A stretch of 46,739 bases of DNA from Paraphysomonas bandaiensis (lineage: Eukaryota; Protista; Chrysophyceae): positions 1 to 46,739 of the forward strand of contig CBFFRP010000661.1 in assembly GCA_965644295.1 (NCBI GenBank). The letters are read 5' to 3'. The notes under the pieces were generated by a model, which worked only from the letters and a program-made list of their open reading frames with translations, did no database searches and was not told where the DNA came from. How positions within the stretch are numbered: the first letter of the stretch is position 1; each line of letters starts with the position of its first letter. Both the position numbers and the translations under genes were made by a program. Below, piece after piece: positions 1 to 46,739 of this stretch.

Positions 1-196
1 AAATCCTAGTTGTCTGTCGTCTTGCCCTCGTAATAATAATCTGTATCTCTTGTTGTCACCGATCTTATACAAAACAAGCTACATATACCCTACATATTAT
101 GTTATCATATCGTTATTGCATTAATATAGTTATCAATATTATTATGATGATGTCATAAAACGTGTAAAGGGTGTTATAAAAGCCCACGGCTTTACA
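1..196 (-). mobile_element. Start of an LTR (minus strand, TGTAAAGCC...) related to family D; runs off the left edge of the window
   Basis: aagggtgttataaaagcccacggctttaca (ending at 196) is identical to the LTR terminus ending at 35288. No PPT is adjacent, so this is a 5' or solo LTR abutting the repeat array. Confidence 0.7.
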
Positions 197-522
197 ACAC
201 TAGCGAATTGACGGCGCGCAACTCTAGCCCGGGTGACTATTGAGCTGATCAAAAACTCTCACACACACTAGCGAATTGATGGCGCACAACTCTAGCCCGG
301 GTGACTATTGAGTTTTAATAAAACTCTCACACACACTAGCGAATTGATGACGTGCAACTCTAGCCCGGGTGACTATTGAGTTAATAACTCTCACACACAC
401 TAGCGAATTGACGGCGCGCAACTCTAGCCCGGGTGACTATTGAGCTGATCAATAACAGGAAAAGAGTCTCACGTCACTAGCGAATTGCCGTCGCAACTCT
501 AGCCCGGACGAATATTGAACTC
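197..522. repeat. Tandem array of ~5 units (~65-78 bp), core CACTAGCGAATTG-N-CAACTCTAGCCCGGGTGACTATTGAG
   Basis: Five visible copies with small internal variation; each unit contains short inverted repeats. Confidence 0.9.
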
Positions 523-929
523 TTTTGACAACAAGCATAACAACATAGATATATATATTTACGACAGCATATACATTCACGTGTAACAAGAACCCCACCT
601 CCATCACTCTATTGCAGTACATATAGCGAATGAAGAAATATTATTCTACCGCCCATCTCTTTTTAAACTGATGGGTAGACTGTGCTCTGGTTTTAAATAA
701 TAGTGCGGATGTCATTCCATTGTAACATATAGAAATATACAGTATAATATGCATGTATGTATACTGTGAAGTAGGAATTCCTACCGCAAATTCAAACATC
801 AACAAAAAATCTTTCGAAATATGAGTGCGATGGAGGAACTGCAGGGAAAATACTGAAAAAAAATCGAGTTGAAGTTATTTTTGTTGTGTTGTGTATGATT
901 TTCAATCCCATTCATTCTATACTTTAAAC

Positions 930-2230
930 ATGACAGACAACGTCGATGACTCATACCTCAACAGTGGTGAATTCAATAGTAGCCAGTCCGATATTGAGTT
1001 GGATGAACGGCAATTGACATGTTCAGTGTGCTCTAATCATTACAGTAATCGAGATAAGGGTGTATCTGATTCAATATGCGGTCCTTGCAATGCAGACGGC
1101 TACAAGGATTTATTTGAGCATGAGCCCACTGAGGAGACGAAGGAGGACCTCGATGACATAGCGGAGGAGTGTAATGAAGAGAATGTCGAGATGGGTGACT
1201 CCAAGGGTGAGCCTGGCCATAAATCTAATGATTATTTGGAGTACTTCCTTTCAAAAGAAATTTCATTCAGTATAACTCACTCAAATGGTTCTCACTGTTA
1301 TGCTAGAAAGAAATTTGCGAGTGATACTGGGAATGTAGTTCGACTGTTTATAAATCCTGAAGTAATGGCTGTCGTGCCTCTTATGGTCGACTACTTGGCT
1401 GTAGCTGCTCATTTCAATTCGAACTTGCGGCATCTGAATTTGTCAATGTGTTGGGTGCGCCATCAAAGTAAGAAGGACAAGAAGTTTGTAGTTCTCTCAT
1501 ACCTTCGAACAAAATGTTCAAAGCCCAGGTATGACATCCTGGTATGGAGTGAGGAGAATGGTGTTGAGCTTTGGACTGGTGTTACAAAGATAAATTCTTT
1601 TAATTTCGACTACGATACGGAAGTAGATACTGATCATATGAAGAAGGTATTGGCTGCTTGGATAAAAGAGAAATTACGCGTAGTTGGTCCAGATAAGAGA
1701 AATAAAGACGAGCTAGGGAACTGGATTTCCACGTTTGATCCGATGAGTGACGGGCAAACTGCTGCATCTGGAATAATTGAGGTCAGCAAGCGAAAGCGTC
1801 GACCTCGTATGGCCCAGTCACGCGTCAGTGAAGAGGCAAAGCCTACTATGGCCAGAAAGAAGAAAAGGAAGACTCCTACTACTACGAAAAAGGTGAGACA
1901 TTGTATTGCATGAATTTTAAACTATTATATAATATTTTATATATGTATAATGTATATCATATTATTATTATCCTTACATATTATATACATAAGAATATAT
2001 GTATATTTAATAATAAATATATTATCCAGACAAGCAAGAAAGTCTTGAAAAAAGAAGTCATAGTAAGGGTCGACACTGAGGAAGAGGAGGAGGCGGATGA
2101 AGAACCAGAGGTGAAGGAAACCATGAAAAGCAAGAAAAAGGGAAATTTCATCAGTAAGCAGTCACTGATAGAACAATTGGCGGCAGCCAAGGAACAGATC
2201 AAGCAACAAGCTACTACTACTGCACCAAAT
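930..2230 (+). CDS. Spliced, 3'-truncated gene for an unknown protein with an N-terminal CxxC-x15-CxxC Zn-finger-like motif and basic NLS-like stretches; probably TE-encoded
   Basis: ATG at 930 lies in the 891..1913 ORF. A predicted phase-0 GT-AG intron (1893-2029, AT-rich) joins ...TTKK to TSKKVLKK... The gene is cut at 2231 by a family B fragment. A homolog lies at 30946-31590. Confidence 0.65.
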
Positions 2231-4054
2231 AGAAGCCTGAGACTGACTGCTCTCACCATCCTCAACATTTTGTACTCTATCCTCCAGTATTTGCATCCTG
2301 CTGCTGAGGTTAGACACTGCAGTAGCCACCTCTGTAAAAGACTGAGACATGGCACGAACTGTGTCCAAAATCTCCTGGTTTGGATTGATGTTTGGAGCAG
2401 AAGACTCCTGAACAACATCCTGCACACCTCCAGCAGCATCTTGTTTGGTTTCACCACTACCAGCGGCTTCCTGATCTTTCCCAGGAGTTTTCTTGCCGCC
2501 TCTCCTCGTTTTACCAGTCGGAGTAGACATGGTTAATGAGAAGGACTTCCGCCTCAAAGACTATATCCACCAAACTTTTCCCTAACACACTGAGACAAGC
2601 AACCCTGGCAACTCCTAGAACCACTGACCCAGAACTCAACAACACACCAAGACACCACAAGACAAATCCCAAAGACAACCCTGCGTAAGAATCCAAAAAC
2701 TCAACACTCAACACTCAAACCCGTTGAACCCGTCGGATTTGTACAAGTGACAACAGTTAACACACAGGCGGTATCCACGGTCGATTGACTTCGAAAAGAA
2801 CCGAATTTCCCCAGTCACCACACTGTGTATCAAACAATCACCACTGAACAAAGAGCCTAGAGAACAACTACTGACAACTCACACCCAGAGAACAACAGAC
2901 AACCAACAACCACAAGCAACCGAAGGCAACAGACAACAAGCCCAAAGAATCAAGCCCAAAGAAGCGTGTCGCAGTTAGTTTCTTATAAGAGTGTGAAACA
3001 ACAGCGCAAAGACAGAAATTTCTGTACGAGCAGTAAAGTAAATATTTACTATAACAACACCCGGTTTGATAACCAGGGTGTTGGCTCGTAAACAATAAAA
3101 CTACAATAACACCTACACTGAACCAACAAAGAACAGTAATAACGGTATTATTATTAAAACACTTTTCCAAGTTTAGACCTAAACTCAGTTAGTGACTCCC
3201 GCAAAGAGCCACCGCGCAATGGTATACCGCCGGCACCCAAGTTCACTAGCACCAAGCTTTGGTCTAACTTAAAACAAGTGATAAACACCATAGAAGCATA
3301 TATGCACACACACACACTCCTAACATGGTGCAACACACGTGGTGTCATCACACCACCACAGGTTGCGCAACTCTTCAACCAAAACTGAAAAATACACAGC
3401 AACCTGATAGGGAGTGACTCACCAGCATATGCCGAGAGTACACCGTATACTACGTATCTATACCCTACCAGAGACTGAAAACCCCACAATCCAGGAAATA
3501 CATAAATACGGTACGTATGGTACGTATAGTACGCACACCACATTGCAATCGAACCCCAATAAGCCTTGCATAAACACTCGTGCACCTCAAGTGTACAATA
3601 GCGACTTCTCTCTTATGATGGTCACATGTACTTGCCCCCCTATAGGGTAGTACGGGTAATACATGTATGTATGTATATGGAAGTATATACTGCAACTGCT
3701 ACACAGGAATACGGGCCCACATAACTTTGATATAAATTTGCAGCAGGTTTCACATCGACCGAAGTCACCAGCAGCAGATCATAGTCGTACATCATCATCA
3801 GCAGATAAAAATTGGACATCATACCCGAACGTTGGCTCAATATGTAGGTACACTGTGGTACATTACCAATGTCCAAATGGTGTTGCATAATATGTATCCT
3901 GAACACAATGAAGGTCCTAAAGCAATATATAGGGTCCTGATATAGGGTCCTAAACCAACATAGGGTCCTAAAAGTCAATGTAACCATGCATGTGACTCAA
4001 TAGCGTGATACTATAGCCACGTAGATAGGGCATGGGAAATGCCACGTGGTCACA
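2231..4054 (-). mobile_element. Truncated Gypsy family B copy: 5' LTR (3050-4054), leader and first ~100 codons of gag
   Basis: Near-identical reverse complement of 35961-37785; gag starts MSTPTGKTRRGG and breaks off at 2231. Confidence 0.92.
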
Positions 4055-4815
4055 ATATGATATGGTATATATGATATGGTATATATGATATGTTATATAT
4101 GATATGCTATATATGATATGGTATATATGATATGTTATATATGATATGTTATATATGTTATATATGATATGCTATATATGATATGCTATATATGATATGG
4201 TATATATGATATGGTATATATGATATGATATATATGATATGTTATATATGATATGGTATATATGATATGGTATATATGATATGTTATATATGATATGCTA
4301 TATATGATATGGTATATATGATATGTTATATATGAAATGTATATATATATGATATGTTATATATGATATGTTATATATGATATGGTATATATGATATGGT
4401 ATATATGATATGGTATATATGATATGGTATATATGATATGGTATATATGATATGGTATATATGATATGTTATATATGATATGCTATATATGATATGGTAT
4501 ATATGATATGTTATATATGAAATGTATATATATATGATATGTTATATATGATATGTTATATATGATATGGTATATATGATATGGTATATATGATATGGTA
4601 TATATGATATGGTATATATGATATGGTATATATGATATGGTATATATGATATGTTATATATGATATGGTATATATGATATGGTATATATGATATGTTATA
4701 TATGATATGGTATATATGATATGGTATACATGATATGGTATATATGATATGTTATATATGATATGATATATATGATATGTTATATATGATATGATATATA
4801 TGATATGTTATATAT
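4055..4815. repeat. 14-bp AT-rich satellite (ATATATGATATG[G/T/C/A]T)n, left half
   Basis: Direct reading of the tandem units. Confidence 0.97.
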
Positions 4816-5340
4816 TGTGACAAATCCGCATGTAGTCCCATATATCGAGGGGTGAGTGTATCCTGACTACAGTGAGTATACGGTGGTAGGGTAGCTGTTG
4901 GGTGGAGGTATGTGTGTACGTATGTACTTGAGTACGTGAGTACGTATATAAGTGGGTATGAGGTACGATGAGTAGTAGATAGGTACGATAAGTAGTAGAT
5001 GAGTACGACTACAGGGACAGTATTACGATAACTGTAGAGATACGATGGTGATAAGTATGATATGGGTGCTTAAGTGTAGAGCCAGCTTGTAAGTGCAAGA
5101 TTGCTATGTGAGTCACTCTTTAAGGTTATGAGAGCATAAGTAAGGAAGTTCTAATAATTGATAATTATACGATTATCAGAGCTTAAGGGTCTGTTTAATA
5201 GCATCTAACAGGCACCTAGTAAGATCAGACGTCACAGCACGTGTAAGAAGTTATCCGCGGGTATGAGCATAAGGTACCCAACTGATGCATCAACAAGGCA
5301 AAGCCCTCTGCCAAGGACCCCCACATCTCCGATCGTCTCA
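4816..5340 (+). repeat. Element A 5' LTR (525 bp)
   Basis: TGTGACAAAT...GATCGTCTCA; no differences from the 3' LTR found by eye. Confidence 0.97.
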
Positions 5341-5342
5341 TG

Positions 5343-5360
5343 TGGTGGACAACGTGGGCT
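5343..5360 (+). promoter_or_regulatory. Primer-binding site of element A, probably for tRNA-Ala
   Basis: TGGTGGACAACGTGGGCT lies 2 nt after the LTR. Its complement ...GTTGTCCACCA implies A73 and U70, consistent with the G3:U70 alanine identity pair (inference). Confidence 0.7.
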
Positions 5361-8300
5361 GCCCTCGCGACCCAGTGGAATTGATCAACCACGGAGAAGA
5401 GGGGGCAGCGGAATTTCATGGCAACGATCCCAAAGTGGGGAAGAGCGAAGGGCAGAGCGATGGGAGGACGATGTGGACTGTGCACGGGACATATCACTCT
5501 CTGAGGCATGGGGGGATACCGGGACCGGCCAAGGGACGGCCCCAGTGGAAGAACCAGTCTACAACTGTGGGGACGGGAGTAGACCCAGCAACAAGGGCAG
5601 GCCAGGGATGGGGGCCACATGGGAGAGACTGTACAGAGATTGGAGTGGGGCACCAGACTATCAAGAGTCAGACGAGGGAGACCCACTAACAGGAATGCCT
5701 GTACGAGCGAGAGAGACCGGAGGGAGGGGTATGGAAACCACCAGGAAATTGTTTAGTGAGAAGATGCGGCTAGGGGAATTGGAGCAGGAAGAGAGGGAGA
5801 GCAGGCCTGCAGATATCCCATCATGGGTGTGGGTGCGACAGAAGTATGCGACAGAGAAAGCAAGAGATCAGCCGGTGATAGAGATGAAGGGGAATCCACG
5901 GACAGAGACTCTCATATTTGAGTAGGAGGGAGGCCACAGGAGCAGAGCATTGGCAGTCTCAGAGGGGAGAAAGAGGGGACGACTATCCGAAGACACCAGC
6001 CAGAAGAGATATAGGGGAAGAGTATCGAAGTACACCAGTAATGGAGGAGTTGGCTGCGATGGGAGTAGGGGCGGGAGAAGAAGACGAGGGGAGGAGATGT
6101 GGTCACAGGAGGAGTGGAGTATGGGAAGTAGGTCCAGTGGTAGACGGAGGACAGATGAGGAGGAGAGCAGACGAGATGGAGTGTGACCACGTGGCATTTC
6201 CCATGCCCTATCTACGTGGCTATAGTATCACGCTATTGAGTCACATGCATGGTTACATTGACTTTTAGGACCCTATGTTGGTTTAGGACCCTATATCAGG
6301 ACCCTATATATTGCTTTAGGACCTTCATTGTGTTCAGGATACATATTATGCAACACCAATTGGACATTGGTAATGTACCACAGTGTACCTACATATTGAG
6401 CCAACGTTCGGGTATGATGTCCAATTTTATCTGCTGATGATGATGTACGACTATGATCTGCTGCTGGTGACTTCGGTCGATGTGAAACCTGCTGCAAATT
6501 TATATCAAAGTTATGTGGGCCCGTATTCCTGGATAGCAGTTGCAGTATATAGTTCCATATAAATACATACATGTATTACCCGTACTACCCTATAGGGGGG
6601 CAAGTACATGTGACCATCATAAGAGAGAAGTCGCTATTATACACTTGAGGTGCACGAGTGTTTATGCAAGGCTTATTGGGGTTCGATTGCAAATGGGGTA
6701 TACGTACTATACGTACCGTATTTATGTATTTCCTGGATTAGGGGGTTTTCAGTCTCTGGTAGGGTATAGATACGTAGTATACGGTGTACTTTCGGCATAT
6801 GCTGGTGAGTCACTCCCTATCAGGTTGCTGTGTATTTTCAGTTTTGATTGAAGAGTTACACAACCTGTGGTGGTGAGATGATACCACGTGTGTTGCACCA
6901 TGTTAGGAGTGTGTGTGTGTGCATATATGCTTCTATGGTGTTTATCACTTGTTTTAAGTTAGACCAAAGCTTGGTGCTAGTGAACTTGGGTGCCGGCGGT
7001 ATACCATTGCGCGGTGGCTCTTTGCGGGGGTCACTAACTAAGTTTAGGTCTAGACTTAGAAAAGTGTTTTAATAATAATACCGTTATTACTGTTCTTTGT
7101 TGGTTCAGTGTAGGTGTTATAGTAGTACTATTGTTTACGAGCCAACACCCTGGTTATCAAACCGGGTGTTGTTATAGGAGGATGGATGCAGGAGGACATT
7201 CATGTAGCCTCGAAACCCGTGGGACTATCACAGGAGACACAGAACATGCTTCAGAGGAATATGCTGCTACATCTGGTGCAGCCGGTGGAACCAGAACATC
7301 AAGACAAGTATGTATGGCAGAGTGAGAGGCTGGTGAGGAGAGAGATACAGAATGTGAGAGAGAGGATGACGGAAGGCACGTACAGAGGGGTATTGGATAG
7401 ATTGATGGAGGAGTTGAAGATGGCTGCAGTGAAGGAGGGAGTACCAGATATACAAAGAGAGTTCTATGTGTCGTGGCTGGGGATCATCCAACATGCAAGG
7501 ACCAGGGGGCGCCGAGACATGGATTTCGAGTTACTGAGCCAGGAGAGGGAAAAGATACCGGAGCTGCTGGACTATATCTCACGACCAGCAATAGGTTGGC
7601 AGAGAGGTTGATGTATCTGGAGGAGCAGAAGGAGGTCATTCAGGTAGCATTGAGAGAGCTCAGGGAGATAGGACCGCCTCTGAAAAGCTATAGAGATCAG
7701 GTGAGGTGGATGAGAGGGGATAGAAGACCGAACATGGATCGATGGGTAGAAGAGTATCCAGATGAAGTGAGCAGCAGTGAGGAGACTTGGTTGACAGTAG
7801 AGAAGGAGAGTATGACAGGAAAAGAGGAGGAGGCTCGCACTAGCAAGAAAGGGGGGAGGGAAACAGAGGCCAAGGAAGAGGACGACCCTAGTCAGCTGGT
7901 GGAGAAAGCGAGGTCCAAGAGTTATGGGGAGTTCTGTCAATGGTGTATGAGGACGCCAGGAGTGGTGGATAAGATCACCGCGGAGCTGCGGCAGAGGTGT
8001 GAAGAGCAGGTGGAGATGGCCAAAGTATTGCCGGAAATGAGGGAACATTTGAGGAAGCTACCCATACCGCACTGGGTACAGTCTGGGAAGCCAGCGGCCC
8101 ATATTGGATATCCCCAAGTAGATTTTCCCACAGGGAGCACCAGGTTAGACTGTATTATGATATTCAGTGGAATAGTATCTACGGCCCACATGGCTCAGTG
8201 GTCGCCGATGAAGTTATGCCTACACCTGATGACAGGAGCTCCGTTTAAAGGGGAGTTGGGAAGGAAATATGCTACGAGGGTACAACATGGGGAGAGTGGT

Positions 8301-9300
8301 TTCAAGTCGACCTGTTCAGCGGTGGAGACCGATGTGGTGACGTGGGGGGTGGAGGTGTTTAAGTTTATGATTAGGTTCACCTCCATTTTTGGCATCCAAG
8401 TGGGGAAGGAGGTGCTGCAGAGGGAAGTGGAAGAATTCCAGATGGACGAGACATCGTTAGAGAAGTTCGACGAAAGCTTCGCAGAATTAAGACACAAGAT
8501 CATACAGGTGGGCGACGACAATATAGCGGAGCAACTGTACAGACGATTTAGGATGAAGACCGCAGGACGGCCATTAGGGAATTTGGTGAGACAAGGAGTT
8601 GATGCAGAGATCGAGATGGATCGGAGGATAGGCCTGGTGGACATGAAGAGCGAGGAGTATATTGTGAATTGTGTGCAGAAAGTGGTTGGGAAGCTGATGG
8701 ATACATATCCCAATGGACAGATACCAGGAGTCACGGGATCGCACAAGAAGACAGTAAAGGCGCATGGAGCTTACCAGGAAGGAGGAGAAAGAGATCAGGG
8801 GGCAGAGACGGATAAGCCGGAAGGGAGGAGAGAGACAGGCACCGGGAGCGGAGGAGGCTACACGGTACCACGAGGGAAGAATGGGTGGGTGCTGTGCAAC
8901 TGGTGTGGATTTGAGCATTCCAAGCGGGGAGAGTGTTTCTACAGATTGAGGGATACATCTGGCAAATGGAAGGGGTATCAACCAGAGAAATTCACGCGGT
9001 TTGAAATTCGGGCGTACCAAGAAATTGTAAGGAAAATGGAGGAGTCTCGGTCAGCATGGAGTACATTCACGGATGAGGAGAAGAAGGCTTTCCACGCCGA
9101 AGTCTCGCGCCTGAAGGAGAAGAATTTGCAAGCGTTTGTCAGAATGAATCACGCTAGGGTAGAGATGTCTGAAGCAGAGGAGGAGTGGGATGAAGACTGG
9201 TACGAGGAGGACGGGGCAGAGAGAGGGCAGGGACAGGAGGACAAACCAGTTAGGGTCAGCTTAGCCCATACATCGGTGACAGAGGCAGGAATCAACGGGA
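5361..9300 (+). pseudogene. gag: Element A gag region, disrupted
   Basis: The frame of the 5263/5950 ORFs joins the 7186 ORF once the solo LTR and one TSD copy are removed (..RRDG|GWMQEDIH). There is an in-frame TAG at 5923 and a frameshift near 7590. Zn knuckle CNWCGFEHSKRGEC at ~8895-8935. Confidence 0.75.
6182..7176 (+). mobile_element. Solo LTR of Gypsy family B inserted in element A gag
   Basis: Matches LTRs 3050-4054 and 35961-36966; flanked by the 4-bp TSD GGAG (6178-6181 and 7177-7180). Confidence 0.95.
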
Positions 9301-12300
9301 AGCCAGACTCTCTGACCATGTGGTGTGGGGTGGCCCAAGTCGAGGGAGATCGGATGCCTATGGTATTGCATGTGGATCCCGGATCTGATTGGAAGTTTAT
9401 GCATGAAGGGCTGGCTAAGGAGATGGGCTTGCCAATCACAGTGTTACCACAGCATCAACGTTATCGTATTATGGGAGCTACAGGGGGTGATGGTCAACCA
9501 GAGGAGGTCACTTCATATACCACCTCTTGAGAATGGAGGTGGAAGGCGTACAATATTATGGGGAAATGCATGGACGGTTGCAAACCGGACCGCCGGTCAA
9601 AGGGATATGGGAGAGAAGGTTTGATCTAGTACCAGGACTGACGATCTCAGCACTGTGGGGAGGCTCGGATGCGATTGAGCTTAAGAAACATCGAGCGTTC
9701 GTGGTTACTACGGAGTCAGGGATTGAGGTGGTGATGAGTGGACGGTCATACGCGGGGTCATGTGAGTGGATTGGAAAACAAAGAAGTCCTATTCAGGAGG
9801 CCAGGATATATCAGTTTATGGAGGGGGTTCGTCGGGCCAATGGAGTACGGAGAGCACACAGAGCGTGTCTACAGCGAGCCACCATCCCTGCAAATTCAGT
9901 CCAATTTGTACCAGTTCACAAGATGGAGACTTCACCTCTCGCGTCGTCAATTGTAACGGTAGTCCGACAGGATGTGCCGAAAGGGATCATAGCGGGGAAG
10001 TGGAGAGAGGTAGTACGCATTCCGGATGTGACGTCCTGCACAGGAACTCATGGGGTGTGGGTGGAAAATTGGTCATCCGAGCCAGTTAAGTTACATCGGT
10101 CGGCAATCAGCGTAGAAATACAGCCGGTATATCAGATGCCGCGATATACGAATGAGGATCTGGATGAGCAAGAGGACCAGGAAGAGGTACGGGCACATAC
10201 CACGCGAGTAGTAGAAGCGACTCCACAATCCACTGAATGTCCGCCAGAGTTCAAGCAACCGTGGACGGCTCTATGGCACTGGATGAGTCCAGATGATCAA
10301 GCGCACTATGTAGCAATCCGAGAGGAGTACCCGGAGGAGCGGCGCGCAGACGTAATCTGGGAAATCATAGATCATCTGGATATTGCCAGGGACGATATAG
10401 CTATGACCTTACTGTGGTCAACGGAGATATGGGATCCAGGGGGAGCGGGATATCATCCAGTGGAGACACCATGGAGACCTAGTCAGGTCCTAGATTTGGG
10501 GGAGGAAAGTTGTGAGGATGAGGACCCAGTAGCGGAGAAGAAGAGACAGGAGTGGAAGAATAGGGTTAGAGGGAGAGAAGGGAAGTGGAGAATATGCGTG
10601 AAAGATGGACAACCAACCCAGCGAGCGATTTTACTGGCTCGATGTGTAGCGTGGGCGAATGTGCTAGTGCATCCGGATCCCGACAACCCGAAAAAATTAA
10701 GAAATTATCAGACAGGAATCAGAACCACGGATGACAAACCAGTGTTGTGTCGACCGAGGAGATACAATGATGTAGAGAAAGCATTCATGAAGGCAAAAGC
10801 GAGGATAGGGAAGAGAGAACGAAAGGTGGAACCAGCGGAGCCAGGGGCGTGGGCATCAGCGTTGGTACTAATACCATATAGGGATAGAATTGAAAAGTTC
10901 AAGGAAAAATGGGGGGAGCATGCCAGGGAGGCTATGTGGGACCCGAGGAATGAACAAGAGGTGGCTACCTTCTACCGACAAACCATAGATTGCAGAGAAG
11001 TGAATGCAAAGACGTTACCGGATGTATTTCCACTGCCGAGGATTGATGATCTGTTGGACCAAGTGAAAAAGGGAACGAAGCACTTCTCGGTTGGGGATAT
11101 CAAGGATGCGTTCTGGGTGGTAGACTTGGAGAAGGGAAGTAGAGCAAAATTTGCATATAGAACACATGACGAGTACCTTCAGCCAACAAGGATGGTGCAA
11201 GGAGGAAGAAACAGTGCTAACGAATGGGCAAGGATCGTGGCGGAGACATTCCAATGCATTAGTCAGGAGGAGGCGTTAGTATATCAAGATGATGTCATGG
11301 TACATTCGAGGGAGTTCTGGGAGCACTATGGATCCATAGGGAAGGTGTTCCAACAACTTGAGAGCAAGGACTTGGTGTTCAAGGTGACGAAGGTGCATCT
11401 GAACTACCCAAGCATGGCATTTTTGGGTTTTATGGTGGATGAAAAGGGGAAATACCCCAACCCAGAAAAGGTCAAAGCGATAGACGAATTGGAATATCCG
11501 AAGAAGGATGTATCAGCTGTAAGAGCGTTTATAGGACTGACCTTATATTACCGACATTTCATCAAGGACTATGCGAGTATTGTGGCACCGTTGCATGACC
11601 TAACAAGGAAAGGAGTAAACGTAGCGGAGGCATGGAATGAGGAACACGAGGAAGCCGTGGATAGACTGAAAGAGGAACTGATGGCCCATCCATGCTTGCG
11701 TCTGGTGGATAATACCAAGCCATTTCAAGTAAGGGTAGACGCATGCCGGAAGGGTCGAGGGATAGGAGCTATATTGCTTCAGCAGGATGAGGAAGAGGAG
11801 TGGCATCCAGTAGCATATTGGAGTAAGATTTTGAATGCTACGGAAAGGGAATATTCGCCGACGGAGATTGAGTGTAAAGCATTGCATGACTGTATGATGT
11901 ATTAGGATCTGTACTTGCGATGTGCAAATGAAGTGGACGTGTACACGGATCATAATGCATTAGTATATATGTACAAGGGTCAGACCGCGTCTAATAATGG
12001 GAGGCTCATGAGATATCTGCTGGATCTGATGGGAATGAGTTTCCACCTCCATTATAAGCAAGGGACAAAGCATATGGATGCAGATGCGGTATCGAGGCTA
12101 TTGAGAAAGGGAGAAGAGCCACAATATTTGACGGCTGATGACCTGGAGTGGGACAAAGGGGTAGTGACGGAAGAGGACATCTTGCTGGCACAGGACATGG
12201 AAAGGAAGAGAGCCAAGAGGATAGCACGCGCTGAGAGAAGAAGGGCAGAAGTAAGGGAGGCAGAGGAGGTGAGGAAACAGTATAAGGAACAGGCCCAAGA

Positions 12301-12538
12301 GAATAGAGAGATCAGGAGAGCTAACGTAGTGAGAGGGTGGCGTGAAGGAGTTCAGATGACGGAGGAAGAGAGGAGGAGACATGTGAGCAAATATGGACGG
12401 TCGGATAGGACACTGAGGGAAAAGCCGAAGCAGCAGATGAGACCAGCGAGAGAGGTGCCTCATAGGGATGACTGGAAGGAAGTTGAACTGGATAGAGATT
12501 TATGGGCTTTGCGGGACAAGAAGGCCACCGGTTACAAT

Positions 12539-12904
12539 AGGGTGACTGTCATGCCGTCGACGTTGAGAGGAGCAGGCAGAGGCCTGTTCGCAACAAAAGA
12601 AATAAGAGAAGATGGTATAATATGTGAATATGATGGCGAGCGGTGGTCTGCGGAAGAAGCAAAACAGAGGAGGGCCTCAGAGGATACGGATTATGTGTTC
12701 GCGGCTAAGAAGAGAGGGAGCGAGGTGGTATATGTGGATGCGAGGGAGGCAACATCCTGTTGGGGAAGGTTCGCGAACGATCCCCTGGACGACACACTAG
12801 TCAATGCCAAGATAGTGATGAGGGGAAAGCGACTGTTCGTGGTAGCAACTACAGAGATACTGCCAGGAGAAGAAGTGTTAGTTTCATATGGGAATGACTA
12901 TTGG
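12539..12904 (+). other. SET domain embedded in Gypsy Pol, between RNase H and integrase
   Basis: STLRGAGRGLFATKEI...IICEYDGE...DY...VDA...GRFANDPL...ATTEILPGEEVLVSYGNDYW contains the SET GxG, EYxG, RFxNH-equivalent and EELxxxY motifs. Confidence 0.9.
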
Positions 12905-14242
12905 ATGGGAAGGCTGGATAAGTTGGAACTAGAGCAAGCTGCACGAGTAAGGGGAGAATGGGAGAAGAAAGAGAAACGGAGGATGAGAGAAGGAGGAGAG
13001 GAGGATCACGCCAAGAAGTCCGTTGAGATGGCAAGGCCTGAGGAAGTGACGGAAGGAACGGGAAGGCGAAGGAGAAGCCAGAGAATGAAAAGGAAAGAGC
13101 GCAAGGAGAGAGAAGAGGCCGTTGAGATTTATGCATATGATAATGTACTACAGTGTGAGGAACTGGCGGAGGAATTACAGTTCCTGGTAGGCCGGAAATT
13201 TGTGGATGATGAAAATGGGCATTTGTATGAAGTGAGATCCATATTCTACTCCAAGGAAGCAAGAGCAGTGATGGGTTACCGGCGATCGCTAACGGGAAGG
13301 ACATACAGACATGATGATGAAGCATTTCCAGTATATGGACCGATGGGGTTGTATGCGCTGACGGACTTGTATCGAGTAGAAGGGAGTAGTGAGTCGGAGA
13401 GATGGCCAGTATGCGGGCGAGAGTGGAGGGATGCTCAGTATAAGGAGGAAGGGTTACGGTCATTAATGGAACAGATTCAGGAGGGCGAAGAGTTAGAGGT
13501 TAAGGATGAGGGAGTATACAGGATGATTAAGATTGAGGAGTCATTGGTATTACACCATCAGTTGAGGATGGGGGAACGCAAGATATGGAGGAGAGTGGTG
13601 CCTAGGGAGTTGACGGACACATGTATGAGGATTTTCCATGAGGGTATTGGACACGTAGGGGCCACGAGAGCAGTAGGGACGATGAAGTTGCATTACCACT
13701 GGGAGGGGCAACGAGCGGAGCATACTGATTATTGTCGTTCATGCATAGCATGCAAGCTGCGGAAAGCTTACAGGTGTAGACCAAAGGTGCCAGTGATGGA
13801 GTATCCAGAGGTTAAGCAACCCATGGGCAGGCTACATATTGATCTGACAGGGGAGCTGCCGGAGACGCCATGGGGAAATAAGTATATACTAGTGTGTAAG
13901 GATTTTAAGTCCAAATATGTGTGGATGTTTCCAATTGCGGATAAGAGAGCGGAGACAGTGGCTCACGTGTTAGTCACACAGATATACAACGCGTTTGGAG
14001 CACCACAGATGCTAATTAGCGACCGAGGACGGGAATTTGCGAATAAACTAGATAAACAGATCAGTAAGCTGTATCGGATCACAAGAGTATGTACAACTCC
14101 ACAGAATCCGAGGTCGAATGGTCTGGTGGAGAATATGAACGCCACATTGAAGGACCAACTGCATCACTATGTGAATGTACAGCATTCGGATTGGGATGTA
14201 TATCTGTCTACGATCCAATTATTGTATAACTCAACGGTGAAT

Positions 14243-15334
14243 AAGTCTGTGGCATGACCAAACCTGGTCAACTGGGGGCGACCTGGTCTAATGACAACTT
14301 TTTGCTAGAACCCTACTTTTAAGAGCGTAGAACTATAATAAAATGTTTTCTATGCGAATGGAAAAGTTTTAGAATAGTTTAGACTATTTTTCATCACATA
14401 ATACTAATTTAGAGTTGACATTATACACATCAAATACATACATATATATATTAAGTCGTAACTGATAACACACAATATATACAAAACAATCAGTTCGAAT
14501 AATTAACCGCGGCCCTCTTCCGCTTTCCTACAATCACATTTTTTACTTTTACATTTCCATCTTCCCATTCATCGTCTTCAGGAACAAGAACAAGCTCAAA
14601 TCTCCCCGCAGTCGACGGTCCTTTCTCTTTAGGTCTTCGTGTAGGTATGGTCCTCAAGAACTTTCCCCGTACCTTCTTGTCAAACCTGCCATCTTTGTAG
14701 AGTACATCGTACACGCGATGCGGCCCATCTTCGTAACAGGCTGTTATTTTACCATGCAAATTGTGAATATTCCGCACAACATCACCATCACTGTACACCG
14801 GATCCGGCAAAGACACTACACTTGTATCACTATCACTCTCAGCACCATCACTCTCAATACTATCGCTCTCAGCAACATCACTCTCACTTGCAGGCTCAAC
14901 TTCCTCAACACTATCTGCAAGCTCTACCGAACGAGGTGGGCGCACAACCAACGCAGATTCGGTCGTGGATGCTGTTTTCTTCTTTTTGGAAGAATTGTTC
15001 TTAGGAGCAGACCTTTCACTGGGAGCAGCCTTCTTGGGAACAGCTGCCCTACTTGCACGTGGTTTACGAGTTGTCACGACAATGTGGGCGGCAGCAGGAG
15101 GCTTTCCCTCCACCAAAACACCATACTTATCTTTAACAAGGACGCGAGGGGGAACCTCTTTGCTCTTTTGGCTTGGCTTTCGCTTTCCGGAATGAATAAT
15201 GCTATCGGTCGTTTCAACTTCTCTCATCGGAGGCAAATCATTTCCATCAATTTGTATACACGATGGTCGTACCTCATCACCTGGCATATAGTCCGGATTT
15301 ACATCAGTGTAGAAGAGCTCGTTCTGGAATGGTT
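14243..15334 (-). mobile_element. 1.1-kb unclassified insertion in element A integrase
   Basis: Removing 14243-15336 restores NSTVN-AATGYTPMYMMFGRE in frame. AT flanks both sides; there are no TIRs. Hairpin TGACCA-aacc-TGGTCA lies 12 nt from the left end. Confidence 0.85.
14490..15287 (-). CDS. Basic/acidic low-complexity protein (fragment) with a Tudor-like domain
   Basis: YSDGDVVRNIHNLHGKITACYEDGPHRVYDVLYKDGRFDKKVRGKFLR resembles a Tudor barrel; the C-terminus reads KRKRAAVNY. Confidence 0.55.
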   Translation of the reverse strand: MPGDEVRPSCIQIDGNDLPPMREVETTDSIIHSGKRKPSQKSKEVPPRVLVKDKYGVLVEGKPPAAAHIVVTTRKPRASRAAVPKKAAPSERSAPKNNSSKKKKTASTTESALVVRPPRSVELADSVEEVEPASESDVAESDSIESDGAESDSDTSVVSLPDPVYSDGDVVRNIHNLHGKITACYEDGPHRVYDVLYKDGRFDKKVRGKFLRTIPTRRPKEKGPSTAGRFELVLVPEDDEWEDGNVKVKNVIVGKRKRAAVNYSN

Positions 15335-15871
15335 ATGCAGCTACAGGTTATACACCCATGTATATGATGTTTGGACGGGAGGCATCAACGCCAGAGATGG
15401 TGGGCATTGATGAGAGGATGGTGGAGAGGCAGGCGGTGGTAGATGGGGATGAGGACTGGATTATAAATTTGGTGGAGGCATTGGAGACCGCCTGGACTGC
15501 AGTGACAGCTAGAACAAGGAAGAACTGGGCCCGAATGAATAGGGGGATTACCTCATATGCAGCTGAGCTGAGAGAGGCGACTGGTGACAAGACAGGCGGT
15601 GGCAAGGTGAGACAGCTACGCTATCGGGAGTATCAGGAGGGGGACCGATTCTATAGGAGACGGTATCCAGTCAGGACATTTGCCTCGGCCAAGGAGAAGG
15701 AGAAGTATAAAATTTCTATGAAGCTACAGCCACGGTTTGAGGGACCGTTTGTGGTTACGAAGAGGATTAATGCGGTGTTGTATGAGGCCGAGTTCTATGG
15801 TAAGAGGGGCCGGGTACATGCAGTGAATATGAAACCCGAGAGCGCTTAAGACCTGGTCAGGTCGTAGATTC

Positions 15872-15879
15872 GGGGGAAA
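15872..15879 (+). promoter_or_regulatory. Polypurine tract of element A
   Basis: GGGGGAAA immediately before the 3' LTR. Confidence 0.75.
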
Positions 15880-16404
15880 TGTGACAAATCCGCATGTAGT
15901 CCCATATATCGAGGGGTGAGTGTATCCTGACTACAGTGAGTATACGGTGGTAGGGTAGCTGTTGGGTGGAGGTATGTGTGTACGTATGTACTTGAGTACG
16001 TGAGTACGTATATAAGTGGGTATGAGGTACGATGAGTAGTAGATAGGTACGATAAGTAGTAGATGAGTACGACTACAGGGACAGTATTACGATAACTGTA
16101 GAGATACGATGGTGATAAGTATGATATGGGTGCTTAAGTGTAGAGCCAGCTTGTAAGTGCAAGATTGCTATGTGAGTCACTCTTTAAGGTTATGAGAGCA
16201 TAAGTAAGGAAGTTCTAATAATTGATAATTATACGATTATCAGAGCTTAAGGGTCTGTTTAATAGCATCTAACAGGCACCTAGTAAGATCAGACGTCACA
16301 GCACGTGTAAGAAGTTATCCGCGGGTATGAGCATAAGGTACCCAACTGATGCATCAACAAGGCAAAGCCCTCTGCCAAGGACCCCCACATCTCCGATCGT
16401 CTCA
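15880..16404 (+). repeat. Element A 3' LTR
   Basis: Copy of 4816-5340. Confidence 0.97.
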
Positions 16405-16985
16405 ATATGATATGGTATATATGATATGGTATATATGATATGCTATATATGATATGGTATATATGATATGTTATATATGATATGGTATATATATATGATA
16501 TGTTATATATGATATGTTATATATGATATGTTATATATGATATGCTATATATGATATGTTATATATGATATGGTTTATATGTTATATATGATATGTTATG
16601 TATGATATGTTATATATGATATGGTATATATGATATGTTATATATGATATGTTATATATGATATGTTATATATGATATGTTATATATGATATGTTATATA
16701 TGATATGTTATATATGATATGCTATATATGATATGGTATATATGATATGCTATATATGATATGATGGTATATATGATATGTTATATATGATATGGTATAT
16801 ATATATGATATGGTATATATGATATGGTATATATGATATGTTATATATGATATGTTATATATGATATGGTTTATATGATATGGTATGTATGATATGGTAT
16901 ATATGATATGTTATATATGATATGTTATATATGATATGGTTTATATGATATGGTATGTATGATATGGTATATATGATATGTTTTA
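16405..16985. repeat. 14-bp AT-rich satellite, right half
   Basis: Same unit as 4055-4815; split by element A. Confidence 0.97.
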
Positions 16986-19300
16986 TATCTTGGTGTCCGG
17001 CAGGTCCCCTTCACGGCCACTGACACTGTCTCGCACAAGTGGTGCCTCGACTACATCGCCGCCACCACCATCTGTCTCCGACACAAATGCGCCACACCCG
17101 ACTGCAAACTACTAGTCCTCAACATGCAAGTCCTACCTACCCTATATTACAAGGCCGCAAAGGCCTCTCCTGGACTTACAACAAATACCTCGAGATTCAC
17201 AGAGCGTACGCCCAAGCGGCCCGCGCAATACTTCGACTGCCCCCCGGATACCCCACAGCCCTCATTTACCTGCCCACCACGTACAAGGGCTTGGACTGCG
17301 CAAATTCTCGACTCATGCGCAACTCCAAAAATGGCACACCCTACAACGGGCAATTGCACTCGGCGGACAACCAAGGTCCGCGGCCCACACCCTCCTGCAA
17401 CGCGCACCGCACCTCCCCCAGATAATTGACACCTTCATACAAAGTCTTGTCACCTGGGGCTCCCAACTTGGTATTCGATTCACAAGCCTCCGACCAATAC
17501 AGAAACACAATAAATGATATCAGATCTCGACTCGCACTACACGACGACCCACCACATACCTAAGGCGCCTTTTTCACAGATGAATCGTACAAAAGTACAG
17601 ACCTCACCCCTGCACACTTGCTAGGTGACTCACACCCCAAACCCAATACACATTCGGGGGGTGCCGCAATAGTCTGGCTCCCGCCGAAACACCAATGGAC
17701 CAACAGAAAGGTCAAAATACTTAGACTCACCGCACCTCATACGGACACCCCGAGAATACACGCCTACTGCTATGAAACTCGTGCCACCACGGCAACCCTT
17801 ACGGTGACAGGTTCCTCCCACTACACAATCTCCCTCTGCACAGACTGTCAAGCCGTCCACACTAGAGCTGTAGAGGCCCTCTCTGGCTCACGGAGAGCAC
17901 TTGGTTCTAAATCCCAAGGTATATTCTACAAATGTTTAGCTGCCCTTACCCACACTAGACGCCCCATACACTGGGTACGCTCGCATCCAGAACGTCACAC
18001 CACAGACAAAACCAAATGGACCTTTCGAGAAATGGGTATCTTCATTGCTGATGCGGCAGCAAGTGGACATTGGAAACCTCTTGATGATCTCATTGGAACC
18101 CGTAACGTCACCACGGCCAACGTCACTCAGCTCATGGAAGACTTTCTCACTGCCGGACAGTGGACTGGCGTCGCTATGACATACATCTCCACTCCGACAT
18201 AGGACCACTTCTCGGGGACGCACTCGACCTTAGCTTCAAACACGACCTCCAGCAATACACCACCACCCGGGACGGTGTCTACGGCCCCCTTTCGAATTGT
18301 GATCCCCTTTACTGGACACAGAGCGGAGCAAGGCTACCATATAAACTCCACCCTCTCCGCACCCACAACACCCCCCACAGTGCCCGAGAAACTGACTATA
18401 CGTCTGGGACAAGATATACACAAACGGTCGGAACGTGCAAAAGGAAAACAAGAGAACGAAGCTACAGCTGTGCGAAATGTACCGACTGCAACCATGACCA
18501 CGACAGCATCGCACATATATATGGTCCTAGAGTGCTCTCACCATGAATGACGTCGCACAAGCTAGGGAAGAAATATACCACCAACACCGCCAGGCCATTG
18601 ACAAAGCCAAGAACATCACAGTCCTCCGACCACGGTTTTCCACTGTTCTCACCAAAATCTCCTCCGCAGCCTGGAATCCCAATACCCCCCAAGTTGAGAG
18701 ATACTGGACGGCCTCCCAACTAGCAAACGCATTCGGCCACCACATCTCCACTGCCATACAACCCCAGGAATTCCACCAGCTCGAAAAACTAATAATAAAA
18801 ATACTCAGATCACTTTACAATGGCTTCCGCATGCTTAAGGACAGAGGAAGGCGGCATATCCAAGCTCTCACTCCCAGCATACAGACGACAACGCACACTA
18901 CCGAACCAAGCCAATACGTTCACAGGCCCACCACGCCCAACCCGCCAATACTAAACCTCCTCCAGGTCTCATTCACCCCCAGAAATCCTTGAACCAAACC
19001 ACCACCCCCACGTACTCCCACCACGTACAAAAGACACGCTCATCACATTCCCCACGCGGCCTCAACCACCTACAGCGCGCTCTCTCCTCCTTACTACACA
19101 ATTCAGTCTCGCCTCAAGACTCCGAAGCGCATAGTCCCCACCTCTAGTACAACAGAGGTGTTACCTAAAGGTCGGCCCCCTGACTAAATTCATTAGCCGG
19201 AACAGTTGCACCATGGTGCTCGCAGCAATGCACAACTAGTTCCGGGACGCTAACAGATAGGTGATATTGCTTGTTACCTACAGTACCACTGACATAAAGA
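16986..19300 (+). pseudogene. 5'-truncated, degenerate LINE related to the 39537-46679 element (end of RT, RNase H, C-terminal Zn finger, 3' UTR)
   Basis: Fragments YLGV..., CKLLVLNMQVLPTL, LRLPPGYPTALIYLP, GGAAIVWLPPK, WVRSHPER, ADAAASG, CTDCNH and PKGRPP align with the intact LINE ORF; many frameshifts. The right boundary is approximate. Confidence 0.92.
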
Positions 19301-19345
19301 ATATGTAGATGTAGATTAACATTATTACTGATGTTGTTATTCGTG

Positions 19346-20692
19346 TGCAATGGAACTCAGGTTGGGACCTGAGAGCCAAACTCTAAATAAGCTAAAACTC
19401 GCTTTAAGAGAGAGAATGTTGCTTATTATTAACCTATACTACTTCTGCAGTACTAAATGCTTCTCGGCACCCCAAGAAACTAAAGCACAACTCACCAGCT
19501 ATGCAGTTCAGTACTAAACAGAAAAAGTGACGAGCTACAACAACCAACAAAGAGAGAACAAGCTTAACTAAAAAGAATGACGATGCGCTTGGGCGTTGAC
19601 AGCCACACAGTGACTAAATCCAAATTTTCTGCGAAGGAGTGACGATATTTATGAATATTCTTGGAGAATTCTTCTTCTTCATACTCTACACATTAATGTA
19701 TGGACTCTGCCGTATACACTCTCAACTGCTGCTCATCTAAACGATAATGGGCACTCGACCAATCAGCATTGAGAATAGGGAAAGCATTGGTTCAGTATTC
19801 GCTTCCTGTATTTATACAGTGTAGGGTACAGTATACTGGTACTGTATACCTACGAGTGATATAGACGCATACATACAATAGAGGAATACTGCAAATACAT
19901 CATATACAGTATATACGGTATACAGTGCGGTTGCTGAGAGGAGATGCAGCTCGCTCCTAACTGCCATCTTAATGTGATTGCAGCACACATACCGAACATA
20001 CTTGTAAGCGAGCAGATTATCGTGAAAATTGAACAATATGTCCAGAGATGCATTACCATTGTACTCGCTAACGACCACTGCTTCTTCAATTGCCGATATA
20101 GAGTACGAGGCGATATAGTATATTGACTGTGCAGCATCAGTACGAGGGTCCACACAGTGTGATGATCGAATGGAAGGTACCGTAAAATCATGTAATCAGT
20201 ACGTACAGTCATGACAGGTGATATACAGGTCCTTCTTCCAGACAGAGGCGGTCTATGGCAACCCTTAGCCACCAGTAATTGGAAATGGATATATGAACCA
20301 CACAGAGGCATATAATAACGGTAAAGAAGCCGCAGACACATCCACTGATTGCAGGAAAAGCACGTGTACACTGTTTACGTACTATAGGTGATTGTAGAAG
20401 CTACATATGTGCATTTACAGGCCACTGGTTGAATATAGAGCCATGTACACATATATACCATATATTAGGGTAAGGATACAACATATATATATATTCTGTA
20501 GAAGGGTCACAACCTATACATATATGTGTGGGTGAAAGAGAGAAACTAGGTTAGTATGTACGCATATATATGTATACATCCAAACTGTAATAATAATAAC
20601 TCTTCAAAAGAATTATATATCACAGCCCAGCATATAAAATAGAAGATAGTGCTGATGATTATAAACCTGCTTTAAACCTGCACAGGTTTACA
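19346..20692 (-). repeat. Element C 3' LTR
   Basis: TGTAAACCTG...CATTGCA on the minus strand, preceded by the purine tract GGGAAAGGAGGAGAAGGAGAGAGAGGGTAG. Confidence 0.95.
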
Positions 20693-20724
20693 CTACCCTC
20701 TCTCTCCTTCTCCTCCTTTCCCGT

Positions 20725-21285
20725 CTACTCCTGGGTTGGGCCATCCACAGCGAGGATTTCGGGGTGGTGCTTGGTGATCGTATCATCCACGAGAATCATG
20801 CTGGATTCATCGAATTCCCATTGACGACCCCACGCATAAACCATGTAATTATCAAAGCCATATAATTGCTTGTTGAGGTCAAATCGAACGGTAATTTTCT
20901 TGCGACTCCCGCCCTTGTGGTACCAACGGAGGTAGGTAAAAGGAACAACATAGCTGGAAGTTTCCCAGTCTGGAAGCTGTAGGGATTCATAGAAAAGGTC
21001 CCCAAAGAATCTCAAATCCACATATACTGTATCTCCCGGTGATACTGAGGTAATGTTTTCCTTGCGCTTGTCGCGTATGAATCTTGTGGCCATATCCGTG
21101 TCCAAGGATAGGTGAAAAAGGAAAGGCTTACTCTGGCAGAAGTCATAGTACGCCTCACATAGGATATCAGGGGTATACGGAATATCAAGAACTTCTCCAT
21201 CAGCATACTTAACCTTGAAAGTCATCGAAGTCCTCTTTCTGCAGTCTCCCTTGTAGCCAAGAATCTTATCGACCATGAACTGCAG
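20725..21285 (-). CDS. Element C integrase C-terminus: chromodomain plus an extra ~110-aa domain, frameshifted from pol
   Basis: QFMVDKILGYKG...FKVKYADGE. Alignment with the homolog at 35320-35960 shows a small deletion (about MRDHE) at ~21283 that causes the frameshift. Confidence 0.8.
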   Translation of the reverse strand: MQFMVDKILGYKGDCRKRTSMTFKVKYADGEVLDIPYTPDILCEAYYDFCQSKPFLFHLSLDTDMATRFIRDKRKENITSVSPGDTVYVDLRFFGDLFYESLQLPDWETSSYVVPFTYLRWYHKGGSRKKITVRFDLNKQLYGFDNYMVYAWGRQWEFDESSMILVDDTITKHHPEILAVDGPTQE

Positions 21286-24200
21286 CATTGAAAGCCTCCT
21301 CTGCCGAACCATAGAATAGCTCAAGATCCTCAACCGAAAACTTTTTTATTGCTCCACTTATCAGATTCCTACAATCCACATCGTTTTTGTATTGATGGAC
21401 AACTTGCATTGGACCCTTATGACGACACGCCAGTTTAGGATGTGGTTTTGGACCAGCATCAAACAAGACAAAATCTCCTGGCGCATACATATTTTGGGGC
21501 ATAAGTCTCGCTTGACTCGCTCTTTCTTCAACCAACTGATCTTGAAATTTCTTCGAAGCCTCTCGGAGCACTGTTAGATTCTCATTTAGCTGTTTTAGCA
21601 GCATGTGGGACGGTTCACCCTCACAATCTTTCAAAAGATCCTTATATACCGCGTCCACGGATCCAAATACAAGCTCAAACGGCGTAAATCCAGTCTCTGA
21701 GGACACATGATCATTGAGAATGTATTGTACGGAAGGAATCTTTGTAACATCATCGAAGATATCTTGGATCCTTGTGTCAAATACTAGTGCTCGCAAATGC
21801 CGCACCACTTCCTTTATTGGCCTCTCTGTACCGTTAGCATGTTTATCTGCAATGCTAAACACATGGCGCATTCCCATGAGCTGAACTAACTCTGCGAATA
21901 ACTTCGAGGTAAGGTCAGTACCCAAATCTGAGATAATCATGTCAGTATGTCCAAAATTGCTCCAATATATCCACACAGAAGCAGCTAAATTTTTCGCTGT
22001 AACGCCTATTATCGCTCTGAGAAATGCATGTTTGCTGAACAAATTAACAATGACCAGGATATGTGATTCACCGTTCTTCCCTGCTGGTGTTATCTTCACA
22101 GCATCTATTCCAATGACACTTCTCGCATGTGGGGGTTTCAGTGTTCTAGGGATCTTAATTAAACGGTTTTTACGCTCTCTCCGTGTTTTCTCACAGCACG
22201 CACACGAACTCACAAAGTCTGCTATTTCTTTATATGGAATCTGATGCCCAGGACACAGTTTATTCAGCCGATTCCACATCTCTTTAGCTCCCCAGTGGCC
22301 TGATTGGGCATTATGTACTTCCTCCATAAGTTCCTGGGCCCTTAATCTAGATACAGGCTCAGGGGCTGTCTCTGATATATCAGTTAGGTCGAATACGTTC
22401 ATGAGGGCGTGGAATGTCCAATCATCATCACTATCCTCTTCACCCATTGTTCTATCATGATCCGAATCATCCATGGAGATCATAAATAAACGCGATAGGG
22501 CGTCGGCCACAGTATTTTCTCTTCCACTGATATGTTGTACAACAAAATCAAACGATTGTAGATAAACTCTCCATCTGACTATTTTCGGCACTTCTGACGC
22601 CTCCATCCATCTTAGATTGTTATGGTCTGTCTGGACGATGAAGTGTTTCCCAATCAGGTAATACGCAAAATGTCTCACCGCATAAAAGATGGCATATCCT
22701 TCTTGCTCAATTGTTGACCATCTCATAGCTTCAGGTGAAAATTTCTTTGAACACATGGCTATAACTTGGTATAAAACTTCACCATTTTCGAGGCGTTTTA
22801 CTTGGAATAGGACTGCTCCAATACCGAACTCACTAGCATCCGTACGCAAGAACCACTCCAATTCGTAGTCTGGGTAAAAGACTGAACAAGCCTCTTGAAG
22901 TCCAGTTTTATAGTCCTCCCATTCCTGCCTATAATCTATTTTCCACGTGGTTTCGTCCCAATTAAAATCTTGCTTTGTAAGGTCCGTCAAATGCTTCACC
23001 TTGTCCTTGTAGTTCTCAACAAATGGCGCAAAGAACACACCCATACCCAGCATTGACCTCACCTTTTTCTGACGATTCCCACTCTCCGGAAAAGGAATTT
23101 TCAAAATAGCTTCCTTCCTATCATTGGTCAACTCATACGAATGATGTCTGCAATTGTAACCAAAAAAATGAACTTCTCTTTTCCCTAACCATGTCTTAGC
23201 AAATTTCAATACAACGCTGTGTTCAATGCAACGATCAAGGAACAAGTCGAGCTTCCTATACGCATCATCATAATCCTTTGCCAGTATTAAAACGTTGTCG
23301 AACAGACATATAGCCCAGTCAAAATCACCAAATAATTCCATAATAGTTTGTTGAAGCTTTCCACTGCCCGGTCCTATACCCTCAGGAACATATAACGGCT
23401 GGAATTGACCCCATGGGGTCTGAATCGATAGTTTGGCCGAGGTTTGCTCAGTCACGGGTATCTGGTGGAATGCGTTCGTTAGATCAATGTCTAGGAAGAT
23501 TTCATACTCAATAATACGATCCAGCTGATGACGCACATTCGGAATATAGTAATGTGGGATCTCCATATATTTATTGATGATTCGATAGTCACCACATAGT
23601 CTGATAAACGGCTTAGTCGCCTTAGGGGCCACTGTGAGACATGAAGCCCAGGGTGATGAACTTTTTACGTAAATATACCCTCTCAGACGCATAAACTCTT
23701 GTTCAGTAGCCTCATAGAGCCTAGGATTGATAGGTCGTGCCTTTGGTTTCAGTCGGTGGGGTAGATCCTCTCTAAATTTTATATCCAATGGCTCGATCCC
23801 CTTCATACCGGTCCACTTCTCCGGTACAAAAGCATTCACGCCTTTCCCACGTAGAAGTTCTTCAACTTTAGTGGATTTTCGAAATTCAGGGTCAATATGG
23901 TCCTCGAACATACTTATAAACTCACTGATTGCATCTTCTCGCGATTTACCCAGAAATAGTGACACATCCCCAAAACTCGTAGGCAGAGGGTTATCCTTTT
24001 CTTCAGAAGCTTCTTCTGCTGATGAAAAACTCCACGGCTGTAGGTATTGTTCGACGTCTGACACATGCAAAGTCTGCAACTCTGGTAAATGCATATTCTC
24101 GGTCCTAACTGCCTCAACTTCTGATTTAAAGAACTGCCATAGTTCTCCAAGAATCGCCGGCATACCTATGATGACTTCGTTTTGTAGCATCTCAAGGACA

Positions 24201-24622
24201 ACGAAATCTCCGGAGTATATAATATCTTGCTGTTCACTCGATATCTTCATGTCTAATTGGATTGTTGTATCACTTTCAAGTCTTGTCTTGTTGTCAGCCA
24301 GCCCGATCTTCAAATTCTTTTTAATAATTCTCTTGTTCTCTAGTTGTTCTCTTATTTTTGTGAAAATTCTCTTACTGATGTAGTTCGCACACAGGGCTCC
24401 AGTGTCGAACAAAACTCTAATCTTATCTGACATTACAACATTATTATCAAAATTGCTGCTTAACAGCTGTCCATTAAAATGCACCATGTCCGGGGTAGCT
24501 TGAAATTTTCTCACCAAATCCCCCACAATGGCACATAACTCATGTGGAGGCATCTTCGACTCATCAGGGTTCGCAAGTATGTTTTCATTATCCTGGTGAG
24601 TGCCGGAGACGCCTCCTACCAG
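21266..24622 (-). CDS. pol: Element C pol (protease, RT, RNase H, integrase)
   Basis: LFDTGA; RLCGDYR, DLTNAFHQ, LFDN; TDASEFG..EQE..TDHNNL..ADALSR; H-H-CxxC, GIDAV, SDLG, GTER; HKGP. Confidence 0.95.
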   Translation of the reverse strand: MVGGVSGTHQDNENILANPDESKMPPHELCAIVGDLVRKFQATPDMVHFNGQLLSSNFDNNVVMSDKIRVLFDTGALCANYISKRIFTKIREQLENKRIIKKNLKIGLADNKTRLESDTTIQLDMKISSEQQDIIYSGDFVVLEMLQNEVIIGMPAILGELWQFFKSEVEAVRTENMHLPELQTLHVSDVEQYLQPWSFSSAEEASEEKDNPLPTSFGDVSLFLGKSREDAISEFISMFEDHIDPEFRKSTKVEELLRGKGVNAFVPEKWTGMKGIEPLDIKFREDLPHRLKPKARPINPRLYEATEQEFMRLRGYIYVKSSSPWASCLTVAPKATKPFIRLCGDYRIINKYMEIPHYYIPNVRHQLDRIIEYEIFLDIDLTNAFHQIPVTEQTSAKLSIQTPWGQFQPLYVPEGIGPGSGKLQQTIMELFGDFDWAICLFDNVLILAKDYDDAYRKLDLFLDRCIEHSVVLKFAKTWLGKREVHFFGYNCRHHSYELTNDRKEAILKIPFPESGNRQKKVRSMLGMGVFFAPFVENYKDKVKHLTDLTKQDFNWDETTWKIDYRQEWEDYKTGLQEACSVFYPDYELEWFLRTDASEFGIGAVLFQVKRLENGEVLYQVIAMCSKKFSPEAMRWSTIEQEGYAIFYAVRHFAYYLIGKHFIVQTDHNNLRWMEASEVPKIVRWRVYLQSFDFVVQHISGRENTVADALSRLFMISMDDSDHDRTMGEEDSDDDWTFHALMNVFDLTDISETAPEPVSRLRAQELMEEVHNAQSGHWGAKEMWNRLNKLCPGHQIPYKEIADFVSSCACCEKTRRERKNRLIKIPRTLKPPHARSVIGIDAVKITPAGKNGESHILVIVNLFSKHAFLRAIIGVTAKNLAASVWIYWSNFGHTDMIISDLGTDLTSKLFAELVQLMGMRHVFSIADKHANGTERPIKEVVRHLRALVFDTRIQDIFDDVTKIPSVQYILNDHVSSETGFTPFELVFGSVDAVYKDLLKDCEGEPSHMLLKQLNENLTVLREASKKFQDQLVEERASQARLMPQNMYAPGDFVLFDAGPKPHPKLACRHKGPMQVVHQYKNDVDCRNLISGAIKKFSVEDLELFYGSAEEAFNAAVHGR

Positions 24623-25050
24623 TCAGGCTCTGGTCTGGTCCCGCTTCAGGACCTTGGGGTATCCTTCTCTCTCAATCGTTGCCAACTTCTTCATTAACCA
24701 TTGCCTGGTCTCTTTAGCTGATGCCTCATTATGACCTTTCGCATTTCTGCATTCACTGCCCTTGAAGCAATTACCGTAGACTGCAAAATTGATACATCCC
24801 CTGGTGATCATCTTGTCTCCTGGTATAGCCAATAGACGCATCTCAGTCTCATCATGTGACGAACAAGGTTGCAAATCATCCATTTTCCTTTTAAGATCAC
24901 CTTTATCAAGAGTGCGCTCGCCCTCCAAAATATTGAGTCTAGATTCAAGTGCGGCAGATCTATCCGCTGGTAAGTCCATTTTCACAACCAAAGGCTGTAA
25001 AAGAGTCTTTATAGTGTCTTCTTCGTCAATTTCTATTGTTAACAATATTT
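24623..25050 (-). pseudogene. gag: Element C gag remnant (N-terminal coiled coil fused to C-terminal CCCH finger)
   Basis: Only ~140 codons versus ~600 in family B; retains GCINFAVYGNCFKGSECRNAKGH and PKVLKRD, which match the family B Gag end. Confidence 0.7.
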
Positions 25051-25077
25051 TCCGGCTTTTAACCCTAGTAAATTTAC

Positions 25078-28000
25078 TGCAATGGAACTCAGGTTGGGAC
25101 CTGAGAGCCAAACTCTAAATAAGCTAAAACTCGCTTTAAGAGAGAGAATGTTGCTTATTATTAACTTATACTACTTCTGCAGTACTAAATGCTTCTCGGC
25201 ACCCCAAGAAACTAAAGCACAACTCACCAGCTATGCAGTTCAGTACTAAACAGAAAAGTGACGAGCTACAACAACCAACAAAGAGAGAACAAGCTTAACT
25301 AAAAAGAATGACGATGCGCTTGAGCGTTGACAGCCACACAGTGACTAAATCCAAATTTTCTGCGAAGGAGTGACGATATTTATGAATATTCTTGGAGAAT
25401 TCTTCTTCTTCATACTCTACACATTAATGTATGGACTCTGCCGTATACACTCTCAACTGCTGCTCATCTAAACGATAATGGGCACTCGACCAATCAGCAT
25501 TGAGAATAGGGAAAGCATTGGTTCAGTATTCGCTTCCTGTATTTATACAGTGTAGGGTACAGTATACTGATACTGTATACCTACGAGTGATATAGACGCA
25601 TACATACAATAGAGGAATACTGCAAATACATCATATACAGTATATACGGTATACAGTGCGGTTGCTGAGAGGAGATGCAGCTCGCTCCTAACTGCCATCT
25701 TAATGTGATTGCAGCACACATACCGAACATACTTGTAAGCGAGCAGATTATCGTGAAAATTGAACAATATGTCCAGAGATGCATTACCATTGTACTCGCT
25801 AACGACCACTGCTTCTTCAATTGCCGATATAGAGTACGAGGCGATATAGTATATTGACTGTGCAGCATCAGTACGAGGGTCCACACAGTGTGATGATCGA
25901 ATGGAAGGTACCGTAAAATCATGTAATCAGTACGTACAGTCATGACAGGTGATATACAGGTCCTTCTTCCAGACAGAGGCGGTCTATGGCAACCCTTAGC
26001 CACCAGTAATTGGAAATGGATATATGAACCACACAGAGGCATATAATAACGGTAAAGAAGCCGCAGACACATCCACTGATTGCAGGCAAAGCACGTGTAC
26101 AGGGGGGATTCGAAATAAACAACAGATTTCAGTTTTTTTTTCAAAAATACTTTTTTTTACTTTTTTCTTATTTTTTTATGATTTTGATAGTGAAGTGATC
26201 ATGATGCCTCCCTCTTAAGACAAGCATCACACACACATCATCCACACCCCTCATACGATGCTCTCACCCCCACAATAACAACACACGAGATCAGCGTAAG
26301 TTCATGTGACCATATGCATATCTCATAACCCTATATTAGGCCTAACAAGAGGGAAGAGAGAGCACTCATATCCATCGGATGAGAATCACAGAGATGAGCA
26401 CACAGCAAGAGGAAGGAGGGACGAGACTCCTCTCTGAGCCCTCGGGGACTGAGGAACAGCGATCAGAGTAATTTATTCGATCTGGAGAGGGGCCGAAAGG
26501 CTCTGTGCAGTCAGCATATTCAGACTGCTTCGACGGTCTCTGTTCACACCAGCACAGAGCAGCACACACACGCAGCTGATATGACTGCGAATGAGATCTG
26601 CCATCAGATATCTGTCTATTCATGTATTGGGTATCCCTCTAATTGCGTTTTGGCGTGAGTTTGATATCATCGGAGGTGCTATGTCGAGGTAACGGCGTTG
26701 CATAGATTTTGACTATGCCTTGTAATATACGTTGAATACAGATGTAATATCACTCCTGTTTCAAGAACCATTGTGTCAACCACATGAAAACGAACTGTGG
26801 AGGGGTGGGTGGAAGTTGGTATACTGAATACGCTCTCAAGGCGAGGGAGAACAAGTTACCTCCAGGATTAATGGAAGTGGTAGGAACTGCGCATCTCATG
26901 CCTTCGCTCTGGGTCTGTGACAACAGAGACCACAGTACTTGTCAATGAGTGACAGCAAGCTAACCAGTTGGTCCCGGAGTCAATATCTTGGTCTTGTATT
27001 GTCCGCTTTTGCCTCAACAGTGAAGTTATTGACACTCATAGGCACCATATCCAAAGAGTGGGAGGTGTGAGACCCCGACACATTGTAGTAAGTATAAAGG
27101 CTCAGTGCTGTCAGTCTGTCAATTCGTTGAGCTGTATCAGAGTGGGCTGCTGCTCACACAGCAAAGAACGTCGCACCGTTCACCTCTATTTTTTGATATG
27201 ACACTGAAGTTTTACCTCTATATAAAATGATAGCGGTGATAAAGGTATATTTGCTCTGTAGCAGCGACGGTACAAGTGCTAGTGAAATTGTACCGCAGGA
27301 GTGAGATTGGTGCTTTGGTGGAGGACCCTAATATCAGCTAGGTTGTACAGTTCACTCATACAACGGCAGAGGGATGTATGAGGTTCAGGTCGATAACGAC
27401 GGCAATATTCGAGCAATCCTGCAGTACCTGTTGCGATATGAAGGTGGTATAATATATACATAATAATACGTATTGTTATTCCTCATTTATTTCTATACAA
27501 TCAGGAGTTGACAGACATTGGTGCAGCATATTCTGCATCTATTCTTACTGGAAAACGTGGCAGAAGTTTGGATTTTTGTCGATTGTAAGTACATTTAATT
27601 AATCAATAACATTTGTATTATATAGCACTATATAGAACACATATTATGTATAATGTAACCGTTTCATTTAACATTTTTTGGTCTGCAAGTGATATAATTT
27701 TTATTATTTTTCATTGCAAACATGTTCTCTTCACATCTACTACACTAATTATTGCAATACGTATCATAAATTCAACTTAAATCGACTTTTTCAAAATTTC
27801 AACAGGTTTGGCGGTTACATCGACTTATGACCATCTAATCGTTTTTCATTTATGAGGAATTGCTACCAGAAGGTGAAATAGAGTCCAGTAGTGGTAGTGG
27901 GATTAGTACCAGAAGAAGAAATTGCAAGGGGGCACTATAAAGGTCTGTGTGATGCTTGTATCTATATATCCGCCTGTGGATATATCATATATTTGACCTA

Positions 28001-28863
28001 ATTTTTGGTGATATGTAGAAATCGGAGAAAATTCAAATAAGCAACGGGAAGTCGGATCAAGATAGCTTTTTTGACTCTTTACACAGGTGCAATATCATTT
28101 TTATCATTTTCATTCAATTTTCTTGAAATATTTTTATATCGGGAATACACATATATGATGTTTGTTTAGTTGTACTTATACACCTAATTACGTGGCATGT
28201 TTCGAAAAATATAAATATTACTGTAGAATAGTCACTGCTATGTCATTGTGTTTCCTTTGCGCTATAGATGACGTTCTAATTCGTTTATTTCGTGCAGATA
28301 TGCTATTTTCAAAATTGTGTCTATTTCACTATTCGATATATATTTGGTAAAAATCATGATTTTTTTTGGTAATTTGTGTGTAACTGTACAAGTAAATTAG
28401 AATAAGCAACGCCCATGTATTTCAAGATAGCATTTTATATAAGTGTTCATATGAATTAATCTAGAGCATCTAGCTAGCTAACTAGCTTAACTTAGCATAG
28501 CATTCATCAGACAGTTGTTTATTTCGAATCCCCCCTGTACACTGTTTACGTACTATAGGTGATTGTAGAAGCTACATATGTGCATTTACAGGCCACTGGT
28601 TGAATATAGAGCCATGTACACATATATACCATATATTAGGGTAAGGATACAACATATATATATATTCTGTAGAAGGGTCACAACCTATACATATATGTGT
28701 GGGTGAAAGAGAGAAACTAGGTTAGTATGTACGCATATATATGTATACATCCAAACTGTAATAATAATAACTCTTCAAAAGAATTATATATCACAGCCCA
28801 GCATATAAAATAGAAGATAGTGCTGATGATTATAAACCTGCTTTAAACCTGCACAGGTTTACA
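25078..28863 (-). repeat. Element C 5' LTR, interrupted by a TIR element
   Basis: 25078-26099 plus 28540-28863 reconstitute the 3' LTR sequence. Confidence 0.95.
26100..28537. mobile_element. Non-autonomous TIR DNA transposon, Tc1/mariner-like
   Basis: Perfect 24-bp TIRs CAGGGGGGATTCGAAATAAACAAC and a TA duplication, confirmed by the empty site gtgTAcactg in the 3' LTR. No intact transposase seen. Confidence 0.92.
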
Positions 28864-29381
28864 CGAATCAGCAAATTTCAACAAGTCTTTGGTCGAAGGT
28901 ATCGCGGAACGATCGTTGAAGGAATTGAAGGAAGTATAGTTACACAAGTATAACCTGCCTTCATCATTGACACAATATATATTATCAAAGTACCACTTCG
29001 AGGTACAGTAGGCACTCAGAAAACGTTGTCCCAGTACCAGCAATAATTTAGCTTGTACTTCCCGCACACAGCTACACGACACTCAAACGATCGGCACTTA
29101 TCAAGAAAATACTGCTTCGGCTGCTATGCATTCTTCTTTTTATCACCTCTTTCATACAATCGATCATAGTGTCCTGCGCGTCGTCCAAGAATGTACCATT
29201 CAACGCATGGTAAATACAGTACACCCCTCACAAGCGCAACAACATATAATATATATGACACATACGACGCAACAGCATGCCTGGTAGGCTGTTTTCAGAA
29301 GACATTTCAGTTATTATTGTGATATAATATATATTTTAATCAATAAAATATATTATATATACACAATACACGAATAACAAT

Positions 29382-30478
29382 ACACACTTCCGTCAAACTA
29401 GTCAGCTGATGCTGTAACCTGCTGACGCGAAGCACACTACCGTCAAACTAGTCAGCTGATGCTGTAACCTGCTGACGCGAAGCACACTACCGTCAAACTA
29501 GTCAGCTGATGCTGTAACCTGCTGACGCGAAGCACACTACCGTCAAACTAGTCAGCTAATGCTGTAACCTGCTGACGCGAAGCACACTACCGTCAAACTA
29601 GTCAGCTAATGCTGTAACCTGCTGACGCGAAGCACACTACCGTCAAACTAGTCAGCTGATGCTGTAACCTGCTGACGCGAAGCACACTACCGTCAAACTA
29701 GTCAGCTAATGCTGTAACCTGCTGACGCGAAGCACACTACCGTCAAACTAGTCAGCTAATGCTGTAACCTGCTGACGCGAAGCACACTACCGTCAAACTA
29801 GTCAGCTAATGCTGTAACCTGCTGACGCGAAGCACACTACCGTCAAACTAGTCAGCTAATGCTGTAACCTGCTGACGCGAAGCACACTACCGTCAAACTA
29901 GTCAGCTAATGCTGTAACCTGCTGACGCGAAGCACACTACCGTCAAACTAGTCAGCTAATGCTGTAACCTGCTGACGCGAAGCACACTACCGTCAAACTA
30001 GTCAGCTGATGCTGTAACCTGCTGACGCGAAGCACACTACCGTCAAACTAGTCAGCTAATGCTGTAACCTGCTGACGCGAAGCACACTACCGTCAAACTA
30101 GTCAGCTAATGCTGTAACCTGCTGACGCGAAGCACACTACCGTCAAACTAGTCAGCTAATGCTGTAACCTGCTGACGCGAAGCACACTACCGTCAAACTA
30201 GTCAGCTAATGCTGTAACCTGCTGACGCGAAGCACACTACCGTCAAACTAGTCAGCTAATGCTGTAACCTGCTGACGCGAAGCACACTACCGTCAAACTA
30301 GTCAGCTAATGCTGTAACCTGCTGACGCGAAGCACACTACCGTCAAACTAGTCAGCTGATGCTGTAACCTGCTGACGCGAAGCACACTACCGTCAAACTA
30401 GTCAGCTAATGCTGTAACCTGCTGACGCGAAGCACACTACCACCAAACTAGTCACCATTGCTGTGTTCTGTTGGTGAC
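29382..30478. repeat. Tandem array of ~21 near-identical 50-bp units plus one diverged terminal unit
   Basis: Unit ACACTACCGTCAAACTAGTCAGCT[A/G]ATGCTGTAACCTGCTGACGCGAAGC; essentially one polymorphic site. Confidence 0.97.
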
Positions 30479-30945
30479 AATATCACGATAAGCAGAGAGT
30501 GGAGGGCACTGAAATTCTCTATACCTGTTGCGAACAACTCCACAGCTCACACAGCAAGCAGATTGAAATGATGAAGATAGCGCAACAAACTGAGAGATTA
30601 TGATGCACTGCAGAGAGTTTGATCTAAATGATGGCGATATTACTAGAGCCTCAGGCTATGTATGTATGTATGTATTATGGATGAGTGGAATATATATGTG
30701 TGTATGTATATACATGTATGCATGTGATGATGATGAATGAGGTCGAAGTGAAGTGAAGTCGAAGTGTTGAACTAAAAAAAGAGGATCGTATTCGGAATTC
30801 GGAATTTCTTCCATCATTTTTTTGAGTTGAGTTGCTGTTTTGTCATCAAATCCACTCCTCTCAGTGATATCACACACATACACATACAAACATATAAACA
30901 TATAGACATATATATACACATATATACAGCATACATGTTAAAGTA

Positions 30946-32005
30946 ATGGATGACTTGGATTCATATTCCAACACTCTAGATATGTACTCCAGTGGTGGCT
31001 CTCAGGAAGAGCCGGCGGGTCCTGTCTGTAGCACTTCTTAATGTTTCTGTCATCATCTGATAGAGGGGTAGGCTCCTCGATGAGCTCCCAGTGTGCTATG
31101 GATGCAGCTGCAGCATTCCTTGATGAATTTGATGATGATAAAACAGAACCAGCAGAAGATGGTGAGTCGTGCAGTGAGAGAAATCAAACAAATGATCTTA
31201 ATTTCACACAGGCGACGAGTCGTTATCAACAACCATAATATGAACAAGAAAGCGGACACAAAGAAGGAAGTGAGACCAACAACCAGCAGGGGATTTAAGT
31301 TCTTGGATGATTATAGATCTTCCTTCTTCATCAAGTACTCAGGGAGGAGCCACTGTTACGTTCGGAAGAAGTTCATGCTACCACACTGAGACTTTTTGTT
31401 TTAACCTCGAGGTCATGGTATCCATTTCTACACTCTTCAACTATTTTGTCCTCGGGCTAGGGTTAATAAAAGCACCAACAAGGTCGTTCACTTATCAATG
31501 GTCCGCACTAGGAATTTCAAATCTGGGAAGGAATATATAATATTATGCTACCTTCGGGCCAAGTGCAACCAGCGGACCAACACATGACAATTGGGCCACC
31601 CTCATCTATACCCTGCTCTCCTTTGCAGTATATGTGGGCACAAGCTCTGCTTAATCAAGGTAGACGTACCTCAAGTTGTTGGGACCCCTTCTCAACACTT
31701 CACTGGCGGGTATCCACCTGTGACACCCACATGCACCCCTCGTATAACAAATGACACTTGGGCCCTGCTCTTCTACCCTTTCCTCTCTTTTGCAATACAT
31801 GCAAGCGCAAGCTCTGCTTAATCAAGGTAAATGTACTTCACGCTGGAATGAAGCTGAGCTGCAGGTTCAGACGTATGAGGCTTTCATCTTGAGTATGCAG
31901 TCACAGCAACACGTGGTATCATCCCCTCCAGTATCCCCCACAGTATCAGCCTATGTAATCATGTTTGTATCTTGGATTAGTTGCACTGCTCGTATGTTTG
32001 AGTAA
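30946..32005 (+). pseudogene. Degenerate homolog of the 930-2230 gene
   Basis: Matching blocks: VCS..SSSDRGVGSSMSSQC vs CSVC..NRDKGVSDSICGPC; YSGRSHCYVRKKF vs HSNGSHCYARKKF; NLEVMV vs NPEVMA; CYLRAKC vs SYLRTKC. Multiple frameshifts. Confidence 0.8.
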
Positions 32006-32290
32006 TTCTGAAACGCATTATTAACTATATATGTTATGACTTAACTGTTGAATATTGTTATATTATGTATAATATATATTCTATAGTTAATAGTTATATA
32101 TATGGTAATTATAATGCTTATATCGCTAATTTTATTTTGTAAATAATGAACAAATATAATGTTTTGAGCAGTAGAAACAAGCTACAAACATGTTAGAAAG
32201 AATCTAGACACATAAAATATAAACTTTTAGCTAATAGCATATTTGACCTGGTTTTGACCATTTGACCTGGTCATCGCCTTCCTCCGACTT

Positions 32291-34183
32291 CTTGCATGTC
32301 ATTGTTTTAAGTTACTTGACACTGTCTTAACAGCGATCTTTATTCTTAGAGGGAATACTGCGCGGCGTTATCTAGCGGATATCGTTGACCGTGTTGGGTG
32401 ATTTAACAGTAATAATAAGTGTTTACTCACACCTTATTATACATTTTGTTGGGAGCAAACCCGCAAGTCTGGTTTGTGCATAGTAATATTACTATAAGTC
32501 CCATAAGGCCTTATATATTGCGAAATTGAGTAGTACATAGCAATTGTTTAGATTGGAAGTTATATCTCATTGTGTCGTCGACGTTTGACGTAATAGTATC
32601 TCATCTTGTACAGTGCGGACGGATTTGCACGTCAAGACAGTAGAGTTGTTGCAGAAAACTTAGTATACACATAGGAACATAACAGACAATTATCGTAGCT
32701 AGCTGACTAATCTGTAATTGTTTTAAGTCAATTTTGGGAACAGTGAGTTGGAAGAAATACCTGATCCAGTACGGACAGATTTGCACGTTTATAGTATATT
32801 ACCCCAATAAGCTATTCACCGAAAATAACTATAAGTAGTTATGGATACTAGTCAAGAGGCTGTCACGGACCTGCAGGCTCTGATGCAAGGTTTCGTGGAA
32901 CAAATCACCGGTGCCGTAAACACTTTGACAGAAACGGTAACAGAGGTCAAAGACGACCTCAAGGAATTGAAACAGAGGGTCTCGGTACTGGAAGGAGCTA
33001 GTTATTTTCCCAATCCAACCCCGCCTGCTAATTCTCCAGCAGAGGCCAGTGAAACCAGTCAGGACCGAGCCATAGAAGAATTGAAATCTAAGCTAGAGCA
33101 ATCTGAGAAACGAAGGAAGGATAGGCCCTCAGTTCTGCAAGAGATAGCAAAAAGCTCGCGAAGGCAATCTATTGAGGCTATAATCCCTACGCGTTTTTCA
33201 GCCGAAGAAGAGGACGAAGCGGATCCATTCGATGTAAAATCAGTTAGAGGAAGCATATTCAGAGAGATCGCAAGCAGTGAGAAGCAAGTGGCTGCTAGTG
33301 GGGAGGTGATAATGAGGCAAGCTAAAGAATGCAATGTACGGATTGACAGCTTTCAACTTTCGAAAGTGACCAAAGCTATAAAAGCCATCATAAACTTTCA
33401 GGAGGAGGAGAATACTAAGGTCAGAGTTCAGAAAATACTTTCCAGGCCGTGCAAAGAGCATCTGCGTACAAAATACAAATTGACTCAGGGCCAGCTAGGG
33501 GCGTTGGGAATTACAGACTTGATCAGAGTTATAGCTAATGAAACAAAGGTATTTTCTAGACCGGCTTTCTACAAAGAGTTGGAAGAGGCTTTGAGGCACA
33601 CCAAGGTCATGGGGTGGTCTGTAGTCTCTCCTGTAAACCACGAGACATTCTACCACCAACAGTTAAAGTTGATTTCCGAGTTTGGTAGGATGCTTAACAT
33701 CATGTTAGAAGGCAACAAAGACTGGTGCCCCAGAATTGATGACAAGCCTGGAGGACTGATTCGACTCTTTAAAACGTGTAATGATCCGGTATACGTGGAG
33801 CATGTATTATCTTGTATGACTGAAACAAAATTCAAGACGATGCAAGAGTTTTTTGATCAGTTTTCGGAGATCATTTATGATGAATATGAATTGAGCGTTG
33901 CAGTACGAGAGATACCTTACAAAAGTCTGATTGAGCACAAGGAGAGGTTGAGAACTTACAGAGAAAAGAAAGAGAACGAGAAGAAGGTTTTTGCGAAGCC
34001 ACGTGTCATAAAACCCTTAAATGCTATTGATGGAGGGGCATATGAACTCTCAGAAAGTGACACTGAGCAACCAGTGTCAGAGGAAACAGCTATGGATGAA
34101 GATGATTGGAGGGATTATCTACCAGAACCAGCTGCGCCTACGGTCACTATATCTGCTGATTTGAAACCAGAGGCTTCACTTAG
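32291..34183 (+). mobile_element. Truncated Gypsy element E: partial 5' LTR (ending ~32480), leader and gag
   Basis: ...GGTTTGTGCA is followed by a palindrome as in families B and C; gag is homologous to family B gag; cut by the element D LTR at 34184. The left boundary is uncertain. Confidence 0.75.
32841..34183 (+). CDS. gag: Gag of element E, 3'-truncated
   Basis: Aligns with 37486-39294 (KAIKAIINFQEEE / KAIKDILEFQEQE; WCPRIDDKPGGLIRLFKT / WCPRIDDKEYGLIRLFKT). Confidence 0.85.
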
Positions 34184-35960
34184 TGTAAACAACTCAGGTC
34201 TTGCAACCTAAGATCACTGAAAATATATGGAAATGGTTGTTTATCGAAACAACAAAACAGAATGCTTATTTAACTTATCACAGCCAGATATACAAGCTCC
34301 CAAGTATCTCGCAACCTTAAGCTCCCAAAAGGTAGATCAATTAACTTAGCTATGATTAGTTAGATAAAAAAGTGAGAAGACAGATTCCTAGTCTAAGACC
34401 CCCATAGTACACATGCCAAGCAAACAACCAGCACCGTTCAATAAATATGACCATACATGCAGTACACTGAATACAGTTCATGTCCCATGTCCATTGTACC
34501 CAAAATGCGAACTGAAATAAGCCTAGAAAACGTCCTCACAGAAAACCGCCAGTTTACTGGTCCCGAAAAAACCAAAATCCCCGATTTCGGGACCGAAAAC
34601 CCCAAAACCACCGGTTTTGGAATCTTACAGTAAAATCTCCGATTTCTGAGCTACAAAGACCCCAAAACAACCAATTCCCGAGTCTTGCAAGAAATCACCA
34701 ATTATAGAGTCCCAAAAAAACAGAAAACACTAGTTTTCGAGTCACTAAAAATTCGCCAGCTCATTTCATGATAAACTCAATCTCATTCCAAACGTTAAAT
34801 GCATTAACACATATCGATTTCGATTAACATTCCCAACGAAAGTTACACCTTCATATCTGTATCATATATCACCCATACCGTCCTCTCGCCATATGCCTAA
34901 GGCCCCTTTCCAATTTGTGCACCTTCCGGAGAAAATTGATGGAGTGTGATAACAGCAAATAGTCGTATAGCTGAGTCCAACGAGCTACTTAAATCGCTAT
35001 AACACCGACACCGACTACCATATGAATATAGGTGTATACCAGTGAGTAGAAATCCATTGCTCAAAACCGAAATTGTGTGCTCGAGGGCAAGTCCTAGTAC
35101 TCTTCTTCCTCACAGTTCTCTCATAATATAATAATAAACATTTACTACATCCGTTTCCTATATTAAACCAGCTACATGCCTTAAATGAATATCATAGTTG
35201 TATTGGAGTTATATTAGTCAGTGTCATTATCATAATATTATATCATTAAACATGAGACAAGGGTGTTATAAAAGCCCACGGCTTTACATTACCCTTTCTC
35301 CCCCCTCCGGATGCCGTAGCTACTCCTGAATAATTTTGGGATAAGCCGCAGCCAGCGACGCATCAACCAAAATCATGCGAGTAGGGTCAAAATCCTTCTG
35401 GGATCCCCAACAGTAAACCAAATAGTTGTCGAACGCATAGTTGGCACCGTTAAGGTTAAATTGAGCGCTAATCTTACGTCTAGAATTCTTACGATACCAA
35501 TGGGTATACGTAAATTCCATGACATACGAAGCTGTTGCAAAATCTGGTAAACCCAGACTCTCGTACCACAGGTCACCGTAGAACCTGAGATCAACATAAA
35601 CAACATCTCCAACCGATACTGTTGTGATGTTCTCCTTCCTCATTGAAGAGATAAAAAGCTTCGCCGTAAACGAGTCATACGCAAGATGCCGCAAGTAAGG
35701 CCTAGACTCGCAGAAATCATAATATGCTTCACACTGAATATCCGGTGTCCATGGGATGTCCAGGATATCGCCGTCTGCATACTTCACCTTGAAAACTATC
35801 GTAGATTTGGTGCGTGAATCACCCGTATATGAAAGAATCTCCTCCACCTTAAATTGCTCATGGTCCCGCATCGCCGCTTCCATAGCTGATTCCTTATCCC
35901 CGAAAAATGGCTCAAGATCAGAGACAGAATATTCCCGAATTCCCCCGGTAAGAAGATTAC
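34184..35960 (-). mobile_element. 3' part of chromodomain Gypsy element D: 3' LTR (34184-35288), PPT (35289-35308) and integrase C-terminus
   Basis: TGTAAAGCC...GTTTACA with PPT GGAGGGGGGAGAAAGGGTAA; ORF 35320-35960 is homologous to the element C chromodomain region; interrupted by family B at 35961. Confidence 0.9.
35320..35960 (-). CDS. Element D integrase C-terminus (chromodomain plus extra domain)
   Basis: EQFKVEEILSYTG...FKVKYADGDILDIPW; strongly similar to 20725-21285. Confidence 0.85.
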
Positions 35961-38900
35961 TGTGACCACGTGGCATTTCCCATGCCCTATCTACGTGGCT
36001 ATAGTATCACGCTATTGAGTCACATGCATGGTTACATTGACTTTTAGGACCCTATGTTGGTTTAAGACCCTATATCAGGACCCTATATATTGCTTTAGGA
36101 CCTTCATTGTGTTCAGGATACATATTATGCAACACCATTTGGACATTGCTAATGCACCACAGTGTACCTACATATTGAGCCAACGTTCGGGTATGATGTC
36201 CAATTTTTATCTGCTGCTGATGATGTACGACTATGATCTGCTGCTGGTGACTTCGGTCGATGTGAAACCTGCTGCAAATTTATATCAAAGTTATGTGGGC
36301 CCGTATTCCTGTGTAGCAGTGGCAGTATATACTTCCATATACATACATACATGTATTACCCGTACTACCCTATAGGGGGGCAAATACATGTGACCATCAC
36401 AGGAGAGAAGTCGCTATTATACACTTGAGGTGCACGAGTGTTCATGCAAGGCTTATTGGGGTTGGATTGCAATGTGGTATGCGTACTATACGTACTATAT
36501 GTACCGTATTTATGTATTTCCTGGATTATGGGGTTTTCAGTCTCTGGTAGGGTATAGATACGTAGTATACGGTGTACTCTCGGCATATGGTGGTGAGCCA
36601 TTCCCTATCAGGTTGCTGTGTATTTTTCAGTTTTGATTGAAGAGTTACACAACCTGTGGTGGTGTGATGACACCACGTGTGTTGCACCATGTTAGGAGTG
36701 TGTGTGTGTGCATATATGCTTCTATGGTGTTTATCACTTGTTTTAAGTTAGACCAAAGCTTGGTGCTAGTGATCTTGGGTGCCGGCGGTATACCATTGCG
36801 CGGTGGCTCTTTGCGGGAGTCACTAACTGAGTTTAGGTCTAAACTTGGAAAAAAGTGTTTTAATAATAATACCGTTATTACTGTGCTTGTTGGTTCAGTG
36901 TAGGTGTTGTTGTAGTTTTATTGTTTACGAGCCAACACCCTGGTTATCAAACCGGGTGTTGTTACAGTAAATATTTACTTTACTGCTCGTACAGAAATTT
37001 CTGTCTTTGCGCTGTTGTTTCACACTCTTATAAGAAACTAACTGCGACACGCTTCTTTGGGCTTGATTCTTTGGGCTTGTTGTCTGTTGCCTTCGGTTGC
37101 CTGTTGTTGTTGGTTGTCTGTTGTTCTCTGGGTGTGAGTTGTCAGTAGTTGTTCTCTAGGCTCTTTGTTCAGTGGTGATTGTTTGATTCACAGTGTGGTG
37201 ACTGAGGAAATTCGGTTCTTTTCGAAGTCAATCGACCGTGGATACCGCCTGTGTGTTAACTGTTGTCACTTGTACAAATCCGACGGGTTCAACGGGTTTG
37301 AGTGTTGAGTGTTGAGTTTTTGGATTCTTACGCAGGGTTGTCTTTGGGATTTGTCTTGTGGTGTCTTGGTGTGTTGTTGAGTTCTGGGTCAGTGGTTCTA
37401 GGAGTTGCCAGGGTTGCTTGTCTCAGTGTGTTAGGGAAAAGTTTGGTGGATATAGTCTTTGAGGCGGAAGTCCTTCTCATTAACCATGTCTACTCCGACT
37501 GGTAAAACGAGGAGAGGCGGCAAGAAAACTCCTGGGAAAGATCAGGAAGCCGCTGGTAGTGGTGAAACCAAACAAGATGCTGCTGGAGGTGTTCAGGATG
37601 TCGTTCAGGAGTCTTCTGCTCCAAACATCAATCCAAACCAGGAGATTTTGGACACAGTTCGTGCCATGTCTCAGTCTTTTACAGAGGTGGCTACTGCAGT
37701 ATCTAACCTCAGCAGCAGGATGCAAATATTGGAGGATAGAGTACAAAATGTTGAGGATGGTGAGAGCAGTCAGTCTCAGGCTTCTGTGGGCTCACATCAG
37801 CGGCAAAAGGTTACCAAGCGCACGTCGAAACACAAACGTCAGCCGAGGTATTCCACTCTGGAAAACATGGCTAAGTTTCGCATGATTCCTCAGGAAGATA
37901 ATAGCAACAAGGAGGACGATGGTTCGAATCCCGATGTTGATGGTGATGGTGCTAATGATGTGCCTACCCTCATGGATAACATCTTCAAGGGCAAGAAAGC
38001 GGGCAAGTTATTCAGGGATTTGAAGAAAAGTTCTGAGGTGGCTAGTGCCAAAACAGTTACCATAACTAGAGAGGAAAGGAGGTGTCATGTTCGCATCAAT
38101 GACTTTAAGTTGGGTAAAGTGGCGAAAGCGATCAAAGACATCTTAGAGTTTCAAGAGCAAGAAGAAACTGAGGTGCGAATTCAAAAGGTACTTTCAACCA
38201 GTTTGAAGGCACATCTGCGGAATGTGTACAGCATCACACATGCGCAGCTGGCACAAATGGATGTTTCGGATTTGCTTCTCATTGTGGCTCAGGAGACCAA
38301 GGTGTTCAATTGCGTGGCATTTTATAATGAACTCAGAGATTCCTTGAAACATATCCAGATTATGGACTGGAAGTATGTAAATGCTGTGACTTTTGAGGCA
38401 TTCTATCATCAGCAATTGAACTTGATGCAGTCGTTCCAAACAATGTTGTCTATCATGTTGGTCTCAAACAAAACATGGTGTCCTCGTATCGATGACAAAG
38501 AGTACGGATTGATAAGACTCTTTAAGACTTTGAATGACGGGACCTATGTTAAGTATGTGTTGGGGTGCATGTCGACTAATAAATTTGACTCTATGAGCGA
38601 ATTTTTCAAAGAGTATTCGGCTGTACTCTTGGATCATTATCAAGTAACCATCGCGTACCGACAGTTACCTATGGAGTCGACCACGATGTTTCAACAGAAG
38701 CACGAGGACTATCTTAAGAGGAGAAAGGAACTATTTTCTCAACAGTCCAACAAGCCTTCGTTGAACAGTCGTGTTGATTCTAAACTAAGGGTTTCCCAAG
38801 TGTCACATCTAGATACTTACGATGAGTCTGGAGGAAACTATGACGATGAATGGGTTGATAATGATGGGTATGTACCCAATGATGATGATTTGTGGGATGC

Positions 38901-39421
38901 TCCGAGTGAGACTTGGCGGTCCAGCAATCTGGAGGTACATGACGATAAACAAGTCGCTATAATGACAGATGTGAAACCAATGTCGGGTAACGGCGCAGCA
39001 GTTGATGAGGAGCGTCGTGTTAACTCTGATAGGTCTCTGTCAGCCATGCATAGTAGACCAACTGGTGCTCAGAATAGTAAGACCGATAAGTATGGGTGTC
39101 TTAGGAAAATCATGTATGGCAAGTGCGACAAAACAGACTGTCCATATAATCATAATGCGAAATGTCTGTTGGATTCTGCGTCCGAAATGCGGGACAAGAT
39201 CGATGCGTATCTTAAGTCTGCGGGAAGCTCGGAGCAGAGGGACAAACAACCGACCATCTTGAGGAGGGATCACTTCGGTGATTCCCGCCCTTGATGGTTC
39301 GGTGGATGTAACGATACAGACAAGGAGGATTCCAATTCTAAAACTCGTGATGAGAATGATGAATGTTCAGTGCATTCTAATATAAATAGATCTGATTATT
39401 ACATGAGAGAACTTGTTGCAT
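35961..39421 (+). mobile_element. 5' part of Gypsy family B element: LTR (35961-36966), leader, gag and start of pol; interrupted by the LINE
   Basis: TGTGACCACG...GTTGTTACA LTR, long gag ORF, and in-frame continuation after TGA until the LINE 3' end. Confidence 0.92.
37486..39294 (+). CDS. gag: Gag of family B with C-terminal CCCH finger
   Basis: ATG at 37486 downstream of the LTR; coiled-coil N-terminus; CLRKIMYGKCDKTDCPYNH; homologous to the Gag of C and E. Confidence 0.85.
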   Translation: MSTPTGKTRRGGKKTPGKDQEAAGSGETKQDAAGGVQDVVQESSAPNINPNQEILDTVRAMSQSFTEVATAVSNLSSRMQILEDRVQNVEDGESSQSQASVGSHQRQKVTKRTSKHKRQPRYSTLENMAKFRMIPQEDNSNKEDDGSNPDVDGDGANDVPTLMDNIFKGKKAGKLFRDLKKSSEVASAKTVTITREERRCHVRINDFKLGKVAKAIKDILEFQEQEETEVRIQKVLSTSLKAHLRNVYSITHAQLAQMDVSDLLLIVAQETKVFNCVAFYNELRDSLKHIQIMDWKYVNAVTFEAFYHQQLNLMQSFQTMLSIMLVSNKTWCPRIDDKEYGLIRLFKTLNDGTYVKYVLGCMSTNKFDSMSEFFKEYSAVLLDHYQVTIAYRQLPMESTTMFQQKHEDYLKRRKELFSQQSNKPSLNSRVDSKLRVSQVSHLDTYDESGGNYDDEWVDNDGYVPNDDDLWDAPSETWRSSNLEVHDDKQVAIMTDVKPMSGNGAAVDEERRVNSDRSLSAMHSRPTGAQNSKTDKYGCLRKIMYGKCDKTDCPYNHNAKCLLDSASEMRDKIDAYLKSAGSSEQRDKQPTILRRDHFGDSRP

Positions 39422-39536
39422 TTATCTAGCTATTACTTTAGACTAATTGTAACACAAAATATGAAATGCTCAGTTATCTCGGGACTGCTTGTGCATTGCT
39501 GCAAGCACCTTGGTGCAACCATCCCTTGTTTTAAGT

Positions 39537-42500
39537 TTAGTCTGGTGGTCGTCCTTTGGGTAGTGTATCTGGTGGTCCATATCCGCATGCGAGTCGGGGT
39601 GTGGGGGGTGACGTGCCATTCTGTGGATGTGTGTTAGCGGAGGGTTTGGGAGTACTAGTTGTGGTTGCGGTTCTGTCAGAGATGAGTGTTGTCTGCCTCC
39701 GGATCGGGTTGGCAGGCTTGCGTTGGGGGCGGGGTCTCGTGTGGGGCACGGCTCTGGGGGTGGATGTTGCTTTAAGTAGCTGGAGGATCGTCGGGTTGGT
39801 GGTAGGGTTTGTGTGACATTGTTGTGAGCTGGCATGAGTCGAGGTTGGTGTCATTGCTGTCGCATCGTTACTGTGAAATCGACATCCTCTGTTTTTGAGC
39901 ATGTTTATTCCTCCATTGTAGAGGGGGAGCAGGACTTTGGTGACGGATTTCTCGAGTTTATGGAACTGGTGGTCGTGTAACGTGGTGGAGATGTTGTGTC
40001 CGAAAGCATTTGCCAGTTGCGAGGCTGTTAGTTGTCCGGTCCAGTATCTCTCAACCTGGGGTGTGGTGGGATCCCAGGCAGCCCTCGCCAGTCTCTGTAG
40101 GGCGGTTTGGAACCAGGGGATGGGTTGTCGTTGCCCGTGGAGTTTTGTAAGCTGGGTTTGCTGTGTGTGGAAGGCATGTTCACGTAGTTGGGCGATCTCA
40201 GGGTGTGGACAGTGGAGGAGCATATGCGCCATGTTGTCCAGGTTGTGGTCACAGTCTGTGCATTTGGCTGCTGTTGTGAGTTCGTCTCCATGTTTGCCCT
40301 TGGCCCTATTTCTGCCCATCGCGTATGATTTGTCCCAGACATATGCAGTTTCGCGGATGCGGTCGTGGAATGGGACATAGCAGTTGGGCGAATTATTGGG
40401 CTTGAGGGGATGGAGTTTGTGTGGGAGCCTGGTGCCGCTGCGTGTCCAGTACTGCGAGTCTCGGCTTGCGCTTGCGGGGTACGTGCCGTCACGCGTGAGG
40501 ATGTATTGGTGGAGGTCCCATTGGTGTTGGAGTTCGGTGACATCCCCTAGCATGGGACCACAGTCGGTGTGGAGGAATTTGTCGTATCTTCTCCATTGCC
40601 ATTGGCCGGCAGTGAGGAATTCGTCGATGAGGTGTGTGATCTCAGTCGTGACCACGCTGTAGTTTGTGCCGCCTAATATTTTGTCAATCGCCGACCACTC
40701 TCCACTGGCGGCAGCGTCAGCTATGTAAATGCCATAGTCGTTGTAGGTCCAGTTGTTCCGATCTTGTGTTCGGCGTTCTGGATGGGAGCGGACCCATCGT
40801 ATTGGTCGCTGCCGGTGATTTCCTGTGGCGAGGCATTCGTAAAAGATGCCCTGGGGCTTTGTGCCGAGGGCCCGCCGCCGACGAGAGAGAGCTTCCGTGG
40901 TTCGTGTTTGGACTGCTTGGCAGTCGGTGCACATAGGTACGGTGGGGGATATGAGTTTCGAGAACGTGAGGGCTGCTGACATTGCCAGGGTCTCGTAGGT
41001 GTATGGGGTTATCCCGGGTAAGGTATGCTCGGGGGCTGTAAGTCGAAGGATTTTGGTTATTCCTGTGCTCCAGTTGGTTTTGGGTGGGAGCCAGACAATT
41101 GCTGCCCCCCCATAGTGTGTTGCGTGCTGTACGTGAGCGTCGCCGAGGAGATGAGCAGGAGAGAGGTTTGTGCGAGTGAAGGAACCATCAGTGAAGATGG
41201 CTTGAAAGTCGTGTGGATGATTGTTGTGTAGTTGGAGTTGGGTTTGGACCTTGTCGATGGTTTCTCGGAATTGGGGCGTGGCCGGGGATGGGGGCTGCAG
41301 TCGAATTCCGAGCTGGTGTCCCCATTGGACCAGGCTAGTGATGTACAGGTCGATGTCTGGGCGATTGTGATCGTGACGTTTTAAGATGGATATGGCGGCT
41401 CGCTTGGGTTCCCCCCCCAGGGTGATGGCCCTTTGGAGTGTGTGCCACTTTTGGGTCTGGGCCCATGTGGAGAACTTACGCAGGCCAAGTCCTTTGTATT
41501 TCGTGGGCAGATAGATGAGGGCTGTGGGGTATCCTGGGGGTAGTCGGAGGACCTTCCTGGCTGCTCGTGCAAGGAGTTTGTCTATGTCCAGGTATCTGTC
41601 GTACGTCCAGGAGGCTTTGGTGGCCTTGTAGAGTAGTGTCGGGAGTACTTGTGTGTTAAGCACTAACAGTTTACAGTCTGGGGATGCACATTTGTAGCGT
41701 AGGTGTGTTGCGGAGGTGGTGACGTAGTCGACACACCAGGCATGCGAGTCGGTGTCCTTCGAGGAGAACGGGAGTAGAACTCCGAGGTATTTGGTGGGGA
41801 CTGTGGTGGCTCTAATGGGGATGGTGTGCGGGTTCCAGTTCCAGTCTCTAATGGTTATGGTGGGCTCTGTGTCTAGCATGGCCTCAACTTCAAAGGGGGA
41901 GCCTATTGCAATGCATTCCGTTTTGGCTATGGCGAGCTGCATTCCCGTGAATGCACAGAAGGATGAGAGTCTGTCCGCCTTCATCTGCGCGGTGGCAATG
42001 GAGTTGGTTATTTGGGAGAGGTCGTCCGCGTACGCTTTGTCCTGACTGTCGTCCTTAAGGTCAGACCAGCAGAGAATCATGTCGAAGATGACGATCCATG
42101 CGACTGTGGACTCTGTTCCGCCTTGTGTAACGCCTCTGTTGGCGGAGAAGCCCATGTCGGGGTGTTGGAGGAAGGAACCGTCGGATTGACTTAATTCCTC
42201 TAGGGTTTTGGGATCGATGTGGTCAGCCATGTGCGGTGTCCAGATGTAGGTGCGCCCCTCGCTGTCGAGTTCGCTGAGCCATCTGATCGTGTCTTCTGGA
42301 ACCCCAAGTCTCGCCCACGCGAGTTTGAGGAGGTTAGGTGCAATGGAGTCGAAAGCTTTTTGAAAGTCCCAAAAGGTGCATAGTTTCGCGTTTCCTGTGA
42401 GCTTTGCCAGTTCGGTGGCCGCTAGTACACGAAGGATGGCAGTGTCTGTTCCATGTCTCCACCTGTAACCGTGTTGCGCCGGGTGTAGGACATCATCGTC

Positions 42501-45500
42501 TTCCCAGATTTGGAGGAGTCGGTGGGTAATAATGCGTGTCATCAGTTTACGGAGAACCTCGAGCAAACCGATCGGTCTTAAGTTTTTGAGGGAGGTGTTT
42601 CCCGGTTTCTTGAGTAAAGGGGTCATGACTCTGTCTTTCCACCAGTGTGGGATGTGGCGGTGAGTCCAGAGCGTTTGTAGGAGACCGAGTACTTCTATTT
42701 TGACTTGTGGGGTCCAACTTTTTATCATGTTTGTGGTGACCATGGACGGTCCGGGTGCTTTGTCCTTGGCCATATTATCAAGTGTGGAGTGGAACTCATG
42801 GATCGAAATTTGTTGCCGGAGGGCTTCCTGTATCTTTGCTGAGGTGGATGAGCCGACCTTTGTTTTGCATAGTTTGCGTAGTCCGGAATGATGTTGTATC
42901 GGGATAGCGGAGTTTGGGTGGAGCGGATTGTGTAGGTTCTCACCGGCGGTTAGTTCGCGCCACCAGTTGTCGTCGTAGTGTAGTCTGTGGGCGGTGGGGT
43001 CCATGCCTTTGGGGAATGCGTGGTGTGCCGTGAAGTGCTTGTTCAGGGCTTCCTGTATCTCCGATGGAATGGTGATCGTGGCCCCGTCCTCCAGGGTGAG
43101 GCGGGTGAGCGCTGGTGTCTGCTTCCGCTTTAGTCCGATGGATTGGAGGATCTTGCGTATCTGTTGTGTTTCGAGTTGGGCTTGGAGGGCGTGTGTTCTG
43201 GTGGTCATCCTTTTCCTCATTTCAGCTCGGGCTCTCCCGTGGAGCATTCGCATGAGACTGTCACGGAGGTTGTCGAAGGCTTTGCCCGTGACGTTAGTTG
43301 TGGTCCATGTTAGCATTTGCCTTGGGTCTATCGCGGCCCGGATGATGGCTGTGGGCGGTCGATCGTGGTCCTCTGATGAGCGGTCAAGTGCAGCAGTGGT
43401 GCGCTCCCATCTGCAGATTCCTCTCCGGACGATGCTGTATAAGTATGCGTCGGTGACACGGGGGTGTAGGTGGCCGGATCTGGTGAAGAGCTTGCGTTTG
43501 AGATATACAATCAGGTGGAGTGCCATTTGCAGGACTCTCATTTCGGCGGAGAAGCCATCCTTGAACCGGGATCGTTTTCGCTGGCATTTTGCGTGGATGC
43601 CGTTTTTCTTGGTTCTGTCCGCGTGGCGGGTGTCGTGGGCCGCTTCTAAGGTGATACGATGGAGGAGCGCCAGTTTTATGGCTGCGTTTTCAGCGGGGTG
43701 GGGGTGCGTGGGGAGCGTGGACAATTTGTGGTGATGTTTGTGTAGGTGGGTCTGGAATTCTTCTACCATGTCGTGGTCGGCAGGGTTGATGTTGAGCCGT
43801 GGAGGAATCTGACGGTGCCGTTCCTTGGGAAGGGTTGGTCCTGTACCGCTAATGTCAACCTGGATCCAGACCGGTCTGTGATCAAATGGTGCAGCAGCGA
43901 TGGCATCAGATGTGTGGCATCCATTGCGAGTGTTATGAAAGTGTGTAGGAAGGGGAGAATGTAGTATATGGTCTATTCTGGAGATGCCGCGGTCTTTCCA
44001 GTAAAAGGTGTGGTATGGTGCCTCCTGGTCAAGGGTTTGTATGAGAGGGGCTGTTAGCTGCAGGGATCTTGCTAAACCTCTGAGGTCCCTCTTACCCGTT
44101 TGTCCCTCTAGGGTGGCGTTGAAATCTCCGCCAACTAGTACTGTGTGGTTGTTTGCCCTGGCTTTGGTGATCCATTTGGACAGGATGTTCGTGAGGATGT
44201 CATAGGGTCCCGTGGCGCCGTTCCTGTGAGCATTCTTGCCGAAGGCTTTTAGTGATGCCCATAGTGTGCAGGGTCCATCGGTCGCAGGCTTGGGGGGGAG
44301 GTACACTCCTATGGTAGTGAATCTTTCTTCTCTGTTAGGTCTGCCGGTGTGAAATTCGATTCGGGAGATGAGCCCTAATCCAGTGCAGTCGGAGCCTGTG
44401 TGGCGGACTCTTCCTTTCCACGCTTCGCTGATCACTGCAATAGTTCCTCCCATGTGCGGATCGTTGGGGCCCTGTTTCCGCGTTGAGTTGAGAAAGTTGC
44501 AGACAAGAGCCCCTGGAATCTGGTCCTGGATGTAGTCAGCAAGGTATAGTGCCTGGTTTTGTGACAGGCGGACGTCGAGCAGGTAAAGACAGTCTATTTG
44601 GTGTGTGCGTATGTAGTGTAGGATAGCTTCGATTTTTCCAGGGTTGTTGGAGGGGTTACCGTTTACGTTCCATGTGGAGAATATGAAGGTCGTAGTACAT
44701 GACACCAGGCTGTGGTTCGGCTCTGGGGGTTTGGGTGTCGCCTGTGCATGTGATTGCTTACTGGCGATGAGGTCTTGCCACTCCTGCGTGCAGAATTCAA
44801 CGTCGTCAGCGTATGCCTCTCTCGCTTGTAGTAGGATCTCAAGCGGCCACTTGGGGTGTTGCCAGTATCTGTACCCGTAGTGTACAAGTAGTTCCTCGTG
44901 AGTCGCAATGTTCCGTGTGGTTCTGATGTAGATTTTGTCTTTTTTCGTGTGGAATTCTACATTAGCAGCCCTGGCCTGTAACGGATCATTGATGTACCCC
45001 GCTGCGCATAGTATACTTTTGCTTCGTTTGTCCCTTGCGTCTATCGCAAATGTACCTTTCGCGTCTTGCACGAGGTAGTCGGAAGTGTAACCGGTGGACC
45101 TGGCTTCTGTTATGGGTAGGCGGTGTCCAGTGTACTCAGAAATAATGGTATGGGCAGGGATTGGTTCCCCCGCATATAGGGCGTTCCCCTTGGTAACTGT
45201 GTCTGCCGTGCCCACTAGTACCTTGTATCGTAACGTTGTGTCCCAGGTGAGCGGGAGGGGTGGGTGGGCCGTTTGGAGTAGTGTGTTGAAAGTAGCCCGT
45301 GGGCGGTATATGGCGTGTGTTTGGACTTCGTCGGGGTCTTCTGCGTAGGAGCTTGTGGTGCGGGCTGTACGGGCAGGCTGTTTTCGCGTGGGGACGGGCG
45401 TTGGGTTCCGTGCTTTCTTTCCTTTGGCTCTCCTTGCTCCGGGGACATCTCGGAGGTGAGGAATGCGTGGCGGCGCGTCAGGTGGGGAACTGCCCGCTGT

Positions 45501-46739
45501 CGTGGACGTGCGGTGTTGAGAGTATTTTCCGGGTGACGTCAAGGGTGTGGAGACGTGGGGACCCCTCCGGGGGAGGTTGGGCGTCGTGCAATTTGTTGGT
45601 GTCGGCGGCCAGGGTGTGGTGCTGTGGGTGATGCTTTGCTGGGGTTGTTTCGGAGGCAGGGGCGCCGGGGGGGCGGTGTTCCCAGTGCTGAGTTCTGTTG
45701 GACTGGGGGGTCGGTATAGTTGTGGGCACAGAAATGCTGCTTCGAGATCAAGAAGTGCGTTGTCTAGTTCTGCTGCTAGCCCTCTGGGGTTAAGGTGGTA
45801 GTAGTGGGCGTCGTGCAGAACAAGATGAGGTCGGTCGTCGGTGATGGCATCTCTCAGTTCGTCGGATGTCCAGGCGGGGCTGTGAGTGATTGGTGCGTCG
45901 GGGATTCCGACGATTGTGATGTTGTCACCGTCTGCTGTCCATGTGGTGACTGGGCCAATGTAGGAGGATAGAATGTGTAGCTCGCGGACGGAGAGCCAGT
46001 GTTGAATGTCTTGTGGAGTAGTGTATGTGGGGGAATGCTTGACTGTAAGGGAGTGTATGGCGTGCGCAGTTTTGCTAAGGATGGTTGGCGTGCAGTGTGG
46101 ACTGTCTAGTGCTGCGGTCCGAATTTGGCCAAGCCAGTGGCCTAAGTGTAGTCGATGCTCTGGTTTCTGGAGATCCAAATTCCAGTGATTGGCTGTGTGT
46201 CTCATTCCCACGCAGAGCGTGTGCAGTCGGTAAAGTGTTCCGTATGCGCAGTACCCGTTTGCGGGTATGCGGTGAGCTGCCTGGACGGACGCGGTAGTTA
46301 CGTGTACACGTAACACACGCCCAGCTGTCTGGATGGCTGTTCGTGGGGAGTTGTGTGTGCCCGGTTCAACTAGGCGCGCGGTTATGGCTCTGGCACCCCG
46401 CTGTGTGGTGCTAAGGGTGAGGTGGCCCGCGGGTATCGTTAGTGACGTGGGCGTTGGCAGGGCTGCTTGGGGTTGATGCTCCTTTCTAGGGTGTGGCTGT
46501 GGGGTCCTCTGTGCTGCGTGATGGATGAAGTGAGAGAGTGCCGATTTGGCTCTGCAGTGCGCCTCGTCGAGCTTGGATTCGATGTCCGGTATTCGTAGGA
46601 GGAAGTAATGTTTGTTGGTAACAGCAACGTTGTGTGTGGTCGCAGCCTTGGGGTCGTGGTTGTGGTGATTGTGTAGCATTACCCAGCCGCGAGATAAGGA
46701 GCCTGGGATTTCTCTCCATAGTCGGAAGTTGGTACGAAG
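39537..46739 (-). CDS. LINE polyprotein: OTU-like, SET, APE endonuclease, RT, RNase H, Zn finger
   Basis: APE TWNVNG, YLPP, GDFN, SRIDHI, DHRPV; RT KAPGP, LRPIGLL, QHGYR, DFQKAFDSI, GVTQG, YADD, KYLGV; RH FTDGS..YE..TDC..WVRSH..ADAAA; CxxC..H..C. The frame stays open upstream of the ATG at 46679 to the window edge. Confidence 0.96.
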   Translation of the reverse strand, partial: LRTNFRLWREIPGSLSRGWVMLHNHHNHDPKAATTHNVAVTNKHYFLLRIPDIESKLDEAHCRAKSALSHFIHHAAQRTPQPHPRKEHQPQAALPTPTSLTIPAGHLTLSTTQRGARAITARLVEPGTHNSPRTAIQTAGRVLRVHVTTASVQAAHRIPANGYCAYGTLYRLHTLCVGMRHTANHWNLDLQKPEHRLHLGHWLGQIRTAALDSPHCTPTILSKTAHAIHSLTVKHSPTYTTPQDIQHWLSVRELHILSSYIGPVTTWTADGDNITIVGIPDAPITHSPAWTSDELRDAITDDRPHLVLHDAHYYHLNPRGLAAELDNALLDLEAAFLCPQLYRPPSPTELSTGNTAPPAPLPPKQPQQSITHSTTPWPPTPTNCTTPNLPRRGPHVSTPLTSPGKYSQHRTSTTAGSSPPDAPPRIPHLRDVPGARRAKGKKARNPTPVPTRKQPARTARTTSSYAEDPDEVQTHAIYRPRATFNTLLQTAHPPLPLTWDTTLRYKVLVGTADTVTKGNALYAGEPIPAHTIISEYTGHRLPITEARSTGYTSDYLVQDAKGTFAIDARDKRSKSILCAAGYINDPLQARAANVEFHTKKDKIYIRTTRNIATHEELLVHYGYRYWQHPKWPLEILLQAREAYADDVEFCTQEWQDLIASKQSHAQATPKPPEPNHSLVSCTTTFIFSTWNVNGNPSNNPGKIEAILHYIRTHQIDCLYLLDVRLSQNQALYLADYIQDQIPGALVCNFLNSTRKQGPNDPHMGGTIAVISEAWKGRVRHTGSDCTGLGLISRIEFHTGRPNREERFTTIGVYLPPKPATDGPCTLWASLKAFGKNAHRNGATGPYDILTNILSKWITKARANNHTVLVGGDFNATLEGQTGKRDLRGLARSLQLTAPLIQTLDQEAPYHTFYWKDRGISRIDHILHSPLPTHFHNTRNGCHTSDAIAAAPFDHRPVWIQVDISGTGPTLPKERHRQIPPRLNINPADHDMVEEFQTHLHKHHHKLSTLPTHPHPAENAAIKLALLHRITLEAAHDTRHADRTKKNGIHAKCQRKRSRFKDGFSAEMRVLQMALHLIVYLKRKLFTRSGHLHPRVTDAYLYSIVRRGICRWERTTAALDRSSEDHDRPPTAIIRAAIDPRQMLTWTTTNVTGKAFDNLRDSLMRMLHGRARAEMRKRMTTRTHALQAQLETQQIRKILQSIGLKRKQTPALTRLTLEDGATITIPSEIQEALNKHFTAHHAFPKGMDPTAHRLHYDDNWWRELTAGENLHNPLHPNSAIPIQHHSGLRKLCKTKVGSSTSAKIQEALRQQISIHEFHSTLDNMAKDKAPGPSMVTTNMIKSWTPQVKIEVLGLLQTLWTHRHIPHWWKDRVMTPLLKKPGNTSLKNLRPIGLLEVLRKLMTRIITHRLLQIWEDDDVLHPAQHGYRWRHGTDTAILRVLAATELAKLTGNAKLCTFWDFQKAFDSIAPNLLKLAWARLGVPEDTIRWLSELDSEGRTYIWTPHMADHIDPKTLEELSQSDGSFLQHPDMGFSANRGVTQGGTESTVAWIVIFDMILCWSDLKDDSQDKAYADDLSQITNSIATAQMKADRLSSFCAFTGMQLAIAKTECIAIGSPFEVEAMLDTEPTITIRDWNWNPHTIPIRATTVPTKYLGVLLPFSSKDTDSHAWCVDYVTTSATHLRYKCASPDCKLLVLNTQVLPTLLYKATKASWTYDRYLDIDKLLARAARKVLRLPPGYPTALIYLPTKYKGLGLRKFSTWAQTQKWHTLQRAITLGGEPKRAAISILKRHDHNRPDIDLYITSLVQWGHQLGIRLQPPSPATPQFRETIDKVQTQLQLHNNHPHDFQAIFTDGSFTRTNLSPAHLLGDAHVQHATHYGGAAIVWLPPKTNWSTGITKILRLTAPEHTLPGITPYTYETLAMSAALTFSKLISPTVPMCTDCQAVQTRTTEALSRRRRALGTKPQGIFYECLATGNHRQRPIRWVRSHPERRTQDRNNWTYNDYGIYIADAAASGEWSAIDKILGGTNYSVVTTEITHLIDEFLTAGQWQWRRYDKFLHTDCGPMLGDVTELQHQWDLHQYILTRDGTYPASASRDSQYWTRSGTRLPHKLHPLKPNNSPNCYVPFHDRIRETAYVWDKSYAMGRNRAKGKHGDELTTAAKCTDCDHNLDNMAHMLLHCPHPEIAQLREHAFHTQQTQLTKLHGQRQPIPWFQTALQRLARAAWDPTTPQVERYWTGQLTASQLANAFGHNISTTLHDHQFHKLEKSVTKVLLPLYNGGINMLKNRGCRFHSNDATAMTPTSTHASSQQCHTNPTTNPTILQLLKATSTPRAVPHTRPRPQRKPANPIRRQTTLISDRTATTTSTPKPSANTHPQNGTSPPTPRLACGYGPPDTLPKGRPPD
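44862..45225 (-). other. SET domain in the LINE ORF, upstream of APE
   Basis: KGNALYAGEPI...IISEYTG...DY...IDAR...GYINDPL...TTRNIATHEELLVHYGYRYW. Confidence 0.88.
45795..46275 (-). other. OTU-like cysteine protease domain in the LINE ORF
   Basis: Cys box RIPANGYCAYGTL, WLS..EL helix and His box LVLHDAHYY, with OTU-like spacing. Confidence 0.65.

Follow-up and report, generated by a model that had tools for sequence, protein, structure and literature searches.

A Ty3/gypsy-type LTR retrotransposon of the chrysophyte Paraphysomonas bandaiensis encodes, between the RNase H and the integrase of its Pol, a SET domain followed by a small block that is predicted to fold as an SH3-like barrel. Comparison with other copies and with external proteins shows that both are heritable parts of Pol, conserved across lineages at only 30-45% identity, and that purifying selection on them is as strong as on RT and integrase. 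The two modules are probably used to act on chromatin during insertion. The element occupies positions 4816-16404 of the window, by which we mean the whole stretch of 46,739 nucleotides that was analysed (contig CBFFRP010000661.1, assembly GCA_965644295.1), and its features are listed in Table 1.

The assignment to Ty3/gypsy is based on the TG...CA ends of the LTRs, the short target-site duplication and the Pol order RT - RNase H - integrase. The gag-like ORF, which ends in a region with a loose D-x-G protease-like motif, overlaps pol at 9491-9527, with pol in the -1 frame; Pfam recognised no protease in the element, even at E values up to 5. In the first part of Pol, Pfam places RT at nt 10973-11434 and has RNase H beginning at nt 11633. 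The end of RNase H, marked by the motif DAVSR (nt 12083-12097), lies in the second ORF, which is open from stop to stop over 11906-14254 (780-783 codons) and in whose numbering Integrase_H2C2 spans aa 562-618 and rve aa 635-732.

Table 1. Features of the retrotransposon, in positions of the window; amino-acid numbers refer to ORF 11915..14257.
Feature	Position (nt)	Strand	Remarks
Target-site duplication ATAT (4 bp)	4812..4815		second copy at 16405-16408
5' LTR	4816..5340	+	525 bp, TG...CA, 100% identical to 3' LTR (self-BLAST)
Nested insertion in leader, ~1 kb	6182..7176		not in sister copy C476
Gag-like ORF, 685 aa	7473..9530	+	no Pfam match
Pol part 1	9527..11905	+	~480 aa without Pfam match, then RT, then start of RNase H
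Pol part 2	11915..14257	+	end of RNase H, insert, integrase zinc finger and catalytic core
Post-RNase H segment	12098..12514	+	aa 62-200; conserved to ~aa 127, variable linker beyond (conservation profile)
SET domain	12515..12919	+	aa 201-335
Second linker	12920..13135	+	aa 336-407; poorly conserved, dN/dS 0.28
Conserved block (predicted barrel)	13136..13414	+	start LQFLVGRKF at aa 421 (alignment)
Helices and four-stranded sheet before zinc finger	13415..13597	+	AF2 secondary structure
Integrase	13598..14110	+	HHCC zinc finger 13598-13768, rve catalytic core 13817-14110 (Pfam)
Secondary insertion, 1092 bp	14243..15334		disrupts integrase; missing from C476
Integrase C-terminus	15335..15849	+	Tf2-type SH3 match (SH3_Tf2-1) below Pfam cutoff, ~nt 15709-15795
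Purine tract, ending GGGGGAAA	15872-15879		just before 3' LTR
3' LTR	15880..16404	+	

An initial annotation of this DNA had claimed an insert with a SET domain and an extra block between RNase H and integrase, and Pfam and AF2 confirm it in ORF 11915..14257. RNase H and the integrase zinc finger are set apart by an insert of about 450-500 extra residues. The spacing between these two domains is about 520 aa in the window copy and only about 70 aa in a SET-less gypsy element on the minus strand of the same window (21269-24553). The insert begins with a stretch that is conserved at first and then turns into a charged linker; SET follows, then another charged linker and finally the conserved block that forms an SH3-like barrel in the AlphaFold model. 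The initial annotation had a charged helix, taken as a coiled coil, before SET and a charged linker after it; by charge content, the measure used here, these segments have 51% (aa 91-200) and 57% (aa 336-407) charged residues, respectively. The segment directly after RNase H has a dN/dS of 0.05 between the window copy and C476. Judged by their position, the predicted helices and sheet ahead of the zinc finger look like an N-terminal extension of the integrase. Pfam found no chromodomain in the integrase C-terminal ORF (15358-15849) or in the full Pol of C476.

The annotation had further placed all of these parts in one open frame. This holds across the insert, but not for the whole Pol of the window copy, which is broken by an in-frame stop (11903-11905) that truncates RNase H a short way before the insert, and by the 1092-bp insertion. 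The stop is private to the window copy, the site being open in C476 and in public contigs, and the Pol of C476 is one open frame of 1941 aa, in which Pfam finds RT, RNase H, SET, H2C2, rve and SH3 in this order. The 1092-bp insertion holds an antisense ORF (14490-15287, 265 aa, no Pfam match); partial copies of it occur elsewhere, and its first 33 nt are common to several loci. The form without it was found in public DNA contigs. We considered a spliced intron and rejected it: the joined form occurs in a DNA run too, so the copies are polymorphic for the insertion and nothing points to an intron. The window copy is a slightly damaged member of an old, successful gypsy lineage.

The insert might have been captured in frame only once from the host, or be an assembly artefact of the window copy. 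We found no evidence in support of either, and both are extremely improbable, because about 15 loci of the genome, belonging to at least three lineages and 34-99% identical to the window's insert, and at least 50 external Pols carry SET and barrel. Sister copies without the insert, which the initial annotation had set as the sign of a one-off capture, were not what we encountered: sisters (97-99% and 85% identity), more distant lineages (47% and 34-36%) and external Pols all contain it, which shows that the insert is inherited along with the rest of the element. At least eight copies, at 34-36% identity, have an uninterrupted Pol of 1521-1526 aa. Moreover, the insert is covered by contigs of independent public runs. 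The purifying selection described below likewise argues against a single capture or an artefact, and we rejected both on the basis of recurrence in the genome, the external Pols and dN/dS.

External matches amounted to 56 protein clusters. For 50 of them a SET call from Pfam was available in precomputed form; of the other six, two were checked by profile and both lack SET. One of the 56 clusters is from Amoebophrya sp. AT5.2, and the unnamed Pol clusters come from marine metagenomes, in which the family is abundant. The public runs that contain the element are marine as well. Evidence from RNA is scant: a polyA metatranscriptome yielded no more than a handful of ~150-nt contigs at a depth of 3-4. 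In a tree of RT plus integrase, from which the insert was left out, the SET-bearing Pols fall into three well-supported clades.

Selection was estimated from the window copy and its 96%-identical sister C476. Over the SET domain the two differ by 20 nucleotides and 3 amino acids, corresponding to a dN/dS of 0.05; the values are 0.03 for the barrel and 0.01 each for RT and integrase. Selection of this strength on SET and barrel implies that the element needs both to propagate.

The SET domain was described as intact in the initial annotation, in line with a match to Pfam PF00856 (E 1.5e-13; 51.5 bits, cutoff 22.4; aa 221-326, nt 12575-12892) and with an AF2 pLDDT of 90.8. Its motifs in the window copy are AGRGLFA, EYDGE, RFANDP and SYGNDYW. 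Against PDB sequence profiles it matches EZH2 at 1.2e-10, and Foldseek returned SET8 (7e-10) and PRDM9 (3e-9), with a probability of 1.00 for SET8, PRDM9 and MLL1. Both SAM-binding motifs, GxG and YxG, have been retained, as have the catalytic tyrosines. Across 55 sequences, G27, G29, Y45, G47, N103, Y131, Y135 and W136 show no or almost no variation; Y131 aligns with the tyrosine in the motif of EZH2. In the canonical N-H-(S/C) pseudoknot motif the asparagine is retained and the histidine is replaced by aspartate (RFANDP). More than 90% of the family members carry this N-D. Stand-alone SET proteins of 150-200 aa share it, and it recurs in 102 out of 155 related SET domains; it is thus a subfamily signature rather than decay. 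By sequence, the window SET is a distinct 'N-D' subtype. The tree of the 155 domains is poorly resolved as to the origin of the SET, and in it the SETs of the LINE-like and gypsy elements are not mutual nearest relatives.

Mutation of the NHS histidine in SUV39H1 is reported to abolish activity; with aspartate at this position across the subfamily, catalysis by the N-D SET is therefore not assured. A catalytically dead SET that merely binds histone tails or other proteins and tethers the pre-integration complex, as the chromodomain of chromoviruses does, would fit with the replacement of N-H by N-D in almost all of the family and with a match to the PR-domain model PRDM2_PR (PF21549; 30.4 bits, cutoff 27), a family of which several members are reported to show little or no activity. 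However, a module that only binds would have no need for the SAM-pocket motifs GxG and YxG and both tyrosines of YGxDYW to be invariant, as they are here. In addition, PRDM9, among the best structural matches, is an active enzyme although it lacks the histidine. We therefore regard loss of catalysis as rather unlikely. No C2H2 fingers of the PRDM type accompany the SET; its context is a retroelement Pol.

The suggestion of the initial annotation that the extra block is a beta-barrel agrees with the AlphaFold model (pLDDT 88), in which an SH3-like core comprises model residues 17-93 (nt 13160-13390). Comparison with PDB sequence profiles yielded nothing below E 0.08, Pfam over all 55 members nothing below E 0.03, and Foldseek against PDB no match at E 0.001 or better. 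A wide search with VIA-align gave Z scores of at most 5.6, under the noise level stated for the tool, and the weak matches are spread over CAP-Gly (5.6), VapX, chromo-barrel (MRG15, 4.4), Tudor (4.2), KOW and BAH. In the ESM Atlas, nothing exceeded a TM of 0.36 by shape or a score of 0.83 by features. As these searches gave no identity, we name the fold only as SH3-like. Since the structural matches lie below noise, the role of a methyl-lysine reader is no more than a possibility for this predicted module. The barrel is also present in two SET-less relatives, P0055 and P0056, so that SET and barrel are not an obligate pair; a degenerate SET in these two was rejected by profile comparison.

The best explanation, which we hold with moderate confidence, is that the SET acts as a lysine methyltransferase at integration while the barrel docks the complex. 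Pol runs RT - RNase H - SET - SH3-like barrel - integrase. In this reading, an active methyltransferase would be produced as part of Pol and would accompany the integrase, whether joined to the integrase N-terminus, as the initial annotation had suggested, or within the same particle. Histone tails, or some other protein of chromatin, could then be methylated at the target nucleosome or close to it, and the barrel beside the integrase may aid docking on chromatin. Such a mark could lead the host to tolerate the new insertion (self-marking), or it could shield the insertion from silencing.

Alternatively, a protease of the element could free the SET, which would then act in trans, away from the integration site. 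It might, for instance, methylate silencing or restriction factors of the host, the Gag or integrase of the element itself, or histones loaded on unintegrated cDNA. The poorly conserved linkers on both sides of SET, each more than 50% charged, allow release as a free protein, and the stand-alone SET proteins of the same subtype indicate that the domain can work alone. On the other hand, the SET lies directly upstream of a DNA-cutting enzyme in two kinds of element, a placement that would be irrelevant in trans, and we consider action of a freed SET unlikely. The second element is a LINE-like one in the same window, where the same SET subtype directly precedes the endonuclease (SET 498-602, EEP 669-911). 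Both SETs thus lie next to the enzyme that meets the target chromatin. The occurrence of one subtype beside the integrase of an LTR element and the endonuclease of a LINE-like element suggests a general solution rather than an accident. Returning to action at integration, we tentatively extend it to a wider, possible reading, namely that a widespread lineage of retrotransposons of marine protists carries its own chromatin writer beside the DNA-cutting enzyme and stamps each insertion with a lysine-methyl mark, with the previously unclassified SH3-like barrel docking or reading. If true, such a self-marking mobile element would be the histone counterpart of the retrotransposons that carry DNA methyltransferases.

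Among the modules that retroelements are known to have taken up are chromatin readers (chromodomain, PHD, MBD) and DNA methyltransferases. Chromoviruses such as MAGGY and Tf1 likewise have a gypsy-type Pol with a chromatin-related module attached to the integrase, and their chromodomain targets integration (as cited in bioRxiv 10.1101/2021.11.30.470311). In chromoviruses, however, a reader is located at the integrase C-terminus, whereas here the module is N-terminal and consists of a putative writer, SET, and an unclassified barrel. Retrotransposons with captured DNA methyltransferases or MBD (de Mendoza et al. 2018, 2019; refs 95-96 in the same preprint) similarly keep an epigenetic enzyme or reader across copies, in Pol or a separate ORF. 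Such conserved cargo suggests that the element may manipulate its own chromatin state. In contrast to these elements, the cargo described here is a SET inside Pol, in the RNase H-integrase interval. The survey by Grau-Bove et al. (bioRxiv 10.1101/2021.11.30.470311) lists SET as one class of chromatin domains fused to transposon domains, including SETMAR; it does not describe an RT-RNase H-SET-integrase family, and among the rows of its fusion table that were covered here, none has SET beside RT_RNaseH or Integrase_H2C2. SETMAR is a host gene that took up a transposase, the reverse direction of a SET entering a retroelement Pol.

Among SET enzymes, the best structural and profile matches are SET8/KMT5A, PRDM9 and vSET of Paramecium bursaria chlorella virus (1n3j), with only 20-27% sequence identity. 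They are, like the element SET, compact (about 130-150 aa) and, in the case of PRDM9 in its PR/SET domain, devoid of pre-SET and post-SET zinc clusters. The C-terminal YGxDYW motif resembles vSET, whose structure was matched. In the element SET, N-D takes the place of N-H, and the domain resides in a retroelement polyprotein.

Neither full-text literature searches nor the Amoebophrya genome paper yielded a description of a SET inside a retroelement Pol. As far as found in this literature, a histone-type lysine methyltransferase in Pol under selection is undescribed. If the SET is active, the element would write chromatin marks and not merely read them, which would bear on how insertions choose or create tolerated chromatin and on how they evade or attract silencing. 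For biochemistry, the family also supplies compact SETs (about 150 aa) whose cofactor motif is the unusual N-D, together with a new small barrel.

As to insertion sites, the window copy lies within a 14-bp satellite (4055-4815 and 16405-16988), and C476, which has 547-bp LTRs and the 4-bp duplication CTTT, in unique-looking sequence; these two insertions show no obvious common target. The nested insertion in the leader has relatives in the window at 3049-4054 (inverted) and 35961-36964.

The features of the Ty3/gypsy-type LTR retrotransposon with the SET-bearing Pol, and of a LINE-like element in the same window, are listed in the table below. The pol frame is -1 relative to the gag-like ORF and overlaps it by 37 nt (9491-9527), as would be expected for a frameshift junction. 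ORF 11915-14257 holds in succession the last residues of RNase H (DAVSR), a linker, the SET domain, a second linker, a conserved block that begins with LQFLVGRKF at aa 421, and the integrase zinc finger; charged residues make up 51% of the first and 57% of the second linker. The whole series of segments is present in a single open frame, as claimed in the initial annotation. RNase H and the zinc finger are ~520 aa apart in this element and in its sister copy on contig C476, as compared to ~70 aa in a SET-less gypsy Pol of the same window (21269-24553, minus strand), and the insert size of ~480 aa proposed earlier is therefore a fair estimate. The insertion of the element split an array of a 14-bp satellite (unit ATATGATATGGTAT, ~95 copies in total).

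Features of the SET-bearing retrotransposon, its surroundings and the LINE-like element
Feature	Position	Strand	Details
LTR retrotransposon	4816-16404	+	contains the SET-bearing Pol
LTRs	4816-5340 and 15880-16404		525 bp, 100% identical, TG start, CA end
Target duplication	both flanks of the element		4 bp
Purine tract	just 5' of the 3' LTR (15880-16404)
14-bp satellite	4055-4815 and 16405-16988		surrounds the element
Gag-like ORF	7473-9530	+	no Pfam match
RT and RNase H	ORF 9527-11905	+	Pfam
SET	ORF 11915-14257, aa 221-326	+	Pfam, E 1.5e-13
Integrase zinc finger	ORF 11915-14257, aa 562-618	+	Pfam
rve core	ORF 11915-14257, aa 635-732	+	Pfam
Tf2-type SH3	ORF 15358-15849	+	sole Pfam match, below cutoff (26.8 bits vs 30)
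LINE-like single ORF	39537-46679	-	2380 aa; SET aa 498-602, EEP endonuclease aa 669-911, RT aa 1357-1634

The window copy carries two lesions that are absent from the initial annotation, an in-frame stop within RNase H (11903-11905) and a 1092-bp insertion that splits the integrase (14243-15334). Both are private to this copy. The C476 copy, 96% identical at the DNA level, encodes an uninterrupted Pol of 1941 aa with RT, RNase H, SET, zinc finger, rve and an SH3 match below cutoff, and its gag region has frame breaks of its own. In contigs of other public runs, likewise, the frame continues through the position of the stop, and these contigs include the insert-free integrase junction. As this junction was also seen in a DNA run, it is not evidence of splicing.

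The insert was then used as a query against the 62.6-Mb assembly of the same genome. This search yielded near-identical copies (97-99% identity), a second group with 85-86% identity, a lineage on contigs C654 and C656 with 44-49%, and a lineage with 34-36% identity that comprises at least eight copies, in which Pol is open over 1521-1526 aa in the order RT, RNase H, SET, integrase. Sister copies devoid of the insert had been proposed as the sign of a one-off capture; the insert is present across copies with 34-99% identity. A one-off capture is ruled out by its occurrence in several lineages of this genome and in external Pols. In addition, searches with profiles built from the SET and block alignments revealed ~15 loci with both SET and block, and ~50 more in which a very long open frame encodes SET but not the block, among them the LINE-like ORF.

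The SET-barrel module belongs to Pol, is conserved, and is needed by the element. In a codon alignment of the window copy with C476, dN/dS was 0.02 for the region preceding RT, 0.01 for RT-RNase H, 0.05 for both the first linker and SET, 0.28 for the second linker, 0.03 for the block and 0.01 for the integrase; the 20 nucleotide differences within SET result in only three amino-acid changes. By these values, SET and the block are under a constraint equal to that on the enzymes indispensable to the element. Most of the divergence between the two copies accordingly accumulated in lineages still transposing.

The SET domain is compact (~150 aa). In the 55 aligned sequences the motifs AGxGLFA, (C/E)YxG and YGxDYW are invariant or nearly so, and the canonical RFINH(S/C) reads R(F/Y)AND(P), with the Asn retained and the His replaced by Asp. 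The family profile matches solved lysine methyltransferases, including EZH2 (E 1.2e-10), EHMT2 (4.5e-9), Set1, PRDM12, chlorella-virus vSET, KMT2 and KMT5A. Correspondingly, the AlphaFold model (pLDDT 90.8, pTM 0.84) resembles SET8 (7e-10), PRDM9 (3e-9), MLL1, LegAS4 and several PR domains. The PRDM2_PR model also passes its own threshold on SET, and the flanks of the domain match no Pre-SET/AWS zinc-cluster model of Pfam. In a whole-library search with the SET profile, 1367 cluster representatives scored E <=1e-10, and 25 of these E <=1e-30. Of 155 related SET domains, 102 have the N-D signature and one has N-H. Decay as the cause of N-D is refuted by its presence in gypsy, LINE and EEP-gypsy elements as well as in stand-alone SET proteins of 150-200 aa, e.g., P0108 in a gene-dense metagenome contig; judged from these sequences, N-D is a subtype character. 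A stand-alone N-D protein of 156 aa (metagenome contig L021, 3072-3542) lies in a gene-dense contig among neighbours without Pfam match, and may represent the pool from which SET was captured.

Pfam gave no match for any of the 55 members of the block, and the PDB none by sequence. The AlphaFold model of the block is confident (pLDDT 88) and predicts a small, helix-capped SH3-like barrel (residues 17-93, nt 13160-13390), followed by helices and a four-stranded sheet running into the zinc finger (residues 100-160). As a predicted fold, the beta-barrel suggested earlier is thus reasonable. Comparison with solved structures gave weak matches spread over several families (CAP-Gly, Z 5.6; MRG15 chromo-barrel, 4.4; Tudor, 4.2; PWWP, KOW and BAH, ~3.5-4), and the barrel is at most a candidate methyl-lysine reader.

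Beyond this genome, the insert has matches in 56 protein clusters, with 30-46% identity. A precomputed Pfam SET call exists for 50 of them; of the other six, four are of the EEP type and two, P0055 and P0056, lack SET as judged by profile. Most derive from unnamed marine metagenome contigs and one from Amoebophrya sp. AT5.2 (EukProt); the runs holding the element are likewise marine. In a tree of RT-RNase H and the integrase core, with the insert excluded, SET-bearing Pols fall into three supported clades, that of the window, that of contig C432, and the EEP-bearing one (SH-aLRT 100). Of the two SET-less clusters, P0055 groups as the sister of the window's clade (SH-aLRT 99), and P0056 sits on a long basal branch. 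Profile comparison found no SET remnant in either, and both retain the block. The simplest reading would be that SET was acquired long ago by a lineage already equipped with the block and was occasionally lost later, which we only infer because the root depends on one very long outgroup branch.

Pfam at E 0.001 or better found no OTU domain in the LINE-like ORF. Many of the external clusters are 2300-2650 aa in length and have an EEP endonuclease upstream of RT. In P0014, ~30 other metagenome proteins and the locus L023:1719-9275, Pol has an AP-type EEP ahead of RT in addition to RNase H, SET and a full integrase. It is unusual for a single retroelement Pol to contain both an endonuclease and an integrase; these Pols group as one clade in the RT and integrase tree.

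As to function, SET would most likely be a catalytically active methyltransferase that arrives with the integrase and modifies the chromatin of the target, and the barrel would help in docking. The best circumstantial argument for this reading is one of position: within the same genome, LTR elements have SET directly ahead of the integrase, and LINE-like elements have it directly ahead of the endonuclease. However, the His-to-Asp change may affect catalysis, the variable linkers on both sides would allow SET to be set free on its own, neither a protease nor cleavage sites are known, and the targets of the two insertions examined are unrelated. RNA over the element consists of few short, low-depth contigs from one polyA metatranscriptome, which is thin support.

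Retroelements are known to have captured chromodomains, PHD fingers, MBD and DNA methyltransferases as chromatin modules. SET methyltransferases are among the transposon fusions detected in a broad survey (bioRxiv 10.1101/2021.11.30.470311). The RT-RNase H-SET-integrase architecture is not described in that survey, and among the rows listed of its fusion table none has SET adjoining RT_RNaseH or Integrase_H2C2. Neither full-text literature searches nor the Amoebophrya genome paper (PMC7789003) yielded a description of such a Pol. The element is therefore a variation on an established theme.

Several further insertions and repeats were observed. The 1092-bp insertion bears an antisense ORF of 265 aa (14490-15287) without Pfam match, and its first 33 nt are common to several other loci of the genome. 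Over its last ~750 nt contig depth is several-fold above that of the element, also in the polyA metatranscriptome, and these contigs continue past 15332 into unlike sequence; the insertion is therefore a fragment of a different unit, which is more abundant or expressed. The leader of the SET element harbors a ~1-kb insertion (6182-7176) that is missing from C476 and is 95-97% identical to 3049-4054 (inverted) and 35961-36964. In addition, 2231-4057 repeats 35958-37785 in inverted orientation, and a 50-bp tandem repeat array of ~22 or more near-identical units spans 29233-30582.

Follow-up and report, generated by a model that had tools for sequence, protein, structure and literature searches.

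SET domains within the polyproteins of a Ty3/Gypsy element and a LINE from the chrysophyte Paraphysomonas bandaiensis

Transposable elements (TEs) are known to capture chromatin readers, including chromodomain, PHD and MBD modules, as well as DNA methyltransferases, and these captures have altered ideas about the arms race in which elements are pitted against host silencing. A histone-type lysine methyltransferase (KMT) under selection within two retroelement classes would extend such capture to histone “writers”. Retrotransposons with captured DNA methyltransferases (DNMTs) or methyl-CpG-binding domains (MBDs) have been described (de Mendoza et al., 2018, PMC5890265; 2019, PMC6673714). They resemble the elements reported here in carrying an epigenetic writer or reader in the polyprotein, in being multi-copy, and in their recurrent acquisition in protist lineages. 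Their module, however, is a C5-DNMT or an MBD; in the present case a single genome harbours two element classes that each have a SET protein-lysine methyltransferase domain. Chromoviruses are likewise Gypsy elements with a chromatin-related accessory domain at the integration end of Pol, but theirs is a chromodomain reader following the integrase (IN), whereas here a writer-type SET fold lies between RNase H and IN.

SET is not a standard component of Gypsy or LINE proteins, as an earlier note on this DNA correctly held, and the term “SET domain” is absent from the text of the GyDB 2.0 paper. The same note knew of no description of SET-bearing retroelements, a claim that survives in part. Fusions of SET with TEs have been listed generically: SET is among the TE-fused chromatin domains recorded across 172 genomes, one example being Symbiodinium Smic2990 (“SET RVT_1 DnaJ”), which has LINE similarity and falls into a PRDM-like SET orthogroup (Grau-Bove et al., 2022, bioRxiv 10.1101/2021.11.30.470311, Supplementary Table 6). 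Among the entries listed in that table there is neither an RNaseH-SET-IN nor a SET-Exo_endo_phos architecture, and they are generic gene-model listings without family-level analysis, selection test or TE SET phylogeny. The proto-Helentron of Phytophthora, also a stramenopile mobile element with a SET gene, encodes a SET ORF of ~153 aa, and related Helentrons carry OTU-like proteases (Thomas et al., 2014, PMC4067079). That element, however, belongs to the rolling-circle DNA transposons and encodes SET in an ORF of its own, in contrast to the in-frame retrotransposon polyprotein domain described here.

Two further comparisons concern proteins of hosts and viruses. SETMAR also unites SET with an enzyme of transposon origin in a single protein, but it is a host gene that primates have domesticated, present in one copy and with a DNA transposase as the partner, whereas the present elements are mobile, multi-copy retrotransposons. 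SETD8/KMT5A, PRDM9, PRDM12 and the small SETs of giant viruses and bacteria share with the TE SETs a minimal fold, the absence of Cys-rich pre-SET and post-SET regions, the YG..Y(W) motif, and matches to PRDM2_PR, and they include the best structural counterparts. These compact cellular and viral SETs are stand-alone or zinc-finger-linked and have NH or NC, whereas the TE subfamily has ND. Table 1 gives the features of the window, by which we mean the whole stretch of 46,739 nucleotides that was analysed.

Table 1. Retroelement features of the window (positions counted from its first nucleotide)
Feature	Position	Strand	Remarks
Ty3/Gypsy LTR retrotransposon with SET, damaged copy	4816..16404	+	bounded by 525-bp direct repeats, 100% identical
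Gypsy 5' LTR	4816..5340	+	100% identical to 15880-16404; starts TGTGAC, ends TCTCA
Solo-LTR-like insertion (995 bp), Gypsy 5' part	6182..7176	+	missing in C463 copy; GGAG both sides
Gypsy pol part 1	9527..11905	+	ends at in-frame stop 11903-11905
Gypsy reverse transcriptase (RT)	10973-11434	+	Pfam RVT_1 4e-16
Gypsy RNase H	11633-11896	+	Pfam RT_RNaseH_2 8e-26
Gypsy pol SET	12575..12892 (full fold ~12515-12958)	+	Pfam SET 51.5 bits; AlphaFold pLDDT 91.4
Gypsy integrase zinc finger	13598-13768	+	Pfam Integrase_H2C2 5.5e-10
Gypsy integrase catalytic core	13817-14110	+	Pfam rve 9.4e-13
Insertion (1092 bp) breaking Gypsy integrase	14243..15334	.	missing in C476 copy, flanks contiguous there
Gypsy 3' LTR	15880..16404	+	purine-rich tract immediately upstream
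LINE (non-LTR retrotransposon)	39380..46739	-	5' part lost at contig end 46739
LINE ORF, 2380 aa	39537..46679	-	order SET, APE, RT, long C-terminal part
LINE reverse transcriptase, aa 1357-1634	41778..42611	-	Pfam RVT_1 3.4e-18
LINE APE-type endonuclease, aa 669-911	43947..44675	-	Pfam Exo_endo_phos 5e-12
LINE ORF SET	44874..45188 (full fold ~44814-45248)	-	Pfam SET 35.3 bits; AlphaFold pLDDT 91.3

The first element is a Ty3/Gypsy retrotransposon by its identical LTRs with TG...CA termini and by its pol order, in which Pfam places RT, RNase H, SET, the IN zinc finger and the IN core one after another. It sits inside a 14-nt satellite with ATAT at both flanks, which is weak evidence of a target duplication because the surrounding satellite is AT-rich. 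The window copy is damaged: SET and RT-RNaseH share a frame, but the stop listed in Table 1 lies between them, the reading frame shifts near 9525, and two insertions, each ~1 kb, add to the damage. The C-terminal SH3-like part of the integrase picks up again in ORF 15358-15849. Two sister copies, C476 and C463, are 94-97% identical to the window copy and have a sense codon where it has the stop; in C476, RT-RNaseH-SET-IN is encoded within a single open frame of 1947 aa. The earlier statement that each SET is in frame within its polyprotein is supported, with the stop in the Gypsy copy of the window as a caveat. Pfam gave no Chromo match in either the C476 polyprotein or the ORFs of the window, and a reader domain was likewise not found in the linkers on either side of the Gypsy SET, where there was no Pfam hit at E ≤ 5. 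The repeat of the solo-LTR-like insertion recurs at 35961-36964 and, inverted, at 3049-4054. The window also holds a young Gypsy insertion that lacks SET, at 19346-26101.

The second element has the character of an APE-type LINE, with Exo_endo_phos N-terminal to RT in one ORF and copies sharing a common 3' end. The best PDB sequence matches of its RT are the RTs of R2 and LINE-1 ORF2p. One copy (C644:6107-13465) is 99.6% identical and has a 3731-aa frame, and another (C566) is 97% identical; homology among the copies ends at 39380, their flanks differ, and there is no poly(A). Because the TG..CA LTRs are identical and the 99.6% LINE copy has the common 3' end, both elements are real, young TEs, and both are multi-copy.

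Across the 62.5-Mb genome, ~80 SET matches lie in long TE ORFs belonging to several Gypsy and LINE families; the domain is multi-copy. Both SET-bearing classes are abundant in the host genome and are also found in marine metagenomes. SETMAR does offer a precedent of a SET-transposase host gene, and on that model the loci would be domesticated host genes, or else mis-assembled chimeras, instead of TEs. This is extremely improbable in view of the identical TG..CA LTRs inside a satellite, the dozens of near-identical dispersed copies, the LINE copies with one 3' end and differing flanks, and the recurrence of the same architectures on independent metagenome contigs. The domesticated-gene account was rejected on copy number and LTR evidence.

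That both elements contain a SET domain, as had been proposed, is borne out by the PF00856 model (cut-off 22.4 bits), which matches aa 221-326 of ORF 11915-14257 (+) in the Gypsy element (E 1.5e-13) and aa 498-602 of the LINE ORF (E 1.7e-8). The two domains share 31% identity over 128 aa (E 4e-14) and the pattern NDPL, EE.LV.YG..YW. The PRDM2_PR model (cut-off 27 bits) also matches both, at 30.4 and 29.5 bits, although zinc fingers are absent, and in the tree the PRDM zinc-finger protein P0071 falls outside the 51-row group that contains both TE SET clades. Neither translation shows a Cys-rich pre-SET or post-SET, in agreement with the earlier remark that post-SET cysteines are missing. As predicted by AlphaFold, both models are confident SET folds whose nearest structures are active histone KMTs: SETD8, G9a/GLP, SET7/9, PRDM9 and MLL. 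The best Foldseek hits were SETD8, PRDM9 and G9a for the Gypsy SET (E 1e-9) and SETD8, G9a/GLP and SET7/9 for the LINE SET, with both models ranging over E 1e-9 to 1e-8 and TM 0.6-0.74.

In the alignment, the TE SETs retain the residues that correspond to the functional residues of G9a. In every row of both clades (24/24 Gypsy, 31/31 LINE) the E-E-x-x-x-Y-G motif has its Tyr, and the Tyr aligned to that of the G9a D-Y-G is invariant in 53/53 rows as well as in the two TE clades. N97 is invariant in the two clades, and the D-Y strand Tyr and the GxG glycines nearly so. The canonical (R/H)xxNHxC motif, on the other hand, is altered, with Asp in place of His (NDPL; NDGI in Gypsy family B). This Asp occurs in 24/24 Gypsy-clade and 28/31 LINE-clade rows; the preceding Asn is found in 31/31 LINE-clade rows but in 17/24 Gypsy-clade rows, the other 7/24 having Gln. 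The absence of NH is a subfamily-wide trait and is likewise seen in PR/SET domains. To our knowledge, no enzyme with the exact ND.. motif of the TE SETs has been characterised.

These substitutions, and the position of SET adjoining IN or APE, are what one might expect of a SET fold that binds a histone tail or nucleosome and steers integration without methyl transfer, in the manner of a chromodomain; many animal PR/SET domains are, moreover, weak or inactive enzymes. Yet the residues of the SAM pocket and the catalytic Tyr hardly vary within either clade or in the wider subfamily, and a pure binding module would not need them, so that we consider a purely tethering role unlikely.

Evidence of selection comes from copies within the genome. 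The earlier note had proposed dN/dS as a check against neutral evolution; the overall values of 0.04-0.17 indicate purifying selection on the SETs: 0.04-0.06 for the Gypsy SET against the C476 copy and 0.05-0.16 for the LINE SET among copies. In Gypsy family A the SET value of 0.04 stands beside 0.00 for RT and 0.01 for IN, and in LINE family A the SET value is 0.05 versus 0.21 for APE. Purifying selection on SET is as strong as that on RT, integrase or APE. The proteins of LINE families A and B are 75% identical in SET, 77% in APE and 84% in RT, versus 49% in the N-terminal part. Gypsy RTs at least 46% identical to that of family A are all on SET-bearing elements, the remaining Gypsy RTs of the genome being at most 32% identical to it, and the position of SET is constant even across Gypsy families that have diverged to 46% identity in RT-RNase H and to 34-37% in SET.

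Transduction of host sequence by retroelements does occur, and the window Gypsy copy is defective, so one may ask whether the SET is a chance pickup of a host exon or viral gene fragment with no function for the element. The dN/dS values, equal to those of the core enzymes, and the same SET position in divergent Gypsy families and distant metagenomic relatives make such a neutral passenger very improbable. A selected host gene that could act as a gene-conversion source of the low dN/dS was not found in the genome, and the passenger account was rejected on the selection evidence.

The NDPL motif had been taken as a peculiarity of these two elements, which it is not. It marks a very large subfamily of compact SETs with ND.. 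replacing NHSC, with YG..YW, and without pre-SET or post-SET; an exhaustive HMMER search gave thousands of matches, with 1943 library proteins at E ≤ 1e-10. Many members are stand-alone proteins of ~150 aa, and the closest clusters in the ESM Atlas come from bacteria and giant viruses. A search for full-length or short relatives by shared 5-mers returned 5, 4 and 1 matches, which says little about rarity because the method requires shared 5-mers. Since NDPL is a hallmark of so large a subfamily, its presence in both elements does not imply exchange, and the earlier over-reading of it as evidence of inter-element transfer is corrected accordingly.

The trees group the SETs of Gypsy elements and those of LINEs into separate clades (support 100/99 and 98/96, respectively), and canonical NHSC host SETs lie outside both. 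The Gypsy architecture is repeated in metagenomic P0013, P0037, P0057, P0154 and P0156, and the LINE architecture in P0021, P0029, P0077 and P0157; as many clade members lie on short contigs, TE-borne status is supported for at least part of the members. The short metagenome contigs L060-L062 yielded no genomic context for further members.

The possibility that SET was passed between LTR and non-LTR elements, raised in the earlier note, has to be weighed against this topology. If one class had captured SET and recombination of co-packaged or co-resident elements had then moved it across, sister SETs would be expected. Both SETs are of the same subtype and fall into the same 51-row group of the careful tree (support 93/91), and the AU test does not reject their union in one clade (delta lnL 4.4, p 0.39), but no tree makes Gypsy and LINE SETs sisters, which was the proposed check. 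Nor are they closer in identity, as the Gypsy SET has 28-35% identity with LINE-clade SETs, compared with 29-38% for other subfamily members. The position of SET directly upstream of the integration enzyme in both classes also speaks for exchange, as does Exo_endo_phos in some metagenomic Gypsy-SET polyproteins, which implies that such elements pick up foreign modules. Against it, the motifs in common are subfamily-wide, and flanking similarity between the two elements stops at the edges of the SET fold. Furthermore, there is a third RT-linked SET clade (P0051 on L063), and the same LINE contains a SET of a different type, which is also found near Gypsy elements, so that repeated capture is evidently easy. 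Altogether, we regard direct exchange as possible but rather unlikely.

We lean towards another reading, in which two unrelated, recently active lineages, one Ty3/Gypsy and one of giant single-ORF APE-type LINEs, carry a compact PR/SET-like domain in the polyprotein, with one capture per class, and the domain is predicted to be an active KMT at the insertion site. One monophyletic SET clade per class, with marine metagenome relatives, points to one old capture in each, after which SET would have been retained by purifying selection; the captures may have been independent, or one class may have donated to the other. SET lies just N-terminal to the enzyme acting on target DNA, ~230 aa before the Gypsy integrase zinc finger and ~65 aa before the LINE APE, and as a putative SAM-dependent lysine methyltransferase it could be delivered along with the integration machinery. 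Its targets might be nucleosomal histone tails at or near the insertion site, or element or host proteins bound there, and its effect might be to determine which chromatin state new copies acquire, or to help target choice. What the analysis demonstrates is the identity, fold and position of the domain, its copy number, the selection on it and its clade structure; we infer catalysis, substrate and biological effect, the substrate and chromatin effect purely so. The bolder version, that marine protist retrotransposons encode active histone KMTs that mark the nucleosomes at their own insertions and so set the initial chromatin state, with a module perhaps exchanged between LTR and non-LTR elements, we consider improbable. 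The elements offer a tractable test system, as the domains are ~150 aa and fold confidently, and young insertions permit chromatin profiling.

Some minor observations concern the LINE. It is contained in 20 sequencing runs from 14 studies, none of them recorded as RNA, and the four LINE-containing runs examined resemble assemblies of DNA, their records being 30-50 kb long. An OTU-like protease at the N-terminus of the window LINE, suggested by eye from a “NGYC ... HY” motif, had no Pfam match at E ≤ 5. In the metagenomic relative P0016, a RickCE-like protease domain adjoins SET.

The window, a 46.7-kb contig in a 62.5-Mb eukaryotic assembly, is a pile of transposable elements, two of which carry a SET domain according to Pfam searches of the long ORFs (see table). 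The presence of SET in both the Gypsy and the LINE ORF, as reported in the earlier note, is thus borne out, and both domains also pass the PRDM2_PR cut-off. Pairwise alignment of the two (31% identity, E 4e-14) recovers the residue pattern that the note had described as shared, and translations of both ORFs contain no Cys-rich pre-SET or post-SET segments beside either domain, in keeping with its remark on missing post-SET cysteines. In the SET-less Gypsy of the window, RNase H and the integrase zinc finger are separated by ~70 aa, whereas the gap is ~520 aa in the SET-bearing family.

Coordinates of the SET-bearing elements and related features (positions in the window unless a contig, C or L, is named)
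Feature	Position	Strand	Remarks
SET-bearing Gypsy	4816-16404	+	525-bp LTRs, 100% identical, TG...CA ends
Gypsy RT-RNase H ORF	9527-11905	+	Pfam; SET ORF next, same frame
Gypsy SET-integrase (IN) ORF	11915-14257	+	order SET, integrase zinc finger, integrase core
Gypsy SET	12575-12892, aa 221-326	+	Pfam 51.5 bits, E 1.5e-13
Gypsy frameshift	near 9525		relative to C463 copy
Gypsy in-frame stop	11903-11905		C476 and C463 copies read through
Solo-LTR-like insertion, 995 bp	6182-7176		in Gypsy copy; GGAG each side
Insertion, 1092 bp	14243-15334		splits Gypsy integrase
14-nt AT-rich satellite array	3982-4815, 16405-16988		divided by Gypsy-SET insertion
Gypsy without SET	about 19346-26101; pol ORF 21266-24553	-	Pfam
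50-nt tandem repeat	29233-30582		~27 units, 98-99% identical
SET-bearing LINE	39380 to contig end	-	copies on C644, C566
LINE ORF, 2380 aa	39537-46679	-	order SET, Exo_endo_phos, RVT_1
LINE SET	44874-45188, aa 498-602	-	Pfam 35.3 bits, E 1.7e-8
LINE Exo_endo_phos (APE endonuclease)	aa 669-911 of ORF	-	Pfam
LINE RVT_1	aa 1357-1634 of ORF	-	Pfam
Upstream SET-like domain, C644 LINE	L029:3665-4036		outside window; Pfam 20.9 bits, just below cut-off
Third SET type	C564:5678-6043; C599:3685-4050, 11582-11947	-	Gypsy RT matches nearby on +
LINE-type SET matches, three	C505:57985-62775		exactly 2178 nt apart
SET-RVT_1 pair	L063:5684-16127		27-kb metagenome contig; 1326-aa SET ORF (P0051), then directly 2132-aa RVT_1 ORF

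The two carriers are genuine transposable elements, and young ones. The Gypsy element was inserted in a 14-nt satellite that runs on either side, ATAT flanks it at both ends, and a purine-rich tract immediately precedes its 3′ LTR. The window copy is damaged by a stop, a frameshift and two insertions, in the larger of which Pfam finds no match on ORFs of either strand; the copy on contig C476 of the same genome has a single 1947-aa open frame encoding RT-RNaseH-SET-IN-SH3. The window LINE is 99.6% identical to the C644 copy, whose frame extends to 3731 aa, and 97% identical to that on C566; the copies share a common 3′ end (...TCTATTTATAT, no poly(A)), after which their flanks differ. The ~1-kb LTR-like repeat of the smaller Gypsy insertion recurs at 35961-36964 and, inverted, at 3049-4054; the copy at 35961 heads an element abutting the LINE 3′ end, with a 611-aa ORF (37459-39294) lacking a Pfam match.

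Six-frame genome searches returned ~80 matches each for the Gypsy SET and the LINE SET, mostly in open frames of 1000-3700 aa. The window's own Gypsy family, A, is found on C661 (the window), C476, C339 and C463, with relatives on C654, C463 (a variant) and C656 at 51-66% SET identity. Nine near-identical copies with 1526-aa RT-RNaseH-SET-IN frames make up Gypsy family B, whose SET shares 34-37% identity with the family-A SET and reads NDGI for NDPL. LINE family A (C661, C644, C566, C409, C505) is accompanied by families A2 and B (81% and 73% SET identity) and by a large family of ~35 copies with ~50% SET identity and frames up to 3021 aa. When the genome was searched with the family-A RT-RNase H, all Gypsy RTs at least 46% identical to it lay on SET-bearing elements and the remainder were at most 32% identical; a single Gypsy lineage thus carries SET, as would be expected had the lineage captured it once.

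Nei-Gojobori estimates on SET codons gave dN/dS of 0.04-0.06 for Gypsy A (window versus C476), 0.17 within Gypsy B, 0.05-0.16 among LINE A copies and 0.09 for LINE A versus A2, where dS is about 1.4. Per domain, Gypsy A yielded 0.04 for SET, 0.00 for RT, 0.01 for RNase H and 0.01 for integrase, whereas the SET-IN linker (0.13) is less constrained. Between LINE A and B, amino-acid identity is 75% for SET, 77% for APE and 84% for RT, and merely 49-51% in the N-terminal and C-terminal parts. Because these values are on par with those of RT, RNase H, integrase and APE, SET behaves in either element like one of its core domains. A neutral passenger is ruled out by this constraint, and the single-copy or neutrally evolving SET that the earlier note had considered does not agree with the copy numbers or with SET dN/dS of 0.04-0.17.

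Structure prediction on both segments, which the note had proposed, gave confident SET folds: AlphaFold2 models built from a 53-54-sequence alignment reached pLDDT 91.4 (Gypsy) and 91.3 (LINE), with pTM 0.83-0.84. Foldseek matched both to the active SET enzymes SETD8, G9a/GLP, SET7/9, PRDM9 and MLL1 (E 1e-9 to 1e-8, TM 0.6-0.74), and giant-virus SET proteins match about as well as cellular SET enzymes. The family profile and the G9a SET align over their full length (E 5e-15), and the profile retains counterparts of GxG, the Tyr of the '(D/S)Y' strand, the Asn of the NH motif and the Tyr of 'ELxFDYG', residues that in G9a and SETD8 we take to be catalytic. N97 is invariant in the Gypsy and LINE clades, as is the C-terminal Tyr (24/24 and 31/31). 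Asp stands in for the His of the G9a NH motif and is kept in 24/24 Gypsy-clade and 28/31 LINE-clade rows; in 7 of the 24 Gypsy-clade rows, Gln takes the place of the Asn of 'ND'. Overall the pattern favours a working SAM pocket, short of proving activity. The main functional rival, suggested by analogy with the chromodomain of chromoviruses, is that SET may serve as a non-catalytic tether. SET lies beside integrase or APE, is conserved equally with them and has retained the majority of its SAM-pocket and catalytic residues. The most parsimonious reading, which we consider moderately probable, is that it is an active lysine methyltransferase. Placed immediately N-terminal to the enzyme that would engage target chromatin (integrase in Gypsy, APE in the LINE), such a methyltransferase would reach the insertion site together with the integration machinery. 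Its substrate might be histone tails of target nucleosomes, or element or host proteins; for any specific substrate our confidence is considerably lower.

When a profile built from eight TE SETs was searched exhaustively with HMMER against 1.84 billion representative proteins, 13,148 matched at E<=1e-3, 1,943 of them at E<=1e-10. In a 172-row alignment (143 of the top 150 library matches and 29 SETs from this genome), the NHSC position reads ND[PAGSH][LIR] in most rows, and YG..YW is present in 122. Their contexts are mixed, including Gypsy polyproteins (P0013, P0015, P0028, P0037, P0048, P0057), SET-APE LINE fragments (P0021, P0029, P0077), PRMT5-SET(-DOT1) fusions (P0027, P0033), a PRDM zinc-finger protein (P0071), a RickCE-like protease plus SET (P0016), a kinase fusion, multi-SET proteins and many proteins of 130-300 aa. 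The closest ESM Atlas clusters consist of ~150-aa SET proteins; the few members with a taxonomic label belong mostly to Bacteroidota and Nucleocytoviricota. Because the motif spans these contexts and the Atlas proteins, it defines a big compact-SET subfamily and is not private to the Gypsy and the LINE, the two elements for which the note described it. P0027 and P0033 are large multi-methyltransferase fusions, combining the arginine methyltransferase PRMT5 with this SET subtype and, in one, DOT1. The Gypsy-SET relatives P0013, P0057 and P0156, ~2500-aa metagenome polyproteins that are otherwise RT-RNaseH-SET-IN, have an extra Exo_endo_phos at aa about 470-800, N-terminal to RT, which is unusual in an LTR-type polyprotein.

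FastTree (172 rows) and IQ-TREE (LG+C20 PMSF, 78 rows) agree in placing all known-context Gypsy SETs in one clade (100/99) and all known-context LINE SETs in a separate one (98/96), each also including fragments of unknown context. Both belong to a 51-row group (93/91), without resolution of branching order, together with small SETs and a third retroelement-linked clade represented by the L063 pair; host SETs of this genome with the canonical NHSC lie outside. Forcing Gypsy and LINE together costs 4.4 lnL, and the AU test does not reject the joint clade (p 0.39), so the single clade envisaged earlier is compatible with the data although two clades were recovered. The window Gypsy SET shares 28-35% identity with LINE-clade members and 29-38% with other subfamily members. 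Nothing positive in the trees, the AU test or the identities supports the proposed passage between LTR and non-LTR elements; the sequences point to a probable single capture per class, kept since.

Further TE-SET associations exist in this genome. Some 1330 aa upstream of its main SET, the full C644 LINE carries another, weak SET-like domain, in a region before which the window copy ends; in FastTree it clusters with a distinct SET type (C564, C338, C51, C505b). A third SET type (GLFA...GRFVNT...GEELLADYG), antisense near SET-less Gypsy pol genes on C564 and C599, groups with this domain. These associations suggest that elements in this host acquire SET genes easily. The regularly spaced matches on C505 resemble a LINE fragment repeated in tandem.

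Retrotransposons are known to capture chromatin machinery, including DNMT and MBD (de Mendoza et al., 2018, PMC5890265; 2019, PMC6673714). A Phytophthora proto-Helentron carries a ~153-aa SET ORF, and Helentrons carry OTU proteases (Thomas et al., 2014, PMC4067079). Among 823 gene models reported to join chromatin domains to TE domains, SET ranks behind PHD, Chromo and SNF2 (Grau-Bove et al., 2022, 10.1101/2021.11.30.470311); the entries covered from their Supplementary Table 6 include one Symbiodinium model, 'SET RVT_1 DnaJ', whose SET is PRDM-like and which resembles LINEs, and none with RNaseH-SET-IN or SET-Exo_endo_phos. Full-text search of the literature found no paper that treats SET within a Gypsy pol or within a LINE ORF as a family under selection. 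The SET capture is a variant of this known process; the earlier observation stands, and its interpretation only in part, NDPL marking a whole subfamily and the exchange having gained no positive support.

The LINE stretch 42000-46700 was detected, with 73-89% of sampled words, in 20 public runs from 14 studies, including seawater and marine metagenomes and four coded organisms; the host or its close kin is therefore widespread. Silicon-transporter Pfam matches above cut-off occur at seven loci of the assembly.
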